Source: Euglena gracilis
Lineage: Eukaryota
DNA: 64,000 nucleotides
NCBI GenBank assembly: GCA_039621445.1
Contig: CP154954.1
Coordinates: 7,752,634-7,816,633, forward strand
Reading direction: 5' to 3'
In this document: piece by piece, positions 1-64,000 of the stretch
Position numbering within the stretch: the first letter of the stretch is position 1
How the letters are laid out: each line of letters opens with the position of its first letter
Position numbers and translations under genes: made by a program
The notes under the pieces: model-generated
The model's database searches: none
What the model saw: only the letters and a program-made list of their open reading frames with translations
What the model was told of the DNA's origin: nothing

Positions 1-979
1 TGCCTGATGGGTGAGGGGCTCCCTAGCCCAAAAATAAGCCGCCACTCCGAAAACCAGTCAATGACCTCGAGGTGCTGCTGTTGCAGCTGCGCAATCGAGA
101 TATGTGATGTGCCACAGGGTGTGACTCGCAGTGGGGTTGCCTTCGTGCTGTGCCCCGCAAGGGAGGGATCATGCTGGCGACATGTCCACCAATTACAAGT
201 GCAGTTGTAATTAATTCACTTGTAAGTGTATAAGGCAGCCCGAAACTACTGGGCCCCCCGCCGGGGGGGGGGGGGGGCAGTAGTTAATCCGGGGGGTCAA
301 AATAGTTTTTTTTTTGCGTTAATGATGGAATAGGGTTAGGTGCGCGACTTAGGGTTAGGGTTAGGCCTAACTAATAGACGGGTGTTCGGTGTACAAGTTA
401 GGCCTAACCCTAAGCCTAAGTCGCGCACCTAACCCTATTCCATCATTAACCCCAAAAAAATAATACCTTGTTAATTGTTAATTGTTAATTGTTAATTGTT
501 ATTGTTAATTGTGAATAAGTTATTTTTGATTATCAGGGTATTATTTGGGGGGTTCAAGCATTGCCTGAAAAATGTGCATGGGCTATTCACGATTACCAGG
601 GATTTTTACAGGGAATTTTGGGGATTGCAGACCCAGGAACCTGTTGCACACCTCGATTGAAAGCTTTTATTGAGGGCTTCGACAGACAGCAACAGATTTC
701 AGCCCAGCCACGCCGCACCGCGCTCTTATTCTGGACGATTGTCCGCGCTGAAATTTAAAATATCTGTTGGTCAGGTTTGGCACTTCAGTTGCCGTACTAC
801 ACCTCAATCGAGAGCTCTTTACAACGCCTTTCAACAGATGGCAACAGAATTAAAGATATTTTTGCATCTGGGTTGGTCATGAGCAAATTCTACGAACTTG
901 AGCTGAGAAAAAAATTCAAAAAATAATCATTTTCTCCAAATTATTTGTGAGAACCAAACACCTATAGTTGACCCCCAGA

Positions 980-1042
980 TTTTCGTCATTTTCGGCCATT
1001 TTCGGCCATTTTCGGCCATTTTCGGCCATTTTCGGCCATTTT
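980..1042. repeat. (TTTTCGGCCA)n decamer tandem repeat
   Basis: Directly visible, about 6 copies. Confidence 0.9.
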
Positions 1043-1214
1043 TACTATAGGTGCTTGGTGAGAACTTCAAAAATAATAAACCCTTTTTAGTGATGAGCAC
1101 ACAACAAACATTGGTGCGGCAAACTGATTGTGCAAAAAACAAAAATAACATTTTCAAATATTAGAAACAGTTGAATCCTTTCTTCACCCTTCCTTGCAGT
1201 AAAACGCACGCGCA

Positions 1215-4200
1215 CAGTTGGAGCCAGGACACAGCAGGGATGGTCTTGATGAGTCCCAAATGCATGCAGCTCGTAGCGCTGCCCTCCCCATGACAGCTCA
1301 GGACTGGGAGCCTCTGGAGCAGAAACCTCAGCCTGTCAGCTCAGGATATGAACCCGGGTGACGACAAAAAAAAATGTTTGAAATGTAACTTGTTCGAAAA
1401 GGAGGAAAGGATGCAACCTGAACCCTTATTGTTGGGGTACAGGGAAGGGGGTTCCTTTGGGGGGGGGGGGTTGTGCTTTGTGTTCTTCTGTGAAACAACA
1501 AAAAAAAATCAATTTAAAATTTGAAAAAAAATATTTCATTTTATTTCATTTTTAAAAAGGGTGGGAACTGAAATAAAAAATGATAAAATCATTCTGCCTT
1601 CGGCATAATTTTTCAAGCACTTTTTGGGGCTCTTTGCGATGTTCTGTCATCCATTTTAAAAAGATTCTATGATTTGTGTCCACACAGGTACTGTGGCAAG
1701 GAGGAGATATACAGATTGTGCAAATAACATTTTTAAATTTGAGGGCGGGGGCACAAATTCTGAAATTTTCAGTTGTTTGTATGTTTCCCTCTGTTTCTGG
1801 AAATGCAGTTTCCCCAAATGAAAAGTGGTCGTTGCCAGCAGGTACAAATATTGCTTTCAAATCTCCTGCGAATTCTCTTTGAACATTGCAACACGTCGAA
1901 TTTGAAACATGGTGCTCCCATAAGTGGATTTGGATTGACCAGCATCGCACTACATTTTCAAGTGGGAACAGTGCGGGGGGGAACAGCTCGGGGGGGGGGG
2001 GGCATGGTAATTTTATGTCGCTCGGCACCAGGCCTGCAAAATGAGGGATGGGCTGGTGCTTTGCTGTCCTTCCTTGAAATCACAATGAGCACCTCGCTGT
2101 GTTCCTCCCTGCACTAAGGTAAACCATAATAGACGAGGTTAAAAGTGAACAAGCACTCACTGACTGCATGCAACCCCTTTCAACCTTTCCGCCATGTGAT
2201 AAAAAAAAACAAATAGGATTGAACTTCTGGATGAGTGAAAGGATAAAAAAAATAATTATTTCTATGCATTGCCATTGCGCATAGTTTTAGAGACAAAGGC
2301 AAATACATTGGCCACACACATGAAAACGACATCATTGGCACGTAGAACGGCTGGAAGAAACTTTCAGCGAGTTCTGTCCTGGCTGAAGTAGATGCTCGAG
2401 CTGGGCTGCCAGCCGCTCCCAAGCAGTAACCGTGCTAAAATCAGCGATTTCAAACCATTCTTCGAACTCAGGCCTTGCACCACCCCCCCCCCAAATGGCA
2501 AGGGGCTTTTGGATCTGGCAGATGTCAATCAAGGTCCAAAAAAATGACCACAACTGGAAAAAAATTGTTCCACATCTCCAAATTCACATGTTGCATTTCT
2601 TTTCTTTGGGGGGGGGGGCAATAATTTAACAACCATTTTGAAGGTCGATTAGGACTTCTACCTCCCCCCGCACTCTTGAGCTAATTGAAAGAGGTCTTCT
2701 AGGGGGCTGAACAACGCCATTTGGGGTCATTTCAGGCACCGAGTCCTGAGGTCCAGGACAGCCCGATTCGGTCTGTCCCCACACCCCCTGACGGGACTCC
2801 ATTGCGCATTTGCACAACCGCGCTGTTTGAAACTCATCTCACGACGCAGGGAGAGAACGGCTGTCGCAGAGTATGAACACCAGAGGGGATAGAGCACAAT
2901 GGGGGACGGGTGGATGGAAGCCTTCTCTCGGTCATGTTGTCTCAAAATTGGGTAAACATGGGTAAACACGCTGACATGGAATTGAAATGAGATGAGATGA
3001 GAGATGAGATGAGATGAGATGAGATGAGATGAGATGAGATGCTTCCAGACCACTCTCTCTCCGCCCAAAGCGATATAAATAAGAAATTTAGGATGGGTAA
3101 CGACTGCGCATCTACGCAATGGGCACCCTCATGTAGGTTGTGTCCGGCAGTGGGCTCATCAACACCCACAACCCTGGCACCCAGGTGGTTCCCTACTGTG
3201 AACTACTGCAACCCTCCTCCCGCTTCAACCTCCAAGGGATCAAACTCTCTGGCACGCCGTTCTTGAAGCTCCTCAGCAACATGTGCGTTGATTCCACCCT
3301 GTAGACAACTCAGCAGATAACCCTTTATGGACATTTTGCAGAGCCTAAAACAAGCCAAATTTCACCTGGACTGCGCAACGCTGTCTGGGGAACACAGTCG
3401 GGGCTTCGAAAGCGAGGGACTGGAAACGGGGGGTTTGGCCCTTTTCGGGGGGGGGGGGAATTCACATCTCCCGGAGTCGAAACCCGGGGATTTGAACTTT
3501 TCTTTAACACAATCCCGATTAAAACTAATTCCGAAAATTGCGATTTCCCAATTCTCCCACAATTTTTCCGCAATTTTCCCGCAATTCTTCTGACATCGAT
3601 TTTCCCCCTGGGGACAGTCCAGGGCCATGGAGTTGGGCCAGTGACCAGACAACAGACAGTTGTTCTGGATGAGACCCCCGAACAGGATTTGTTGACACCA
3701 GAAACGACTGGTCGTGAACAGTTTTTGCCATCCCGGAAAAAAAAGAGCAATCAACGTTTTTAGGGGGTGTCTTATGATTTGGAAAGCCATCCACTTCGAA
3801 AATGCTTTCCTGAAGCCGAGGTTCCAGGGGCCAGCAACATCTTCAGAGCAGCGCGCGACTTGAAATCAGATTCAGATCGAACGAACAATCGACTAGTTGA
3901 CTGGTCGTACCGACCTCCAGGGAACCACTTTTGGAGGTGAACTTTGGGTTCAAAAAGACTTTCTTCGCTTTGTGTCCTTACCTTAAAAAAAGGCCAAAAT
4001 GACCAAAACGCTGCCTCCGGCGGGGAACCCAAAAATCCCTTTGGGGTAAACCCTCCCCCCAAATAATACCCCCCAAATAATACCCAAATAATACCCCCCC
4101 CCAAATAATACCCCCCCATTGGGGTCCGACTTCAGCGACCGGATTAATCCCCCCCCCCGGTTTCGGCCGAAGGCCCGCACTTTGAACTGAAAATACAGGT

Positions 4201-5590
4201 AAAAATCACAATATTTTATTTGCATGCAAATAATTTGAAATTAGGTCAAAAATGCCCTGGTTGAGTGATAAAAATATTTGGTACCCAGGGGATCAAAACA
4301 AGTCAAGTTGGAGTTGGGGGATGGTCATGTTTTTGGTTGCGAGGAGAGAACAGGTGTGCTCACAAGGTCTGTTCATCTTCAACATCTCCCTCCTCATTCT
4401 CCTTCACCTCTCCATCGCTAGTTGGCTCGCTGGGGCAAGAGATCCCCGCTGCCATCTACATTCCAGTTAGTGGAAAGCAACATCCGTGCAACATAAAAAT
4501 GATATGACAAAAAATCACCTGTGAAACAAAAAAGCTCCAAACCAGTTGATTCCTTCTGGGTTTGTTTTGTGACATTTTTGTTCCATTTTCAAACATTTGG
4601 TTCTTAATCTTTTTCTTTAAAAAAAAATATCTCGTCTCTTTCAGGTCTCCTTTCTCCTTTCTCCCCCCTATTCAATGGAAATTTTGGGACCCTTCATTTT
4701 CATGCCAGCATAATGCCCGTAAAAAGCCATTTTGGACGCTAAAGCCCACCCCCCCCTTATTGAAGCCCCCACCAATCGAGAAAATGGCCTGGGGAAATTT
4801 TCCCGCCACCTGGGGAAAACTTGGGCGGTCCAAAAATGGCAAAAAAAAATAGACAAAATTTTGGACGATTTTGGCAAATAATAACAACCAATATTTTTCA
4901 CCATCAAGGTCATTTTCTTTGACCAACACCCCTCAAGCTTTTCAGACCAGAAGTTTTTGCGTGGAGCTGGACTCTTTTGCCGGGGGGGGGGGGGCAACAT
5001 GGACCCTCAAAAAAGGTGGCGCAAAAAAAAACACAAAAAAAACACAAAAAAAAGCAAAAAAAAGTGCAAATTCCATGTAAAATCCTTCAGGAGCTCCCCC
5101 AGGATGAGCACTCTGCTCCACTGGAGAGGACTGGGATGAATTTTCCGCTTCGCTAGGGAAAATTACATTTTGCCTGAAAATAAGCTTTATTTAACAAAAA
5201 AAATGGCAAAAATGGCAAAAAATTTGACAAATTTTTTGGTCTCGAGGAATTTATCATCCAACTCCAAATCCAAAAATCGCTGGGAAAGAAAAACACAAGC
5301 ACAAAAAAAGAAAATTTTGCCAAAATCGAAAAAACGTGTATGAACAACACATCTGCGTTCCCCCCTGCTGTAACCTCGCCGGCGGTGGGTATGGGGGTGT
5401 GGGGGGGGAATGGGTGAACTTCACCGGTGAACTTCACCACCGAAAGTGCCCCCCCCCCCCCCCGGTGAACGTTCACCGGGGGTCTACAGCCTCCCCCCCA
5501 CCCCGTACTGCCTAACCTCCAGCGCTGTGCGATGTGGCTGAGTTCTGTGGGTGCCAAGCGAAAGGTCTTGGGGAGATTGCTCAATTGATA
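1215..5590 (-). CDS. Possible multi-exon gene of unknown product (not resolved)
   Basis: Several coding-like islands lie between repeats on the minus strand, e.g. ~4360-4450 DGEVKENEEGDVEDEQT followed by GTGAGC, ~5085-5130 LQWSRVLILGELLKD, ~3790-3980 and ~1215-1340. No recognisable domain; junctions not established. Confidence 0.3.
2987..3041. repeat. (GAGAT)n microsatellite
   Basis: Directly visible. Confidence 0.95.
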
Positions 5591-6914
5591 TGCTAAATGG
5601 TGCCTGAACCGTGGGATTTGACAAATTTAGATCAAAATTTACAATCGCTGAAAATAAGAGCTCTATGCATTATGGCTGAATTATGTGGCCATCTGTTGAA
5701 AGCCCTTGAGAAGCGCTTTTGATTGATGGGTAACATGGCTTCAGAAGTGTGAAATCTACCAATTTCGGCGACCAATTCCGGCCAAAATTGCCCATAAGTG
5801 TCCCAAACATGGGTATTTGGGGGGAAATTGGCCGTGAATCCTTGGCCGCCAGTTCGGGCGTGAAGCCGGAACCCTCAAGACACGATTTCAAAAAACTGTG
5901 TCCAGGACCCCGGTTCGGGCTTCTGCCCAAACCGACGTCCTGGACACGGCGATTCCGAAAATGCACATAGGATCAGAGATAATATTTTTCAAGTTAAACC
6001 CCCACCCCACACCCTCCACTGAGGTTTGTGGAGGCAGCAGTTTTTGCAATGTATGCCCGGACCCGCCCCACTCGACTGGTCCGGTTGAGTCGCAACTCGA
6101 AGGGGGGGGGTCCCGTGGGACCCCCCCCCCCCCCGCCTGGGCTCCGAGATGTGTTGAGGGGGAGTATGGGGAAGGGGGAGGGGATGGGGTGGGTGTGGCT
6201 TTTGTTTTTTTAAAACGGCGTTTGAGACGCCGGGCTTTAGGACAGAACCGGCGTCCCCCCCCCACGGGTTTTCCGGACGCCGGTTCTGTCCTAAAGCCCG
6301 GCGTTAGGAACGCCGGTTTTGTCCAAAGCCCGGCGTCCGGTTTTCATTCCTAAAAATGTCACCAAAAGTGCCCAAAAGTGGCCCTAAGGCGCTGGTATGA
6401 CTGTTTCAACCATCTAGGACATCTAGGACATGAATTTTGCCATCTGGGGACCAGTGGGGTGGACATCCAAATTTGGTGGAAATTGGCCCAGATTTGGAAA
6501 TAGAGTACCGTGCAGCGTGGAAAGATCTGATGAGCACCGCTGGTCGTCTGTTGAAAAGAGCTTTCGATCGAGGGGTAACTTGGTACCCAAACGTTGCAAG
6601 CAGCCCGAGGCCAGAATCTGAGTCGAAACTTGTGGTAATTTTCAGTGATTTTTGGTTTGAGATGCTGAATAAACCTTACAGAAACGTTTTTTCCATTCGA
6701 ATCGACCACCTGAGGGGTCCTAGAGGGCACCAGAGTTTTGAAATTAGGGTTTCCCGGTGACAGAAAATAAGAGCTCCAGGCGGCGTGGCTGAATTTGGTG
6801 GTGATCGTCAGTCGTCTGATGAAAAGAGCTTTCGATTGAGGGGAGAGTTTGTACTGGGACGATTGACATAGCCAACCGGAGGGAGCACCGGAGGGAGCTG
6901 CCACCTCGGTCGTC

Positions 6915-7163
6915 ATGGATAACCTTCCTAACCCCTTCCCGATCCTGAAGACAGAAACCACCGAGGAGCGCATGCAAGGAAAGCCTTGTGCTCGGTGTTT
7001 TCTGCCTTTGGGCAAGCGAGGCTTGCTTCGCACAATGGATTGCAATTTGTGCCACGAATTTTGGCACCTTGACTGTGCTGGCTGCACCATGCTCCCCGCA
7101 ACAGTTGGTGTTGTCCTTGGTGTGATGGTAGGGAGATGCCCCCCATGCCCGCTCGTGTTCTGA
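6915..7163 (+). CDS. Isolated PHD-like zinc-finger coding segment (probably a mobile-element remnant or orphan exon)
   Basis: CARC...MDCNLCHEFWHLDC...RCPPC fits the C4-H-C3 spacing. Confidence 0.5.
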   Translation: MDNLPNPFPILKTETTEERMQGKPCARCFLPLGKRGLLRTMDCNLCHEFWHLDCAGCTMLPATVGVVLGVMVGRCPPCPLVF

Positions 7164-7277
7164 ATGCGAAGCGCAAGCACTGAGGATTACACCAACTGTC
7201 TACCTCCGCTTTTTTTTGTCCTGGAACAATCCATTGGCATGACGTTTGCCTGCACCAGGTTTTTTCGGTGGCAGCTC

Positions 7278-7748
7278 TAAGGTTGCTTCGATTAATCGAT
7301 TAATCGATTAATCGATCGAGACCCCCTGATTAATCATTCAATCGGCAGGGGGGTCGATTAATCAAAAATAATTGCCTCCGTTAAAAAGCAGCCATTGCAC
7401 ATGGAAAAAGTCCGCATGCTTGACTTCAAGACAATGACAATGGCATGCAACAAACACAGAAGATGGATCATTTGCGAAACACTGCTTCTTTCAACCGTCA
7501 CTCGTCCACCTCCTCCTTTACAGGGGCAGAAGGGTCAACAAATGCGGGATATTCATACGAACCGACATCGGGGCTTTGACTGATTCATCATCCAGGTTCG
7601 CTCGCAAATCACTGTGGAGCAAACTCTGGTGTGAAAAACTTCTTTCCACACAGGAGAGCATTAATCGATTAATCGATCGGCCCCCCCCCCCCAATTAATC
7701 GGCAATTATCGATCGACAGCCTCAAGATCGATTAATCGGGCAACCTTA
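7278..7748 (-). mobile_element. Internally deleted hAT-type DNA transposon retaining a transposase C-terminal dimerisation-domain remnant
   Basis: TIR TAAGGTTGC...GCAACCTTA, subterminal (TTAATCGA)n repeats and flanking direct repeat GCAGCTC. Minus strand ~7658-7518 translates to LSCVERSFSHQSLLHSDLRANLDDESVKAPMSVRMN, matching the hAT ER-x-FS...R-x-x-L motif. Confidence 0.75.
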
Positions 7749-8639
7749 GCAGCTCCCATCCTCCCTGTGCTTTGACGGCTTCTTGCTATCTTGACAACCA
7801 TCCAACTGTTGTTTCAGTGTCCCAAATGTGGTTGCAACCATATTCATTTCGGCTGTTTGAAAATTTGGGGGGGGTCCACCGGACTCAAGACAAAGCCGGT
7901 GGACCCCCTCCACCGGCTTTGTCACCCCTGAGTCCATCGTAGGGGGTCACCGGCATTGTCCTGAGTCCGGTGGGGGGGGGGGTCACCGACTTAGGACAGA
8001 ACCGGCGTTCACCCCTCGGGCTAGGGAGCACTTAGAAATACGTTCACTTGCGTTCCCCTTTAGGCCCAGGGGGGAACAGCCAAAAATTCCCAAAGTTAAT
8101 TCCGAAAAAAACCCAGGGGTTCAAATATAAAATCTCCCCCCAAACTCTGAAACCGTGTTCAGTCCACAATGTACACCGGCCGTGAAAACCGTGTTCAGTC
8201 CACGTGTACGGCGTGGTGTACATGTGGACGTCCACGTGTACACCTGGTGTACATGTGATCTAAACACGTGTACACCATGGTGTACCAACACCCCCCCCCC
8301 CTATTTGGCCGCCCTCCGGGCGGCCCGGACCCCCCTTTTGGCCAATTAGGGGGGGGGGACAATTAGGGGGGGGGGTTACCCCTAACCCCCCCCCCTAATT
8401 GGCCACCTGGGCCCCGTCCTTCATAGTCGCGAACCCCCGTAAAACACCCGAATAAGGGCATTTTCCCTTGAAATGAGTAACCCCCCCCCCTAATTGGCCA
8501 CCTGGGCTCTGGCCAATTAGGGGGGGGGACAAATAGGGGGGGGGGTCACGTTACACGTGGACTGATCACGTGTACACCAGGTGTACACGTGGACGTCCAC
8601 ATGTACACCACGGTGTACTGGGATTTGTTTCTACGGGAT

Positions 8640-9330
8640 TGCAACGGGAAATGTCACGCCTCTGGTGAACATAAAGAAAGAACTCACTTGGCAACAAATG
8701 TGCGGGTCGATGAAAGGGTGACGTGCAAACATCAGCTGCAACGCACCCGAGGCTCCACTGTGCCTGGACAATTTTTTTTAGGCCCTCCGCTCTGTACGCA
8801 GTTGAAAACCCAAGGCACAGTACATCCCGACGCTGTACGGCCAAAATGAGTTTCAGCTGTACCAACTGCACCAACCACTGAAATCAATTCCTCCTCGGTG
8901 AGCACTGTGTTGGATGGGTCCCCCTGCCATCCAACGGCTTTTCCACCAAATGCTTTGGTCAACAATGGCTTGAAGAAAGCATTGAACTTTGGGAATTGAG
9001 AAACAGAAGATGGTACAATTGGGGCTGTGGTGCGGTCTGATACCTTGAACAAATATGCAAGGGAGTTGACATACGAACGGAAAGATAAAACAGACATAGA
9101 ACGCACACAAAAATTGGTGCCAGCCTTTTCCGTTCGTGCTGCCACACAGACCTGTTGCTGCTCCGGAGTTGAATACAACTCCGTCGCATCAATGCACCAC
9201 CGAGACCATCCCAAAAAGCAATCGTCCAGCGAGCCGTGTTGTACCCCATGGGCTGCGCAAACACCCATGTAATCCAAAAACAATTCAGGGCAGCAAGTCG
9301 GGCCCGGTGGTAGTCCATAGGCGGGGCGAC
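8640..9330 (-). pseudogene. Frameshifted coding remnant, possibly tyrosine-recombinase-like (Crypton/DIRS-type)
   Basis: Two overlapping frames read ...SFRSYVNSLAYLFK...VLTEEELISVV and ...QRRDVLCLGFSTAYRAEGLKKI, resembling the YR box I pattern RD...G-x-R-x-x-EL. Flanked by GTGTACAC-rich repeats. Confidence 0.4.
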
Positions 9331-12239
9331 GTTAGGGTTGGGTATTGGGCCAAGCAGGGTGTCCTCTTCCTCTGATGGAGATTTCACCTTGTGCAAGGAC
9401 TGCACAATCTTCTCCACTGTGGGGCTGGGGCATCTGGCACTCGGCAAGGTTGCCCAGGCACATCATGGCTGAGGAAGACGCGAAGGGTTTTCTTATGCCG
9501 AACATAGAAACTACAAGGAGGAGAGGAGAATTCTTTTTTTCAGAAAAACCAGCATTGCGCTTGACCCGTTTTCACCCAGGTGTACATGTGGACGTCCACG
9601 TGTACACCTGGTGTACATGTGATCTAAACACGTGTACACCATGGTGTACACGTGGACTGATCACGTGTACACCAGGTGTACACGTGGACGCCAACATGTA
9701 CACCACGGTGTACACAAGATCCCCCAAAGTGTACACATGATCACCAAAAACACCATATTTCACGCGAATCACGTGGACTTGAACACGGTTTTCACGACCG
9801 GTGTACATTGTGGACTACAAACACGGTTTCAAGATAGAATCGTGATCTGATCCCGCTTTCACACCGTGAAACCCGGGGGCGCCTACGGCGCCCCCGGTTT
9901 TCACGGTGTGAAAGCGGGATCAGATCACGATTCTCCTTATAGAAAAAGCCATGGGGCTCCAGCCCGACCCCCCCCCCTTTGTTGTCCCACCGACCTGCCC
10001 CCGGGAGGCCCGACCGGACAATAAGGGGGGGGGGACAATAAAGGGGTACCAAAGGAATTTCATTGGCCGGGCCAAAAAAAACCCCAGTCGGCCGGGGCCC
10101 AGGGACAATGGGGGGTCGGCACGCCGTGGCGAGCCGTCCGGCTAGGGGGGGGGGGGAGGGGGGTTTTTGGCGTGGCGAGGGGGTCCCGGATGGGGAGGGG
10201 TGCGCGGGGGTTTTCCAAGAAAATTTTCTTTGGCACGGTTGACATGGCGTGGCGAGGGGGGTCTGAAAAGGGGGGGGAGGGGGGGTAAAATGGCGTGGCG
10301 AGGGGGTCGGTGAGGGGGGGGGGGTGTGCCGACCCCCCAATAAAGGGGGGGGGACAATAAAGGGGGGGTGGTATTCCCCAACCGCATTTCTGAAAAAAAA
10401 GCCCAGTGGGGTCCAGCCAAAATTTCCCAACCATATGTCTGAAAAAAACCCAGCGGGTCCAGCCAACATTTATCAACCGTAATTCTGAAAAAAGGCTCGG
10501 GGGGGTCCAGGCATTGAATATAAAGTGTTTAAAACAGAAACATTTGCCCTTTTGATTAAAACACTGATATTTTTCGGGGCATTGTTTTAAACACTTCGCG
10601 ATTCGCGAAAATGCAGGTGGCTAATATTTAAGATACATTGTGTTTCCTGTTGCCACCCAAAGGGCGGCGAGACGGGAGTGGAGATATTCACAAACAACAA
10701 CTTCAGATTGGAAAAAGGAAGACTTTTTCCCCCTCCGACCATGAGTTTTCGGCTTGTTTGGCCACCCAAAGGGCGGCAAGACGGTAACAATGTGAACATG
10801 TGAAGAGCCCGCATGTATTGAAGAAAGCTTCCCAAAAAAATTTCCTTGCCGTGCCTCTTGAGGGGGGGTAGGAATTTTCGGGTGTTTTGGCTCTCCGATC
10901 CAAAGTTGAGAGTGCCTTTTCTGGGTGCCCAGTTGCGCTTGCCCTTGATGGCTGCAGCATTCCGGTCGCCAAAAAGGAGGACATTTGTCAATCGTAAAAA
11001 ACAGACATTTATCCTTGTCAGTCAGAAACCCAGGGAATTACCATGCCCCCCCCTACTGTTCCCGTCCCGTGGCCCCCTTTTGGGTCCATGGGAACAGTAC
11101 CATGCCCCCCCCCCATATAAGACCCCCCCTCGGGAGCCAAAATCCCAGGGGGGGGTCTTATATGGGGGGGGGTCTTATATGGGGGGGTCGGTCCCGGCCA
11201 AAGGGCCGGCCTTCGGCCGGCCAGGGGGGGGTCTTATATGGGGGGGGGTCTTATATGGGGGGGGGGGCATGGTAAGGGGGGGAGACAGTAAGGGGGCCCC
11301 CTTACTGTTCCCAAAAGGCCACCTAAAATGCAAAATGAAGCTTTTTTGGTTGACATGCTTGAAAATTGCACCTCCACAACATCCATTTTGGCATTAGGTT
11401 GGATTTTGGTGGGATGGAAAGCACCTAAAACCGACCAAAAAACCCCCCTTTTTGCCTTGTGTTCCAAGAATCCTTTACAAAAAGTGCTTTGACACTGTAC
11501 TGTTCCCGTCCCCCCAATGGGAACAGTAAGGGGGGGGTAAAGGGGGGGGCATGGTAGTTGCATCGGTTTTGTCAAAAATGCTCCGGGGAGACCATTAGAG
11601 CATTACCCCCCCCCCCTATTGTCCCCCCCCCCTTATTGTCCCTGGGCCCCGGCCGACGGGGGATTTTTTGGCCCGGCCAATGAAAATTCCTTTGGTTCCC
11701 CCTTATTGTCCCCCCCCCTTTATTGTCCAGTCGGGCCTCCCGGGGAGAGGTCGGTGGGACAATAAGGGGGGGGGGGGTGGTAATGCTGCCCCCCCCCCTG
11801 TACAGTTGGGATTTTCGGGAGCCCCCCCCCAGTGCCGACCCCCCTGAGATACCGACCCCCTGAGGTAGATGAAAATTTTGACACCAAAAATGGCCTTTTT
11901 AGACCAAAAAGGCCTTAAATTTTTTTTGGGTTTTGGTTTTTGGTTTTTGGCATTTTTGAGGGGGGGGGTTGGCAGTACAGTCGGGACCCCAGGACCCCCC
12001 CCCCCCGGGTGTTGAGGCAGTACACCAAAAAGTGCCAAAAAATGCAAAAAAAATCAGACCTCGGGACCCCCCCTCCCCCCTGCCAACGCCCTTATGGTGA
12101 GGGACTGTGCTTGAGCAAAGCTGAAGGGTGGAGGGTGGAGGGAGGAGAGGGAGGAGAGGGAGGTAAGGGGGTGGAATGGGAGAATGGTCGCGTTTGAGGG
12201 AAGAAGAGAAAGAGGGGGAGGGGGGAGGGATGAAGAAGC

Positions 12240-12790
12240 CACGGCACTGTGCTCATGTAAAAATCAAGCTTGCGATCGGTAGCTCTTTCTGCCAGACGCA
12301 GTTGGCGGGTTACTGCCTGCGCCAATGCCACACATAGATTCTCTGTTAGCTCTTGGAACCGGCGTTGTTTGACAGAGCCGGCGAATGAGTTCGCAGCCAT
12401 GTGGAGAATGTCTCGCAGAAGCTTGGTTGCTGTCGGACCAGGGCAGCCCCACGGATCGACGTTTGTGGAGTTCAGCGTCTGGCACGGTCCGTAGAACGCG
12501 GGGGAGATTCAAGGGCCAGCGAGAGGGAGCCAATGGAAATGCCTGCTCGTTGGCAGAGATCCACGAGGGCATGTCGGAGGCAGTTGTGTCTTTCGGTGAG
12601 GCTCTTTTTGAGGCAGGTGAGAAGGTATCACCAAAAGGATCGATGGATTCAGAACTTCAGAAGAGAGCATTTGTGTCAGGAGAGAATCTTTCACGGTGGG
12701 CAGCGCAGCTTCACCCAGACCGTGCCCCGGGCCCAGGGAAACGTCTCTTTTGGCCCTCGCCACAAGGAGAACGCAAGGAACAGAGTTGTG
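12240..12790 (-). mobile_element. Degraded fragment related to the RLE retrotransposons
   Basis: 12690-12770 is nearly identical to 17485-17560. The minus-strand peptide RRFQELTENLCVALAQAVTRQL resembles the element C-terminus. Confidence 0.5.
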
Positions 12791-13750
12791 AAGCAGGCAC
12801 GCGCGACGACTCCTCCTTCTCGGATGGGGGTAGGAGGAGGAAAAGGAAAGCACCGTGTTGAAGACCTCACCATCGAACAACCACTACAGGTCAGCGGTAG
12901 CCATACTTGGCATTTTTTTAAAAAAACAACAACAAAACAACGTGTTTTTTTAAAAAAAAAACGCCAAAAAAAACATATAAAAAAACAAAAGCATAATTTC
13001 ATTGAAAAAACTCGTTATGAAGCACCCAAACCATACTTCGAATCCTACTACCATGCCCCCCCCCCCGAGCTATTCCCGGCCCCGGGACCCTTTACGGCCC
13101 AATGGGAACAGTACGGGGGGGGGGGGGGAACAGCTAGGGGGGGGGGGACCTAGGTCCCCCCCCCGAGCTATTCCCATACCCGACCCTCGGGCACCCCAAA
13201 AGGGGTCTTTTTTGGCAACTTTTTTGGATGTTCACAAAAAATGGTCAACTTTGAGCACATTCGCCAAAAGGTGATTTTTGAAAATGGTCCAAAAACGTCA
13301 ATTTTTGACCACTTTCTTAGGAAGTTCTTTATAAAAAGTGCTATGACAGTGAGCTATTCCCGTACCCCCAATGGGAATAGCTCGGGGGGGGAATAGGGGC
13401 GATGGCAGTACAGCTGGGGTTTTTTGGGGACCCCCCCCCTCCCCCCCCCTGTACAGTTGGGATTTTTGGGACCCCCCCCCTAGTGCCGAACGGTCAGAGA
13501 CAGATGGCCTTTTTGGACCAAAAATGGCCTTTTTGGACCAAAAAAAGGCCATAAAAAATTTTTCCGGCGCCTTCGGCGCCGGTTTTTGGCCAATTTTTGA
13601 GGGGGGGGGTTGGCAGTACAGTTGGGACCCCAGGACCCTCCCCCCCCCTGTGTTGAGACAGTACAGCAAAAAGTGCCAAAAAATGCAAAAAAATCAGCCC
13701 TCGGGACCCCCCCCCTGCCAAAGCCCCATAGCTCGGGGGGGGGGGGATGG

Positions 13751-14018
13751 TAACGTGACCCCCCCCCTATTTGGCCGCCCTCCGGGCGGCCCGGCCCCCC
13801 TTCTGGCCAATTAGGGGGGGGGACAATTAGGGGGGGGGGGTTAGGGGCAACCCCCCCCCCTAATTGGCCACCTGGGCCCCGTCCTTCATAGTCGTGAACC
13901 CCCGAAAAACACCCGAACAAAGGCATTTTCCCTTGAAATGTGTAACCCCCCCCCCCTAATTGGCCACCTGGGCTCTGGCCAATTAGGGGGGGGGGACAAA
14001 TAGGGGGGGGTCACGTTA
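13751..14018. mobile_element. TA-flanked (Tc1/mariner-like) MITE
   Basis: TAACGTGACCCCCCC...GGGGGGGTCACGTTA. A near-identical copy at ~8287-8553 is inserted into the GTGTACAC repeat, whose empty version is at ~9630-9670. Confidence 0.75.
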
Positions 14019-14689
14019 AGTTCAAAAATTGCCAAAAAAATTGGTCAAAAACATTCAAAAAAATGCAAAAAAATGCAACTTTAGGACTTTTTTCATTTTT
14101 TGTTTAAGGAAATTTTTTTGCAGAAATGCCCCAAAACTTGCCAAAAATGATTGAAAATATGCATTCAAAAAATTTTCCGAGCAAAACCTGTTGTTGGCGT
14201 GTTGGCTTGTTGGCGTTTTTTTTTGTTTTTTTTAAAAAAAACATTGTTAGAATTTAAAAAAAAACAAAAAAACAAAGTCCAAAAAAAAACAGGTTGCCAA
14301 CTATGGCGGTAGCTATACTGAGGGTTTACAAAGAGGTGTTCGGTGACTGGGTAGAGGTCAGTGGAAAATGAGCGAGGCTCATCTTCAATATATAAAGAGC
14401 AGGGGGGGGGCGTGTGTGTTGTGCTGTGCTGCCTCCTTTGGCGTGTGTGTGTCATGTAGGTTTTCACGTGACTGTCACGGTTTGCCTGAAGGTGAGTGTT
14501 CACAGATCCGATGAGGTAGGTGAGGGCCTGTTTGTGTACGCCTGAAGGGTACCAATTTTGGCCTCAGGGCCATTGGTCGTAGGCAGACATGGTTTCTGGT
14601 TCAGGGCCGTGGGCCGGCTAAGAGCTCCTGATGATGGTTGGTAAGTGTCGGTGGGCATTCGGTGGTTAGGGCATCCGAAGAGTTATGAC

Positions 14690-14925
14690 ATTTGGTATTG
14701 GAGTACTGGAGGTATCCGAGGTTCCGCAATCCAGAAGCTGTTCAGGACATTGCCCCCATGCCAACTGTCAGGCCACTTCACGCATCAGAGCCATTTCCAG
14801 TCCTTGCCACACATTGGCCTCCACGCCCCGCCTCTCCCAACCGTTGTGTTGGCTGGTCAGAAGGCGGATACAAGTGGAGACAAAGCCTTGTCCTGTTTCG
14901 CTAATGCCTCCGTAGCAGTCCATCA
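14690..14925 (-). mobile_element. 3' remnant of an RLE retrotransposon
   Basis: Minus strand reads GWERRGVEANVWQGLEMALMREVA*QLAWG, homologous to 18040-18140. Confidence 0.6.
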
Positions 14926-15687
14926 CCGGTGGTACCACCCCCCCCCTTTATTGTCCCCCCCCCCTTTATTGTCCCTGGGCCCCGGCCGACGGGGGGTTTT
15001 TTTGGCCCGGCCAATGAAATTCCTTTGGTACCCCTTTATTGTCCCCCCCCCTTTATTGTCCGGTCGGGCCTCCCGGGGGCAGGTCGGTGGGACAATAAAG
15101 GGGGGGGGGTGGTCAGGGTTGGGCAATTTCTCCTCCTGGCCAATTATTTCTTTTCTTTGCGAAAAAACGGGAAAATGGAAAATTGCGAATTAATACTCAA
15201 CAATCGCGAAACTCACATGCGCGACTGGGATTCTCGTTTTTTTCATTTTTTTCTCTCATTCTCACAGGACCACGACGAATGATACGAGGAGTGTTTGCAC
15301 GTTTACGTGCTGAAAAGCTTGGATTATCGCTTTGGCCGAGGATTATTGCTTTGGCCGAGGTGTTCATCTTTATCTCATCATCCGTTTTTATTTTCTCTAT
15401 GCCAAGGTCCCACTGCTGATGAACCTAATTGATGGTTTACGCGTACAATTTTTGAGTTGAAGTTGGTGTTGGTGGCTGAAGGAGCTGCTGGGAGCTGCTG
15501 GGGCTGGTGGCTGAAGGAGCTGCTGGACGACGTTTATTACTGCACGCTCCAGTTTGGTGGCTAACTTTTTTTGTTTCTTGCCTTCTTTTTTTGCTGTTCA
15601 CAAACGTTCTTGCCCAAGGAATCCAAAATTTGGGATGTCCCGAATCCAGTTTTTGAATCTGACAATCCCGCCCTAAATTTTGCACTT

Positions 15688-16514
15688 TGTGGTGGCCAGT
15701 TTTGGGCCACATGTGGTGGCCAGTTTTGGGCCAGATTGTGGTGGCCAGTTTTGAGCCACAGATGGGGCCATTTTGGGGCCATAGGTGGTGGCCAGTTTTG
15801 GGCCACAGATGGTGCCGTTTTGGGGCCACAGATTATGGCCAGTTTTGGGCCACAGATGGTGGCCAGCTTCGGGCCACAGGTGTTGCCATTTTGGGCCACA
15901 GGTGGCGTCCAGTTTTGGGCCAGATTGTGGTGGCCAGTTTTGGGCCACAGATGGTGGCCAGTTTTGGGCCACAGATGGTGGCCAGTTTTGGACCACAGGT
16001 GGGGGCCAGTTTTGGGCCAGTTTTGGGCCACAGATGGTGGCCAGTTTTGGGCCACAGATGGTGGCCAGTTTTGGGCCACAGATGGTGGCCAGTTTTGGGC
16101 CACAGGTGGTGGCCAGTTTTGGGCCACAGATGGTGCCATTTTGGGGCCACAGATTGTGGCCAGTTTTGGGGCACAGGTGGGGGCCAGTTTTGGGCCACAG
16201 GTGGCGTCCAGTTTTGGGCCAGATTGTGGTGGCCAGTTTTGGGCCACAGATGGTGGCCAGTTTTGGGCCACAGATGGTGGCCAGTTTTGGGCCACAGATG
16301 GTGGCCAGTTTTGGGCCACAGGTGGTGGCCAGTTTTGGGCCACAGGTGGGGGCCAGTTTTGGGCCACAGGTGGCGTCCAGTTTTGGGCCAGATTGTGGTG
16401 GCCAGTTTTGGGCCACAGATGGTGGCCAGTTTTGGGCCACAGATGGTGGCCAGTTTTGGGCCACAGATGGTGGCCAGTTTTGGGCCACAGGTGGGGGCCA
16501 GTTTTGGGCCACAG
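15688..16514. repeat. Minisatellite, ~24-bp unit CCACAGATGGTGGCCAGTTTTGGG
   Basis: More than 30 direct tandem copies with variants. It is the source of the spurious long ORFs in all six frames. Confidence 0.95.
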
Positions 16515-16744
16515 CTTGCACATTGGTCTGAAAAAAGTTTCTGGGTGAGGCACGTAGGTTTCACTCAGCGTTAACAAGTCAGTTGCGGCCCAAAGCGATG
16601 TTCATCCTTGTCGATGGGTCCGCCGGCTCCGTTTCTTTCTCTTATCCGGAAAATGTAGGAAAAAAATTTTCCGAGGCCCGGGAAAATTTTAGGAGAAATT
16701 CTCCGAGAAATTTCCGTCCGGAAAATTCCCGCCCAACCCTGGGG

Positions 16745-17480
16745 GTGGTACAAAGGTCCAACCACGTCGCTTGCACGGCTCTCCGTATTTGGAAATTTTG
16801 TCTTCCTCTTGCCGATGGTGCCAGTTGTCCACTTGTGCTGGGGCTGATCTTGAAGGAGCCAATGGGTGTCTTTCTGTGACATCAATGGCTGCGGGTCCAT
16901 TGGCGTCAAAGCGAGTGATAAAGACATCACCGGGGCGCGTACCATCTTCGGCTTTTTCTTCTCGGCGGGCTGGGAAGCCAGCTCGTTGGGCCATGGTCAG
17001 GACAAAGCTTTGCACTGCCCCGTGCCGCCTAACAAGGTTGTTACGGTGGCAGCAAACGAGGTGGTGGCCGGCTGTGTCAAGCGGGCTCTTGCATCGTGGA
17101 CATCCTGGTGAGCTTCCTTCTTCAGACTGAACCACAGGGGCACCAAGGGTCCATTGCAGAAGGGCAACAAATTCTTTGGTGGGAATGAGGGTCAAACCGG
17201 CCGAGGGGACGGCACATGTCCAAGCCATTGCATGAGGTCGCGTTTGGCAAGCAAAACGGACGGCATCAGATCCGGTCAGGGATTGTTGTAACTTCTTTTG
17301 CCGCAGACCAGAGCAGATATTCCCCCAATGCTGTTGAGACACCAACTCATGAGGCAATTGAGCTGCACGGGTAAAGTCTTCTGCCAAGGCTTGCAGGGGT
17401 TGACCATCAATGCCACTGTCCCCAAGTGCTTTGCTGACAAAATCAAAGTCAGATGGCTTTGAAGAAGAAGAAAACTGGCA
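16745..17480 (-). mobile_element. RLE-type non-LTR retrotransposon fragment (CRE/SLACS-like C-terminal region)
   Basis: CPRC...GHHLVCC zinc knuckle, RRHGAV, TRPGDVF...AAIDVT and EDKISKY...GWTFVP, which are restriction-like endonuclease motifs. Confidence 0.85.
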
Positions 17481-17989
17481 AAGTCTTCACGGTGGGCAGC
17501 ACAGCTTCACCCAAACCGTGCCCCGCGCCCAGGGAAACGTCTCTTTTGGCCCTCGCCACAAGAGGAACCCCCTTGTGACTCCCTGTGCCGCCACAGGTCG
17601 CGGGTTGCTTATACTGTGAGCTTAATGTACAAAAAGTGCAGATTGTTCAGGGTGCGGGGGTTAGTGGTTAGAGGAAGATGAGCCAAGGTCACCTTCAATA
17701 TATATTGGGCGAGGGGGGGGGGCGTTTGTACCTCTTTTGCCACGCGATGGCATGTTTGTGTCGGGGTTTTTGGCTTTGGGGCGTGTGTTCTTGTCGTTGA
17801 ATGGCGTGTGTGTGTCGGGTCCTTAGGTGGCATGTCAGGGAGTGTCAGCTTGGGCTTGGCATAGCAAGGGGAAGCATGGAGAGGACAGGAGTATGAGGCA
17901 GGAGTATGAGGCGGGTAGGGTTCAAGTGGAGGAGGTGGGTTAACCAAGGTCGACAGGGGGTGAACTAAGGTGTTTACTGGGAATACGGG

Positions 17990-19160
17990 AGGTGGCAACC
18001 GGCAGACAGGTCAGTGTCATTTGACAGGTTGGTGTAGAAGCTCCAAACCAGCTGTTTAGAGATCTCTTTGGCCAGGGTGAGTGACAGTCCTTGCCACACT
18101 TCTGCTTCGGTTTGGCGCTGAAGCCAACTCTCCCGTTGCCTAACAAGGCTTTAAGGAGAGTGGACATCAGAGAACGACCTTGCGGCCCCATGCCGCCAAA
18201 GCAGTCAAGCACAAACGGGGTGAGGCGCCAGCCTCGTCTCGAGCAAGTTGCATCATATTTGCGGTGTTTGTCTACTCCTTGTTTTTCTTGCCAAATCGGA
18301 AGTTGTGCGGCGCGGCTCAGAGGGTTGCTTGGGGTCTGTGTGTGACGGATGGTGACGTCGATTGCGACTGGGCCTTCGCTGTCAAGGCGAGGAATGAAGA
18401 TATCACCAGGGCGGGAATTGTCATCAGCCCGTTGTTCTTTTTTGGCTTGGAATCCGGCGCGTTGAGCCAGGGAGGTGAGGAAGTCTTGGACCGCTGCATG
18501 TCGCTTGTAAAGGTTGTTGAATTTGAAACATAGCAGGTGATGTCCAGAAACATCCAATGTTCCTTGGCATTTTGGGCAGAGTGTCTTGCTTGAAGAAGCA
18601 CCCTCTGTGAGTGGCATCCCAATGTTCCATCGCAAAAGGCAGCGAAATTCAGCAGAAGGCAACAAAGTGCGGGTGCCCGTGCTTGGGGTGGCAGCCGCCC
18701 AGGCCATGGCATGTGGCTGACATTGGCTGGCAAATCGGACTTGGTCAGTGGGGGGCAGGGTCCTTGCAAGAACTGTTTGCCGTGCCGTGGAAAACTGTCC
18801 ATTCCACCACTTTTGGGAGGTGTGAGGACTTTGCGCGTCTTTCAACAGTGACAGGTCGTCAACCCATTGCACCAGTGGTGCAACGTTGCCGAGGATGGCT
18901 GAGGCTTCTTGGAGGCACACCAGAGTGTCTGAGGGGGCCCTGGGGAACGCCGAAGGAATACCAAGGGTTTCGGGGCCCGACGGATGTATTCCACAATGCC
19001 AGCAAACCGAGCTGGTAGACGAATGTGTCCCGGATCAGAGATGCCCAGTCCACCCAGCCGGATGGGGAGACAAATTTGTTCCCATCGTTCAGGGGAGCAG
19101 GGGCCGCCAACTATTCCTTCAAAGCAATGTCGGAGGGTCGTACGGAAAGCTGCACATTCT
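17990..19160 (-). mobile_element. Second, diverged RLE-type non-LTR retrotransposon fragment (frameshifted)
   Basis: QICLPIRLGGLGI (post-RT motif), CPKC...GHHLLC, KRHAAV, SRPGDIF...AIDVT, DKHRKY and PFVLDCFGGMG. Confidence 0.85.
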
Positions 19161-22100
19161 GGGCGGCCCGTGGAAAGAGGTGCAGCGCGAAGGAGGTCGT
19201 TGGTGGCTTTGTGTCGGAGTGTATGGGAGATCCTAATAGGATCTGCTCGCATGCTACGTATTCACCACACCAAACGCGCCAAGGGAAAAACGCGTCTGCA
19301 GTTGTTGCCATCCCCAACTAATCATCCCTCATGCTGCACCTTTTACATAGCTTTTCACCTGCGGTCCCCTGCCTAACCCCATGTACCATGCAGATAGCCT
19401 CCCCCCCGACACTTACAAATCCGGTTGGCAGTGCCACTGGTCAGTGGTTTTCTATTTTCAATTTTTTTGCAAAGAAAAGAAAAGGGGTCAGAAGTGGTGA
19501 TTCTCCAAAAAGCGAATGGCCTAGCCTGGGTGTCACAAAACCCAAAATGCCCATCTGGGGAGCAATCTGGGGAGGGGAGTTGAACATTTACAATGTCTGC
19601 CTTTTTTTATGAGATTTGAAATTTTCACAAGCCACTGCACACACACATGGGTCAGGGTTTTTTTTTAAGTCTTGCACCCCGGGGGGGGGCAGGGGGGGTG
19701 GGTCCCCGCCGAGCCCCCCCCACCAGGGGGGGGGTGAGATACCGTGCCCCCCGGGTTTGTCCCCCCCCCCTGTTAATCACCCTTGGGTTTGCCCCCCCTT
19801 TCTTTGGAAAATGAAGCAGCTCTGGGAAGTGCCAGCTAGTTGAAGCCCCCCCCCCCCCCTGGTCAGCCAACCCCCTCGGCACGGCATGCCGAACCATACC
19901 AATGAATTTCCTTTGGGAAATTCCGGCTCTCCGCCACAGTGGACCCCCCCCTGGGGAACTGACCTCCTTGGCACGGCAAAATGGGGACCCCCCCCCCCCT
20001 GGCGGTCGAGGGTCCTCGTCAGACGTGCCGAACCTCCGCCGTTTGGCAGCTCCTCTTCAACAGACAACCACACTCAACTTTTGCTCCCCATGGGAAGGAA
20101 CGCCTCTGTCCCTTTGGCTGCACACCCGGCCCCGGGCGGATGATTGGCTATGACGATCCCAAAGGTCGGGCCGACCATGGTCGGGTCGACCTCTGGGGGT
20201 CGATGAGAATAGCCATGAACCGCATGAGCCCCCCCCCCCTTTCAAAGGACTTTTGACTATAGGTCGGGCCGGCCCTGGTCGGCCCGACGTGTTTGTTACC
20301 GACCACATTGGAGGTTGGGCCCGGGGGGTAGATTTGGCCTGGGGGGGGGGGGTTGTGGGCAGACCCTAGGGTCGCCAAAGGTCGCCATGGTCGCCAAAGG
20401 TCGTGGGTGGGTCGATGTCAAAAAATGCGCTCCACGGCAAATTAGCGCAACATACACACAAAAGGTGTTGCACACACAAGGGATTTTTTTTTTTAGGGCC
20501 CTGGAACAGTTGCCTACGCCGCTACAATGCAAAAAAGACTGAGTAGGAAATACCCATAGCGACCTTTGGCGACCTTTGGCGACCGTGGGCAGACCCTAGG
20601 GTCTGCCCACAACCCCCCCCCCCAGGCCAGATCCGGGAGCCGTTGGGCCCAACATGTGGTCGGTAGAAACGACCTCCTGTGCCTCGTGCTGTGTCCCGAC
20701 TGCCTATAAAACAGGAGAAATGTGGTTTTTGTGGTGTTGCCATTCCGAAAAATCCACATTGTTAGGAGCTGAACAAAGTTGGTTGTGACGCCTGCAGTTT
20801 GGCATGTCATTTTCATTGCCAAGATTTGCGGCGGCCACCAAAGTATGGCTCTTTTTTGTGTAAAGCCTGTCGTGTGCCGTGATTTTCGCCCCTTCCGTGT
20901 CGTTGTGCCAAGGCAACCTAGCCTTCTTGTTGTCGTCTTCTTCGTGTTGTAGAGTGCCCCCGACCCGCCTCACCCGTTGAGGACCACCCGGCCTCTCAAC
21001 CGCACGCCGATTTTTCACGATAGCGATTTTCGTTTCTTGCTGGGGGTTGCCACAGATGCCCTCACTGAAAACGTGCCTGAACACAGATGCCTTCACTGAA
21101 AACGTGTCATTGCTACAAATGCCCTCATTGAAAATGTGCCTGAACACAGATGCCTTCACTGAAAACGTGTCATTGCCCCAAATGCCCTCATTGAAAACGT
21201 GTTCATGACCACGAATTTCAGGGCAGGCATTTGGCGGGCTGAACACGTTTTTAAAGGACTTTTGACTATAGGTCGGGCCGGCCCTGGTCGGCCCGACGTG
21301 TTTGTTGCCGACCACATTGGAGGTCGGGCCCACCATGTGGTCGGTAGAAGCGACCTCCATGGCTTTCCATTTCAGAAGCATACAAACCCTTGGCCAAACC
21401 CTGTGGAACACCTACCAGACACCTACCCTCACCCCCCCCCCCTATTTGGCTAATGGCCGGGCTCCTTCAGACCCCCAATTAGCCAATTAGGGGGGGGGGG
21501 ACAATTGGGGGGGGGGCTCGAGGACCCCTACCCAAAAAATTTTCCCTGTGCAAAATTTGTCGATTTTTTGCGCGTAGTTGGATTGGTCATGACTTTTTCT
21601 TATCCGGCGAATTTTAAAATTTTCGAAATTGACATTTTTGGAGGTTCTCTGAGCCCTTTTTTGCGGCCTGGCCGAAATTGGCCGGTCTTGTCCCAGAGGC
21701 CAATTAGCCAATCAGGGGGGGGGGGGCAAACAGGGGGGGGGGGGGGGAGGGTACCCTCAACCCCCCCCTCCAAAGTGTCCCCGCTCCCAAAGTGGCCAAA
21801 TTTTTTGCCAAATTTCAGTTTACCCCCCTCAAAGTGGCCATTTTCCTTAAGCCTTAATTGAATCTAGCAAGCCTTACTGAGAAAATCAATCTCGCATTTG
21901 GCTGCGATCGCAGTGGCAACCACCACACTTCGTTAGTTTTGCATCTACTCCGTGGTAACCTTTTTCTGCATGATGGTTGTCTCCCTTATTCACCAGAAAT
22001 ACCCGTTGAATGTTGTACATGACTCCAAGTTTGTGATAAGCCAATCTGTTCACGACTATTCGTTTTGGGCATGAACGATTGATCCTGTTCGGGGGTCCCG

Positions 22101-22969
22101 AACGAATAATCGACTAGTCGACTAGTCGTCCCAACCTTGCCCTCAGTCATCCACCTGAAACCCAAATATAAGAACCCCCCCCAAATATAAGACACCCTTT
22201 GGCGAAATTGGTCGACACCCAAATATAATACACCGTTGTCTTATATTTGGGGGGGGGTTACCCTTGGAACCAGATTTTTTCTTCTTGTTGCCTTGCACCA
22301 ACAAGCTGCCATGAAGGGGGTCAAGCTTCGGTTTTTTGGCAATTTGTTGGTACACTGCCAACACACCAAGGAACAGTTCTGTTTCAGGGGGGGGGGGGGT
22401 AACAAGCTATCACGAGGTTCACCGCGCGTTTCGTCATGGGGAACTGTGGGATGAAGGTCAAAGGGGGGTCGGCACAGCCCTCCCCCCCCCCTCACCGACC
22501 CCCTTGCCACGCCATTTTACCCCCCCCTCCCCCCCTTTTCAGACCCCCTCGCCACGCCATGTCAGCCGTGCCAAAGAAAATTTTCTTGGAAAACCCCCGC
22601 GCACCCCTCCCCCCCCCCCATCCAGGACCCCCTCGCCACGCCAAAACCCCCCCCCCCCCCCCCCCTAGCCGGACGGCTCGCCACGGCGTGCCGACCCCCC
22701 AAAGGGGTGACCACGGATTTCAGGACAGGCATCCGTTTCTGACCACCGATTTCAGGGCAGGCATCCGTTTCTGACCACAGATTTCAGGGCAGGCACCATT
22801 TTTTTTGGCAAGCTTTGACGTTTTTCGTGGATTTCTCCAAATGCGTGAGTCATGACCACAAATTTCAGGGCAGGCATTTGGCGGGCTCTGAACACGTGAA
22901 TTGGGACTCTGGCTTCACGCCCGAACCGGCGTCCAGAACGCCGGTTCGGGCGGGAAGCTGGCGTCCAGG

Positions 22970-24008
22970 GGACCCAAAATAAAAAGTGCCAAAAAAGTGT
23001 CCAAAGGGGCTTGTAGGCATGTGGCAATCATATCTGAGCGGGTTGGGGGGGGTATTTGGCAGAAATTGGGGTATTTTGTGCAACAATTTCCATTTGGCCA
23101 AATTTGGCGATTTTGTGAAATAGAGTACCATACAGCACGGCTGAAATCTAAGGCCATCTGCTGAAAGCCCTTGAGAAGGGCTATCGATCAAGGGGCAACA
23201 TGGCAGGTGAACAGTGGATTTTGGAATTTGCAAAAAGGGTCAGAACATGCGATCAGCGATTTTCTGGGTGCTGTAAAATCTTAGGGAGAGTTTTCGATTG
23301 ACATGCTGTATGGCACCTGAGGTGCGGGATTTCACAAATTAAGATGTCAAATTTTGGATACACGATCGCTGAACACAAGCACTGTGTGCACAATGGCTGA
23401 ATCCTGTGGCCGTCTGTCAAAAGCCCTTGAGAAGAGCTTTCGATTGATGGGTAACATGGCATCAGACGCGCGAAAACTTCAATCGGCCGATCGACATGGC
23501 CATGAGCCCAAAGGAGCCCAAAAAATGCTCAAAAATGTTCAGAAACTGGGTCTTTAGGGCGAAATTGGCCGTGATTCCTTGAACGCCGGTTCGGGCGTGA
23601 AGCCAGAGCCCCTAATCCACGGTTTCAACAACTGTGTTCAGAAACGCCGGTTCGGGCGTGAAGCCGTGTTCCAGAACGCCGGTTCGGGCAGCCCGAACCG
23701 GCGTTCTGGAACACAACTTCACGTGATCGCATGTTCCGACTCTCTTCGCAAATTCTAAAATCCACTGTTCACCTGCCATGTTGCCCCTTGATCGATAGCC
23801 CTTCTCAAGGGCTTTCAGCAGATGGCCTTAGATTTCAGCCGTGCTGCATGGTATTCCATTTCAGACATCCCCCAAATTTGGCCAAATGGAAATTGTTGCA
23901 CAAAATACCCCAATTTCTGCCAAATACCCCCCCCCAAAACCGCTCAGATATGATTGCCACATGCCTACAAGCCCTTTTGGACACTTTTTGGCACTTTTTA
24001 TTTTGGGT
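22970..24008. repeat. Foldback structure with ~280-bp inverted arms
   Basis: 22970-23252 is the near reverse complement of 23725-24008. Confidence 0.85.
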
Positions 24009-24307
24009 GGCTCCGTGCGGATGATTGGCTACGACGATCCCGGAGGTCGTACCGACCATGGTCGGGCCGACCTAGGTCGGGCCGACCGTTGGCTATGGCC
24101 TATCGACCATTGGAGGTCGGGCCGACCTGGTCGGCCCGACCTCCAATCATCCGCATTCCCCCCCCCCCTTTTTTGATTTTTAAGCCCCCCCCCCCCCGGA
24201 AACTTGAAGCAGTATTCAGTAAAATTTGACTCAAAATGCATGGAAAAACATTAGAATGAGCTTGAAACTGGCAACAAAACGTCCTATGTTAAAGAAAGAG
24301 ACCCTAA

Positions 24308-25052
24308 TGAACTTAGTCGGCCTACGGCCTCCTCCGGGGGGGGCCGGCCGCCCCCCCCGGACCCCCCACCGCCCAAAATAACAATATCCCCTTGTGTGTG
24401 CAAGGCAAGGGTGGACAGAACGCGCATCCTAACAAAATCTTTTTGTGTGTGCAAGGCAAGGATGGCCAAAACGCGCCCCCCAACAAACTCCCTTTGTGCT
24501 AACTTAGTCGGCGTACGGCCTCCTCCGGGGGGGGCTGCCGCCCCCCCCGGACCCCCCCCGCCCAAAATAACAATATCCCCTTGTGTGTGCAAGGCAAGGG
24601 TGGACAAAACGCGCATCCTAACAAAATCCTTTTGTGTGTGCAAGGCATGGATGGCCAAAACGTGCCCCCCAACAAACTCCCTTTGTGCTAACTTAGTCGG
24701 CCTACGGCCTCCTCCGGGGGGGGCTGCCCCCCCCCCCCCGGACCCCCCCTGCCCAAAATAACAAAATCCCTTTGTGTGTGCAAGGCATGGATGGCCAAAA
24801 CGCGCCCCACAACAAACTCCCTTTGTGCTAACTTAGTCGGCCTACGGCCTCCTCCGGGGGGGGCTCCCGCCCCCCCCGGACCCCCCCCGCCCAAAATAAC
24901 AATATCCCCTTGTGTGTGCAAGGCAAGGGTGGACAAAACGCGCATCCTAACAAAATCCTTTTGTGTGTGCAAGGCAAGGATGGCCAAAACGCGCCCCCCA
25001 ACAAACTCCCTTTGTGCTAACTTAGTCGGCCTAACCCCCCGCCCAAAATAAC
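24308..25052. repeat. Tandem repeat, ~190-bp unit, about 4 copies
   Basis: AACTTAGTCGGC recurs at ~24310, 24501, 24690, 24830 and 25019. Confidence 0.9.
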
Positions 25053-26200
25053 CTAACTGTATCCCTAACCCTAACCCTAATCCCCAGCCCTAACCGTATC
25101 ACTGAATCTAACCCTAGCCCTGACCCTAACCCTAACCGTATCCCTAACCCTAACTCTAACCCTGACCCTAACCCTAACCGTATCCCTAACCCTAACCCTA
25201 ACCCCCAGCCCTAACCGTATCACTGAATCTAACCCTAGCCCTGACCCTAACCCTAACCGTATCCCTAACCCTAACTCTAACCCTGACCCTAACCCTAACC
25301 GTATCCCTAACCCTAACCCTAACCCCCAGCCCTAACCGTATCACTGAATCTAACCCTAGCCCTGACCCTAACGCTAACCGTATCCCTAACCCTAACTCTA
25401 ACCCTGACCCTAACCGTATTCCTAACCCTAATCGCCATCCCTAACCGTCCCCCTAACCCTACCCCCAACCCCAACTCTAACCCTAACCCGAACCCTATCC
25501 GTATCCCTAACCCTAACCCTAACTGCAACCCTAAACCTAACCGTATCCCCAACCCAAACTCAAACCGTATCCGTGGCCCGAACTCTAACCGTAACCGTAT
25601 CCCTCACCCTAACAATAACCGTAACACTAACCGTATCCCTAACCCTAACCCTAATCCCCAGCCCTAACCGTATCCCTAACCCTAACCCGATCCCTAACCC
25701 TAACCGTATCCCTAACTCTAACCCTAACCCTAACCGAAACCCTAACTGTATCCCTAACCCTAACTCTAACCCTAGCCCTAACCCTAACCGTATCCCTAAC
25801 CCTAACCCTAACCCTAACCCGAACCCTATCCGTATCCCTAACCCTAACTATCCTAACCCTAACCCTAACCCGAACCCTATCCGTATCCCTAACCCTAACT
25901 GCATCCCTAACCCTAACCGTATCCCCAACCCAAACTCAAACCGTATCCCTGGCCCGAACTCTAACCCTAACCGTATCCCTGACCCTAACAATAACCGTAA
26001 CACTGACCGTATCCCTAACCCGAACCCTAATCCCCAGCCCTAACCGTATCCCTAACCCTAACTCTAACCCTATCCCTAACCCTAACCGTATCCCTAACCC
26101 TAACCCTAATCCCCAGCCCTAACCCTATCCGTTTCCCTAACCCTAACCCTAACTGTATCCCTAACCCTAACCATAACTGTATCCCTAACGCTAACTCTAA
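25053..26200. repeat. Interstitial degenerate telomere-like array (CCCTAA)n with CCGTAT variants
   Basis: About 1.15 kb of hexamer repeats with higher-order periodicity. Confidence 0.92.
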
Positions 26201-26770
26201 TCGAATTTTTCAAAAATGGGACGTTTTTTGCCGGTTTGGAGGTCATTCCAATGTGTTTTTATGCATTTTCAGCCAAATTAAGAGAATAAAAATTTGAGGG
26301 GGGGGGGGCTTAAATTTCAAAAAAGGGGGGGGGGGTAATGCGGTTGATTGGAGGTCGGGCCGACCTGGTCGGCCCGACCTCCAGTGGTCGATAACGGCCA
26401 GGTCGGGCCGACCATGGTCGGGCCGACCATAGGTCGGGCCGACCATGGTCGGTACGACCTCCGGGATCGTCATAGCCAATCATCCGCCCGGGGCCATTTT
26501 GGGTCCCCTGGATGCCGTCTTTCCACCCGAACCGGCGCTTTGGACGCCGGTTCGGCGCAGAAAATTCTGTGCCGAACCGGCGTCCTGAACGGCGGTTCGG
26601 GCGTGAAGCCAGAGCCCCAATACACGGTTTCAGATGAAAATCCTTCACGATGATCGGCCAAATGGTCAGAATTGGTCAAAGTAAATCCAAAACCGGCAAC
26701 ATTGACAAAAATTGACGAAAAATGACTTCACGTGGGCAAAAGTGCATCCTCCACCCACGATGAACATGAC

Positions 26771-27048
26771 CAGGGGTTTTTTTTCAGTCTTGGACCCCCT
26801 CCACCCAGCACCAACCGGGGGGGGAGGGTGGGTGGGACACTTGGCCCCCCCGGGGGGGGGGGGGGGGGCTGGTGGGTTTATCTTTTTCGGCACCGAAGGC
26901 GCTGAAAATTTTGAAAAGGTGCTATTTTTAGCATTTTTGGCCATTTTCGGGCAAAAGTGGGTGGGACCCCCCCTTCCCCTGGGGGGCCACACCCAGGGGT
27001 GTGTGGGTGGGTGCCGACCCCCTCCCCCCAGTCTTAAAAAAACCCCTG
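26771..27048. mobile_element. hAT-type MITE (CAGGGGTTTTTTT TIR)
   Basis: TIR CAGGGGTTTTTTT/AAAAAAACCCCTG. TSD aacatgac/aacatggc (7/8). Related copy at ~56099-56323. Confidence 0.85.
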
Positions 27049-27327
27049 AACATGGCCTTGAAGATTGACAGCGAAGTTGCTTCTGCTTTGCAAGAATGTG
27101 GCTCGGGGCATTTTCCTGTGAGTCACATGGCTGGCCGACAGCTGGCCAACGGCGTGCTCCCCCTTGGTTGTTTTGAGTGGGTGGGTGGTTGACCCCCTGG
27201 GGGTGGGAGGGTTTTCAACAAAAAAAACGGGTGCGGGTTTATGCTGGGAAAAGTGCCCACGCCCACTCTCAAGGGGGATTCATTTGGTGAACCTGTGTCT
27301 CATCTCCTTTTGTTTTTCCCCCCAGGG

Positions 27328-28911
27328 ATGCAAGTCTCCAGCCCTCCCGCAGAAGGACGGCCCGGGGACTGGAAATGTCCACAATGTGCAAACCACAACT
27401 ATGCATCGAGGATTGTGTGCAATCGGTGTCACGGCCCGCGGCAGGTGGAAGGGGACACAACTGCACAGCCTGTGCGGGGCAACGGCACCTCTCGGCCCAG
27501 TCCTGGGGACTGGTATTGCCCCAACCCAGCTTGCTGCAACCTGAACTATGCCTCACGGCCACCCCATTGCTTAGAATATTTTTTTTCCATCAGTGAATCT
27601 TTTTCCAGATTTTTTTTTTGCAGGCTGTGAAAAAATTTTGTGATTTACAGGTCAGTCAGAGGGGTGCAGTCCCCCCCGTGTCCCCACCGTGACCCACAAT
27701 GGGACCTTGGCTGGCCAAGGGAAAATGCCCAAAAATGACCTATTTCACAGTTTTTTGGTCCCCCCCAAAGAAGGCCATTTCTCCCCCTGACCCCCCCCTC
27801 CAGTTCCCCGCTCCACCCCCAGAGAGATGTGGAATGCCGCCCAAAGCCCGCGGTACGTGACAAAAATTCTTCCTGCAAGTTGTTGGGATGTTTTGTTTCT
27901 GAACTTTGTTAGATTGAGGCTCCTGGGCAAGCAGTGGCTTATGGTCCCGACTCGTGTGCAACCGCTGCAAGACACCCCCAGCGAGTGCAGCATTATACCT
28001 ACAGCAGGCTGCAGTGATGTGGTGTGGGATTCCCTTTAAATTCCCTTTTCTGCACTGCTTTCGTGTAGGGGATTGGGTGTTCAGCTCCCAATGCTCCAAG
28101 GCTCCCGTCCCGGTGACTGGCTGTGCATGACGTGCCAGAACCACAACTATGCCAGCAGGACAGTGTGCAATCGGTGCCAAGCAGCCAAACCGGAAGTGGC
28201 AGACAGGCATTTTTTTGTGATGGCACCTTGAGGGGCTGAACTCCCCTGGACTGTGTGCATCTGACCTGCAGTTGCCTGCACTGGTTGAATGACGCTTCCT
28301 GTGGCAACACAATTTTGTTTTTTGCTTCCACCCCAGTGTTGGCGAAAGAAATACAAAAAGAAATGTTCTCGAAATTTCAAGAATGTGGCTGGAGTTTCTC
28401 TGGTTGGTTCACACTGTTCTCTTTTGCTTTGCATTTTTTTTAGCATTCACAATAGAAATTTCCCCAACCTACCCTCTACCCTGACCCTACCCTACCCTGC
28501 TGGGTTTGATGAATTGTGGGTGAAGCAGGATCATCATTGGCTTGATGAAACAAAAGGCCTGGTTGCAGCTCCTCTGTCATCTCTTGGGATGGCAGTGCCC
28601 GGCTTAGGGACAGAAGCCAAGCCGGCAGCCCCGAGTTTTCGGGCAGGCGACTGGATGTGCCCACAGTGTGGGGATCGCACCGTTGCTTTGAGTGTGACCC
28701 CTCCTGTTTGGCCCGGGAGGGGGGGGGTGCAGAGACAACCTGTAGGGGTTTCAAGATGGCCCGGCTATGCTCAAATCCCTGATTACCTCCCCCCCACGGG
28801 TCAGAAAATCCCCCCAAGCACTGGTGTTGTGGCAACCACAACTACGCCAGCCGCAAGAAGTGTAACCGGTGTAACCAGCCAAAAACAACGCCGGAGAGCT
28901 CAGAGGCATAG
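27328..28911 (+). CDS. Spliced gene for a ~191-aa protein with four RanBP2-type zinc fingers (likely RNA-binding). Exons 27328-27556, 27949-~27977, ~28067-28200, 28567-28669, 28831-28911
   Basis: Joined exons give four W-x-C-x2/4-C-x3-N-Y-A-S-R-x2-C-x2-C motifs: GDWKCPQCANHNYASRIVCNRC; GDWYCPNPACCNLNYASR|LVCNRC; GDWLCMTCQNHNYASRTVCNRC; GDWMCPQC|GNHNYASRKKCNRC. Exon phases add up to an in-frame TAG at 28909-28911. A pyrimidine tract plus CAG acceptor at 27301-27325 precedes the ATG, so upstream exons are possible. Junctions 2 and 4 are ambiguous by a few nt. Confidence 0.9.
27557..27948 (+). other. Nonconventional intron (zinc-finger gene)
   Basis: ccattgctt pairs with aagcagtgg. Removal restores YASR|LVCNRC. 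Flanking 8-mers ctcacggc/gtcccgac match 5/8. Confidence 0.75.
28201..28566 (+). other. Nonconventional intron (zinc-finger gene)
   Basis: agaCAGgcatttt ... aaaaggcCTGgttgc. Flanking 8-mers gtggcaga/gttgcagc match 6/8. Confidence 0.88.
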
Positions 28912-29948
28912 GTGTGTTCTTTTGTCATTTAATTCTGTTTCTGGATATTCCATACAAACCAAGTACCAATCGAATTGTGTAAATGTCTCAAATGCCCAAA
29001 GCATTGTATTGATGCCTTTCCCCCCTTTCCATACGTGTGTCTAAAGTGGGTGCTTGGGCAGGGTATTGAGCGTTGATTTTGCACAGGGGGAGGGGAGGGA
29101 GGGTCCAACCCCCCTTCCAGGGGGGTCCAACCCCCCAAGGGCCCCCCAGGGGGTCCAGACCGCCCGACCCCTCCTCACGGCCGAGGGGGGGTCCGGGGAC
29201 CCCCTTGGAACAAGAGTTTTTTCTTCCCCGGCGCTTTGCGCCGGCAGACATGTGTTTTTATCGTCTGTTTTTGACAATTTGGAGGGAAAACCACTTGAAA
29301 ACACAATTTTGGGCATTTTTTGAATCCCCTCAAAAAATTTACAGCGCTTCGAACCCAGCAAGACCACCCCCCTCCCCCCCTCCCCCCTCTCATTAGACAC
29401 CTGCTCATGGGGCTTTTTTTTCCCATACGTAGAATAAAATTCTCTGGGTGTCGAGATGACAATTTGATACTGATATTTTTGGAGCCTGTTTCATGGACAA
29501 TTTAATGCTCCAAGTTCCAGAGCCCAACTGCTCAGGTTCCAAAGCGGTGAGGTGTTTTGTTTTTATTTAACCCAGTCTGAAATTCATCTTTTCCAAAAAT
29601 TTAGGTTGTTGTGTTAATGATGTTGTTGCTGAATGCCAGTTGACTTGTTTTTGTGAGCGTAGCTTATTTCATTAATTTCTTATTTGGTTTTCCATTTCTT
29701 ACCCCACGTGGAGTGACCAAAAAATGCGCAGTGTCTATACAAAAATCGACCGACGCTAACAGATTCAGCAGGGGCGCCGGGCGCGAGCGAGCGAAGCGAG
29801 CCGCCCGGCGCCCCTGCTGAATCTGTTAGTGTTGGTCGATTTCTCTAAAACTTATTTTGTCTGGGCCCGACGCCTGAATTGAAATTCATTCGACCGAACC
29901 GCCTGGACGGAAATATGGCCAAAAAAAGTGGTTTTTGGCCCATTAACA

Positions 29949-30077
29949 GGCGCCTGAATGGAAATCGTTAGACATAAACGGGCGCCTGAATGGAAATCGA
30001 CCGACATAAACGGGCGCCTGAATGGAAATCGACCGACATAAACGGGCGCCTGAATGGAAATCGACTGACATAAACGG
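29949..30077. repeat. 32-bp tandem repeat x4
   Basis: Unit GGCGCCTGAATGGAAATCGACCGACATAAACG. Confidence 0.9.
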
Positions 30078-31307
30078 ATTCCGATGTCATGGAAATCGAC
30101 CAACCTTTTGTGTCCTTTTTCTGAATGCTTTTTTGTTCCGTTTTGGGACATTGTCAATTTCGCAAAAAAACAACCAATTTTTGATCACCTTATTTTCAAT
30201 TCTCTTGTTGAAACCATCCAAATTTTGCCTTGAACTGGTCCACAGATGGTAAAAAGGCTTGTATTTGAAATGAAAAAAAAAGTTGCCCACAACCCTCTGT
30301 GGTGGTTCTTTTTTTGGTTGTTTTTAAAAAACAAAGAATCTTTTGCTTTTTTGCTATAATATATATAAATATTTTTGCTTTGGCTTCATTTTAAACGAGC
30401 TGCTAGCTGTGCCGACGTTTGTTGGACAGACATTCCAAAAAAGCACATCGCAACAAAGGGAAACAAAAAAATCGGCAAGTCCCAAAAAAAAAACTTGCAA
30501 AAAAGTTCCAAAGCTGCCAGACCATGGAGTTCCAAACCTCCGACAAAACAGTTCAAGATTTTTTCAAAAGGTTCCAATTTTTGCCAAAAGTGCCCAAGAT
30601 TATGGCAAAAGGTGTTTTCTTCCCTAAAATTTTGCATATTGACCCCTGGATGGGGCAAATTATAGGGATTTTGGTGAGTTTCAGGTGATTTGCATGATAT
30701 TTAAAAGAATTTGTTGGAGGGGGGCTTAAACCCTTTTTGGGGGGGGGGCTGACGGTTTTGGAGGTTGGGCCAACCATGGTCAGGCCGACCATTGGCCCTG
30801 GCTCATCGACCTCTGGAGCTTGGGTCAACCTGGTCCCCCGACCTCCACTGTATTTTAATTCCACCCCACCCTTTGTGAAAGTTAAGCCCCCCCTCGATTC
30901 TTTTAATTTAGCTCAAACTACATGGGAACACATGGTTGGTGGTCAAATTTTGGTGGTTGGAATGACCAGTCACTGGCGACCACCAAAAATTCCATTGTTG
31001 CGGCCAGTCGCTAGTGACCACCAAAAATTCCATGGCCGACCCTTGGGAATGCCTAATTTGTGTGAAAATTTTCCATTTTCTTGGAGGTCAGTTATAACCC
31101 CCTCCCTTTTAGACCAACCCCCTGTTTCTACCGACCCCCCAATTTACACCCCCCCCCTGGAAAAATCAGAAGAAGTCCATTTATACCGATTCACCTTCCA
31201 TTCCGACCCCTGGAGGGAAAAAGAAAAAATCCATTTATGCTGACCCCTTTGTTGCATCCAGTGCAAAGAAAGGGGTTGGCATAGATGGATGTTTATTGGG
31301 GGTGCAC

Positions 31308-31578
31308 CAGGCTTTTTTTAGTGAGGTGCCGACCCCCCGGGGGGGGGTGCTAGGGGCAGGCACCCTTTTGCACACCATCTGACCCCCCCCCCCGGGGTCG
31401 GGTTTTTGGCGATGCCTGCCCATAGCAGGCACCCCCCTCCGACCCCGGCGCCGGGGGGCCGGAAAAGGCCATTTTCAATGAAAATTTTCTGGGTTCCCCG
31501 GACCCCCCCCCCCGGGGGGTGTGCCTGCTAGGGGCAGGCACCCTATAGCACCCCCCCGGTCGATAAAAAAAAAGCTTG
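31308..31578. mobile_element. hAT-type MITE (CAGGCTTTTTTT TIR)
   Basis: TIR CAGGCTTTTTTT/AAAAAAAGCTTG. TSD gggtgcac/gggtggaa (6/8). Related sequence on the opposite strand at ~63810-63970. Confidence 0.7.
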
Positions 31579-31956
31579 GGGTGGAAGACAAATTGGGCAA
31601 GAGGAAGAATGAAGGTCGCCTCATCCCCAGCCCGCCACCCCAGTCGAGCACCTTGTTTCACGACCCCCCATTTACAGACCCCCTCGCGCCGAGATTTCAA
31701 GAAATGTGAAAATGTCATACTGACCCGTCGGTGTGAATGGGGGGTTTAATCAGTTACACTTGACCTCACAATTTTGGAACCTCCTGCCAAAATGGTTGGC
31801 ATTTCTTCCATAACTTTGGGCAAAACCTTGTGGGACATCCTCCCAAAAAATTTTGGGACTGGTGGGGGGGAAAAATTTTCCTTCACAGGGGGGGGGGGCT
31901 TAAAAATCTTCTGAGAGGGGGGGGGTCGGATTTTTGGTGGTCGCTAGCGACCAGTC

Positions 31957-32353
31957 CAGGCATTTGCTTAAGGACCCCGGGGGGGGGTACTGGCTAGCCA
32001 ATCGGCTAGACACTGGAAAAATTGGACTACCTAGGAGTCTACCTAGTCCGGGGGGTCCCCTGAACTGGAAAAAAAAATGGAAAAAAATTTCCTCCGGCGC
32101 TGTGCGCCAGAGGAAAAATGAGGTTTTTAATAGGTTTTTGGCTGATTTTGTTCCAAAAATTCCCAAAAATGGCCAAAAACGGGTATTTTTGGCCATTTTT
32201 GGGGGTCTCAAATTTTTTTTCCACTAGCTAGCCCTGTTAGCAGACCCCCCCCGGGGGGGTCTGCTAGAAATCCCAGTAGCCAAATTTGGACTAGCTGCAG
32301 TCCAGCCCCCCCCCCCCCCGGGGGGGTACTGCAATCCAGAAAGCAAATGCCTG
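31957..32353. mobile_element. hAT-type MITE (CAGGCATTTGCTT TIR) nested in another repeat
   Basis: TSD gaccagtc/gaccggtc. The empty site of the same host repeat is present at ~36400-36425. Confidence 0.9.
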
Positions 32354-35300
32354 GACCGGTCGCTCCGACCACCAACAGTCGCTAGCGACCGGTCGCCAGA
32401 ATTCGGTCGCTAGTGACCACCCAAAGTTCCATGGCCAATTTCCCACTTGGAGCCGAAAACAGAATCCCTTTTAAACTTTCTTGGACGTTTTAGACTTGGG
32501 GCTGGCAGACTTCAACCAAAGCAACGTTCGGTGGTTGGGCCCTGCGTTGGAAATTGGGTCGAAGTCTTTGCGGTACAGCGACCCATCGCAAGAAAATGGT
32601 CACCAGTGATGGTGGTTGTCTGGAAGGGTTAGTCGTCCCGACCACCAATCATTGACCCCCAAGTATGAAAAAGTTTTAAGCCCCCTCCCCCCAACATCAT
32701 TGAAAATGGCCCAAATGCCAGGGGGTGTGTTATTTGGGCGCAAAAACTCGAAATCGGCCCCAGAGGGGGGGGGTGTTATTGGGTGGTGTTATTTGGGGGG
32801 GGGTTACTGCGTCCTGATTCCTGCGCTTTAAACACAGGACTCAGGACGGAGTCCCGGGGGGGGGGGGTTCACTGGCAGGGCCAGCTAATGGAAAAATTTA
32901 GTACCCACTTGCCTAAAATTCCCATTTTTCAACAAAAAAACAGCCAAAAAAACACATTACCCCCAATTTGCACCCCCCAATTGGCTAATTGGCCTCCAGG
33001 ACAAGACGGGCCAATTTCGGCAAGGCTGCAAAAGGGCTCAGAAAACCTCCAAAAACGTCCAGTTCGAAAGTTTTAAAATTTGCCAAATAAGAAAAGTCAT
33101 GACAAATTCCAATATGCGCAAAAAAATGATTAATTTTGCACGGCTAAAAAATTGGAGGGTGGGTGTCCTCGAGCGCCCCCCCCCCCCCTAGTTGTCCCCC
33201 CCCCCGATGTCTCACCCTCCCTCCACCTTTCAGGCACAAATTGGCCACCCTGGGGGAGCGAACACTTTGGGTGCCTTTGGCGTCAAAGGCAAATGGCCAC
33301 TTTGAGGGGGCAAATTTGGCAAAAAAAATTTGATCACTTTGGGGGGGGGGAACACTTTCAGGGGAGGGGTGAGGGTTCTTTCATGGTCCATTTCCACCGG
33401 GTATGATTCGATCTGCACCAGCTGTGTTGCTCTGAAGAGCTGTGGGGTTGCAGTGGTTTGTTCAGAGATCGCACATCCCGAGACTTGTTGGATTTAGGGA
33501 GCTTTTGCAAAACGTTCCAAAAATTTTGACCGTCAAGTTTGAAAGACTCTGCGACGGAATCTCAAAAATTTACCCACCAGTCTCTAAGATTTTGGCAAAA
33601 GGTCCCAGGTGTTTTGGCAAAAGAGCTCAAAATTATGGCAAAAATGGTCAACAATTTTGGCAGGAGGTCCCAAAATTGAGCGTTAGGTGTAATCAACGGA
33701 TTTTACAAGCGGGATCGGCGTTCGCACGTTTGACTGTGTGAAAACGGTGGTTTACGTTACTTTGTTATTGGAGGGCGGGGGGGGGGGGCGGCAGCGGGGG
33801 GGGTGGCATTACCCTCACCCCCCCCTCAAAGTGTCCCCCCCTCAGAGTGGCCAATTTTTTTGTCAAATTTGTTTTACCCTCCTCAAAGTGGCCACTTTCG
33901 TTGGCCAAAAAGGACTTAGCACTCAAGTATGTTTCCAACATAGAGGGGATTTTGTTATTTGGGGGGGGGGGCGGGGGGCGGAGCCCCCCCCCCCCCCCGC
34001 CTATGCCAAAGTGAGCCACAAAATCAACTTCCTGAGTATGTTGCCAACTCAGAAGGGATTTTGTTATTTCAGGTTCGGATGGGGGTGGAGGGAGGAGTTT
34101 CCTGCCTCTCATGATGCAGAATGCTTGCATTTCTAAAGGATTTTCATGTAATCCCTGTTTCATCATTGGTTTTTTATCCCTCCGGACCCCCATCAAGGGC
34201 CCACCGACCCCCACCGACCAAAGATTTCCATCTGGGGGTGTTTATGTTGGTGTAAGGCACTGATTTGGACCCGTCCGGACCATTTCCGGGTGATTTGGGT
34301 CCGCCACGGACCATTTTTATGACCACCGACTAGCCACCACTCGTTTGCATAGGATTTTCTTCATGGGGGGGATTTAAATGTCGGCGGTCCTGACCCGTTA
34401 GTACATTAGAATGGGTAGTCGGCCGACTACCCAATACCCCCCCCCCCACCCCGTCTTGCCGACTAGCTACCGACCATTAGTCGGCCGACTCCCCCCCCCC
34501 CCCCAAGTCTACCGCCATGAGCCCCGAAGGCCGCCTGGCCGAAGGCTGAACGCCGCGCAGTGGCCGAGGGCCGCGGCAATTCAGAACCCGAAAGTCGGCC
34601 GACTACCCAATACCCCCCCATCTGTGGCGGGCCCAAATCACCCGGAAATGCATTTATGGGCAGTTCCCTCCCCAGGACCCTGTCCTGGGGCGGTCCTGGG
34701 GGGGGGGTCCTGGGGGGATCTTGGGGGGGTCCTGGGGGGGTCTGTAGGGTATGTTTTTAACCCTAGTTGGGCGCCTCTTTGGGTTCGCTGGGTCCCCTGC
34801 AGACACCAATTTAACAACGTTGAGGGGATGGGGTGGGACAGTTAGGAATGGAAATTTGACCCTAACCCTACGCCTTTGAATAACATCATCAACTTTTCAG
34901 GTTCTGAATTGCAGCGGCCCTCGGCCGCTGTGCGGCCTTCGGCCTTCGGCCAGGCGGCCTTCGGGGCGCATGTTGGTAGACTGGGGGGGGGTAGTCGGCC
35001 GACTAAGTAGCTAGTCGGCGAGACAGCATTTTTATGCCCACCGACTAGCCACCGACCAGGGGGGGGGGGGGCTTAAAAGTTCAAAAGGGGGGGGTACTGC
35101 GGGAAAACGGTGGTCGGCCTGACCTGGTCGGCCCGACCACCACAGGTCGGTCGACCACCACCACAGGTTGGGCCGACCATGGTCGGCCCGACCACCACGA
35201 CGGCGACCACCGGAAATCCGCACGGAGCCCTCAAAGTGGCCACCCTCCAGGCACCATGGGACCCCAAAACGGCCACTCTGGGGGAGGGGACACTTTGGGG

Positions 35301-36802
35301 GGGGGGGTAATTTTTTGGGCTTTGGCTGCAAAATTCTGCCATTATATTGAAAATCCGATGGGGAGAGGTGTTCTTTTGCCAAAAGTGGCCCAAAATGGGC
35401 ATTCCCCCCCCCAGTTTTTGCATATTCACCCCCGATTTGGGGGTTCTGGAGCCATTTAAGTGGGTTTTGATTGTGTTGGGGTGGTTTGGACAAAAATTTT
35501 TTTCACGGGGGGCTGAGATCTCCAGAAAGGGGGGGGGGGTAGTGCAAAAAAAATGGTGGTCGGGCCGACCAGGTCGGGCCGACCACCACAAGGACGACCA
35601 CCGGAAATCCGCTCGGGGCCCACTTTGAGGGGGGGGTGAGGGTACATGCGCGCCTGGCCCTGGGTCGGTTACCACCCCAGAGGGATTTTGTTATTGGAGG
35701 GCGGGGGGGGGGGCAGGGGGGTGTGGGGGGGGGGGGCAGCCCCCCCCCCCCCCTAGACGACCAAGGGCGCCGAAGGCGCCTTAGGACTGTTTGTTTACGG
35801 TGCGCGTGGCATTACATGCGCACCTGGCCCTGGGTCGGTTACCCCCCAGAGGATGTTGTTGTTGGAGGGCGGGGGAGGTGCAGGAGGGGGGGGGCCGGCA
35901 GCCCCCCCGCTAAGACGCCTTAGGACTTTTTCCGACTTAGGACTTGACTGTTTGTTTACGGTGCGCGTGGTATTACATACGTGCCTGGCCCTTGGGTCGG
36001 TTACCCCCCCCCCCCCCCCGGAGGGGATTTTGTTAGTGGAGGGCGGGGGGGGGGGGGGGGGTGCCCCCCCCCGCTAGACGACCAAGGGCGCCTAAGGCAA
36101 CTTAGGACTGTTTTGTTTACGGTGTGCGTGGTATTACATGCGCGCCTGATCCTGGGTCGGTTACCCCCGGAGGGGATTTTGTTATTGGAGGGCGGGGGGG
36201 GGGGGGCGGCAGCCCCCCCGCCAGACGACCAAGGGCGCCAAAGGCGCCTTAGGACTGTTTTGTTTATGGTGCGTGTGGTATTATGCGCGCCTGGCCCTGG
36301 TAGCATCGGTTTGCAGTACAACGGGAGGTTTTGCATTACATCCCAATGGGGGGGGGCTTAAAATTTTTCTGAAGGGGGGTGGTCGAAATTTTGGTGGTTG
36401 CTAGCGACCAGTCGCTCCGACCACCAATGGTCGGTCGACCATGACCAACGGTCGCTAGCGACCACCAAAAGTTCCACGGCCAATTTCCCGCAATGAGCCT
36501 CTTTTTTCAACTTGTCATCCCTTTCAGTCTTTCAAGCTGCGAGCGGCGAAGTGATGGAGTGAACAAAGTGATGTTGATTTCGATAGCAGCGGACTTTGCC
36601 TCATTAACCCCGCAGTGGCTAAAGTGTGCCTCTCGGATGACCATTCACCAAAGTGAACCTGCTTTCATCTCCCACTGCTCTCACTGTCCGAACACTCCTT
36701 TTCATCCCATTTTGACCTTGTTTGTTCTTGGGTTGTAGACACCGAGGAAAACAGGGAAGGAATATTGCCTTCGGATGAACTTGCTCAATCCCAAGTTAAC
36801 CC

Positions 36803-37240
36803 CAGGGTTCGATATAAGGAGGGCGTACATGGTTTAGGTGGGGGGGTGTCCTCCCCTTCCCCCCCCCCTCCTTGCCCGCAGGGGGGGGGCCGGACCCCCC
36901 CCCCCCCCACCTGCAAGGGGGGTCCGGACCGACCCTCGGGGGCAAAAATTGACCCCCCCCAAAAAGGGTCAATTTTTTCCTCCGGCGCTTCGCGCCGAAA
37001 ATTTTTTGCATTTTTGGCACATTTTTGCCCAAAAAGTGCCCAAAATGGCACTTTTGGTCGTTTTGGGGGGTCAAAAATTTTCGGCCCGGCGCTTCGCGCC
37101 GGGCCGAAATTCGGCCACCCTGACCGCGCACCTGTTTAGGTGGGGGGGGGGGGGTGTCCCCCCCCCCCCCCCCCCCCTCCTGGCCCGCAGGGGGGGGTCC
37201 GGCCCACCCCCCCCCCCACCTGTCCTTATATCGAACCCTG
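36803..37240. mobile_element. hAT-type MITE (CAGGGTTCGATATAAG TIR)
   Basis: Perfect TIR and perfect 8-bp TSD GTTAACCC. Same family as 47459-47886. Confidence 0.93.
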
Positions 37241-40106
37241 GTTAACCCCCAAGAGCAATCGACCCCAAAAGTACCGCTCAAGCTTCCCCCTGCTCACAAA
37301 TCCGCAGCCCTTGATTGGAGTGTAAGGTAATAGAAGCATTTGTGCGCTTTTGCGGACCGCCGCCTCCAGCGGCGGGGGGTGCGCTTCTACTTGGACCCTG
37401 CCTGCACGATTTTTTTTCTATTGATTTCCTTTAGAAAACCCATCAAAATGGGGGGTGCGCTTGTAGCGGACCGCTGCCTTTGGTGGCGGGGGCTGCGCTT
37501 TTGTTTGGACCCTGCGCTTGTAGCGGCCCCGCGCTTCTATTAGGGGGGAGGGTCACCCCTCCCCTGTGTCCAGTGAACATCCCCTTGCCCAAGAAGGTTT
37601 GAAGGTTTGGCACCTCTCCTCCCAAAGAATGCAAGTATGTCTGTGGGAGTGCTCTCACCCAGCAAGGAACACCCTCCTCGGACCACGTTCAGTAAACTTG
37701 GCCATGGAATCTTGGGGCCAACCTGGTCGGGCCGTGGCCACTGAACGGGGAGGGGGGGAGACATATCATTCCTCTCATACTCATGTTTGTCCAATCAGGG
37801 TGGGAAACAATTGTGGCCCTGAGAGGCCTGAGAGGATTGGCCAGGATGGTGGTTGGATTGGAGTTTTTGTCTGGTTTGAACACCCAGGATTCAGAAGGGG
37901 TGGTACCATGCATAGCATCAGGAAAGGACTTGTGCTCCATCGTGTGTGGGACGCGCATTTGCCTCTCTGGACGTAAAATTCAATCGCAGGTGTGTCTGGG
38001 CAGAGATTTTTTTTTTAAGTTTTGTGAGCCGGGGAGGGGGATGGGATTGGGTCCCGGATGAGCCTCCTCGCCCCCCAGAGGTGGGTTTTTTTTTCTATTT
38101 TCGTTGCGAAGCGCTGAAAATTTTTTGGTCCTCCAAAATTGACCCCCCAAAGTGGGCCCCCCCCCCCCCGAGCCCCACCCCCCCCCCCAGGCGGTGGGTG
38201 GGTGGGTCCCCCCCATATCCTAAAAAACCTCTGGTGTGGGGTATTTCTTCTCTGGAAAGTTTATTTCAAAGTTCAAAACCATATTATTGTTCATTGATAT
38301 TTTTTTTGATTGTGTTCCACATATGGCAAACAGCATATATGATTTGCACCCCACCCCACCTCCCATTTGATTGATTTTTCTTGAATATTTGATTTGGGGT
38401 TCTCCCCCCCAAAGGAGGAGGGGGATCACTGATTGGAAAATGTTTTTACAAGCGATTTTCAAACAATCTCCTCTGATGATGTTGGGGAACTTTTTGGATT
38501 TGGTTTTAAATTGATGCCGCGATTAATTATTATCAAATTTCAGTGATATTTAATTAATAATTATTTTTAACTAATTTATAATAGCGGGACGTTGATTTAA
38601 TGAAGGCGGAGCATCCCACAGCAGATCATCAAGCGAAGTCCGTAGTGTCTATGTCTGACCTGCCCTCCGCTCCGATTGCTCTTTTGTAACACCTTTGCGG
38701 AGTTTGGTATGAAGAGGACCCTCTAAATAGGGTCATTGTTTCTCTTTTTTGTCCAGAAAAGACAAAGGCTTAAACAGAAAAAAGGAAGAAGTTTTTTTTT
38801 TGCAGGATTTTGCCAAAAAAAGTGCCCAAGAATGCATGCATTTCGGCAAAGCCCTGAACGTCCACCGGGGGAGCGCATGTGCTTGCGCATGTGCTTGGCG
38901 GGCACTTGGTGGCAAAGTACACAAGGTAAGACCCGCCAATCTCCCGGACAAAAGGGCCAGAAGCGGACAACAGTGCCAGGCCAGAAGAGGGGATAAAGGG
39001 CACCAAAAAAAAACAGCTGCAGTGCACACAGGGAGCGCAGTTTGTCTGGGGTGGGGGAGAATATTGGGAATTGGGCTGTCCAGTTCAATTCTGGTTGAAG
39101 TTTTTGCGTATTGGCAACATTCTGTTTTTGCATCAGGTCCCGGGATAATCAGAAAAAAGTTTCAGCAAAAACCCAGCCAAAAAATGATTTTTTGGTCATG
39201 CTACCGTTTAGGCGGCAATGCCCCCCCCCCCCCAGCCCGCTAGTTGGGCGGACCCACTTTTACTGTTATTATGTACCCTCTATTCTTGGAACGAATCAAC
39301 CAACAGAGTTTTGATACACATTTTGACAGGGTTTTTGGAACAAAAATGACATTTTATTTGAAACTTTTTTGACATAATTCACAAAACAGCCCAGCTGCAC
39401 CAAATGCCATTTCACCCTCTCAAATCCTCTGTCAAAATTTAAAGAAAGGCGGCAACTTGGTGGGCTCTACTTCTGGTAAACCCCCCCCAATTAGAAGCCC
39501 CCGGGGGGTCACTCTGCGGAAAACCCGGGGGGGGGGGGCTTCTAATTGGGTACCCTTTGTCTAAAGGAAAAACTTCGGCCAGCGGTCGATCCGGGGATCG
39601 AACGGGGTCCAAGTTTAAAAAATTGCAAGACGCATTTATTCTAGTTTTTGGGTGGATAGGCCATGTTTCAAGGATACTAGATATCACTTTTGTTCCCAAT
39701 GTCGACCTTTTTTCGTGGAGAATTTTCGAGTGTTTCACCATTTTCGGAAATTTTTTCGTCAAATTTCCCCCCGGCTTTGCCGGGGGGGGGGGGCTGTTAT
39801 TTGGATTTTTGGCGGGAAACCTGAGGGGGGGGGCTTCTATTTGGGGGGGGGGTTGTTATTTGGGGGGGGGCTTCTAATTGGGGGGGGTTATGTCTCTATT
39901 ACTAGTATTGCCATCAGTATGGCAGTCTCACACCAGTGGGCCCCACGGCGGGGCGGGGGGGGGGGGCGTCACCCACTCTACATCATGCAAATGGGACTGA
40001 TGAGCGATTTTGGCCCATGGCTGGGGGAATTCCGGTCGTTTCTGCTGCGTGGAGGTGGGTGCGGCATATCCTCATGAAAAGGATTGGGGTTAGGATTAAG
40101 ATTAGC

Positions 40107-41567
40107 CAGGGATTCCCTCTGATTCGTGGCACGAATAATCACGAATAATCACGAATCACCACGGATTTCGGGTTTTCCGAAAATCACGAAGAATCATGAA
40201 TATCACGAATAACCACGAATGAGATTTTTTTCCTGGGAATTTTTTTTCTTTACAACTGTAGTCATTCAGCATTCGGAACTGTGTTTTATTTGTTCTTTAG
40301 AAAATGTCTTCTTCGGATTCTGATGATGAGGTTGAGACCGCTTCACTGTTGCGCAACAACTGGCCGTGAGCGACTTTGCTTTCTGCTTTTGTGATGGATC
40401 ATGTTTTCAGCCAAAAAGGGGTTTGTTTGGACAATGGAACGCTCACAATGATGATGCATAGGTACAACGTTGGCAACTTTTTGTACCCCCCCCCCCTTGT
40501 CCAACGCCGGGCTTGTCTGACGACCACCCCCTCCCCCGGTCAGAGATGAACTTTTTGCATACATATGATGTTGGTTCGGCCATAATTGCTAAACGTTGGC
40601 CAAAAACAGTGAAAAATGACCAAAATGACCTAAAGATGGCCAAAAATGCCAACCATAGTCAAGAAATGGCAAGAATGGCCAAAAACAGCCCAAAATGGCC
40701 ATATACCCCCATCTTCGGTCAATTTTCCTCTGACTTGGGGTCCACCTCCCCCTCCCCCCCTTGTCCAATGACCACCCTCCCCCCCCCCTGGTCGGAGATG
40801 AGCATTGGCCATTTAGCGACCCCCCAGGGGGGGGAGGCATTTCCAATCCTAAAAGCATTGTTCTTCCTGCCATGCAGGGCGTAGCTCAAGAAAATTTGAC
40901 CCCGGCCCCCCTCGGGGGGGTCCAGCCAGCCAGCAGCCTTTTTCCAGCCAGCAGCCTTTTTCCGGGACCCTCCCCTCCCCCCCATCGACGAAAAATGGGC
41001 AACATGGCTCAGATTTGGGCTAGCCAGTCGAAAAATCGGCAGCTTTTTTCCAGCCAGCCCAAATTTTCCAGCCTCTGAGCTGGACCACCCCCCCCCCCCC
41101 CGGGGGTCCTTAAGCAACGCCCTGTTGCTAGGGCGGTCCATAAGGGACGGGAAGTTTTTTTTCGTTAAGGACCGCCCCCCGGCCTAAGGGCCGACCAAGG
41201 GCCGGCGAAGGGCGACCAGGGATTTGAAAAGGGGTTCAAAAGTCGAAAAACACACTTATTGACGTTTTGGGTGGATGGACGACAATTCAAGAATGAAATC
41301 ACTTTTTTTCCCCGAAGTCGACCCGTTTTTTTTTGCCAAAATATGGCCACTTTTTGGGACATTTTTCCCTATGGATTTTTCATTGAATGTGTCGGGACGG
41401 GATTTTTTTTTTGCTTAAAGACCGCCCTGCTTCCTGCCGGCATCCCAGCAGTCCATCATTTAGCTGAAAACCGGGCGGATTTTTGGAACCACAAATAATC
41501 ACGAATAATCACGAATAATCACGAATCAGAAATGGCGGTCCCCACCACAAATGGGAGGGAAACCTTG
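40107..41567. mobile_element. Older TIR element (CAGGGATTCCCTC...GAGGGAAACCTTG) with (AATCACGAAT)n subterminal repeats and nested insertions
   Basis: Imperfect TIR and flanking direct repeat GATTAGC (7 bp). Contains the MITE at 40875-41124. Confidence 0.6.
40875..41124. mobile_element. hAT-type MITE (CAGGGCGT(T)GCTTAAG family)
   Basis: TIR CAGGGCGTAGCTCAAG/CTTAAGCAACGCCCTG. Degenerate TSD ctgccatg/ttgctagg. Relatives at 43530-43959 and 61283-61711. Confidence 0.85.
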
Positions 41568-42619
41568 GATTAGCGTTAGGATTTGGATTTTCAGCCAGAA
41601 GTTAGGCCGAAATCCTGAGAAATTGGGCCACATTTTAGCTTTAACCCGCAGCCAAAAAGTATCACTGAATTTCGGCCATAGATTTCAGTCGAAATTGAAA
41701 CCCTGACCATATCCCTCAACCTCATTTTTCTCACTCGGCACATCAGCCCCCCCAAAAAAACGGGTTGTTCCTGGGACTGCCGAAACTTGGGTGTCACTGT
41801 GTAAAACAACAGGGCCCAGACCCCTTGTCATAGAGGACTGCCAAAATTTCAAAAAACACTGTAACAGTGTCAAAAAGTCTCAAAAATTGATTGTTTCAAA
41901 AGCACTGTCAAAAAACCCATTCTCCAGAGTTGCATTTAACAGTTTGTTCCCTGTTTGTCTGTTACCAAACCATGCACTCTTGTCTCCGTTGATCTTTCCC
42001 TCACCCCTTTGCCTCCTCGGAAGCTGACCATTACTTTGTAACTGCAGCTAAATCCCACTCCAGGTGTGAGGGGATTGTGTCTGCACCTATCCCATGCTTC
42101 TGTGTAAAATGACGATGGGCCCAGGGTACTTTGGGACGTATTGAAATTGAGCAGTTATTTCATGTGTGGCATACCAGGCAAAACAGTTAGTGCTGATTTT
42201 TGTTTCAGGCGGGAGATATTCAAGTTGCATTATGCATGCATTGCGAAAATTTGACAAAAAATCGCATTTTTTTTGCAAGTTTCTTTTGCATAATTTGCCC
42301 TTCCAATACTTTGATATTTTGTGGTGGTGGATTACAAGGGAAATCGCTGTTCCACCAGACAGCTGGAAGTTGAATACCAAGTTGGGACCGTTTTTGCATT
42401 AAAAGCCGTTGCCAAATGAAATATGAATGCATGCAATGCGACAAACAGAAGCAAAAAAGGACATTGCTTTTTGAAGAAAAATTCCCCCAAAACGTCAAAA
42501 ATCAGCAGAAAAACAATGCCAAATGAAAACCTGTGCAAACCCGCATAATGTCACCATTGATTCATTTGTCCAACCATGCACCATAATCACTACAGCACAA
42601 GCACATGCTGCATAACTAG

Positions 42620-42738
42620 CAGGGGTTTTCAAAGCCGGAAGGGAGCTGACCCCCCCCCCCCCCTCCAGCCAGCCAGCACCTTTTTCCAGCCGGCCCGCGG
42701 GGCCCCCCCCCCCCCCGGAGTTCTGAAGAAAACCCCTG
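42620..42738. mobile_element. 119-bp hAT-type MITE
   Basis: TIR CAGGGGTTTTC/GAAAACCCCTG. TSD ataactag/ataactaa. Confidence 0.85.
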
Positions 42739-42780
42739 ATAACTAATAATCTTGATGATCACAATGAAGCATTTTCCTCG

Positions 42781-42843
42781 ATGGAGGTGGAAAGAAAATC
42801 CTCCTCTCCTGTCGTCTCCAGCAGAGAAGTGTACGACCCGGAG
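42781..42843 (+). CDS. Tentative upstream exon of the permease (MEVERKSSSPVVSSREVYDPE)
   Basis: Coding-like, GC-rich stretch. It joins in frame to 44820 (DAAPANEDERR) through a putative intron ctc-CTGAAGG...CCTTAG-gaagc with imperfect end pairing. Confidence 0.35.
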
Positions 42844-42991
42844 CTCCTGAAGGACCTTGTTTGGAACTTGCATTTTTTGCATGTTTTTTTTTGCATTTTG
42901 TTTTGCATTGTTTACATTTTCTGTATCGAATATTTTGAGGTGCCTTGTTGCATGTCCCTCTGCCACAGCTTTGGGGTGATTGTATGGGAAG

Positions 42992-43269
42992 CAGGCCATT
43001 GTTTAAGGGTTCGCAGTACCCCCTTGGGGGGGGGGGGCTGGACTGCAGCTAGTCCAAATTTGGCTAGTGGAAATTCTAGTGGACTCCAGGGGGGGGGGAG
43101 TCCGCTAGCAGGGCCAGCTAGTGGAAAAATTTTCCTCCAGAAGCACCGGATTTTTTCATTCACAAAACTTGCCAAAAAATGCCCATTGTTGGTCATTGTT
43201 AGATTTTTGGAACAAAATCAGCCAAAAAACATATTTATAACCTCATTTTCACCTCGGCAGCGCCGGAGA

Positions 43270-43300
<31 letters not shown>

Positions 43301-43433
43301 GTGTTTTTATTTTTTTTTTTTGCTTTTTTTTTTTTCTTGTCCGGTTGGGGGGACGCCCCAGACCGGGGGAGGAAGTCTATTTTTTCCAGTGTCTAACAAA
43401 ATGGCTACCCTGGGGTCTTTAAGCAATGGCCTG
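42992..43433. mobile_element. hAT-type MITE (CAGGCCATTGTTTAA TIR)
   Basis: Perfect 8-bp TSD ATGGGAAG. Body homologous to 31957-32353 and 63170-63626. Confidence 0.92.
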
Positions 43434-44819
43434 ATGGGAAGGCAACTGGTCTGGGAGGAGCCTGGTCACCTGGATCATAGATTCATTTAACGCCGTGTGA
43501 CCCCCGGGGGGGGGGTTCGCGTGTGGGGGCAGGGCGTAACTTAAGAAAATTTGACCCTCTGGGGGGTCCAGCCAGCCAGCAGCCTTTTTCCAGCCCGGGA
43601 CCCCCTCCCTTTCCCCCCTCAACGAGATTTATTTCCAAGCACCCTTCGTTGGCTGGACGGCAACAGATTTTTCGCTTTTGTGGGTCAAAAATGGACAAAA
43701 AATGGGTCAAAAATGGGCGAAGATGGGTCAGATTTGGCTGTCCAGGACATTTTTGGGGTCAAAAAAGTCGATTTTTTTTATAGCTGGCAGTTTTTGGGAC
43801 ATTTTTTTTTTTCACTTTCGATTTTTTTAGTTCCTGGTTCGACCCCTGGTCGGGCCCAGTTCCAGCCCAGGGGGGAGGGGGGTCAGCCAGTTGCCTTTTT
43901 CCACCCAGCCCAAATTTTCCAGCCTCTGAGGTGGACCCCCCCCATAAAAAAACACCCTGGTTGGAGGCCTCTGGACCCCCCCCCCCCCCAGGGGGTGCGC
44001 CATGGGTCAGATTTGGCCGATCTTTTCAGCATTTTTGGCTGATTTAGGCTGGATTTCGGACCTCCCCCAAGGATTTCCCTCAGTCCTAAGGGACACTAAA
44101 TCATTTTTTTTTCCTGCTGACACAATGTCCCATGGCTTTGGCTCTGGGTGGACCACTTTCGGTTTGGTACCAATGGGGTTCGGCCAAACCGCATTCATTT
44201 TTTGAGCTATTTCATCCTCAGAGACCAAAAGTGACCCCTCCGCCCCGTGGAGGAGACAGCTGGGTTTTGAAAAGTGACGTTTTTTTGAAAGGGAAATTGA
44301 CCCCCCCCTTCCCCCCGGGTAAGCAACGCTTTGCAGAGGGTGCCTCCTCCACATGGGTTTCTCCATACCACATGGCCCGGGGGATTTGCAAGGAGGGATG
44401 AGCACCAGGAACTCCATCAAACAAAATCCCAGGTTTCCTCAGCCCCAATGCACACATCTCTCAGAACTGATCATGTCCCCCAGCACACCCAGCAACAAGG
44501 TTGCCTCCGGCATATTTTGAAGATGGTGCCAAAGGAAATCAGTGTTACGAATTGAATGAATGGAATCTCGGCTGGGTGCTCTCTCTGGTGGAAAGTCCTT
44601 GGCCGGGGGGGGGGAGTGAAAGCTGTGTGGCATTGTAGAAGCTCTGTGCTATGATTGTTTGCAAAGGGAGGCCAGGCTTCAAGGGGAACAGGATGAAGGG
44701 GCTGAAAAGGAGGCACAAAAATGGATGGCAGCATCCTGCACAAGGGTTCTTTGCGGACATTTCGGATTGTGCATTGAGGTTGCCATTTTTTTTTGGCCCC
44801 GGAAGCAACCTTAGGAAGC

Positions 44820-47800
44820 GACGCTGCCCCTGCCAATGAAGATGAACGCCGGCTGGCCCAGCTGGGGTACAAGCAGGAGTACACCCGCATCTTCAACACA
44901 TGGACCAACTTCGGGCTCACCACCAGCATGGTCAGCGTTCTGCTGGGCATCGTGCCCTTGTACACTTATTCGCTCCAGACTGGAGGTGTGTCCTCTCTTC
45001 CATCGCTCTCAAGCCCCCCCCCCCCAACGTGCCCAACAAACACTCCCTGTTCGGGCCGCAGCTGTTGTCAGGTGCGTTGCTGGGTGAGGATGGGGCTGTG
45101 GGGGGTGAAAGCCACTGCCTCTTGGGCTGGTGCACTCATTTAACACCTGTGTGAACCCCTCCCCAAAGGGGGTTTCAAGAATGGGTGGGTGGGTTGGGGC
45201 TGCTGGACCCCCCCCCCTGGGGGGCACCATGGGTCACATTTTGGCCCGGCTGAAGGCGAGGCCAGAGAATTTTTTCAAGGGGTTTCGGCCGATTTTGGCT
45301 TGGTATTGGGTGGGTGGGTGGGTGGGTGGGTGGGTGGTTAACCCCCACGGGGGGGGGGGGGGTCATGCGGGTTTGGACCCATGGAAGAATGGAAACCCCC
45401 CGGTCATTAAGCGAATCTGGGTGGAACCCAAAGCGAGCGAACCTTTCAGCGCGAATAATTGGAAGGGAGCTGAATAATGGATCAATTTTCAGCCTTTTTT
45501 TTGCAAAATCCCCCCAGGTGATTGGATCCGGTTTAGTGGTCGGCTGCAGGTGGGGGGGGGTGGCAAAGCCGACGTTGAGTGCATATTTGGCAGTTTGCTT
45601 TTTTTTGGACGCTGCTTTTTTGATTTTGGCGTATTTTAAAAAAAGCAAAAAAAAACGCCTATGAGGTTTTGCATGGAAAATTTTGTGAATGCATATTTTC
45701 AATCATTTTTGGCATCTTCTGGGATCTTTTCTGCCAAAAAAATTCTTTCCACTAAAATGAAAAAAGGCATTTTTTTTTGCCTTTTTGGATGTTCATTCAA
45801 AGTTTGGTTTGCCGAGGTGTGACGTTTCACAACGAGTTTTTTCAAATGAGATTTCATTTTTTTATTTCCTTTTTTTGTTTTTGTTTTTTGGCGTTTTTTT
45901 TTTCAAAAGAAATACGGTGTTTTTTAAAAACATGGTTTTTTTCAAAAAGAATTTGCAAAATGCCAAGCATGATTGAGTGTTAATGACTGATTGGTTTTCT
46001 GAAAAAAGTGAGTGACTGGTGTTTAGAAGAGTGGACGCGACCCCCGCTCCCCCCGGGAGTTGGTAAATAATTGTATAACCCTGAAAGGGTTTCCTTATTT
46101 CTGAACCGGGAGGTATTTTGGCAATTAACCGGGGCATTTTAACAAGGCACTTGGGGCAGTTTTAAATTTGCCCGAGATGGGGTCTGTCTGGTCGGTCGGT
46201 CTGGTGTGTTGGATTGAAGTGCCTGCCCAGACACTCGAGGGCACTCTGAGACCCCCCCCTCGGTGCAGAAGGGATGGGAAGCTTTTTTTCCTTTGAGGAC
46301 CGCCTTTGGGCCTAAGGGATGGCCAATGGCGAATCCGGGGATCGAACGGGGGCAAAAATCAAAATAAATCAAAAGGTCGAAAAACGCGTTTTTTGACGTT
46401 TTGGATGGATGGGCGATGGTTCAAGGATGCCCCTTTATTGCCAAAATACGGCTATTCCTTCGTCCATTTTTTTCATTGACTGTGCTGGGATGGGAAGTTC
46501 TTTTTTTTTTGTCAAGGACCGCCCTGCCCCCCCCCTCTTGGTTCCGGACTTGCCCCCATTGGCACAATTATACAAATCCTTTTTTTTTGAAGATTGCCAC
46601 ATCCCAAAATCCGAACAATATCATTATGACTGGCGCCCAAGTCAAGCAGTCATTCCCCAAAGCATTCCGGGCACAGGCCATGCGTGTGTGTTCCGGGACT
46701 ACCCAGCAACGACCATCAAACGGAAAGTTGCAGGAAAGATTCTGAGAAGGAGACCGAGCTGTGCGAGTCATGGCCAGTTCCCCCCCCCCCCGGACCCCCC
46801 CAGGCCCCCCCCATGACCCCTCCCCCCCCGGACCCCCCCAGGACCCCCCCAGGACCCCTCCCCCCCAGGACCCCCCCAGGACCCCTCCCCCCCAGGACCC
46901 CCCCAGGACCCCCCCAGGACCCCTCCCCCCCAGGACCCCCCCCCCCCACGACCCCCCCGGGGGCGGTACCCACAAGACCCAATAACCATGGCATTCCGGG
47001 GGCCTTAGGCGCACGCTACCGGGGGGGGGGGGGGCTACCGCCCCCCCCCGGACCCCCCGGTCTTCAAAATAGCCTCACCTTGTGGTGCAAAATTTTTGTT
47101 GTGTTGCGTGACCCCCAGGACCCCCAGGACAGGGTCCTGGGGGGGGGAAACTGGCCATAAGTGAGCTGTGCACCATGCTGCCCATTTTTGAAACTTGTTG
47201 GACCTGGGCTGACTTTGGCCAACCCCAGCACCATTTCATTTTTTGCTCATTTCATTTTTTGCTCAGATGTTTTTTTTAAAAAAATCAAAAAAATATAAAT
47301 AGCACATTTTATTGGAGAATCTGAACCAATTGAACCTGAAACAGTATTAAAAAGAGAGAGGGTTCATGTGATACTCAACCCGGTTTGGAATTGCACAAAT
47401 TGCAGTTTTGGAAGGGTTTTTTGAATTTTTAAAGATCTGCCCAAATGTGTCCCCCAAGCAGGGTTTGATATAAGGAGGGCGTACATGGTTTAGGTGGGGG
47501 GGTGTCCCCCCTCCCCCCCCCCCCTCCTGGCCCGCAGGGGGGTCCGGACCCCCCCCCACCTGCCAGGGGGGTCCGGACCGACCCTGGGGGGGGGGTATCC
47601 GAGACCCCCCCCCAAAAAGGGTCAATTTTTCCTCCGGCGCTTTGCGCCGAAAATTTTTTGCATTTTTGGCACATTTTTGCCCAAAAAGTGCCCGAAATGG
47701 CACTTTTGGTCGTTTTGGTCAAATTTTTTCGGCCCGGCGCTTCGCGCCGGGCCGAAATTCGGTCACCCAGACCGCGCCACTGTTTAGGTGGGGGGGTGTG

Positions 47801-50800
47801 CCCCCCCGCGCCCCCCCCCTCCTGGCCCGCAGGGGAGGGGGTCCGGACCCCCCCCCCCCCACCACCTGTCCTTATATCGAACCCTGCCCCCAAGTCCTTT
47901 GGCCCCCAATTTCACATCCCAAAGTGTATTACGGAAGTTGGCTGATTTTTGGACAGAATGCTTCCTGGCTCAAATACACTCAGCCACCTGGTGCTGCCCC
48001 CTCACCTTGTGGTGCTCTTTCCCAACAGGACCGGCCGTGATGCTCTGGAGTTGGGTCGTGATCGGTGTAATGGCCAAATCATTGCTTGGCTCCGCCACTG
48101 TGCTCACACTCACGAACAACAGTTGATGCCAGAAATGTGAGGGAGTCATTTTGGGCTGTTTATCCCAATCACTGTGGATCGCAACACACATTTGATTGTG
48201 GAAATGACTTTGACTTCGAAGAATTCGCATTTTCACCGCCTTTTTAAAAAAAAGATTTTGTCCATTTTTGCTTGTTTGTTTTATGTGTTCAATCAGTTGA
48301 CATTTTCGAAACCAGCAGTTTCCAACACGTGTAAGTTGAAATGGATGGATTTTTGTCCATCCTAGAATTCAAGTTTTAATTGATTGATTGATTAATTTTA
48401 AGGTTTGTTTGTTGGTGGTTTTTTTTGTTTGCAGAACACACATTTTTTGAAGGAAGATTAAACCCCCCCCCCCATTTAAACCGACCCGTCGGTTTAGGAC
48501 TTTTGGGTTGGCGGAAATCCTGGAGGGGGTCGGTTTAGACGGGGGGTCGGTTTCAGGGGGAGCACACGGCTGGCCAACGGCGCGACGGAAGCGGGTTGAT
48601 GTTAGCAAGGCAATTTCAATCGGCAAATGCCCAATTTGGTTGGCCAATGCCTAACTTTGAGTGACAAATGCCTGCAAATTCTTATTTTCGGTGGCAAATG
48701 CTGAATTTTGGGTGTCATATCCAATTTTTGGTGGCAAACTGCCTAATTTTGGGTGCAAACTTCAAATTCTAGATAGCAAATGCCTAATTTTGTAATTTTT
48801 GGGTTCCAACACCAAATTTTCGGAAGAAAATGCCCAATTTGAGGTGCAAACTCCAAAATTTTTGAAGCAAATGCCAAATTTTGGGTGTAAAATCCTAATT
48901 TTGGGTCATCAATACTAATTATTCAATGAGCATGGACGCTCTTTCCGTTGGCGGCTTCCATTATGTTGCGCATGTTTGTTATCCAATTTGCCATGGGTCG
49001 GTTTATTTCTTTTTTTGGTTGAAATTCTGCAATGGGTCGGTTTGGAAGGGTAGGTCGGTTTAGAAGGGGAGTCGGTTTAAATGGGGGGGGGTTTACCCAT
49101 CACCTCGCGGGGGGGGGGGGGGGTTGTGGGCAGGTTTGAAGGGAGGGCATTTTTTCCCCTCGAGGGATGGGTGATAATTTTTATAAACCAGGCTGATTTT
49201 TGGCCATTCATAGTCTTTCTCACGTCACAAATGTATCCAATGAATCTTGTTTTTCATTTGCTTTGTGCACAATTCACAAATTCCAGGGGGGTTATGCGAT
49301 TGGGATCCCCAAAAAGCGTACCAAAACGAAGTCGAAAACTCAAATGATTAATTCGGGGCAGTCTGGATCAGGCTTGATTTATTAAATTTTTACAGTGCTG
49401 TAGGGTGGCTGCTGGCCCCCCGCGGCGGGGGGGTGGTTGACTTGAGTTCCGTCTCGAGGCAATCCAGGCAAATTTCTTTTGCCACCCCCCCCCCCCCTAT
49501 GTCCAACGACCAGTAATCCCTGTTCTCCAACCACTGGGGGGGGGGGGTTGTTAGACACGGGATCCAAGAAAATGCATATAGGTTGGCGAAACCTCCGAAA
49601 AGGTGTCCTCGACAGAGGGGGGGGTCGTTGGACATGGGGGGGGGCAGGTCGTTGGACGTGGGGGTAATGACCATTTTCGGGAAACGCATTTTTGACCCCA
49701 GCTCACACAAGGTCGTTATGGTATTTTCCACCAACTCCGCCACAACAAGCAATGGCATGGCCAGGACACTGTTCGTGGTTTCCTCACTGGCTGAGATCTG
49801 CGCTGCGTATCCCACAACCAGGGTTTCATGGGGATCTTGAACAACCTTGAGGATGGAGGAGGGCTCGACCCCTCCGTGGTGGGTGGGGGGCCGCCCTCTG
49901 CTCGCTGTAATGTTACTGCATTCCACTGCTTTCAGTGCTGGTGATCAGAAATGGATGGATTTCAAGGAACAAGTGACTGGCTGATTCTTTTGAACGTGGG
50001 CGGTGCCCGTCGTAAAGGTGTGGTCCCCCCCCCTAACCTTGCCATGCAGCCCTGCCCGCAATGGGAGCACTGTATTTCTGGGCTTACCGCTTAGGCGGCC
50101 CCGAGTGGGGTCCAGGATGTTTTTTTTTTTGCTTTGATTGCACGCTGGTGTATCCCGGTATCCATGCACGCTGTTATATCCAACCATTTTGATGCACAAA
50201 TTACGCACAAGCAAGATATACAAATGCACCTACCTACCACCCGCCCACCCTTCCACACACACCACTCACACCCACGGCACATGCATGTGCACACACCCGT
50301 TTTCTTTCCACATCTCTTCATAAGTGATCATTAGTTCCAGCCTTTTTTTTAAGTTTTTGGATTGAATCTTTTTTTTTGAGAAAACAATCCTGTTGTGCCC
50401 CTTCTCCGCTTGGACCGCCGGATGGTGTAATTTGTTGGGGCAGATTGGGGGTGTCGCCAGTGGCGGCTATTCCGGCGCTGTGGTCATCGGCGAAATTGTG
50501 CAAATCACAACCGGCATTGCAATGAATCCAGCCCAGATTTTGGGAATTTACGCCGCACCCAAGCCTCTTTTTTTAAAAAAAATATATGCGTTTTTATTGC
50601 ATTCAAAGTGTAGCATTATTTATGCCCCAAAATTTTCAGTACACTGAAAACAAGGCCCAATTAATTGCTAAACAAATTAACCCCCTCAATAAGTGCACAG
50701 TGCCTTTATAAGTGCGCACCCCCAAGGGTCCGAAACCACCTCCCTAAAAAGTGCGCACCCCCCCCCCCCAAAGGAGAAATTACTGTCACATCTCAGGTCA

Positions 50801-53800
50801 GAAAGCACACACAATTCTCAGAATTGTCCTTCTCAGATCAAACATTTCTACCGCCCAAGCCGAAATTGGAAACACAATCACTCTTACCCCCCCCCCCCCT
50901 AGTCGTATGACCACCCCTCATTTATGACCACCCCCCGGTCACAGGTTGCAGGTCATGGGGGTGTTATGACCACCCCCCCCCCCCCGGTCACAGGTTGCAG
51001 GTTGCGAAAAATTTAACACCACCTTACCTATGACCGCCACCACATTTATGACCACCCCCCGGTCACAGGTTGCAGGTTATGGGGGTGTTATGACCACCCC
51101 CCCCCCCCCCCGGTCACAGGTTGCAGGAACCCGGTCATACGACTAGGGGGGGGGGTAGGTGGCCGGATTCGCATTTAAGCTTTTTTGTGTTGGTTTGCGC
51201 ATTTCCGCAAATTACCAAAACTTTTTTATATCGGCTGTGTGGCTCTGGGGGGTCTGAAAACACAGCAACAAGAGAGTGCAAAAAATGATCGAAATTCTGT
51301 TTTTGGCGGTGTGACCCCTGGGACTTTGGTGAGAAATGGTGTTTTTGGGGGTCCAGAAATGGGCTCCGCACGTCGAAACCCGCGGGACCTTCCCCCCCCC
51401 CTCATGGGAGTGAAAAAAAACGCAAAACAGCAACACAGGAATGGGACCTTTACTGCTGTTGTTGCTCCTATCCAGGCAAGGACAGGACAGCCACCAGATC
51501 CCACCGGATCCCACCGGATCTGCAGATTCGGTGACCATTGGTACAGATCTGGTAACAAAACCAGATGATTTGGGCCAAAAACACCTGAAAATGACCAACA
51601 TTCACTCAGAATGCTGGTTCATTGCAATTTTATAATCGATGGGCGCAGGTGTTTTTCTCTCATTCAGTCATTTTTGGTTGTGCCTGATTCTTGCCACGTG
51701 GTGCGATGCACGCGGTGCCGGCAGGGATTTTTTTTTCGGCGCCTCCCCCCCTCCCCCCGGGGTCCAAGTTTTAAAAACCCCCTGGGTGCCGCACGCGGTG
51801 TGAAACACGCGGTGCGGAAGCCACCCACCCACCCCCTGGGGGGGGGGGGCTCAGGGGACCCTTGTCTCGTAATGATTGAATATTTGTGTGCGAAAGGACA
51901 TTGTGCAAGTGGTTAACGATTGTATCACCTTGCTACTGAGCTAAAATGCAATAAATCAATAAAAAAACAACAGACAAGCAAAAAATCCAGACGAAAGCAA
52001 GTCATTTGAAATCCAGTAAAGTGTTGGAAGAATTACAGCAAATTTCTGTAGGAGGCAACATGCAATGGTCCGTTTGACAATTTTACGAAGCCAGAGGTTC
52101 GATGCGTCGCTTTGAGGCCAAAGTTTGTCTGGGGAAGATATTCCCTCAAAGTTGTTCTTCTCTTTCCGAAGAGACATCATCCACTTTCCATCCACCGTTT
52201 GATCAATGATGCGCATTAATGGTTTCAACTTGGGAGAAGGGCATGTTGCAATGCTTTTTTTTTGAACCCCCAAGGCTCCTGCCACAAACGCCAGCACAGA
52301 ATTGAAAATCTGGTGGTGTGAGCAGCCCCCACTCCCCACCCCCTCCCCATTCCTTGTTTTTCCCACGGTGCCGATTGTTAGGTGAAGGTGTTCTTTCGAT
52401 GCCGAAGAATTCCCCCCCCCCCCATGAGGTGGATCGGGGGAGTGTCCCCCACTTCCTGGTGGGTGTGGGTTGAACCCACAGCCATGCCAACGTTGGTCGA
52501 CCCGCCCACCCTCTTGGTGGCAGTGCTCATTGAAACGGGTGGGGACGCCAGTGGGAGGGGAATACCCTCTTATCTCAATTGGATGGGGAACCGGCGGGGA
52601 AAGGAGTTGCTTGGCGCGGACCCTTGTGGTGGCTGGGGTGGTCAACACCCTCTCCGACACGATGCTCACGGGCAGGCAGCTTTTTCGCCAGAGGTAGGTG
52701 GGCCACAGGACCAAAGGTTCATAGGTTCATTCAACACCTGTGGTGACCCTCCGGGGGGGATGGGTGGGTTTTTGAGATTGGGTGGGTGGGTGGGTTGGGA
52801 CCGCTGGACCCCCCCCCCCCCAGGGGAGGGGGTGTCCTGTGCCATGGGTCAGATTTTGGCCCGGCCAAAGGCCAGGCCAAACAAATTTTCGGGGGTTTTC
52901 GGCCGATTTTGGCTGGATTTTGGGTGGGTGGGTCAATGGTTGACCCCCCCCCCCCCTGGGGGGTTGTGGGTGGGGGGGTTTTGAAAACAGTGGGTGGGCG
53001 GGTTTGGGCCCAGGGTCCCTCGCGGGGGGGGGGTCACCAAGGTAATCCATGAATCTGACCCTCCAGATTCAATGACGCCATTGGGCTAAAATTGCCTGTG
53101 TGCAGGACTGTGCTACATCTCAGTGGTGTGGCACCTCGTGGGCTGCATCTTGATCATTGCGCTCATGAACTGCTATGCTCCAACCCACAAGTCGGTGTCG
53201 TATGAGAGTACAACAATTCTACTGGTTTCACACCCAAGCAGCAACTTCATTGGCTCCAAAACGGGCCTTTGCTTGAGAACTCCATTGGGGTCCACTCCAA
53301 GGGGGTCCATTGTCTGATATGTGCATTTGCTTTGCATTTTGCAGGTTTTTTGTTACAATGTCACAAGCACAAGCCACACGCACCATCCACTCTCGACATC
53401 CGCATGGTTACTATCCAATTTTGAAATCATGAATGCATTCACCATTTTACCATTATGACAAAAAAATCTTTCAGAAAAATTCTCTGCGAACCAGAGGGAA
53501 GGCTGCACCCCCAGCGCAGTCCTTACAAAAAATTCCGTCCCAGCATCTTCAATGGAAAATCCACAAAAAAGGTGCAAAAAATGGTCATATTCTGGAGGAA
53601 AAAAATGGGTCGATTTTGGGGGAGCACTTCTTTCTGGCGCACCTGGACCTTCGCCCATCCACCCAAGACGGCAGAAAAAGTGTTTTTTTTACTTTTTTTA
53701 TATTTCCGACACCGTCCGACGCCCGGAGAAGCCATTGGCTGTCCCGGCGGTGCTTAAAGGGAGGTCCTCTACGGGACTTCCCTGTGCACTCCTGGGGGAT

Positions 53801-56800
53801 GCTTTGGGAAGGTAAGTGGGGAGGGGCAGTGCTATGGCACACTTTGGCGGCGATGCCTTAAAATTGATCCCTCCCTGGAGGGTGTGCCTGCAATGGGCAG
53901 GCACCCGGGAGCACAAGGACTTGTTGGTTGTTGAAAAAGTTGTAAAAAAGAATCCTGCAAGTCCCCTTGCTGGGCGTCCTGTTGCGAAATTCAATTAAAA
54001 ATAATACAACAGATATAGAACCTTGTAATATAAATAAAAAAGAATAATAATGTAAATATCTCATAAAAATAAAATAAAAACTTATGAATAAAAATAAATT
54101 GTAAAGAAATGCAGAACGAGACCGCATGCTTTGATTCATGGGTTTGGAGATCACCTTCAAAAACGTCCAATGTCCTGGGTAGAGTTATGAGAGTTGTGAG
54201 TTTCCTCTGCTACGTGAGAGGCTGTGTCGTAGCCTGTGAATGTGGTGGAGGCAGCAAGCAAGCCAATCAGCCCAACATAAATATTTGATGGACACAAGCA
54301 GAAACACTTCAAAAAAAATTGTGTCTGGTGACAAAAACTGTTCGGATAACTTTATAAAAAAACAAATCAATATTTCATTAGAATAACATGAGTATGAGTC
54401 CATGAGTATGTGAAGAGAATTCCGAAATGTCCATCTATGACCAAGCTCATCAATTTCATATGTAATTCGCAATTTGGGATTTGGGAGTGCGTTTTGACAT
54501 TGAACTCATTTCCCACACTTGATTGTCCCCATTGCAGGCTGGGTGGTTCAACTGGTTCCTAAAGACCCCCCTCCCATCCAACACAGATGATGGCACAAAT
54601 GATCCAACTACCTGGGGGCCCCTTCCCAAACGATCCTGTTTGACCCCACCCCAAAGACTGAGCCCCTCCAAATACCCAAAATATGAACTAATTTGATGTT
54701 TAAGAACCCAACTGTCCAACAAAAGTTTCAAAAAATCATTGAATCCACGTTTTGAGCACATTTTACAACGATCCAATTGCAAGTTTTTTTGTCAATGTTA
54801 GAACCCCCCCTGAAGTTGTTGGTCCAGGTCAAAACAATTCAGGCGGTGCAGTTTCCGGGGGGGGGGGATTCTGAACCCCCCTTCCCCACTCTTACGCAGC
54901 CGAATTCACACTTAAGCTTTTTTGTGGGCTTTTGTGGGCTCTTTTTGCACCACCATGCAAATGAACACAAAGAAAATTATTGTGGCCTTGGGGACTTTGA
55001 AGTCACGAGGGCGAAAAATGAGCAAATTCCTGTTTTTGGGGAAACAGGGACCTGGGGGTTTCGTAAAAAAACGGCAATGCGCGCCTTAGTGCCCATGCAC
55101 AAAGAAAAAACCCTTAAGTGCGAATTCGGCCGCCTGAGCCATTGCTGGTGTCCATTCTATTCCCAATGATCCACCCCCATTGTGGCAATCCTGGCAACCA
55201 CCAGATTGCTGAAATCCAACCGTTCTGTTCCACCCCCCTTGCCATGATCGGTTCGGTGATCAACTGCCTTGTGCTGGCCAGGCTTCTCTTAAGCCCCACC
55301 ATGTGATGTGCAGCCGCTCAGGAAACTGTTGTGCACACAGTACGCCACCAGAAAAGTTTTTTTGATTAGGTGCCCTGGTGCCATGTTTTGCTGAGAATTG
55401 TTTCTCTTTGCTCCTCCCACAGGGTTTTTTGCATCAACGACGCCATATATCTGTTTTCGGGACCCAGGGGCTGATTGCTGGGGGCTGGGCGAGAAATTTG
55501 GGCTGCTGGCAACCTGGGGATGAAACCCCTGGCCATCGCGCTAAAACAAGCACAGAGCAGCATCGTCTTGTATTCTGATTTCGAAATTGTTTGGGTCTTT
55601 TGCTTTTTTTTCTTCGATTTTCGGGTATTTCTCCCCTTTTGGCACCCCAAACACAACCCTGTGACAAAGGTAGATTCCAACTGTGCTTGCCTTTCTGCCA
55701 GTTAACCCGCCGGGATCGTTCCAGGTGGGGCTGCACTCAGCGAAACGGAAGCCTGGGGGCCAGGGGTCATCTTCATCCTGGGCCTGAACTTCGCCATCCA
55801 GGATATGGAGCAGGGCGTTCGTCGCTGGTGTCGAAGGCCCCCCAGCCCCAGGGCCGGGTTCAATATGAGGGCAGGATGTCCAGGATCAAGGAGGGGGGCT
55901 TCCTTGGCTGCTTTTTTTTTTTCAACTCGGTTGACCCCCTGGGGAAGTGTCGCGCCAGGAGATTGCCTTTTTTTTGTAATTGGCAGTTTTGGGGGAGTTT
56001 TCCGTGGTTTTTTTTTTAGATGGGTTGACCCTGGGTTGAGCTCAGTTCCAGCTGGGAGACTCCCAGGGGTGGGGTTGTTAAGTGATGCCATGCCCCCCCA
56101 GGGGTTTTTTTTAGTTGTGGACCCCCGGGGAGGGGGGTTGGATATACTTTTCGGCGCAGAAGGCGCCGAAATTTTTTGAAAAGTGCTATTTTTAGCATTT
56201 TTCGCAATTTTTCGGCCATTTTTTTGTGGGTCCCCTGGGACCCCCCCCCCCCCCCCCCGGGCCCCCCAGGGGGTGGATGGGTGGGGGGGCCCCCCTCCCC
56301 CCCGGTCTTAAGAAAAACCCCTGGGGGGCCGCCAGGCATTACATTAAACCCTACTGGGGAGAGGAGGGGGTCCAGCCAGCAGCTTTTCCAGCCTCTGAGC
56401 TGGACCCCCCCCCCCCCCAGGGGTCGGCAAGCGACGCCCTGGTGCAGATGACCTCACGAATTCGGACAATGCGGAGGGCGCTGCCAGCACCCTCTGGGTC
56501 TCCCTCATGGGGGTCCCCCTCGCCGTGCTGTGCAACGTCATCACGTTCGTGGCCATCGAGTGCAGTAATTGTGCCAACCTTACTTCTGCCGCTCGCATGG
56601 TGTGCGGCCGATGTACTGTTGTGTTTTTCCCAGTCAGCTTTTATGATTGCAGTTCTGGTGATGAAAGCATGTCGAACCACGAAGTTGGATCACGTCCGGG
56701 GCAGAGGGAAAAGCTGGCATCCTTTTGGCCCCAGCGACATAGAAATCGGAAGGCAAATGTTTGCTATTAAAAGGCAAATGTTTGCTTTGCAGTATGTGGC

Positions 56801-59800
56801 CAGCCTCGCCCTCCTGTGCCATCCACTGTTTTTGCAGTTTATTTTTTGCAATTTTTTTTTGCTCCAGGCAGCTGTTCTGTGCCCCGCTGCAGGTCTATTC
56901 TTTCTCCCGCGACGGCGCCTTGCCGCTGTCCCGGTTCTGGTACCACGTCAATCGGCGGACGGGCTCCCCCGTCCGGGCCATCGTCCTGTGTGTCGTCATC
57001 TCCTTCCTCGTCGGTGTGCCTGGCCTCGCCAACGACACCGTGCTCGGCGCGCTGTTTTCTCTAACGGCCACCGGTCTGTGCTGGGGTCTGCTGGCTGCCT
57101 CGGCTGCTGACATTGTGCGACATATGGACAGATATTATATATGTATATATATCTGCCCATACGACAGATATATGACAGATGGAAGAATGCTGGCTGCTCT
57201 GGGGGCAGCATTTTTCCAGATTGCTTGCAAATCTTTGCTTTTCAGTTCCAGTCAGAAATGAGCCCTTTGCAAAGTCGCCGTGTTCTTTGCGCCGGAGCCC
57301 AGTCCTCGTTGGCCTCCTACATCATCGCCATCTTTCTGCGAATCACGGTGAGCCGCCCAGAGGTTTCTTTTCCGGTAATGTTCAGTAGGAAGAGGAGGCA
57401 AAGAAACCCCTGGAGCGGGCACACGTTCGTACCAGCTGAGTTCAACCTCAGCCAGGGGTTGCCACCTTGAGCGGTGAGCATTTAATCATTTAGTCACTGG
57501 CTGACCCAGCAGTGATTGGGACTGGCTTTTCAGAGTGAACGACTGGTTTCTGGCCCTAATCCCACCCCTGGGGGGTTGGGAAAAAACCACTGAAGTCACC
57601 CTGCACCGAAGGCACCAGGAAAAAACCTTTTTGGGTTGTTTTTTTTTTTTCACATTTTCGCTCATTTTCCCCTCGGCTTCCAGAGTGTCTTCCAAGGAAT
57701 AAAAGACTGACTGGTTTTTGGAAGAGTGGAACCCGGGGGTCAGTGATGGGAAATTGCATGGCTGTGAGTGGATGCTCCACGCTCCTGGTCCCAGAAAATT
57801 TGGAATCCTCACTTTTGGTTACCTGGAGCCTCCAGGGAGGCTCCCTGGAGGCTGGTTACCTGAGCCTCCCTGGTTACCCGAGGAGCCTCCCTGGAGCCTC
57901 CGGCAGGTAACCGATTTTGTACACAGGCCATGTTCGACACTCCATTTCTGCATCACAGCACCACAGCACAGAGCACGCACACCTGTCTCTTGTGACCTCA
58001 ATGGCACCTGCATGGCAATTGCATGTGGACAGTTTTGCGCATTTCTGGAGAAGTCCGTCCCTGTGGCAGTGCTTTCCGTTTGAAAACATCGCATTCATGT
58101 CATCATTCATTTATTTATATGCTTACACACACAAATCAAGTGTCGGTTGCATTGTGCGCATCCTCTTTCGCAGCTTCTTTTGTCTTGCAATGGCCACTGA
58201 GGCGCCTGCTGCCAAGCGGGTTCGGATGGCCGACGGACAGGTGTGTGCTGCGGAAAGGGTGGTGGGGGCAGACGTTGCCTCGCCTCAAGACATAGCACAA
58301 TTGGGGTGCCATTGTCGGTGTGGGCCAGTGAAACTGTTGTGGTGTTTGTGGCTATATCACCAGCAACAATGGCCACCTGTGGCGACACGTTGAAGGGTTT
58401 CTTATCCATGTTTCAAAAAAATGGGAACCGCCTTGGACCTCGACACCACCCTGCACCTGGACGTGCGTCATCTGATGGTCCATGAAACACACACTGGTCT
58501 GCTGTAGCCTGAGCACATCAAGAACGTCTGGACCTTCTATTGCGGTGCCAGTGCTGATTATTTGCCTTTCGTCAAACTCCTGCAGACCACTCCCCAGGGA
58601 CAAACATCTGTGAGTCCTTCCATGCGCAACTGTGCGAGCATCATGGACTGACGGGTCGGAAGGACTTGGACAAAAACACCATGTGGTTGGACCTGATCGT
58701 GCGCTCGTGGAATACTCCATCTTGGAGTTCCCAATGACTCCGGCTGCCATGGACACATGAGGCCCTGAACCACAACAGGTGCAACGTCTCTGCACGGTAC
58801 GGGGGGGGAGTCTGGTCAATTTTGCCAACCTTGTCATGGGAAGATTCTGGAACATTCCACGCTGGATCGCCATTTCCAAGCTGGGAAACGCCCGCACTGC
58901 AGCATGGGTGACCCATGTGCTGCGGGCTCTGCTGAAGGACATGCATCGTACAGCTCTGCAGAAAGGAACAACCACAGAAGCCCTGCTGGTTAATTTCAGC
59001 CAATTGACCCGGGAGGAGACCACGGCCGAAGACGCGGACTCCGAGGGGACTGATGGCTCTGAATCCATTGTGTCCCTACCAAACTAATACCTCACACCTA
59101 TATACGCTATACACACCCTATCTTCTTCCGGTCACAGGAAACTCAACGGTGCAGTCTCCTGCACAATTGCGTGCCACTTGCGTCGGTGGAGTTTGATATG
59201 TCCCCCCAGCCAGTGTTTGCAACCCCAACAGACAACGCCCCAATACTTCCCCTCCGGAAGCGCCGAAGGCTGCGGGATTTGGTGTTACAGGACGTGATAC
59301 AACCACCAGCTCAACACACTGACAGTGTGCAGGAACAGCCACCCATCCCCCCTCCCAAGAGTGACCAGAAGAAGCGTAAGCAGAAGCGCCCCGTCAATGG
59401 CTCCGAGGTCTCCTTCAGCGGAGTCCATATCCATTGTCGAAATCGCGGTCGGGGGAGTTGCTCTCTGTGGGTGTTCATTTCATTCAAAGCATTAACACAG
59501 GATGTATATGATGAAAGCATATGCACCGTCCGCCAATTTTTCGGTTTCATGACATGAAAGGCGAAGTCTGCTGCAGTTGCATCACACCGTTTACCTGTCG
59601 ACAGCTGACGCGTTGTTGGCCAAAATTTGTCCACACAAATGATTTTGTTATTGCGGAGCGGGGGGAGGGGGGGGTGAGGGGTAGGGGGGTTGGGGGAGCG
59701 AGGGAAAGGGGGGGGCCGCAGGCCCCCCCTTTCCACCGCTCCCCTCCCCCCCCCTCCCTGGTGAGCAACTGCTGATTCATGCATTCCGAGTCTGCAAGCA

Positions 59801-62689
59801 CCATGCATTGCATCACTGCACTCCACCTGTCCTACTGTCGGCCTGTGTACAAAACTGGTTACCTGAGCCTCCTTGGAGCCTCCCTGGAGCCTCCCTCCGG
59901 GGAGGCTCAGGGAGGCTGGTTACCTACGTACTTAAGTACTAAGTACTTTAGTACCTAAGCCTCCTTGGAGGCTCCCTGGAGCGGAGCCTCCCTGGAGGCT
60001 GGTTACCTGAGCCTCCCTGGGGCCTCCGGCAGGTAACCTCCTCGGCAGAATTCCATTTTTGCGGTAGACCCGGGAGCGTAGCACTCCAATTTCAGGTGAG
60101 AAGGGTGTGGATGGCTTGGGAAGCGGTGGGGCTGGCCTTTGTGCTGTTCCCCTCCAAATGGCCATACAACAAGTATTTAGTGGCATATTTCCAGAGCCTC
60201 GGAGGGGGGTCAGCGGGGGGGGGGGGGTCCAGCCAGCCTGCTGGTTCCCCCCCCCTGGACCCCCATCGACAAATTTAATTCCTGCCAGCGGAATGTCAAC
60301 ATAGTTTTCCGCTTTGCTGGGTTCTAAAATAGAAATGTCCCGAGGTTTGGTAAATATTTTTCGGCTGGAGGATATGCAAGTTGCATAAGTTGCATGATTC
60401 AAATTTTTGAATTTTTGCATTTTTTTGCATGATTTGCATTTTTTTTTTGCCGAATGAGGTGCTTTGTTCCGTACCCCCCCCCCCGGGCACTTGACCGGAG
60501 GGGTCAGTCACTGGTCTGGCTGGTTCCCCTCTTCTGTGCTTTTCAGCTGTTCAACTCCTGCCTCTGGAAGATGGGGTGTTCCCATGGGGGTGATATCTGT
60601 GGCATGGTCGTTGTTCATGCTCGTGGTGATGTGCTTGCCCCAAGCGACCCCCATAACAGGGGATTCACTCAACCAGGCATTTGTGCTGATTTATCATCTA
60701 CTCTTCCCACCACATAATGTCTTCACCTCCCTTCTCGGCTCGATGATGTCGATGATGTCAGTGTGATCCCTCCCCCCAGATGATCCCCCCCAATTAATTC
60801 CCCCCCCCCCCAAATGATACCTCCCCTTACAATTTCAACCGAAAAAATACCCCCCCCCCTAATTTCGGGTCTCAGATCTCGATTTTCGCCCCAACAAATG
60901 TGGTTGAAAATCAGTATTCACGGCATCAAATGACAAAAAAATGGGGTTTTGTGGACCATCAGGCCACAAAAAATGTCAGCTTTTTTTGCGAAAAAGTGCA
61001 AAAAAATATGTCCAAAAAAGGGTGTTTTTTGGGTATTTGTTTTGGCTTTAAATATTTTCGAAGAAATTTTCGAAATGTTTGAAGAAATAACCCCCCTCCC
61101 CAAATAAATGCCCCCCCCCCCCCCCTCAGGTGGGGACTTCGAGCGAAAAAACCCGGGATGCATACCAGTGGATAGTGGACCATTTGAACAAAGAAAGTGA
61201 AAAGGGATGGGATCAGAGGGCTTGGAATCAAATATGCCGACAAGGGAACAAACTTTTTTGTGTCTTTCACAGAAAGCCACACCAGGGGGTTGCTTAAAAA
61301 AAATTGACCCACCCCGCGAGGGGGTCCAGCCAGCCAGCAGCCTTTTTCCAGCCCCGGACCCCCTCCCATCAACGATATTTATTTATTTCCAGCTGCCTGA
61401 AGGGCGGCTGGACGGTAAATGGATTCGCTTTCGGGGGCCAAAAATGGACGAAAATGGGTCGGGAAAGGGTGGGCCAGGCAAATTTTGGGGTCAACAAATC
61501 TATTTTTTTTGCATCATTGGCAGTTTTTTTTGACATTTTTGCAAATTTCGATTTTTTTGCTACCTGGTTCGACCCCGGGTTGGGCCCAGCTCCAGTCCGG
61601 GGGTTTCCCCCTCCCCCTCCCTGGGTCAGTCAGCAGCCTTTTTCCAGCCAGCCCAAATTTTCCAGCCTCTGAGCTGGTCCCGGGGGGGGGGGGTCGTTAA
61701 GCAACGCCCTGAGCCACACCTTTGAAAGTTCAGGGGGGAAAAGATTCAATTTAACAACTGTACAAATCAATGGGGAGAAGTTGTGGTTTGCAATTTCTGT
61801 GTTTCATCACATTTGTCTTGTCACCCAGTGTTTGCAATACAAGCATTTTTGCACTCCCAAAATCAACTTTCTGTTTTTTGGTATGCCATAGAAATTCCAA
61901 GCATTCCCAAGAGTGTCCACCCTCTTGCCCTGAAATGGTGTCTCTTCGGGATTTTCACAAAAAAGATCAGCATCTGCTCATCCTTCATTTTGGAGGTTGA
62001 CGGGCATCGTCCAGCACTTTTTGGAATCATTATTAATTAATTAATATTAATATTAATATTAATTAAGAATTAATATTCCACCCAAAAAAAGGAAAAATTT
62101 ACATTTACAAGTTTAAATTTTATTAGATTTAATTACGGTAAAAATTAAAGTTAACAAATTGGATTGCGCCAGGACTGGCCTGTGAAGCCAGGAGCAGGAA
62201 ATGCTTGCCCCCCAACTACTCCCCAGTGATGCTTGGAGCGATCCTGCTCGGCTCATGGGTGGCGTGGCTGGTGTCCGCCCGGAAATGGTTCAAGGGCATC
62301 CCTGATGGGCTGCAGTCGAGCACTGATTTGTCCCCGGGTGTGCGTCCCTCCGTTCTCCGAATCCTGCTTTCCTCATAAATTTGTCAGCAGGAATCCCAAC
62401 ATCACGTTTTATTTTGCCATTTTGGGGGCATTTTTTTTTGCACCTGGAGCTTCCAGGCCAAATGTGGAGGCCATTTTGCTGATGGGTTGGGGTTGGACTT
62501 CAACGTAAACCCTGTCTGGAGTTCATCATATGCCTATGAGCTTTCAGGTTGTCTCAGAAAATGTTTTTTTCTGCATTTTTATTGTTTCGTTCTGCAGTTG
62601 ATGGTGACAACACCGAGGCTAACTGCATGCCAGAAAGAGATCCGGAAAGTGATGAGATTGTTGATAAAGTGACAAATAAGCAGGTCTGA
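44820..62689 (+). CDS. Spliced gene for an APC-superfamily amino-acid permease (ACT family, GABA/choline-permease-like). Exons ~44820-44985, 48029-48071, 49765-49815, 50060-50109, 50397-50556, 52619-52669, 53104-53231, [one exon not found], ~55232-55275, ~55762-55807, 56447-56599, 56893-57077, 57308-57354, 57418-57449, 60566-60670, 62214-62337, 62598-62689
   Basis: Concatenation gives EDERRLAQLGYKQEYTRIFNTWTNFG...YSLQTGGPAVMLWSWVVIGVMTLFVVSSLAEICAAYPTMGALYFWAYRLGGPEWGPFSAWTAGWCNLLGQIGG...TSAARMVYSFSRDGALPLSRFWYHVNRRTGSPVRAI...FNLGRWGVPMG...CLPQATPITGDSLNYSPVMLG...VSARKWFKG. These are typical ACT-family motifs. Phases fit at every junction except a frameshift near 53204 and a missing segment after 53231. 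Confidence 0.9.
44986..48028 (+). other. Conventional GT-AG intron (permease)
   Basis: G|GTGTGT...ctctttcccaacAG|GA restores TGGPAV. Confidence 0.9.
47459..47886. mobile_element. hAT-type MITE (CAGGGTTTGATATAAG TIR)
   Basis: Perfect 8-bp TSD CCCCCAAG. Confidence 0.93.
48072..49764 (+). other. Nonconventional/intermediate intron (non-GT start, AG end)
   Basis: 5' ggcCAAatcattgcttg pairs with 3' caagcaatggcATGgccag. Removal restores GVM|TLF. Confidence 0.8.
49816..50059 (+). other. Nonconventional intron
   Basis: aacCAGggtttcatgg ... ccatgcagccCTGcccgc. Removal restores YPT|MGAL. Flanking 8-mers cccacaac/cccgcaat match 6/8. Confidence 0.9.
50110..50396 (+). other. Nonconventional/intermediate intron (possible GT start, non-AG end)
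   Basis: gtcCAGgatgtttt ... aaaacaatcCTGttgt. Removal restores EWG|PFS. Boundary ambiguous by 1 nt. Confidence 0.8.
50885..51157. mobile_element. TA-flanked MITE with internal tandem repeats
   Basis: TA-C(n)-TAGTCGTATGACC ... GGTCATACGACTA-G(n)-TA. Confidence 0.75.
51722..51784. mobile_element. 63-bp minimal hAT-type MITE
   Basis: CAGGGATTTTT...AAAAACCCCCTG. TSD ggtgccgg/ggtgccgc. Confidence 0.7.
52670..53103 (+). other. Nonconventional intron
   Basis: gggCAGgcagcttttt ... aaaattgcCTGtgtgc. Removal restores MLT|GLCYIS. Confidence 0.88.
55276..55761 (+). other. Nonconventional intron
   Basis: ggcCAGgcttc ... gaagcCTGggggcc (N6). Removal restores CLVL|GVIFILG. Confidence 0.8.
55808..56446 (+). 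other. Nonconventional intron that is a degenerate copy of the CAGGGCGTTGC MITE family
   Basis: gagCAGggcgttcg ... gcgacgccCTGgtgca. Removal restores IQDM|DDLTN. Its 3' ~70 nt match the right ends of the MITEs at 40875-41124 and 61283-61711. Confidence 0.88.
56600..56892 (+). other. Conventional GT-AG intron (permease)
   Basis: ATG|GTGTGC...cccgctgcAG|GTC restores SAARM|VYSFSRDG. Confidence 0.9.
57078..57307 (+). other. Nonconventional intron with swapped core pair (CTG...CAG) and GT start
   Basis: gtgCTGggg ... gagccCAGtcctc. Removal restores TATGL|LASY. Confidence 0.8.
57355..57417 (+). other. 63-nt in-frame nonconventional intron
   Basis: gccCAGaggtttcttt ... aaagaaacccCTGgagcg. Removal restores ITVSR|HTF. 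Flanking 8-mers gagccgcc/gagcgggc match 6/8. Confidence 0.85.
57450..60565 (+). other. Nonconventional intron (3.1 kb)
   Basis: agcCAGgggttg ... caactcCTGcctct. Removal restores EFNL|GRWG. Confidence 0.88.
60671..62213 (+). other. Nonconventional intron
   Basis: aacCAGgcattt ... aaatgcTTGcccccc. Removal restores DSL|NYSPV. AAC is repeated at both ends, so the junction can slide. Confidence 0.85.
61283..61711. mobile_element. hAT-type MITE (CAGGG(C/G)GTTGCTTAA TIR)
   Basis: Perfect 8-bp TSD AGCCACAC. Confidence 0.93.
62338..62597 (+). other. Conventional GT-AG intron before the last permease exon
   Basis: G|GTGTGC...tttcgttctgcAG|TT gives an in-frame acidic tail (VDGDNTE...NKQV*). Confidence 0.7.
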
Positions 62690-63169
62690 TGCTTTTTTGA
62701 AAGCGCAATTGCAAATGCGTCACTCTGCGTGTCGTTAGTCCCTGCTGTATGTGCATGTGTGCGCGTGCGTGCCTGCGTGCCTGCGTGCATGCATGTGTGT
62801 GTCTCCCAACAGGAGTTTATGTTAGTCACCTCCTCCCCAAGTTTCAGCTAGAGAGCTGAGGATGCACATTTTTGCTGGTTTGGCCTCCAGGGGACCTAAT
62901 TTGTTTGCTGATTTTTTGTATGCCTGCGCTGTCCCCCCCCCCCCAAAGGCACACCAATGCCCTCTCCCCCAAGGGATGGACAGACCCTTTCACATTGGGA
63001 TTTCCCCGCAGGTAGAATTATAAAATAAAAAGGATTACGGTTTGGGTTTGTTGCATGCAAATGCATTTTCTTCAAGGCCCTTTTCCCTCAAGCGCATTTC
63101 ACCCATGTTTCCCACATTTTTTTTGTGGGAACCCCCCCCCCCAATCAAACACACATGAAAAGTCAGGAA

Positions 63170-63626
63170 CAGGCTTTTGCTTAAGGGATTGCAGTACCCC
63201 CCCCCCCCCCCGGGGGGGGGGGGGCTGGACTGCAGCTAGTCCAAATTTGGCTAGTGGGTTTTCTAGCAGACCCCCCCCCCGGGGGGGGGTCTGCTAGCAG
63301 GGCTAGCTAGTGGGAAAAATTTTTCCAGTGACCGGCGCGAAGCGCCGAAAATTTTTTTTGGGACCCCCAAAAATGCCAAAAAATGCCCGTTTTTGGCCAT
63401 TTTTGGGAATTTTTTGAACAAAATCAGCCAAAAACCTGTAAAAAACCTCATTTTTCCTCTGGCGCGCAGCGCCGGAGGAAAATTTTTTTTCCAGTCCGGG
63501 GGACCCCCGGACCACCCCCCCCCCCCCCCGAGGGGATGGGGGGGGGTCTAGCTAGTCCACTTTTTCCAGTGTCTAGCCGATTGGCTAGCCAGTACCCCCC
63601 CCCGGGGGTCCTTAAGCAAAAGCCTG
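63170..63626. mobile_element. hAT-type MITE (CAGGCTTTTGCTTAAGG TIR)
   Basis: Perfect 17-bp TIR and perfect 8-bp TSD GTCAGGAA. Confidence 0.93.
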
Positions 63627-64000
63627 GTCAGGAACCATTGCTTTCAAAGAAGGAAAAGAAGTAAGGAAAAATCTTTCTGTGTGAGTTTGGCCGCCTGAGT
63701 TCATATCTCAAGCAAGTGGTTTTTTTTGTGTTTCCATCCTCGGGTTGTCTCCCCCAAAAAAAGAATAATATTTGCCAGTTTTTTCCCCCGGAAGTGCGCA
63801 CCTCCGGGTGAGGCACTTTTGGGGGGGGGTCGGGTTTTGGGGTGGGCAGTGCCCTAGCACACTCCCCGGCGCCAAAGGTGCCGGAGCCCGAAAGAGGCCA
63901 TTTTCAAAGGAAATTTGGGCTGGGTCGGCAGGCACCGGGGTCCAAAACCGACCCCCCCCAAGGGGGGTGCTGCGAGCAGCCCAGCTGGGCTGCCCCCTTT

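Follow-up and report, generated by a model that had tools for sequence, protein, structure and literature searches.

The question raised by this locus is why a stretch of Euglena gracilis nuclear DNA should hold free inverted-repeat elements, flanked by 8-bp duplications, beside introns whose paired ends sit 3 nt inside one junction and 5 nt inside the other, and whether these two eights are the same eight. To our knowledge, the origin of euglenid nonconventional introns and the reason for their fixed spacer lengths have been open questions since the 1990s. The window is the whole analysed stretch of 64,000 nucleotides, and coordinates below count from its first letter; the sequence-only reading that raised the question concerned positions 26,771 to 63,626.

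A tool to ask whether the free elements are real is a scan of the whole window for CAG...CTG pairs lying 60-2500 bp apart, with 12-nt ends that are inverted repeats at no more than 2 mismatches. It returns 173 pairs. Six have perfect 8/8 flanks, against a chance expectation of about 0.01 pairs (173 x 0.3^8, calculated by hand), and all six have a CAGG start and a CCTG end. Five had been listed from the letters alone, and every one is where it was placed, with the 8-mer reported for it; the sixth, 15114-16741 (target-site duplication, TSD, GGGGTGGT), lies outside the noted range. Five more pairs have 7/8 flanks, of which four are in the range, as had also been read, and one is outside it (8578-9610) and dubious because the flank repeats part of the element's own arm. 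The TSD 8-mers vary among copies within one family, and hence they are target duplications and not element sequence. The families are multi-copy at unrelated sites, with 2 copies of family A (88% identity), 3 of B (74-76%), 3 of C, and 2-3 of D.

The individual elements in the range are given without a strand. Family A consists of 36803-37240 (438 bp, ends CAGGGTTCGATATAAGGA and TCCTTATATCGAACCCTG), lying between perfect 8-bp copies of GTTAACCC at 36795-36802 and 37241-37248, and of 47459-47886 (428 bp, perfect TSD CCCCCAAG); the 88% identity of the two runs over the full length, and the second sits within 44986-48028, a GT-AG intron of the permease described below. Family B has 42992-43433 (442 bp, end CAGGCCATTG(T/C)TTAA, perfect TSD ATGGGAAG), 63170-63626 (457 bp, end CAGGCTTTTGCTTAAGG, perfect TSD GTCAGGAA), and 31957-32353 (397 bp, TSD 7/8, GACCAGTC and GACCGGTC), the last in the orientation opposite to 63170-63626 and 76% identical to it over 468 columns on the reverse strand. 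Family C is represented by 61283-61711 (429 bp, 3' end ...GTCGTTAAGCAACGCCCTG, perfect TSD AGCCACAC) within permease intron 60671-62213, by the short copy 40875-41124 (250 bp, flanks 5/8 only), which is the reference copy of repeat family D7, and by the further copy 43530-43959 (430 bp, flanks 5/8, TGTGGGGG and GTTGGAGG), which has a match to the terminal inverted repeat (TIR) profile used below and of which 43555-43609 is 93% identical to 61313-61367 (repeat family D16). Family D includes 26771-27048 (278 bp, end CAGGGGTTTTTTT, TSD 7/8, AACATGAC and AACATGGC), 280 bp upstream of the ATG of the zinc-finger gene, and 56099-56323 (225 bp, flanks 3/8 only), nested in permease intron 55808-56446 and 73% identical to the first over 203 columns. 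Finally there are 2 mini-MITEs with TSDs at 7/8. One, 42620-42738 (119 bp, end CAGGGGTTTTC, flanks ATAACTAG and ATAACTAA), is predicted as RNA to fold with a stem beginning exactly at CAG...CTG and the flanks unpaired; the other, 51722-51784 (63 bp, flanks GGTGCCGG and GGTGCCGC), sits within permease intron 50557-52618.

The introns come from 2 genes, both on the plus strand. Gene 1 (27328-28911) encodes a four-finger RanBP2-type zinc-finger protein of 205 aa with one substitution relative to EG_transcript_18157, in exons 27328-27558, 27951-28022, 28070-28198/28201, 28565/28568-28669, and 28831-28908 followed by the stop codon. Gene 2 (44473-62686) encodes an amino-acid permease of the APC family in at least 19 exon pieces, 98-100% identical to EG_transcript_5049. 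The piece for aa 227-263 is on the minus strand, and no match to the final 24 aa was found in the window; given this wrong-strand exon and a shortfall of 7 nt, the permease copy may be misassembled or a pseudogene. A filter of open reading frames by GC3 and periodicity gave nothing usable for exon finding. Junctions were fixed at the protein level, by comparing exon translations with the transcript-derived proteins P0002 and P0016, which the joined translations reproduce; the sample is these two genes.

Among the 19 introns resolved, 4 are GT-AG and 15 are not, there being for these 15, at the protein level, no GT-AG or GC-AG option anywhere within the range of compatible junctions. The number of intron nucleotides left over once the paired ends and all between them are taken away is the same wherever the junction slides. 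It is 8 in 9 of the 15, 9 in 2, and 7 in 1; the other 3 are off the geometry, having an offset sum of at least 10 or no terminal helix. All 12 fitting introns admit a 3-nt 5' offset within their protein-compatible range, and when read by hand in that register (N3), all 12 have a downstream exon that begins with a purine. The strict motif, C-D-G at +4 to +6 paired with C-H'-G at -8 to -6 or -9 to -7 (a spacer of 3 nt on one side and of 5 or 6 nt on the other), is present in 8 of the 15; 3 more pair less strictly at these positions (CAA/TTG, CA/TG, CAG/TTG), and one intron is 3+4. Behind the motif are terminal inverted repeats of 9-13 nt. The first reading, that most non-GT-AG introns of both genes have their paired core 3 nt inside the 5' junction and 5 (occasionally 6) nt inside the 3' junction, is right, with the junctions known at the protein level and the 3/5 split taken from print.

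Nine introns have exactly 8 nt beyond the core. Gene 1 intron 3 (28201-28566 in the N3 register, 366 nt) is an element of 358 bp at 28204-28561, CAGGCATTTTTTT...AAAAGGCCTG, plus 8 nt, and its flanking 8-mers GTGGCAGA and GTTGCAGC, read by hand, match at 6/8. In gene 2, the same description fits 49816-50059 (244 nt), which is the 236-bp element 49819-50054, CAGGGTTTCATGG...CCATGCAGCCCTG, plus 8 nt, with flanks CCCACAAC and CCCGCAAT at 6/8, and the 63-nt intron 57355-57417, whose core 57358-57412 (CAGAGGTTTCTTT...AAAGAAACCCCTG) closes the predicted fold at CAG...CTG and whose flanks GAGCCGCC and GAGCGGGC also match at 6/8. Intron 48072-49764 (1693 nt, with borders that read GG...AG or GC...GG according to the junction position taken) fits 3+5 by a CA/TG pair at +4,+5 and -7,-6, with flanks at 4/8; as a GC-AG intron it was rejected, GT/GC-AG occurring at neither compatible position. 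Flanks at 3/8 accompany 50557-52618 (2062 nt, core CAAGC...GCTTG), 52670-53103 (434 nt, CAG...CTG core 52673-53098), and 55808-56446 (639 nt, core 55811-56441), and flanks at 2/8 accompany 57078-57307 (230 nt, covariant core CTGGG...CCCAG) and 57450-60565 (3116 nt, CAG...CTG core 57453-60560).

The departures are as follows. Intron 50110-50396 (287 nt) has only 7 nt beyond its element 50113-50392 (3+4 or 2+5), and 2 introns have 9 (3+6), namely 55276-55761 (486 nt, core 55279-55755) and 60671-62213 (1543 nt, core CAGGCATTT...AAATGCTTG, junction repeat CAAC). The ends of 55276-55761 resemble reverse-oriented family B over about 20-30 nt only, and a full-length alignment of its interior with family B is unconvincing. 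Outside the geometry, gene 1 intron 1 (27559-27950, 392 nt, not GT-AG) has no CAG/CTG at +4/-8 and a long interrupted helix that spans both junctions, and gene 1 intron 4 (28670-28830, 161 nt, not GT-AG, junction repeat TGTGG) has no helix at its ends that would fit the 3+5 register, its offset sum being at least 10. Gene 2 intron 1 (44494-44819, 326 nt), with a junction that slides over 44489-44493, has a helix AAGGTTGC...GCAACCTT with an offset sum of 10, which falls to 8 only when a C.A mispair is allowed.

That the MITEs share their ends and their 8-base geometry with the non-GT-AG introns supports an origin of the introns by MITE insertion, and the account we consider likely as a whole runs thus. 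The MITEs of the window make up several families of non-autonomous DNA transposons of the cut-and-paste kind, with CAGG inverted ends and an 8-bp target duplication. Nonconventional splicing in Euglena recognises a hairpin closed by CAG...CTG, and its cuts fall 3 nt ahead of CAG and 5, or sometimes 6, nt past CTG; where the cuts fall, and that CAG/CTG with pairing and spacers is enough, is known from published knock-in experiments (PMC12501133) and not from this window. A MITE inserted in an exon would carry ABCDEFGH on both flanks, excision would take FGH, the element, and ABCDE, and the ABCDE left upstream would be rejoined to the FGH left downstream, so that the mRNA sequence from before the insertion is restored with no scar. 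On this account, the spacers would be the two halves of the TSD, free copies would be spliceable when transcribed, and most non-GT-AG introns of both genes would be such insertions or their decayed descendants.

If so, intron flanks should retain traces of the duplication. The 8-mer before the core was compared with the 8-mer after it, in the N3 register and counted by hand, for the nine introns with 8 nt beyond the core. The identities are 6, 6, 6, 4, 3, 3, 3, 2, and 2, or 35/72 (49%). As a control, eight of the nine left 8-mers (that of 48072-49764 omitted) were paired with the right 8-mers of other introns in two cyclic shifts, giving 43/128 identical (34%) and a maximum of 4/8. By hand calculation, the probability of at least 3 scores of at least 6/8 among 8 introns is about 4 × 10−4 at p = 0.335 per base, and about 7 × 10−4 with all nine introns counted. 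The comparison with mismatched pairs, which had been put forward for the genome and is made here for two genes, goes the predicted way in total and in three 6/8 introns (28201-28566, 49816-50059, and 57355-57417), but the other 6 of the 9 are at the background level of 2-4 of 8. The equation of 3+5 with one TSD is partly supported, with the core plus 8 in 9 of 15 introns and 6/8 flanks in 3 of 9 on its side, and on the other 6 of 9 at background and 3 of 15 off the geometry.

The other expectation is that introns and free MITEs should cluster as families. In an alignment of 42 ends, taken from free elements and introns together, CA is the start in all, GG follows in at least 90%, and a T-rich stretch comes next. 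A sequence-only TIR profile (R1, about 15 bits) built from 24 free MITE ends recovered 22 of those 24, plus three untrained MITE-like ends (19653, 43530, and 43959), but at E<=10 it matched none of the 24 ends that the 12 fitting introns contribute. The likeness of introns to MITEs is limited to the first 7-13 nt, excepting one intron, 55808-56446, which is the one clear case of a family present both as intron and as free insertion. It is composite, with a 5' end CAGGGCGTT and a 3' arm (about 56366-56441) from family C, and the nested family D element between. The arm has 64 identities in 76 columns (about 84%) with free family C copies, an exact 15-mer AGCCTCTGAGCTGGA in common with the family, and the same terminal ...CGCCCTG; a separate repeat comparison has 56404-56445 86% identical to 41087-41128 (repeat family D7).

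A rival reading is coincidence or convergence, in which the spacer lengths and the 8-bp TSD arose independently, CAGG is a transposase site, and the repeats reflect a Y|R preference or chance. That mismatched pairs are 34% and not 25% identical points to a composition shared by junctions, as this reading would have it; the six introns at control background and the 0/24 profile result fit it as well, and so does a code that tolerates 6 nt, a number unequal to the TSD (PMC12501133). Against it are the three introns with 6/8 in exactly the predicted register, the 76 columns of MITE homology in one intron with the same terminal CCCTG, and the recovery of three intron cores as TIR elements by the blind window scan (28204-28561, 49819-50054, and a third given as 55279-55755 or 57358-57412). 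An 8-nt repeat at a newly gained intron has also been published (PMC4770533). We consider coincidence unlikely. Less probable still is double-strand-break repair that captured filler DNA, with the direct repeats as microhomology and the MITEs unrelated: it is what the authors who described the 8-nt gapC repeat propose (PMC4770533), but microhomology has no fixed length, while here the flanking repeat measures exactly 8 bp at six free inverted-end elements of multi-copy kind, and one intron has sequence in common with them. The reverse direction, in which the "MITEs" would be introns that, once spliced out, had returned to the genome by way of RNA or a circle, would suit the report that nonconventional introns exit as full-length circles (PMC11282704) and the four free copies inside transcribed introns, but a copied intron would bring 3+5 nt of its old site, and the free copies are flanked by perfect duplications of differing 8-mers, as from a staggered target cut; we find it very unlikely.

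Returning to MITE insertion, we ask which transposon class is involved. MITEs of the hAT (Ac/Ds) type have an 8-bp TSD and short TIRs starting YARNG, with a target preference for T at TSD position 2 and A at position 7; Ds elements are reportedly (Giroux, 1994) spliced from maize transcripts. The TSD length is matched here, with six perfect and five 7/8 cases among the 173 pairs, and families A, C, and D start CAGGG, which is like YARNG, whereas family B starts CAGGC. T at position 2 is seen in 4 of 10 TSDs and A at position 7 in 5 of 10. A Pfam search of 557 open reading frames of at least 45 aa in 26001-64000 (from 591 overlapping that interval, 34 of low complexity being dropped) and of 10 long ones in 1-26 kb found no hAT transposase domain, neither the dimerisation domain nor a BED finger. 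The matches of the 557 stop-free frames are the RanBP2 fingers and the permease only, the ten longest frames of the region match no family, and an Rfam search had 0 matches. Among the reading frames scanned, none of the elements is linked to a transposase. The label "hAT-type", which had been attached to the elements at the outset, comes down to TSD length and the CAGG end, and the transposase that moved them would, on these features, be of the hAT type.

How much of this is new is smaller than first claimed. The consensus of nonconventional introns was given by Milanowski et al. in 2014 (PMC3935182), along with the hypothesis of a MITE origin, the authors stating that euglenids had yielded no identified transposable element; new intron insertions within species are reported under that hypothesis there and in the 2024 review (PMC11282704). 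In 2016, a newly gained E. agilis gapC intron was described with eight-nucleotide direct repeats, which were ascribed to break repair (PMC4770533). The review, by the same group, calls the inverted ends TIRs and the junction repeats TSD-like (legend to its Fig. 3D); it gives no TSD length, and "8 bp" occurs 0 times. Nomura et al. in 2025 defined by knock-in the code 5'-N3CDG.../...CH'GN5-6|R and found that synthetic 50-bp introns splice (PMC12501133); in that paper, the strict code holds for 61.2% in E. agilis, compared with 8/15 here, and "duplication" and "hAT" have 0 occurrences. The intron features here are no different from those of published euglenid nonconventional introns: non-GT-AG borders, CAG at +4 to +6 and CTG at -8 to -6 with pairing behind the motif, and a downstream exon that opens with a purine. 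A CAG...CTG MITE flanked by its 8-bp TSD supplies what the published C-D-G code (PMC12501133) calls for. In the text searched, the code papers (PMC12501133, PMC3935182) mention MITE-like elements as no more than a potential source, with neither free elements nor a link from spacers to TSD. What this window adds to the MITE-origin hypothesis is free MITEs in several copies, bearing exact 8-bp TSDs, next to introns that share this geometry; in the literature searched, we found neither real free MITE families nor the argument that 3+5 equals a TSD, although supplementary tables (PMC4770533, PMC3935182, PMC12501133) may contain the 8-nt signal.

Among the closest known systems are the introners of Micromonas, Aureococcus, and dinoflagellates (PMC11282704). 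These DNA transposons, non-autonomous and bounded by TIRs and TSDs, turn into introns when they insert; a portion of the TSD falls on either side of the splice junction, and the reading frame is thereby kept. A TSD that straddles the junctions is indicated here by the core plus 8 in 9/15 introns and by 6/8 flanks in 3/9. Introners, however, are removed by the spliceosome with GT/AG supplied or co-opted and have TSDs of 3-5 bp, whereas here a code that measures a hairpin has no need of GT/AG and the 8-bp TSD would be split 3+5. Having no GT-AG, the present introns make an introner variant rather than a member of the group.

The MITE idea has been repeated for more than 10 years while, in the literature searched, actual free elements were not pointed to. 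A broader proposal, which we hold tentatively and with somewhat more doubt than belief, is that nonconventional splicing in Euglena is a "precise excision" at the RNA level matched to one transposon class, that each CAGG MITE with an 8-bp TSD is born a scar-free intron in either orientation, its spacers being the duplication's two parts, and that ongoing MITE activity of this kind made most of the roughly 70% of introns that are nonconventional. If that were true, MITEs nested in introns would be excised as introns within introns. If 3+5 = 8 holds genome-wide, it makes countable predictions (flank identity, an 8-nt sliding limit, shared families, and empty sites), and an experimental design is ready in the published EgGSL2 knock-in assay. 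The splicing code would then be a consequence of transposon geometry, and a non-spliceosomal pathway would let a DNA transposon colonise exons almost free of cost.

The five elements that the sequence-only reading had described (36803, 42992, 47459, 61283 and 63170) are all present at their stated positions; each has CAG...CTG ends and is flanked by perfect 8-bp repeats. A scan of the whole window for CAG...CTG pairs spaced 60 to 2500 bp, with 12-nt ends forming inverted repeats (up to 2 mismatches), returned 173 pairs. Flanks match at 8/8 in 6 of the 173, namely the same five and 15114-16741, and at 7/8 in another 5. Four of these (26771, 31957, 42620 and 51722) lie within 26771-63626, and the fifth, at 8578, is outside that range and doubtful. 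Three pairs match at 6/8, two of which are real introns, and nearly all of the remaining pairs show 0 to 5 matches, in line with chance. The copies group as family A (36803 and 47459, 88% identity), family B (42992, 63170 and, inverted, 31957, 74 to 76% identity), family C (61283, 40875 and 43530) and family D (26771, 56099 and in part 42620). Because the 8-mers differ between copies within one family, they are target-site duplications (TSDs). The consensus over 24 free ends is CAGGGnTTTGCTTAAGGAC, with CAGG invariant. Multi-copy, noncoding and TIR-bearing, these elements are real MITEs.

In most MITE copies, long G-runs and C-runs face each other immediately inside the ends, for example at 36836-36920, 37138-37228 and 63196-63224, so that the hairpin reaches well past the TIR; G/C runs of this type also make up a large part of the window's intergenic and intronic DNA. 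The 15114-16741 pair, outside 26771-63626, is a larger relative of the MITEs, a 1.6-kb element with ends CAGGGTTGGGC, a perfect 8-bp TSD GGGGTGGT, and an interior consisting of a 24-bp tandem-repeat array at 15689-16514. At 19653-19673 there is a family-D-type end, CAGGGTTTTTTTTTAAGTCTTG, scoring 11.5 bits by the TIR profile and having no obvious partner end, which is probably a truncated copy.

Elements of the hAT superfamily make an 8-bp TSD, have CAGGG-compatible ends, and show a target-site preference. The 8-bp TSD and CAGGG ends of these MITEs agree with hAT. Family B ends in CAGGC, the target preference is weak among the TSDs here, and Pfam found no transposase domain in 557 ORFs overlapping 26-64 kb or in 10 long ORFs of 1-26 kb. 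In the literature searched, none of the papers that mention Euglena contained hAT as a word, and MITEs, hAT and introns all go unmentioned in the accessible portion of the chromosome-level genome paper on E. gracilis. The term hAT-like is kept as a putative label for the geometry only.

Composition filters did not find the exons. The 591 ORFs overlapping 26-64 kb came down to 557 after removal of 34 of low complexity. Scanned with Pfam, these stop-free ORFs (45 aa or longer) gave only two real families, RanBP2 zinc fingers and an amino-acid permease. The zinc-finger ORF is a 98% match to P0016 (EG_transcript_18157, 205 aa), and the gene occupies 27328-28911 on the plus strand as five exons whose joined translations equal P0016 with one substitution. 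An exon-sized ORF is a 98% match to P0002 (EG_transcript_5049, 561 aa), the amino-acid permease, whose gene occupies 44473-62686 on the plus strand in at least 19 exon pieces. Both protein names belong to a transcriptome set of Euglena gracilis, which makes the window nuclear DNA of that species or of a very close relative. For the permease, a script enumerated all donor/acceptor pairs reproducing the protein for each neighboring exon pair; the zinc-finger junctions were taken by hand from the printed sequence. Such protein-based placement fixes the length of an intron and not its exact junction, as many introns slide over short repeats.

The permease exon for aa 227-263 (54178-54291, within 53233-55228) is a 100% match on the minus strand, opposite to the other exons, which reflects a local inversion of this copy or else a fault in the assembly; its two flanking introns lie outside the intron analysis. 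At 53203-53206, VLT (aa 215-217) of the transcript protein has no counterpart. The exon pieces on either side are only 2 nt apart, 7 nt too few, and the frame would shift. The shortfall and the inverted exon suggest a pseudogene copy of the permease or a sequence error. Immediately upstream of the zinc-finger ATG, a pyrimidine run followed by AG (27300-27330) looks by eye like a spliced-leader acceptor, and that would put MITE 26771-27048 in the outron. Farther upstream, about 190 degenerate CCTAAC units (25052-26200, 71% matches; telomere-type TTAGGG on the other strand) form an interstitial array that ends about 570 bp before MITE 26771 and about 1.1 kb before that ATG. Two mutually similar minus-strand ORFs of 265 and 364 aa (16692-17486 and 17943-19034) seem by eye to consist of a Cys/His motif and, after it, the nuclease-like tail of a retroelement; Pfam gave no family for either.

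At the protein level, 19 introns were resolved in the two genes, 4 of them GT-AG (44986-48028, 56600-56892, 62338-62597 and 28022-28068) and 15 not. As a measure unaffected by junction sliding, we use the spacer sum, the intron length minus the span of terminal pairing. It is 8 in 9 of the 15 (28201-28566, 48072-49764, 49816-50059, 50557-52618, 52670-53103, 55808-56446, 57078-57307, 57355-57417 and 57450-60565), 9 in two (55276-55761 and 60671-62213) and 7 in one (50110-50396), while three do not fit (44494-44819 with a sum of 10, and 27559-27950 and 28670-28830, for which folds were computed). The 3-nt 5' spacer falls inside the protein-compatible junction range in all 12 fitting introns, the next exon in that register begins with a purine in 12/12, and 8/15 satisfy the strict published motif. 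The earlier description, a paired core 3 nt inside the 5' junction and 5 (occasionally 6) nt inside the 3' junction in most non-GT-AG introns, is therefore right. This is exactly the code N3-CDG...CH'G-N5-6|R, with spacers of 3 and 5-6 nt, that Nomura et al. 2025 defined by knock-in experiments (PMC12501133). Family-B-like end motifs (GGCCA...CATTGCTT / AAGCA.TGGC) were seen by eye at 27556-27575 with 27929-27941 and at 48070-48090 with 49746-49764, a few nucleotides off the junctions of two introns whose fit to the code is poor or loose. These motifs may be MITE ends that have decayed while the splice sites moved.

Whether 3+5 nt equals one TSD can be asked of the cores and their flanks. Three intron cores were found blind as TIR elements by the whole-window scan, with the intron being the element plus 8 or 9 nt: 28204-28561 (358 bp, 366-nt intron), 49819-50054 (236 bp, 244-nt intron) and 55279-55755 (477 bp, 486-nt intron). 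When the 8-mers on the two sides of the core are compared, the nine introns with a sum of 8 score 6, 6, 6, 4, 3, 3, 3, 2 and 2, or 35/72, the three 6/8 pairs being GTGGCAGA/GTTGCAGC, CCCACAAC/CCCGCAAT and GAGCCGCC/GAGCGGGC. As a control, left 8-mers were set against the right 8-mers of other introns by two cyclic shifts among eight of the nine (without 48072-49764), giving 43/128 (34%) with a maximum of 4/8; this background exceeds 25% because pyrimidine|purine is preferred at both junctions. By hand calculation, as were the counts, the probability of at least three scores of 6/8 or better against this background is about 4 × 10−4 among the eight and about 7 × 10−4 with all nine. In 3/9, flank identity exceeds that of any mismatched pair; the other 6/9 are at background, as expected of old insertions and equally of unrelated introns.

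Direct homology to a free MITE is seen in one intron, 55808-56446. A repeat finder grouped its 3' end with free-MITE 3' ends (repeat family D7) at 86% over 42 nt to 41087-41128, alignment of its last 76 columns gives 64 identities to family C copies including an exact 15-mer, its 3' arm terminates in ...CGCCCTG as theirs do, and it begins at the 5' side with the end typical of family C, CAGGGCGTT. A family D element is nested within it. A profile built on the 24 free ends, from sequence alone, found 22/24 of them again, together with three MITE-like ends from outside its training set. At E ≤ 10 it matched 0/24 ends among the 12 fitting introns. Intron 55276-55761 gave no convincing alignment of its interior to family B. 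Beyond the one intron, then, likeness is limited to CAGG and a T-rich stretch, 7-13 nt. The equation of 3+5 nt with one TSD draws support from the blind cores, the three 6/8 flanks and this homologous intron, but not from the six background flanks or the profile.

As candidates for splicing, the perfect-TSD elements each have, by sequence, CAG preceded by N3 (TSD positions 6-8), a pairing of 12-18 bp, and CTG with N5 after it (TSD positions 1-5). TSD position 6, which would become the exon start, is a purine in 5/6 perfect TSDs and 7/10 overall. RNA folding of the 119-bp element 42620-42738 predicts a stem that begins exactly at CAG...CTG with the flanks unpaired. Four free copies are located in permease introns on the transcribed strand.

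Much of this has precedent. An origin of nonconventional introns by MITE-like insertion was put forward in 2014 by Milanowski et al., who remarked that euglenids had at that point no identified transposable element (PMC3935182). In 2016 the same group described a gapC intron that one E. agilis strain had gained recently; it has eight-nucleotide direct repeats, and they suggested break repair (PMC4770533). Their 2024 review treats the ends as TIRs and the junction repeats as TSD-like, giving no length (PMC11282704). A 2025 diplonemid paper restates the MITE idea (PMC12621601). Nomura et al. find that 61.2% of nonconventional introns in E. agilis follow the code and that 84.4% of introns have short junction repeats. 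They raise the possibility of a MITE-like source, and show that synthetic 50-bp introns built on the code splice (PMC12501133). Free Euglena MITE families, an 8-bp TSD for them, and 3+5 as one TSD were not found in the open-access main texts searched.

The MITEs and the intron geometry are real. Their interpretation through the TSD is the best available reading, partly supported within this one window, and its conceptual core was largely anticipated in the literature. What remains of value is an inexpensive, concrete test across the genome and a direct experiment that an existing assay allows.

Follow-up and report, generated by a model that had tools for sequence, protein, structure and literature searches.

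Nonconventional introns and related mobile elements

The nonconventional (NC) introns of euglenids lack GT/AG borders and carry CAG and CTG triplets at positions +4 to +6 and -8 to -6 that pair the intron ends (PMC3935182, PMC4770533, PMC11282704). Direct repeats often blur their junctions, and transposon insertion has been suggested as their source (Milanowski et al. 2014, 2016). A newly gained intron of E. agilis has an 8-nt direct repeat (PMC4770533), and repeats resembling target-site duplications (TSDs) have been described, together with an interpretation of CAG/CTG as terminal inverted repeats (TIRs; PMC11282704). The Euglena splicing code comprises a 3-nt donor spacer, CAG...CTG, a 5-6-nt acceptor spacer and a purine that opens the acceptor exon; 84.4% of introns are slidable, and synthetic introns with arbitrary spacers get spliced (PMC12501133). 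The available portions of this study (PNAS 2025) regard the repeats as an obstacle to motif discovery, consider the spacer sequence arbitrary, and do not interpret the 3+5 arrangement as a TSD length. Earlier publications already describe TSD-like repeats and slidable introns and propose a MITE-like origin.

Giroux is said to have found in 1994 that Ds is removable from transcripts by splicing, and Huff, Zilberman and Roy reportedly concluded in 2016 that the introner elements of Micromonas and Aureococcus are DNA transposons, bearing TIRs and TSDs, which turned into introns. Introner elements of Amoebophrya are reported to have the same origin (PMC7789003, cited in PMC11282704). In all of these, the duplication leads to exact exon restoration on excision. 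The introners of these three lineages differ from the introns studied here in being removed by the spliceosome and in occurring as many near-identical genic copies, whereas our sample comprises two genes, in which most introns are too diverged for family assignment. Maize Ds (PMC3260210) and Hermes (PMC10368747), both hAT elements, share with the elements described below an 8-bp TSD, (C/T)AGGG ends and short non-coding copies of ~400 bp. In Ac/Ds the ends read (C/T)AGGGATGAAA, with 8-bp TSDs (PMC3260210). The Merlin elements of E. gracilis, which are documented DNA transposons of this species, also have 8-bp TSDs (PMC8101967). To the literature on euglenid NC introns we add free and nested element copies with exact 8-bp TSDs alongside an intron of one family; the idea of a gradient of decay among the junction repeats was the addition of a first-pass annotation of the same DNA.

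Two genes interrupted by nonconventional introns

The window, a 64-kb stretch of Euglena gracilis contig CP154954.1 (64,000 nt), has the character of E. gracilis nuclear DNA and includes two genes on the forward strand that are interrupted by NC introns. The first encodes a RanBP2-type zinc-finger protein with four fingers (27328-28920, start codon at 27328, end approximate). Pfam PF00641 matches two of its exon ORFs, and alignment to the euglenid-like homologues P0027-P0031 gives 45-70% per finger; a search for an identical transcript-derived protein returned none. The second encodes an amino-acid permease (PF13520/PF00324; 44473-62686, first codon to last mapped exon). EukProt EG_transcript_5049 (P0001, 561 aa) maps to it at ~100% identity in ~19 exon pieces, with the C-terminal exon or exons outside the window or not found in this mapping. 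The permease introns are missing from P0001, and three further introns of this gene are ordinary GT-AG introns. Junctions were set by protein mapping, not RNA, and in the zinc-finger gene by homologues and finger spacing. The sample for junction analyses comprised 16 NC introns of the two genes with independently fixed register, and the intron at 28201 was excluded as circular.

The NC introns largely follow the published geometry. The canonical donor position falls inside the protein-consistent range in 16/16 introns, acceptor spacers measure 5 nt in 12/16, 6 nt in 2/16 and 4 nt in 2/16, the 3+5 geometry occurs in 12/16, and the acceptor exon opens with a purine in 15/16. Depending on the feature, 12-15 of the 16 introns conform to the published splicing code; short direct repeats also produce ambiguous junctions in that study (PMC12501133). 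Terminal duplex energies range from -11.9 to -26.3 kcal/mol.

Four introns, here called A to D, are central to the analysis. At canonical positions they start with gg, ag, aa and gc and end with cc, gc, gc and gg, respectively, and thus have neither GT-AG nor GC-AG borders. Intron A (27557-27948, 392 nt), whose length follows from the finger spacing NYASR-LVCNRC and the invariant N-x6-C, has spacers of 3 nt and 5 nt at its CA/TG core, and its acceptor exon begins with G. Intron B (28201-28566, 366 nt; element part 28204-28561, CAGGC...GCCTG) has an inferred register that is in frame and fits the published 3-nt/5-nt spacer rule. The length of intron C (49816-50059, 244 nt; element part 49819-50054, CAGGG...CCCTG) is protein-fixed, with four equivalent junctions and an exact slide repeat, caa. 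That of intron D (57355-57417, 63 nt; element part 57358-57412) is also protein-fixed. A fifth intron, in finger 4 (28667-28827, 161 nt, length from the spacing C-P-Q-C-G-N-H-N), has an exact 5-nt junction repeat, tgtgg; the canonical CAG/CTG geometry was sought there and is absent, and this intron does not fit the splicing code.

Direct repeats at the intron junctions

The first-pass annotation had quoted an imperfect 8-mer pair at each of introns A to D, and all four are present at the implied coordinates, with the identities given and in the true splice register. They are ctcacggc (27552-27559) and gtcccgac (27944-27951) at intron A (5/8), gtggcaga (28196-28203) and gttgcagc (28562-28569) at B (6/8), cccacaac (49811-49818) and cccgcaat (50055-50062) at C (6/8), and gagccgcc (57350-57357) and gagcgggc (57413-57420) at D (6/8). 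The offsets within the pairs (392, 366, 244 and 63) equal the intron lengths, and the positions by which the annotation had named the introns (27557, 28201, 49816 and 57355) coincide with the canonical donors, 3 nt upstream of the CAG-type core. Each of the two copies at intron A codes for Ser-Arg (tca cgg / tcc cga). The remaining introns have core-anchored 8-mers at 2-4/8, again as annotated. These four pairs cannot prove duplication, because the splicing geometry of 3-nt and 5-nt spacers, which was established by experiment (PMC12501133), alone gives 8. Identity of 5-6/8 at a single intron is weak alone; the signal is real across introns combined.

In the permutation test that the annotation had proposed, the best in-register 8-window of the 16 NC introns has a mean of 4.69 matches, compared with 3.68 in derangements that pair non-self junctions (p=2e-4). 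Matches inside +-8 nt number 5.75 vs 4.22 (p=5e-5), and identities of at least 6/8 occur in 5/16 real introns vs 13/240 null pairs (p=0.0012). A shifted-register control gives 4.57 vs 3.52. The excess persists without the two introns that adjoin an inverted exon (p=8.5e-4) and in the 12 plain permease introns alone (p=0.018). With 8-mers anchored on the cores, the 10 canonical introns show matches at 37/80 positions, against an expectation of 0.28 (p=4.8e-4), and outer positions 1 and 2 match in 5/10 introns each. Chance combined with selective quotation, by which ~17 introns and a free choice of window would be expected to yield a few 5-6/8 pairs, is hardly credible and already largely refuted by these tests: the permutation, shifted-register and core-anchored comparisons reject it, also without the 28201 intron. 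What speaks for it is that non-self pairs do reach 6/8, in 2 of 182 at the fixed, core-anchored frame (13 of the 182 reach at least 5/8) and in the 13/240 obtained by scanning, and that the register of the 28201 intron was picked with the repeat in view.

The similarity excess lies mainly in the 1-5 nt slide zone, and the profile excess is limited to ~4 positions. Flanks outside the slide zone match at 42/128 positions (0.33 vs 0.274), which is not significant (p=0.10). The splicing mechanism or selection, rather than origin, might create such repeats: if cut positions vary slightly, introns with a short direct repeat at their junctions would give correct mRNA more frequently and be favoured, and the 8-nt frame would be the 3+5 spacer geometry. 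We regard this as unlikely, even with the excess sitting at the cut site and with an asymmetry that is unlike uniform drift, in that the donor spacer equals the start of the acceptor exon at 18/30 positions and the acceptor spacer equals the end of the donor exon at only 19/50. Spacer lengths are functionally required, and conventional introns of E. agilis also often have direct repeats (PMC12501133). Because synthetic introns with arbitrary spacers are spliced, and splice well without designed repeats (PMC12501133), the repeats are not required, which argues against selection for them, and the 3+5 arrangement could be pure enzyme geometry. An explanation by mechanism or selection also leaves unaccounted for both the perfect 8-bp repeats that flank elements, whether free or nested, in non-coding DNA and the membership of one intron in an element family, which are described below.

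The annotation had read the junction repeats as the traces of insertions of different ages, and lower repeat identity may reflect greater age. The correlation that it proposed with end-pairing quality did not materialize (rho=+0.24, p=0.36, n=16), the sign being opposite to the prediction. Repeat identity shows a weak trend with intron length (rho -0.44, p=0.086).

Dispersed CAGG...CCTG elements with 8-bp duplications

The window carries dispersed miniature elements that have CAGG...CCTG ends, five of them with 8/8 TSDs and four further clean ones at 7/8. Among 92 CAG...CTG pairs with end complementarity of at least 10/12, the flanking 8-mers are identical at 8/8 in five cases and at 7/8 in five, one of which was discounted as it sits in a palindromic array. 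Control 8-mers shifted outward by 12 nt gave 0 at 7 or more matches, and the DNA outside the 8-bp flanks is unrelated. When inverted-repeat pairs were scanned without bias, 7 of 507 had flanks of at least 7/8, and 5/7 of these begin with CAG. Families are dispersed, with 70-88% identity; every copy starts with CAGG and ends with CCTG, and the TIRs are ~12-18 nt long.

Family A comprises an intergenic element at 36803-37240 (438 bp, TSD gttaaccc, 8/8) and one that is 88% identical to it at 47459-47886 (428 bp, TSD cccccaag, 8/8), which is inside conventional intron 2 of the permease. In family B, the element at 42992-43433 (442 bp, TSD atgggaag, 8/8) is intergenic, that at 63170-63626 (457 bp) has the TSD gtcaggaa (8/8), and a copy in reverse orientation at 31957-32353 (397 bp) is flanked by gaccagtc/gaccggtc (7/8). 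Family C includes an element at 61283-61711 (429 bp, TSD agccacac, 8/8) inside the NC intron 60670-62212, a shortened copy at 40875-41124 (250 bp) with flanking 8-mers at 5/8, and a copy at 43530-43958 (~429 bp) whose flanks gtgtgggg/gttggagg match at 5/8, counted by eye. The family-D element (26771-27048, 278 bp, TSD aacatgac/aacatggc, 7/8) is directly upstream of the zinc-finger gene, and a family-D-related stretch is also present inside the NC intron at 55808-56446. Two mini-elements occur at 42620-42738 (119 bp, TSD ataactag/ataactaa, 7/8) and at 51722-51784 (63 bp, TSD ggtgccgg/ggtgccgc, 7/8), the latter inside NC intron 50557-52618. The termini of intron D are similar to those of both mini-elements.

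These duplications bear on two other routes of intron gain. Repair of double-strand breaks, in which short direct repeats arise from staggered breaks or from joining by microhomology without a transposase, has been put forward to explain the 8-nt repeat at the newly gained gapC intron of E. agilis (PMC4770533), and the variable exact repeats of 1-5 nt would be compatible with microhomology. It is nevertheless an improbable source of these introns, as it predicts neither the constant 8-nt frame, the CAGG...CCTG ends and dispersed families with exact 8-bp duplications, nor the homology of an intron to an element family. More improbable still is the copying back into DNA of excised NC-intron RNA, by which the dispersed elements would represent introns that had inserted anew, not DNA transposons. 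Full-length circular NC-intron RNAs have been described (cited in PMC11282704 and PMC12621601), and the element ends co-vary inside each copy, which would fit a role for pairing in the RNA. A copied intron, however, would bring its old 3+5 spacers without duplicating 8 bp of the new target, whereas the element 8-mers differ from copy to copy and exactly repeat the local DNA in direct orientation.

Links between introns and elements

One NC intron belongs clearly to an element family. This intron, p11, splits an exon of the permease (55808-56446, forward strand, 639 nt, length from the protein) and consists of a family-C element at 55811-56441 (631 nt) plus 8 nt. The family-C nhmmer profile matches it at 56170-56441 (E=9.9e-13), stopping exactly at the CTG of the intron, and again at 55945-56068 (E=1.6e-8); its 5' end, cagggcgtt, is the family-C end. 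The junction 8-mers of p11, atatggag and gtgcagat, agree at 3/8 only, compared with the 5/8 or 8/8 retained by similarly diverged free copies. Clear family membership is limited to this 1 of 17 NC introns, and the remaining introns, taken together, have ends that resemble those of elements: past CAGG, 26 NC-intron ends match element ends at 7.5 of 14 positions vs 5.9 for 601 control CAGG sites (p=1.9e-6). Nine NC introns of 63-486 nt (p1, p4, p5, p10, p13, p14, zA, zB and zF4) have no BLAST match elsewhere in the window.

We consider it probable that the junction 8-mers are remnants of 8-bp TSDs of small non-autonomous CAGG...CCTG transposons that inserted in exons. Such DNA transposons, with CAGG...CCTG inverted ends, would duplicate 8 bp on insertion into an exon, and the nonconventional splicing system of Euglena would recognize the paired CAG/CTG ends. 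By cutting 3 nt before CAG and 5 nt after CTG, this system would remove the element and exactly 8 nt, and this loss would bring back the reading frame that preceded the insertion. While the duplication is intact, nine cut positions would all give the same mRNA, which would constitute a slidable junction; the intronic spacer halves would later drift. Every NC intron studied here may have originated by insertion of this kind. The claim of the first-pass annotation that the junctions carry fossil 8-bp TSDs is strongly and independently backed by the elements with perfect TSDs, by the element-like intron ends and by the family-C membership of p11; the flanks past the slide zone and the low identity at p11 speak against it. 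Its proposal that TSDs explain the sliding of junctions follows logically from such duplications and agrees with the published slidable introns (PMC12501133).

The combination of 8-bp TSDs and (C/T)AGGG-type termini is a hAT-like signature, which suggests that the elements could be assigned to hAT. We also considered the Merlin superfamily and rejected it, as it needs TIRs with a conserved terminal GG (PMC8101967). The ends here are CAGG/CCTG, and CA and TG belong to the element because they are inverted, not direct. A Pfam scan of the 202 ORFs in the window found no transposase domain, and an autonomous partner was likewise not seen in the window. Removal from transcripts differs from that of hAT elements in that it would follow a non-spliceosomal code at fixed offsets, not cryptic GT/AG sites. 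Hermes prefers nTnnnnAn targets (PMC10368747); among the nine clean TSDs here, position 2 is T in just 4/9 (p=0.17) and position 7 is A in 6/9 (p=0.007).

Nonconventional introns in two genes

Exons at 44473-62686 on the plus strand, in about 19 pieces, encode at essentially 100% identity the transcript-derived protein P0001 (EG_transcript_5049, EukProt Euglena gracilis), a 561-aa amino-acid permease, and Pfam places AA_permease over them. RanBP2 zinc fingers were detected at 27.3-28.2 kb; the exact protein of this gene was not found in a database search, which recovered only homologues with 43-53% identity. Beyond these two genes, 114 further ORFs scanned with Pfam gave no families and no transposase.

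Intron lengths and junctions were derived from protein mapping, not from RNA. For the permease, all donor/acceptor pairs that reproduce P0001 were enumerated between every two adjacent exon anchors. Of 17 gaps, 15 were solved in this way; 12 are nonconventional (NC) introns and the other 3 are ordinary introns of the GT-AG type. The two gaps left over are among the features described in the last section. Two further NC introns, on either side of an inverted exon, were compared in virtual orientation. In the zinc-finger gene, the invariant finger spacing gives 392 nt for intron A (27557-27948) and 161 nt for the finger-4 intron (28667-28827), and we infer a length of 366 nt for intron B (28201-28566). 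Since the exact length of an intron is set by the protein, the register for comparing 5' and 3' junctions is not a free choice. The set of 16 NC introns analyzed omits intron B, because its register was picked with its repeat already in view.

Sequence similarity between paired junctions

The first-pass annotation had proposed that 8-mers at the junctions of introns A and B and of two permease introns, C (49816-50059) and D (57355-57417), are fossil 8-bp target-site duplications (TSDs) in a gradient of decay. All eight 8-mers were found where it had placed them, with the identities it gave; the offsets between paired 8-mers equal the intron lengths, and its coordinates are canonical donor sites. 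A single pair matching at 5-6 of 8 positions is weak (6/8 occurs in 2 of 182 non-self core-anchored pairs). Taken as a set, the junction-repeat signal is real. In the permutation test that the annotation had suggested, covering the 16 NC introns of both genes, each 5' site was paired with a 3' site from another intron (derangements). The mean best in-register 8-nt window was 4.69 in real introns versus 3.68 in derangements (p = 2e-4), matches within ±8 nt averaged 5.75 versus 4.22 (p = 5e-5), and 6/8 was reached by 5/16 real introns versus 13/240 null pairs. A shifted-register control gave 4.57 versus 3.52. The purine/pyrimidine preference at junctions, which the annotation had named as a possible source of such similarity, is handled by the non-self pairing, and the excess stays. 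It also persists without the two introns next to the inverted exon (p = 8.5e-4) and when the test is limited to the 12 plain permease introns (p = 0.018).

When junctions are aligned at the leftmost protein-consistent position, the excess is limited to the next four positions, which match in 12, 10, 10 and 9 of 16 introns versus an expected fraction of about 0.27. Positions within the slide zone (equivalent junction positions) match in 41 of 54 cases; at positions 2-5 past it, on both sides, 42 of 128 match versus 0.274 expected (p = 0.10). Anchoring on the paired cores of 10 canonical introns, as the annotation had done, instead gives 37 matches at 80 positions versus 0.28 expected (p = 4.8e-4), with per-position counts of 5, 5, 2, 3, 4, 7, 5 and 6 out of 10. 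These counts indicate that some similarity extends to the outermost positions of the 8-nt frame, in a sample too small to distinguish a plateau from a peak. The age check that the annotation had proposed failed in this set: repeat identity was not significantly correlated with end quality, measured as terminal duplex energy (rho = +0.24, p = 0.36), and its correlation with intron length was rho = -0.44 (p = 0.086).

The unpaired nucleotides between CAG/CTG-type cores and junctions total eight in most introns. The canonical donor, 3 nt before the C, lies inside the protein-consistent range in all 16 introns, acceptor spacers measure 5 nt in 12 introns, 6 nt in 2 and 4 nt in 2, and a purine opens the acceptor exon in 15. 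This geometry is that of the experimentally defined code described in passages of PMC12501133, with a 3-nt spacer, CAG...CTG, a 5-6-nt spacer and a purine. Given the 3+5 arrangement, one 8-mer of each pair consists of five exon nucleotides plus the donor spacer, and the other of the acceptor spacer plus three exon nucleotides. Among the junctions of the window, those of the finger-4 intron show the longest exact repeat (tgtgg, 5 nt). This intron has no CAG/CTG core at canonical distances; either it differs in kind from the other NC introns or the exon model is incomplete there.

Free CAGG...CCTG elements

A scan of the whole window collected CAG...CTG pairs separated by 40-1200 nt whose ends are complementary at 10 or more of 12 positions, and the 8 nt just outside each end were compared. 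Among 92 pairs, the flanks match at 8/8 in five, 7/8 in five and 6/8 in four, and introns B, C and D are three of the last four. Control 8-mers moved 12 nt outward never reached seven matches in the 92 pairs. One pair with 7/8 flanks, 8578-9610, was discounted as it sits in a palindromic gtgtacac array. A second, unbiased scan that took in all inverted-repeat termini yielded 507 pairs, seven of them with flanks of at least 7/8; five of these begin with CAG, and two are low-complexity.

The CAGG...CCTG-ended miniature elements form dispersed families. Family A has copies starting at 36803 and 47459 with 88% identity, and family B has copies at 42992, 63170 and 31957 with 74-76% identity; family C is present at 61283, 40875 and 43530, and family D at 26771. 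DNA outside their 8-bp repeats is unrelated, as in classical insertions. They are intergenic or nested in long introns, and no copy with flanks of at least 7/8 splits coding sequence. Repeats at intron junctions might also be attributed to cut-site tolerance, break repair, re-insertion of excised introns or chance, but none of these accounts for the exact 8-bp repeats that flank free copies.

Nested copies and fragments of these families make up much of the length of the kilobase-sized permease introns (44984-48026, 50557-52618, 57449-60564 and 60670-62212), for example at 47459-47886, 51722-51784, 60221-60442 and 61283-61711. Among family B and C copies, the blocks CAGG and TGCTTAAGG of the terminal repeat are invariant, and positions 5-8 vary (ccat, cttt, catt, gggt/gcgt and gcgt among the copies at 42992, 63170, 31957, 61283 and 40875), with both ends of each copy agreeing. 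Such co-variation would fit either maintained pairing or the copying of one end from the other. When metagenomes were scanned with the family-B/C end motif, the one hit was a chance match on an AT-rich unrelated contig.

A proposed route from free elements to introns

The family-C profile matches the permease NC intron at 55808-56446 over 56170-56441 (E = 9.9e-13), and the match stops exactly at the CTG of the intron. The 5' end of this intron is a family-C end, and its length of 639 nt equals 631 + 8. Together, the profile match, ends and length indicate that an NC intron that splits an exon is a copy of a family that makes 8-bp duplications. Taken as a group, the ends of 13 NC introns (26 in all) resemble the 20 element ends past CAGG, at 7.5 of 14 positions versus 5.9 in 601 control CAGG sites (p = 1.9e-6); T-richness common to intron and element ends may be part of this excess. 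Two observations count against an element origin: the intron at 55808-56446 retains only 3/8 at its junction 8-mers, and nine short or mid-sized NC introns had no non-self match in BLAST searches against the window.

The most economical reading is that the NC introns here derive from CAGG...CCTG elements whose insertion produced 8-bp TSDs. Splicing by the NC machinery would take out the element plus 8 nt, so restoring the reading frame, and the junction repeats would be leftovers of the 8-bp duplication. The window elements resemble Ac/Ds, for which the text consulted in PMC3260210 gives a signature of 8-bp TSDs with (C/T)AGGG ends, and A occupies TSD position 7 in 6 of 9 copies, which recalls the nTnnnnAn preference of Hermes as it appears in part of PMC10368747. 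No transposase was seen among the window ORFs with Pfam, and the hAT label is therefore one that we infer. Merlin, a transposon known from E. gracilis that likewise generates 8-bp TSDs, was ruled out as a source; its terminal GG ends do not fit.

Extension of the element origin to euglenid NC introns as a class is tentative, and we judge it somewhat short of probable. Such introns would be exon insertions of a hAT-like MITE lineage, and the splicing code would be a precise excision at the RNA level whose offsets sum to the 8-bp TSD of the superfamily. On this class-wide account, frames would be restored, most junctions would slide and new introns would keep arising. The agreement of the two ends within each family B and C copy would then suggest selection for pairing, and hence for splice-competence, even in free copies.

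How euglenid NC introns originate and spread has been a question since the 1990s, and a MITE-like origin and "TSD-like" repeats have been published as hypotheses. In sections of PMC3935182, most NC junctions are reported to carry direct repeats and a MITE-like origin is put forward, a newly gained intron (E. agilis gapC intron 4) carries an 8-nt repeat according to portions of PMC4770533, and an excerpt of PMC11282704 describes "TSD-like sequences" and interprets CAG/CTG as terminal inverted repeats. Of all introns, 84.4% are called "slidable" in extracts of PMC12501133, and a transposon origin is still phrased as plausible as late as 2025 in extracts of that paper and of PMC12621601. The junction claim of the first-pass annotation is thus a correct rediscovery of an idea already in print; the free elements and their link to an intron may be new. 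A search of freely available main texts found no named Euglena MITE or hAT family and no Euglena introners. If the elements described here are the source, intron origin becomes a countable genome-wide test, and the odd 3+5 geometry of the code is explained as an element plus one 8-bp duplication. The reporter system used for synthetic introns could then directly test a natural free element, and a non-spliceosomal case would join the transposon-to-intron (introner) story.

Other features of the two loci

One permease exon, encoding P0001 residues 227-263 at 100% identity, lies on the minus strand (54178-54288) inside the plus-strand gene. The 5' core of the intron preceding it (cccaagcag, 53233) pairs with exon-adjacent sequence only when inverted. 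Both features indicate an inverted DNA segment, whether through the assembly or as a property of this allele. Inverted repeats that might explain it were searched for, and only arms of 16-33 nt were found, none of which flank the exon. At 53197-53215 (~53.2 kb), 2 nt separate the codons for ...KSVSY and EYNNSTGFT where P0001 requires 9 (VLT), a 7-nt shortfall relative to the transcript-derived protein that shifts the frame. Two further amino-acid differences from P0001 occur, T to I near residue 159 and V to E at 302. The permease copy in the window could represent an allele or a pseudogene, or reflect an error of assembly.

In the zinc-finger gene, a conventional GT...AG intron of ~46 nt at ~28023-28068, between ...AAVMW and GLGVQLPML, is placed solely by homology to P0030. 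Directly upstream of this gene is an interstitial array of ~1.1 kb (25052-26200) with ~190 degenerate copies of CCTAAC (telomere-like CCCTAA, 71% matches) and a strong negative GC skew; it is flanked by 51/189/329-bp tandem repeats at 24310-25033.

Follow-up and report, generated by a model that had tools for sequence, protein, structure and literature searches.

A permease intron of Euglena gracilis that looks like a rearranged small DNA transposon supports the old idea of MITE-derived introns

The permease gene and the borders of its intron

The host gene of the intron described here encodes an amino-acid permease of the APC family in Euglena gracilis. It lies in a 64-kb stretch of DNA, the whole of which was analysed and which we call the window; exons and elements are on the forward strand unless stated otherwise. 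A transcript-derived permease protein, P0001 (source name EG_transcript_5049), is matched by 19 exact-match segments in the window. The upstream exon (55763..55807) encodes residues 278-292 of P0001 (...GLNFAIQDM), an exact protein match in tblastn, and the downstream exon (56447..56602), whose first base is the purine G, encodes residues 293-344 (DDLTNSDNA...), with 51/52 residues identical. P0001 is colinear without a gap over 55807|56447, residue 292 ending at 55807 and residue 293 beginning at 56447, giving ...AIQDM|DDLTN.... The restoration of QDM|DDLTN put forward in a preliminary description of this DNA is thus confirmed at the level of protein, the protein itself being predicted from a transcript. 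The four nearest homologues (P0002, P0003, P0006 and P0007) have no indel at the junction point. Compared with P0001, the gene copy in the window has one exon inverted (54288..54178) and is 7 nt short at 53204, which breaks the frame. Since the window copy differs from the transcript in these ways, the expressed allele may not be exactly the window sequence.

The intron occupies 55808-56446 (639 nt), with sequence and coordinates as first described. It consists of GAG, a 631-nt core (55811-56441) running from CAGGGCGT to ACGCCCTG, and GTGCA, and is followed by the exon G; in full, the core starts CAGGGCGTT and ends GCGACGCCCTG. For E. gracilis, knock-in experiments reported in PMC12501133 yielded the nonconventional code 5'-N3CDG-/-CH'GN5-6|R. 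At the 5′ end of our intron the three-nucleotide spacer GAG (55808..55810) is followed by CAG, together 55808-55813, and at the 3′ end CTG (56439-56441) is followed by the five-nucleotide spacer GTGCA (56442..56446) and the purine at 56447, an arrangement that fits N3-CAG..CTG-N5|G at slide 0. GT/GC-AG borders are absent at all three allowed slides, and the intron does not have the borders of a spliceosomal one. The two arms at its ends can form a duplex of -28.9 kcal/mol with 8 contiguous pairs and an extension; in the minimum-free-energy fold of 669 nt the termini are unpaired, but this fold is dominated by G/C runs and is uninformative about the ends. The 3-nt spacer, CAG, terminal pairing, CTG, 5-nt spacer, purine exon start and lack of GT-AG are all shared with the euglenid nonconventional introns characterised in PMC12501133 and PMC3935182. 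Judged by its letters, 55808-56446 has every sequence feature expected of such an intron and can be classed as a putative member. The same gene holds another nonconventional intron (49817..50060), which likewise comprises a core (49819-50054, CAGGG...CCCTG, 236 nt) plus 8 nt.

Free MITEs in the window and their likeness to the intron core

Three free elements belong to the family whose termini delimit the intron core. One (61283..61711) lies within the permease intron 60674-62213 and is flanked by a perfect 8-bp duplication, AGCCACAC (61275-61282 and 61712-61719). Another (43530..43959) lies about 0.5 kb upstream of the start codon, and the third (40875..41124) is an internally deleted copy of 250 nt; the 8-mers flanking each of these match at 5/8 positions. 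Two MITEs of a further family are 86% identical to each other: 36803..37240, with CAGGGTTCGATATAAGG termini (16/16) and the duplication GTTAACCC (8/8), and 47459..47886, in permease intron 2, with the duplication CCCCCAAG (8/8). A free relative of the element nested in our intron (26771..27048) is flanked by AACATGAC/AACATGGC (7/8), and a 119-nt MITE with CAGGGGTTTTC termini (42620..42738) by ATAACTAG/ATAACTAA (7/8). The window thus contains five CAGGG-ended MITEs with 8-bp target-site duplications, three of them 8/8 and two 7/8. Among 24 CAGGG...CCCTG pairs with inverted repeats of at least 12/16, four have flanking 8-mers that match at 7/8 or better (three are 8/8), where about 0.01 would be expected by chance; the fifth element (7/8) was found by eye.

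MITEs of the hAT superfamily have 8-bp duplications and short inverted repeats that start YARNG. The five window elements resemble them in their 8-bp duplications and in their CAGGG termini, which fit YARNG, and are hAT-like in termini and duplication alone; duplications of 8 bp can also arise from other superfamilies. The window has 41 ORFs with 170 aa or more, and Pfam searches of 10 long ones among them gave no match, hence no transposase. A metagenome scan with a 20-mer of the family returned a single match, in a bacterial-looking coding region without a surrounding element, which we attribute to chance.

Within the 64-kb window, over which the elements were compared, the intron core (55811..56441) shares both termini, the right arm and an internal block with the elements at 40875-41124, 43530-43959 and 61283-61711. 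All six exact CAGGGCGT sites on either strand are ends of the core or of the three free copies; shuffled sequence holds 1.77 such sites on average and reached six in 1/100 shuffles. A 23-mer of the right arm occurs four times, each time at the right subterminal position of the core or a free copy, against an expectation of 0.00. The right arm as a whole (56357..56441, 85 nt) is colinear with those of the free copies apart from the lack of one 18-nt repeat unit and is 73-84% identical to them, with a score reached by 0/300 shuffles. The resemblance to the free right ends noted in the preliminary description is borne out here, 56371-56441 being 84% identical to 41049-41124 over 76 nt (BLAST, E 5e-15) and 73% identical to 61643-61711. 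The free right arms are 80-92% identical among themselves, and the 84% of the core falls inside this range. The internal block (55968-56052) is 69% identical to 43772-43866 over 95 nt (E 1.4e-6), its score against two free copies being reached by 0/300 shuffles; the two full-length free copies are themselves 70.6% identical overall. Order and orientation of the blocks in the core agree with those of the free copies.

The left side of the core is different. Beyond its 8-nt terminus, about 115 nt bear no relation to the family: against the free copies, the left subterminal stretch (55819-55935) scores no better than shuffled sequence, being equalled by 23, 29 and 92 of 300 shuffles, whereas the corresponding arms of the free copies are 74-84% identical to one another. 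The earlier proposal that the interior matches the free bodies holds for 55968-56052 and fails for 55819-55935. Aligning the core, minus the nested element, globally to the free copies gives z 5.3-5.9; between free copies z is 21.8. Since the left arm is unlike the family, we call the core a rearranged derivative rather than a plain member: that family termini delimit it, with a colinear right arm and internal block, stands, while 'diverged, rearranged derivative' is more accurate than 'recognisable member'. The similarity nonetheless extends to both termini instead of being confined to an internal patch, and the junction lies where it had been placed. The identity of the intron with the MITE family is well supported, although selection for pairing with the right end could in principle have kept, or even made, the match at the left terminus.

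The composite interior and the intron flanks

The core also looks rearranged in its interior, its letters suggesting that the internal block has been duplicated and that a terminus-like stretch lies inside. Two tandem, diverged copies of the internal block (a T-run followed by GGTTGACCC..TGGG..CCAG) occupy 55893..56063; the second, at 55968-56052, is the significant one, and the first was judged by eye only. The stretch 56046..56092 resembles a degenerate right terminus of the family (...GTTAAGTGATGCCATG). Its score against the right end of 61283-61711 was reached by 0/500 shuffles, and those against the other two copies by 12/500 and 323/500. It is possibly the junction of a tail-to-head dimer.

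The nested MITE postulated at about 56099-56323 is present: it belongs to a second family with CAGGGGTTTT... termini (56099..56323), its terminal inverted repeats match at 14/16, and it is 73% identical to 26862-27048 over 199 nt (E 1e-28). No target-site duplication is recognisable at its ends (3/8). For a larger nested unit, from 56064/56070 to 56353/56360, the flanks match at 3/8 to 5/8 in various registers, and we claim no duplication. One could take 56333-56441 for a complete short copy of the family, but its motif is found in each arm of the free copies, and this ambiguous reading was set aside. An Rfam search of 55000-57000 gave six sub-threshold, miRNA-precursor-like matches to a G/C hairpin at 56354-56420, the best at 34.9 bits where the gathering score is 70, and these were dismissed as look-alikes.

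The 8-mers flanking the intron, ATATGGAG and GTGCAGAT, match at 3/8 positions, so this locus is without an insertion signature; the two halves of an intronic duplication have possibly decayed. At the other nonconventional intron described above (49817-50060) the flanking 8-mers, CCCACAAC/CCCGCAAT, match at 6/8. Over the six introns of the gene that fit the code, 22/48 positions of the flanking 8-mers agree in the 8-bp register, compared with 10-15/48 in eight shifted registers.

Proposed origin, rival explanations and related systems

We consider it probable that this nonconventional permease intron is wholly transposon-derived except for 8 nt, being a diverged and rearranged copy of a CAGGGCGT-ended MITE that was inserted and is precisely excised. 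In the proposed mechanism, the element, or its dimer, would insert into a continuous exon within ...CAGGATATG|GATGAC...; its terminal inverted repeats would pair in the pre-mRNA; the nonconventional machinery would cut 3 nt before CAG and 5 nt after CTG, in front of a purine; and the exons would be joined after the cuts. The steps of pairing, cutting and joining come from the experiments of others, and the insertion and what follows here from the present analysis. Since CAGGG MITEs duplicate 8 bp and the spacers of 3 and 5 nt add up to 8, excision would take out the element plus one duplication's worth of sequence, and this would restore the original reading frame. Such an insertion would be tolerable from the moment of landing, in either orientation. 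What speaks most strongly for a MITE origin is that five window MITEs have 8-bp duplications and that the code takes out an element and exactly 8 nt besides. Should the stem extend into the flanks, the cuts might be staggered so as to leave a 2-nt 3′ overhang on each product; an overhang of this kind is an RNase III-type signature and would suggest an endonuclease-plus-ligase route.

The preliminary description took the locus as the most direct evidence in the window of intron gain from a MITE, which goes further than the flanks (3/8, no insertion signature), the unrelated left ~115 nt and the rearranged core allow. Because the flanks of the intron itself lack a duplication, gain by insertion is something that we infer. 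The same three observations, together with the nested element, the duplicated block and the internal terminus-like stretch that make the core composite, are what could be expected if an older nonconventional intron already occupied the site and MITE pieces inserted later, supplying its 3′ end while its left terminus was adapted by selection for pairing. We regard this as unlikely: only the 3+5 nt of spacer lie outside the family termini as intron sequence, the left terminus is the exact 8-mer of the family, which in 64 kb is found solely at element ends, and the internal block and right arm have kept the family order.

Similarity alone has no polarity, and the free copies could have come from intron copies, either by mobilisation of DNA or by reinsertion of circular intron RNA, with the intron as the source; excised nonconventional introns have been reported as full-length circles (PMC11282704). 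This reverse direction is distinctly unlikely, given that exact 8-bp duplications, the mark of cut-and-paste DNA insertion, directly abut the inverted termini of free copies, and that an RNA circle would bring along the 3+5 spacer nucleotides, which the free copies do not contain. Even with an intronic donor copy, the intron would have begun as an element.

The inverted exon and the frame-breaking 7-nt deficit relative to P0001 could also mean that the window copy is a decaying allele with an unspliced insertion, the transcript stemming from an allele without the element. We give this very little credence. A recent disruptive insertion should carry an 8-bp duplication, where the match here is 3/8; excision as predicted by the code gives back the frame and residues of the transcript exactly; and the flanking exons agree with the transcript at 66/67 residues, even though the element has existed long enough to receive a nested insertion. 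That the resemblance reflects chance or low-complexity sequence (C/G runs, T runs), as the richness of the region in homopolymer runs and the modest global z of 5.3-5.9 might suggest, is rejected with near certainty by the shuffles of right arm and internal block (0/300), the 23-mer expectation of 0.00 and the BLAST E of 5e-15.

Origin from a rearranged MITE copy, our preferred reading, has relatives in other systems. In the introner elements of Micromonas, Aureococcus and dinoflagellates, reportedly described by Huff et al. in 2016 and later, a DNA transposon that has landed in an exon is taken out of the RNA along with one duplication copy, which restores the frame. Those introns are spliceosomal, with GT-AG borders and one splice site built from the duplication, whereas the Euglena intron ends GA...CA and would be recognised through its terminal stem and fixed offsets. 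Closer in form are the introner elements of Amoebophrya, non-canonical introns with inverted repeats of 8-20 nt in a hairpin and direct repeats over the borders (PMC7789003). Their direct repeats are of 3-5 nt and variable, and a search for family-specific inverted-repeat motifs in them reportedly found none; the Euglena intron, by contrast, has fixed offsets, and the duplication in the window is of 8 bp.

That euglenid nonconventional introns come from MITEs is a proposal dating from 2013; texts of 2024-2025 still call it a hypothesis, and PMC12501133 and PMC3935182 treat it as one. The 2013 text (Milanowski et al. 2014, PMC3935182) states that euglenids had at that time no known transposable element, and the 2025 discussion of Nomura et al. 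(PMC12501133) calls the origins of these introns unclear. In the review 'Transposon-derived introns...' (PMC11282704), CAG/CTG are taken for terminal inverted repeats and the border repeats for remnants of target-site duplications; the MITE-origin model of this review, in the portion used here, comes without an element family, free copies, a duplication length or the sum 3+5 = 8. Our literature search found no paper showing free copies of the elements behind Euglena nonconventional introns and, in the literature searched, no named Euglena transposon family. The difference from the accounts in PMC12501133 and PMC3935182 is that here an intron core can be matched to non-exonic copies with 8-bp duplications.

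The coincidence of intron borders with the termini of a family that has free copies and exact 8-bp duplications leads to a testable rule, namely that the intron equals the element plus 8 nt, 8 being the duplication length. This rule accounts for the offsets of 3 and 5 in the splicing code, and it predicts precise splicing of any free copy that is knocked into an exon with one copy of its duplication. To the known transposon routes of intron creation this would add a non-spliceosomal one. A wider proposal, to which we give an even chance, is that the fixed offsets (3 before CAG, 5 after CTG) are matched to the 8-bp duplication of a hAT-like superfamily of CAG...CTG MITEs, free copies of which are still visible, and that nonconventional introns, which are most Euglena introns, are the RNA-level erasure of this one transposon superfamily. 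If so, any such exon insertion, in either orientation, would be born as a precisely excisable intron, and many of the 'slidable' direct repeats at intron borders would be decaying duplications.

The permease intron and its borders

The exon at 56860-57132 matches P0001, a 561-residue protein with the Pfam domain AA_permease_2 and the source name EG_transcript_5049, which we take to come from an E. gracilis transcriptome; the DNA of the window is Euglena gracilis nuclear DNA. P0001 was placed as 19 exact-match segments over 44473-62686, all but one on the plus strand. Since residues 278-292 (...NFAIQDM) have their last base at 55807 and residues 293-344 (DDLTN..., 51 of 52 residues matching) begin at 56447, the intron occupies 55808-56446 (639 nt), with borders that can slide by 1-2 bases because of a shared GA. 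The junction 55807|56447 is established at the protein level only, by the P0001 mapping, and at that level the expectation that removal of the intron restores QDM|DDLTN was borne out, the excision predicted by the splicing code giving the transcript's reading. No indel was found at this position in the four closest homologues of P0001 (P0002, P0003, P0006 and P0007).

The intron reads GAG-CAGGGCGT...ACGCCCTG-GTGCA, with a G opening the next exon. Judged by its sequence, it is an exact match to the signature 5'-N3CDG-/-CH'GN5-6|R, which Nomura et al. defined with knock-ins in E. gracilis; in that study the donor spacer is strictly 3 nt and the acceptor spacer preferably 5 nt (PMC12501133). The two arms could form a duplex computed at -28.9 kcal/mol; this terminal pairing was absent from the fold of the whole 669 nt, where internal G/C pairings were preferred. 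Among the 16 introns mapped with P0001, six fit the nonconventional code or its published CGG-CCG / CTG-CAG variants, one fits GT/GC-AG, and nine match neither as mapped, some of the borders being imprecise. Two free elements lying in permease introns also fit the code, 47459-47886 as N3-CAG...CTG-N5|A (window 47456-47891) and 61283-61711 with N6|A (window 61280-61717), and each might be spliced out independently as an intron within an intron.

Relationship of the intron core to the free elements

The three free elements named in the preliminary description (40875-41124, 43530-43959 and 61283-61711) are real and mutually related: 61283-61711 and 43530-43959 share 70.6% identity over their length, while 40875-41124 is a copy with an internal deletion, both of its arms being common to the other copies. 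All six window occurrences of the 8-mer CAGGGCGT are termini of family elements or of the intron core (shuffle mean 1.77), and a right-arm 23-mer occurs four times, in the same subterminal place each time. The borders of the intron at 55808-56446 agree with the ends of this repeated, transposon-like family.

The right arm of the intron, which lacks one 18-nt repeat unit, is 84% identical to that of 40875-41124 over 76 nt (E 5e-15) and 73% identical to that of 61283-61711; the right arms of the free copies are 80-92% alike. An internal block (55968-56052) is 69% identical to both full-length free copies, with a score reached by 0 of 300 shuffles, and a second, weaker copy of it, judged by eye, lies directly upstream (55893-55967). 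Terminus, block, right arm and terminus follow the same order and orientation in the core as in the family. The left ~115 nt past the 8-nt terminus showed no relation to the family in shuffle-tested alignments against the free copies. Thus, the proposed match of the interior to the free-element bodies holds for the block and the right arm, but not for the left ~115 nt. Aligning the core (55811-56441), less its nested element, with the free copies gave whole-element z-scores of 5.3-5.9, compared to 21.8 between free copies, with termini, block and right arm colinear but the left arm unrelated.

A second MITE had been placed within the core, and we confirmed it at 56099-56323. Its inverted repeats agree at 14/16, and across 199 nt it is 73% identical to 26862-27048, a segment of an element whose duplication is 7/8. 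The nested element itself has no recognisable duplication (flanks 3/8). Just 5' of it, 56046-56092 aligns to the extreme right-arm end of 61283-61711 (0/500 shuffles equal the score), the alignments to the other two free copies not being significant (12/500 and 323/500); just 3' of it, the sequence from 56333 onward can be read, ambiguously, as a degenerate left end. The terminus-like stretches are ordered left, right', left', right, which is tandem rather than nested, and therefore the core may represent a tail-to-head dimer whose outer ends served in its mobilisation, a reading that we hold loosely.

Eight-base duplications and the origin of the intron

A scan of the window gave 24 candidate elements in which CAGGG is paired with CCCTG at a distance of 80-2500 nt and the inverted repeats agree at 12 or more of 16 positions. 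Four are flanked by 8-mers at least 7/8 identical, compared to ~0.01 expected by chance: 26771-27048 (7/8) and 36803-37240, 47459-47886 and 61283-61711 (8/8 each). A fifth element, 42620-42738 (7/8), was found by eye. The duplications abut the element termini directly, and their length is 8 nt rather than 7 or 9. At 40875-41124 and 43530-43959, the other free copies of the intron's family, the flanking 8-mers agree at 5/8 each. The elements at 36803-37240 and 47459-47886, the latter in permease intron 2, belong to a third MITE family with termini CAGGGTTCGATATAAGG; they share 86% identity, and a perfect 8-bp duplication flanks each of them. The 8-mer duplicated at one copy is also present in the sequence to the right of the other, a possible hint of target preference.

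The intron at 55808-56446 consists of the core plus 3+5 = 8 nt, so that excision by the published code would remove the element and exactly one duplication's worth of bases; we infer a link here to what restoration of the exon after such an insertion would require. Across the six code-fitting introns of the gene, the flanking 8-mers are identical at 22/48 positions in the 8-bp register, compared to 10-15/48 in eight shifted registers, and introns 49816-50059 and 52674-53104 reach 6/8 each. The flanks of the intron at 55808-56446 agree at only 3/8 (ATATGGAG / GTGCAGAT) and are partly complementary (5/8), lengthening the stem.

A MITE origin of euglenid nonconventional introns was proposed in 2013, when transposable elements were not known in euglenids (PMC3935182). 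A 2024 review interpreted CAG/CTG as inverted repeats and likened the repeats at the borders to duplications (PMC11282704), and in papers from 2025 the origin is still "unclear" or "plausible" (PMC12501133, PMC12621601), a stance shared by the background of PMC11170887. Our search of open-access article texts found no named euglenid MITE family, no demonstration of free copies and no link between 3+5 and an 8-bp duplication.

Taken together, the preliminary observation holds, and the interpretation of the intron as MITE-derived is largely right as to identity, but its history is unproven. We infer that the intron arose through insertion into an exon; against this, the locus shows no duplication, the left arm is unrelated to the family, and this gene copy differs from the transcript. 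The case for this intron alone is modest, and that for the general rule it indicates, element plus 8 nt, is stronger; the rule is directly testable with published genomes and the published knock-in assay.

Differences from the transcript and other repeats

The exon for P0001 residues 227-263 is the one on the minus strand (54288..54178, 100% match). The preceding intron 5' end at 53233 can pair with minus-strand sequence upstream of this exon, and therefore a segment within 53233-55228 is inverted relative to the expressed gene, suggesting a real inversion or a misassembly; no long inverted repeats were found flanking the segment. At 53204-53205 two bases stand in place of the three codons VLT (residues 215-217), so that the exon is 7 nt short and its frame is shifted; the cause may be a defect of this allele or an error of assembly. 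At 62687-62695 there is a stop codon where P0001 continues (KQV*CF versus KQVACL); either a further small intron or allelic variation may account for this.

Further repeat families, with members 64-73% identical, recur in the permease introns and in the region upstream: 45136-45328 pairs with 52727-52942, 46261-46527 with 41134-41430, and 53527-53696 with 41408-41238. Across the 1 kb at 25001-26000 the GC skew is -0.733, pointing to a long C-rich stretch, and permease intron 2 contains a tandem array (46780-46958) with an 11-nt unit, CCCCCCCAGGA, and higher-order periods.
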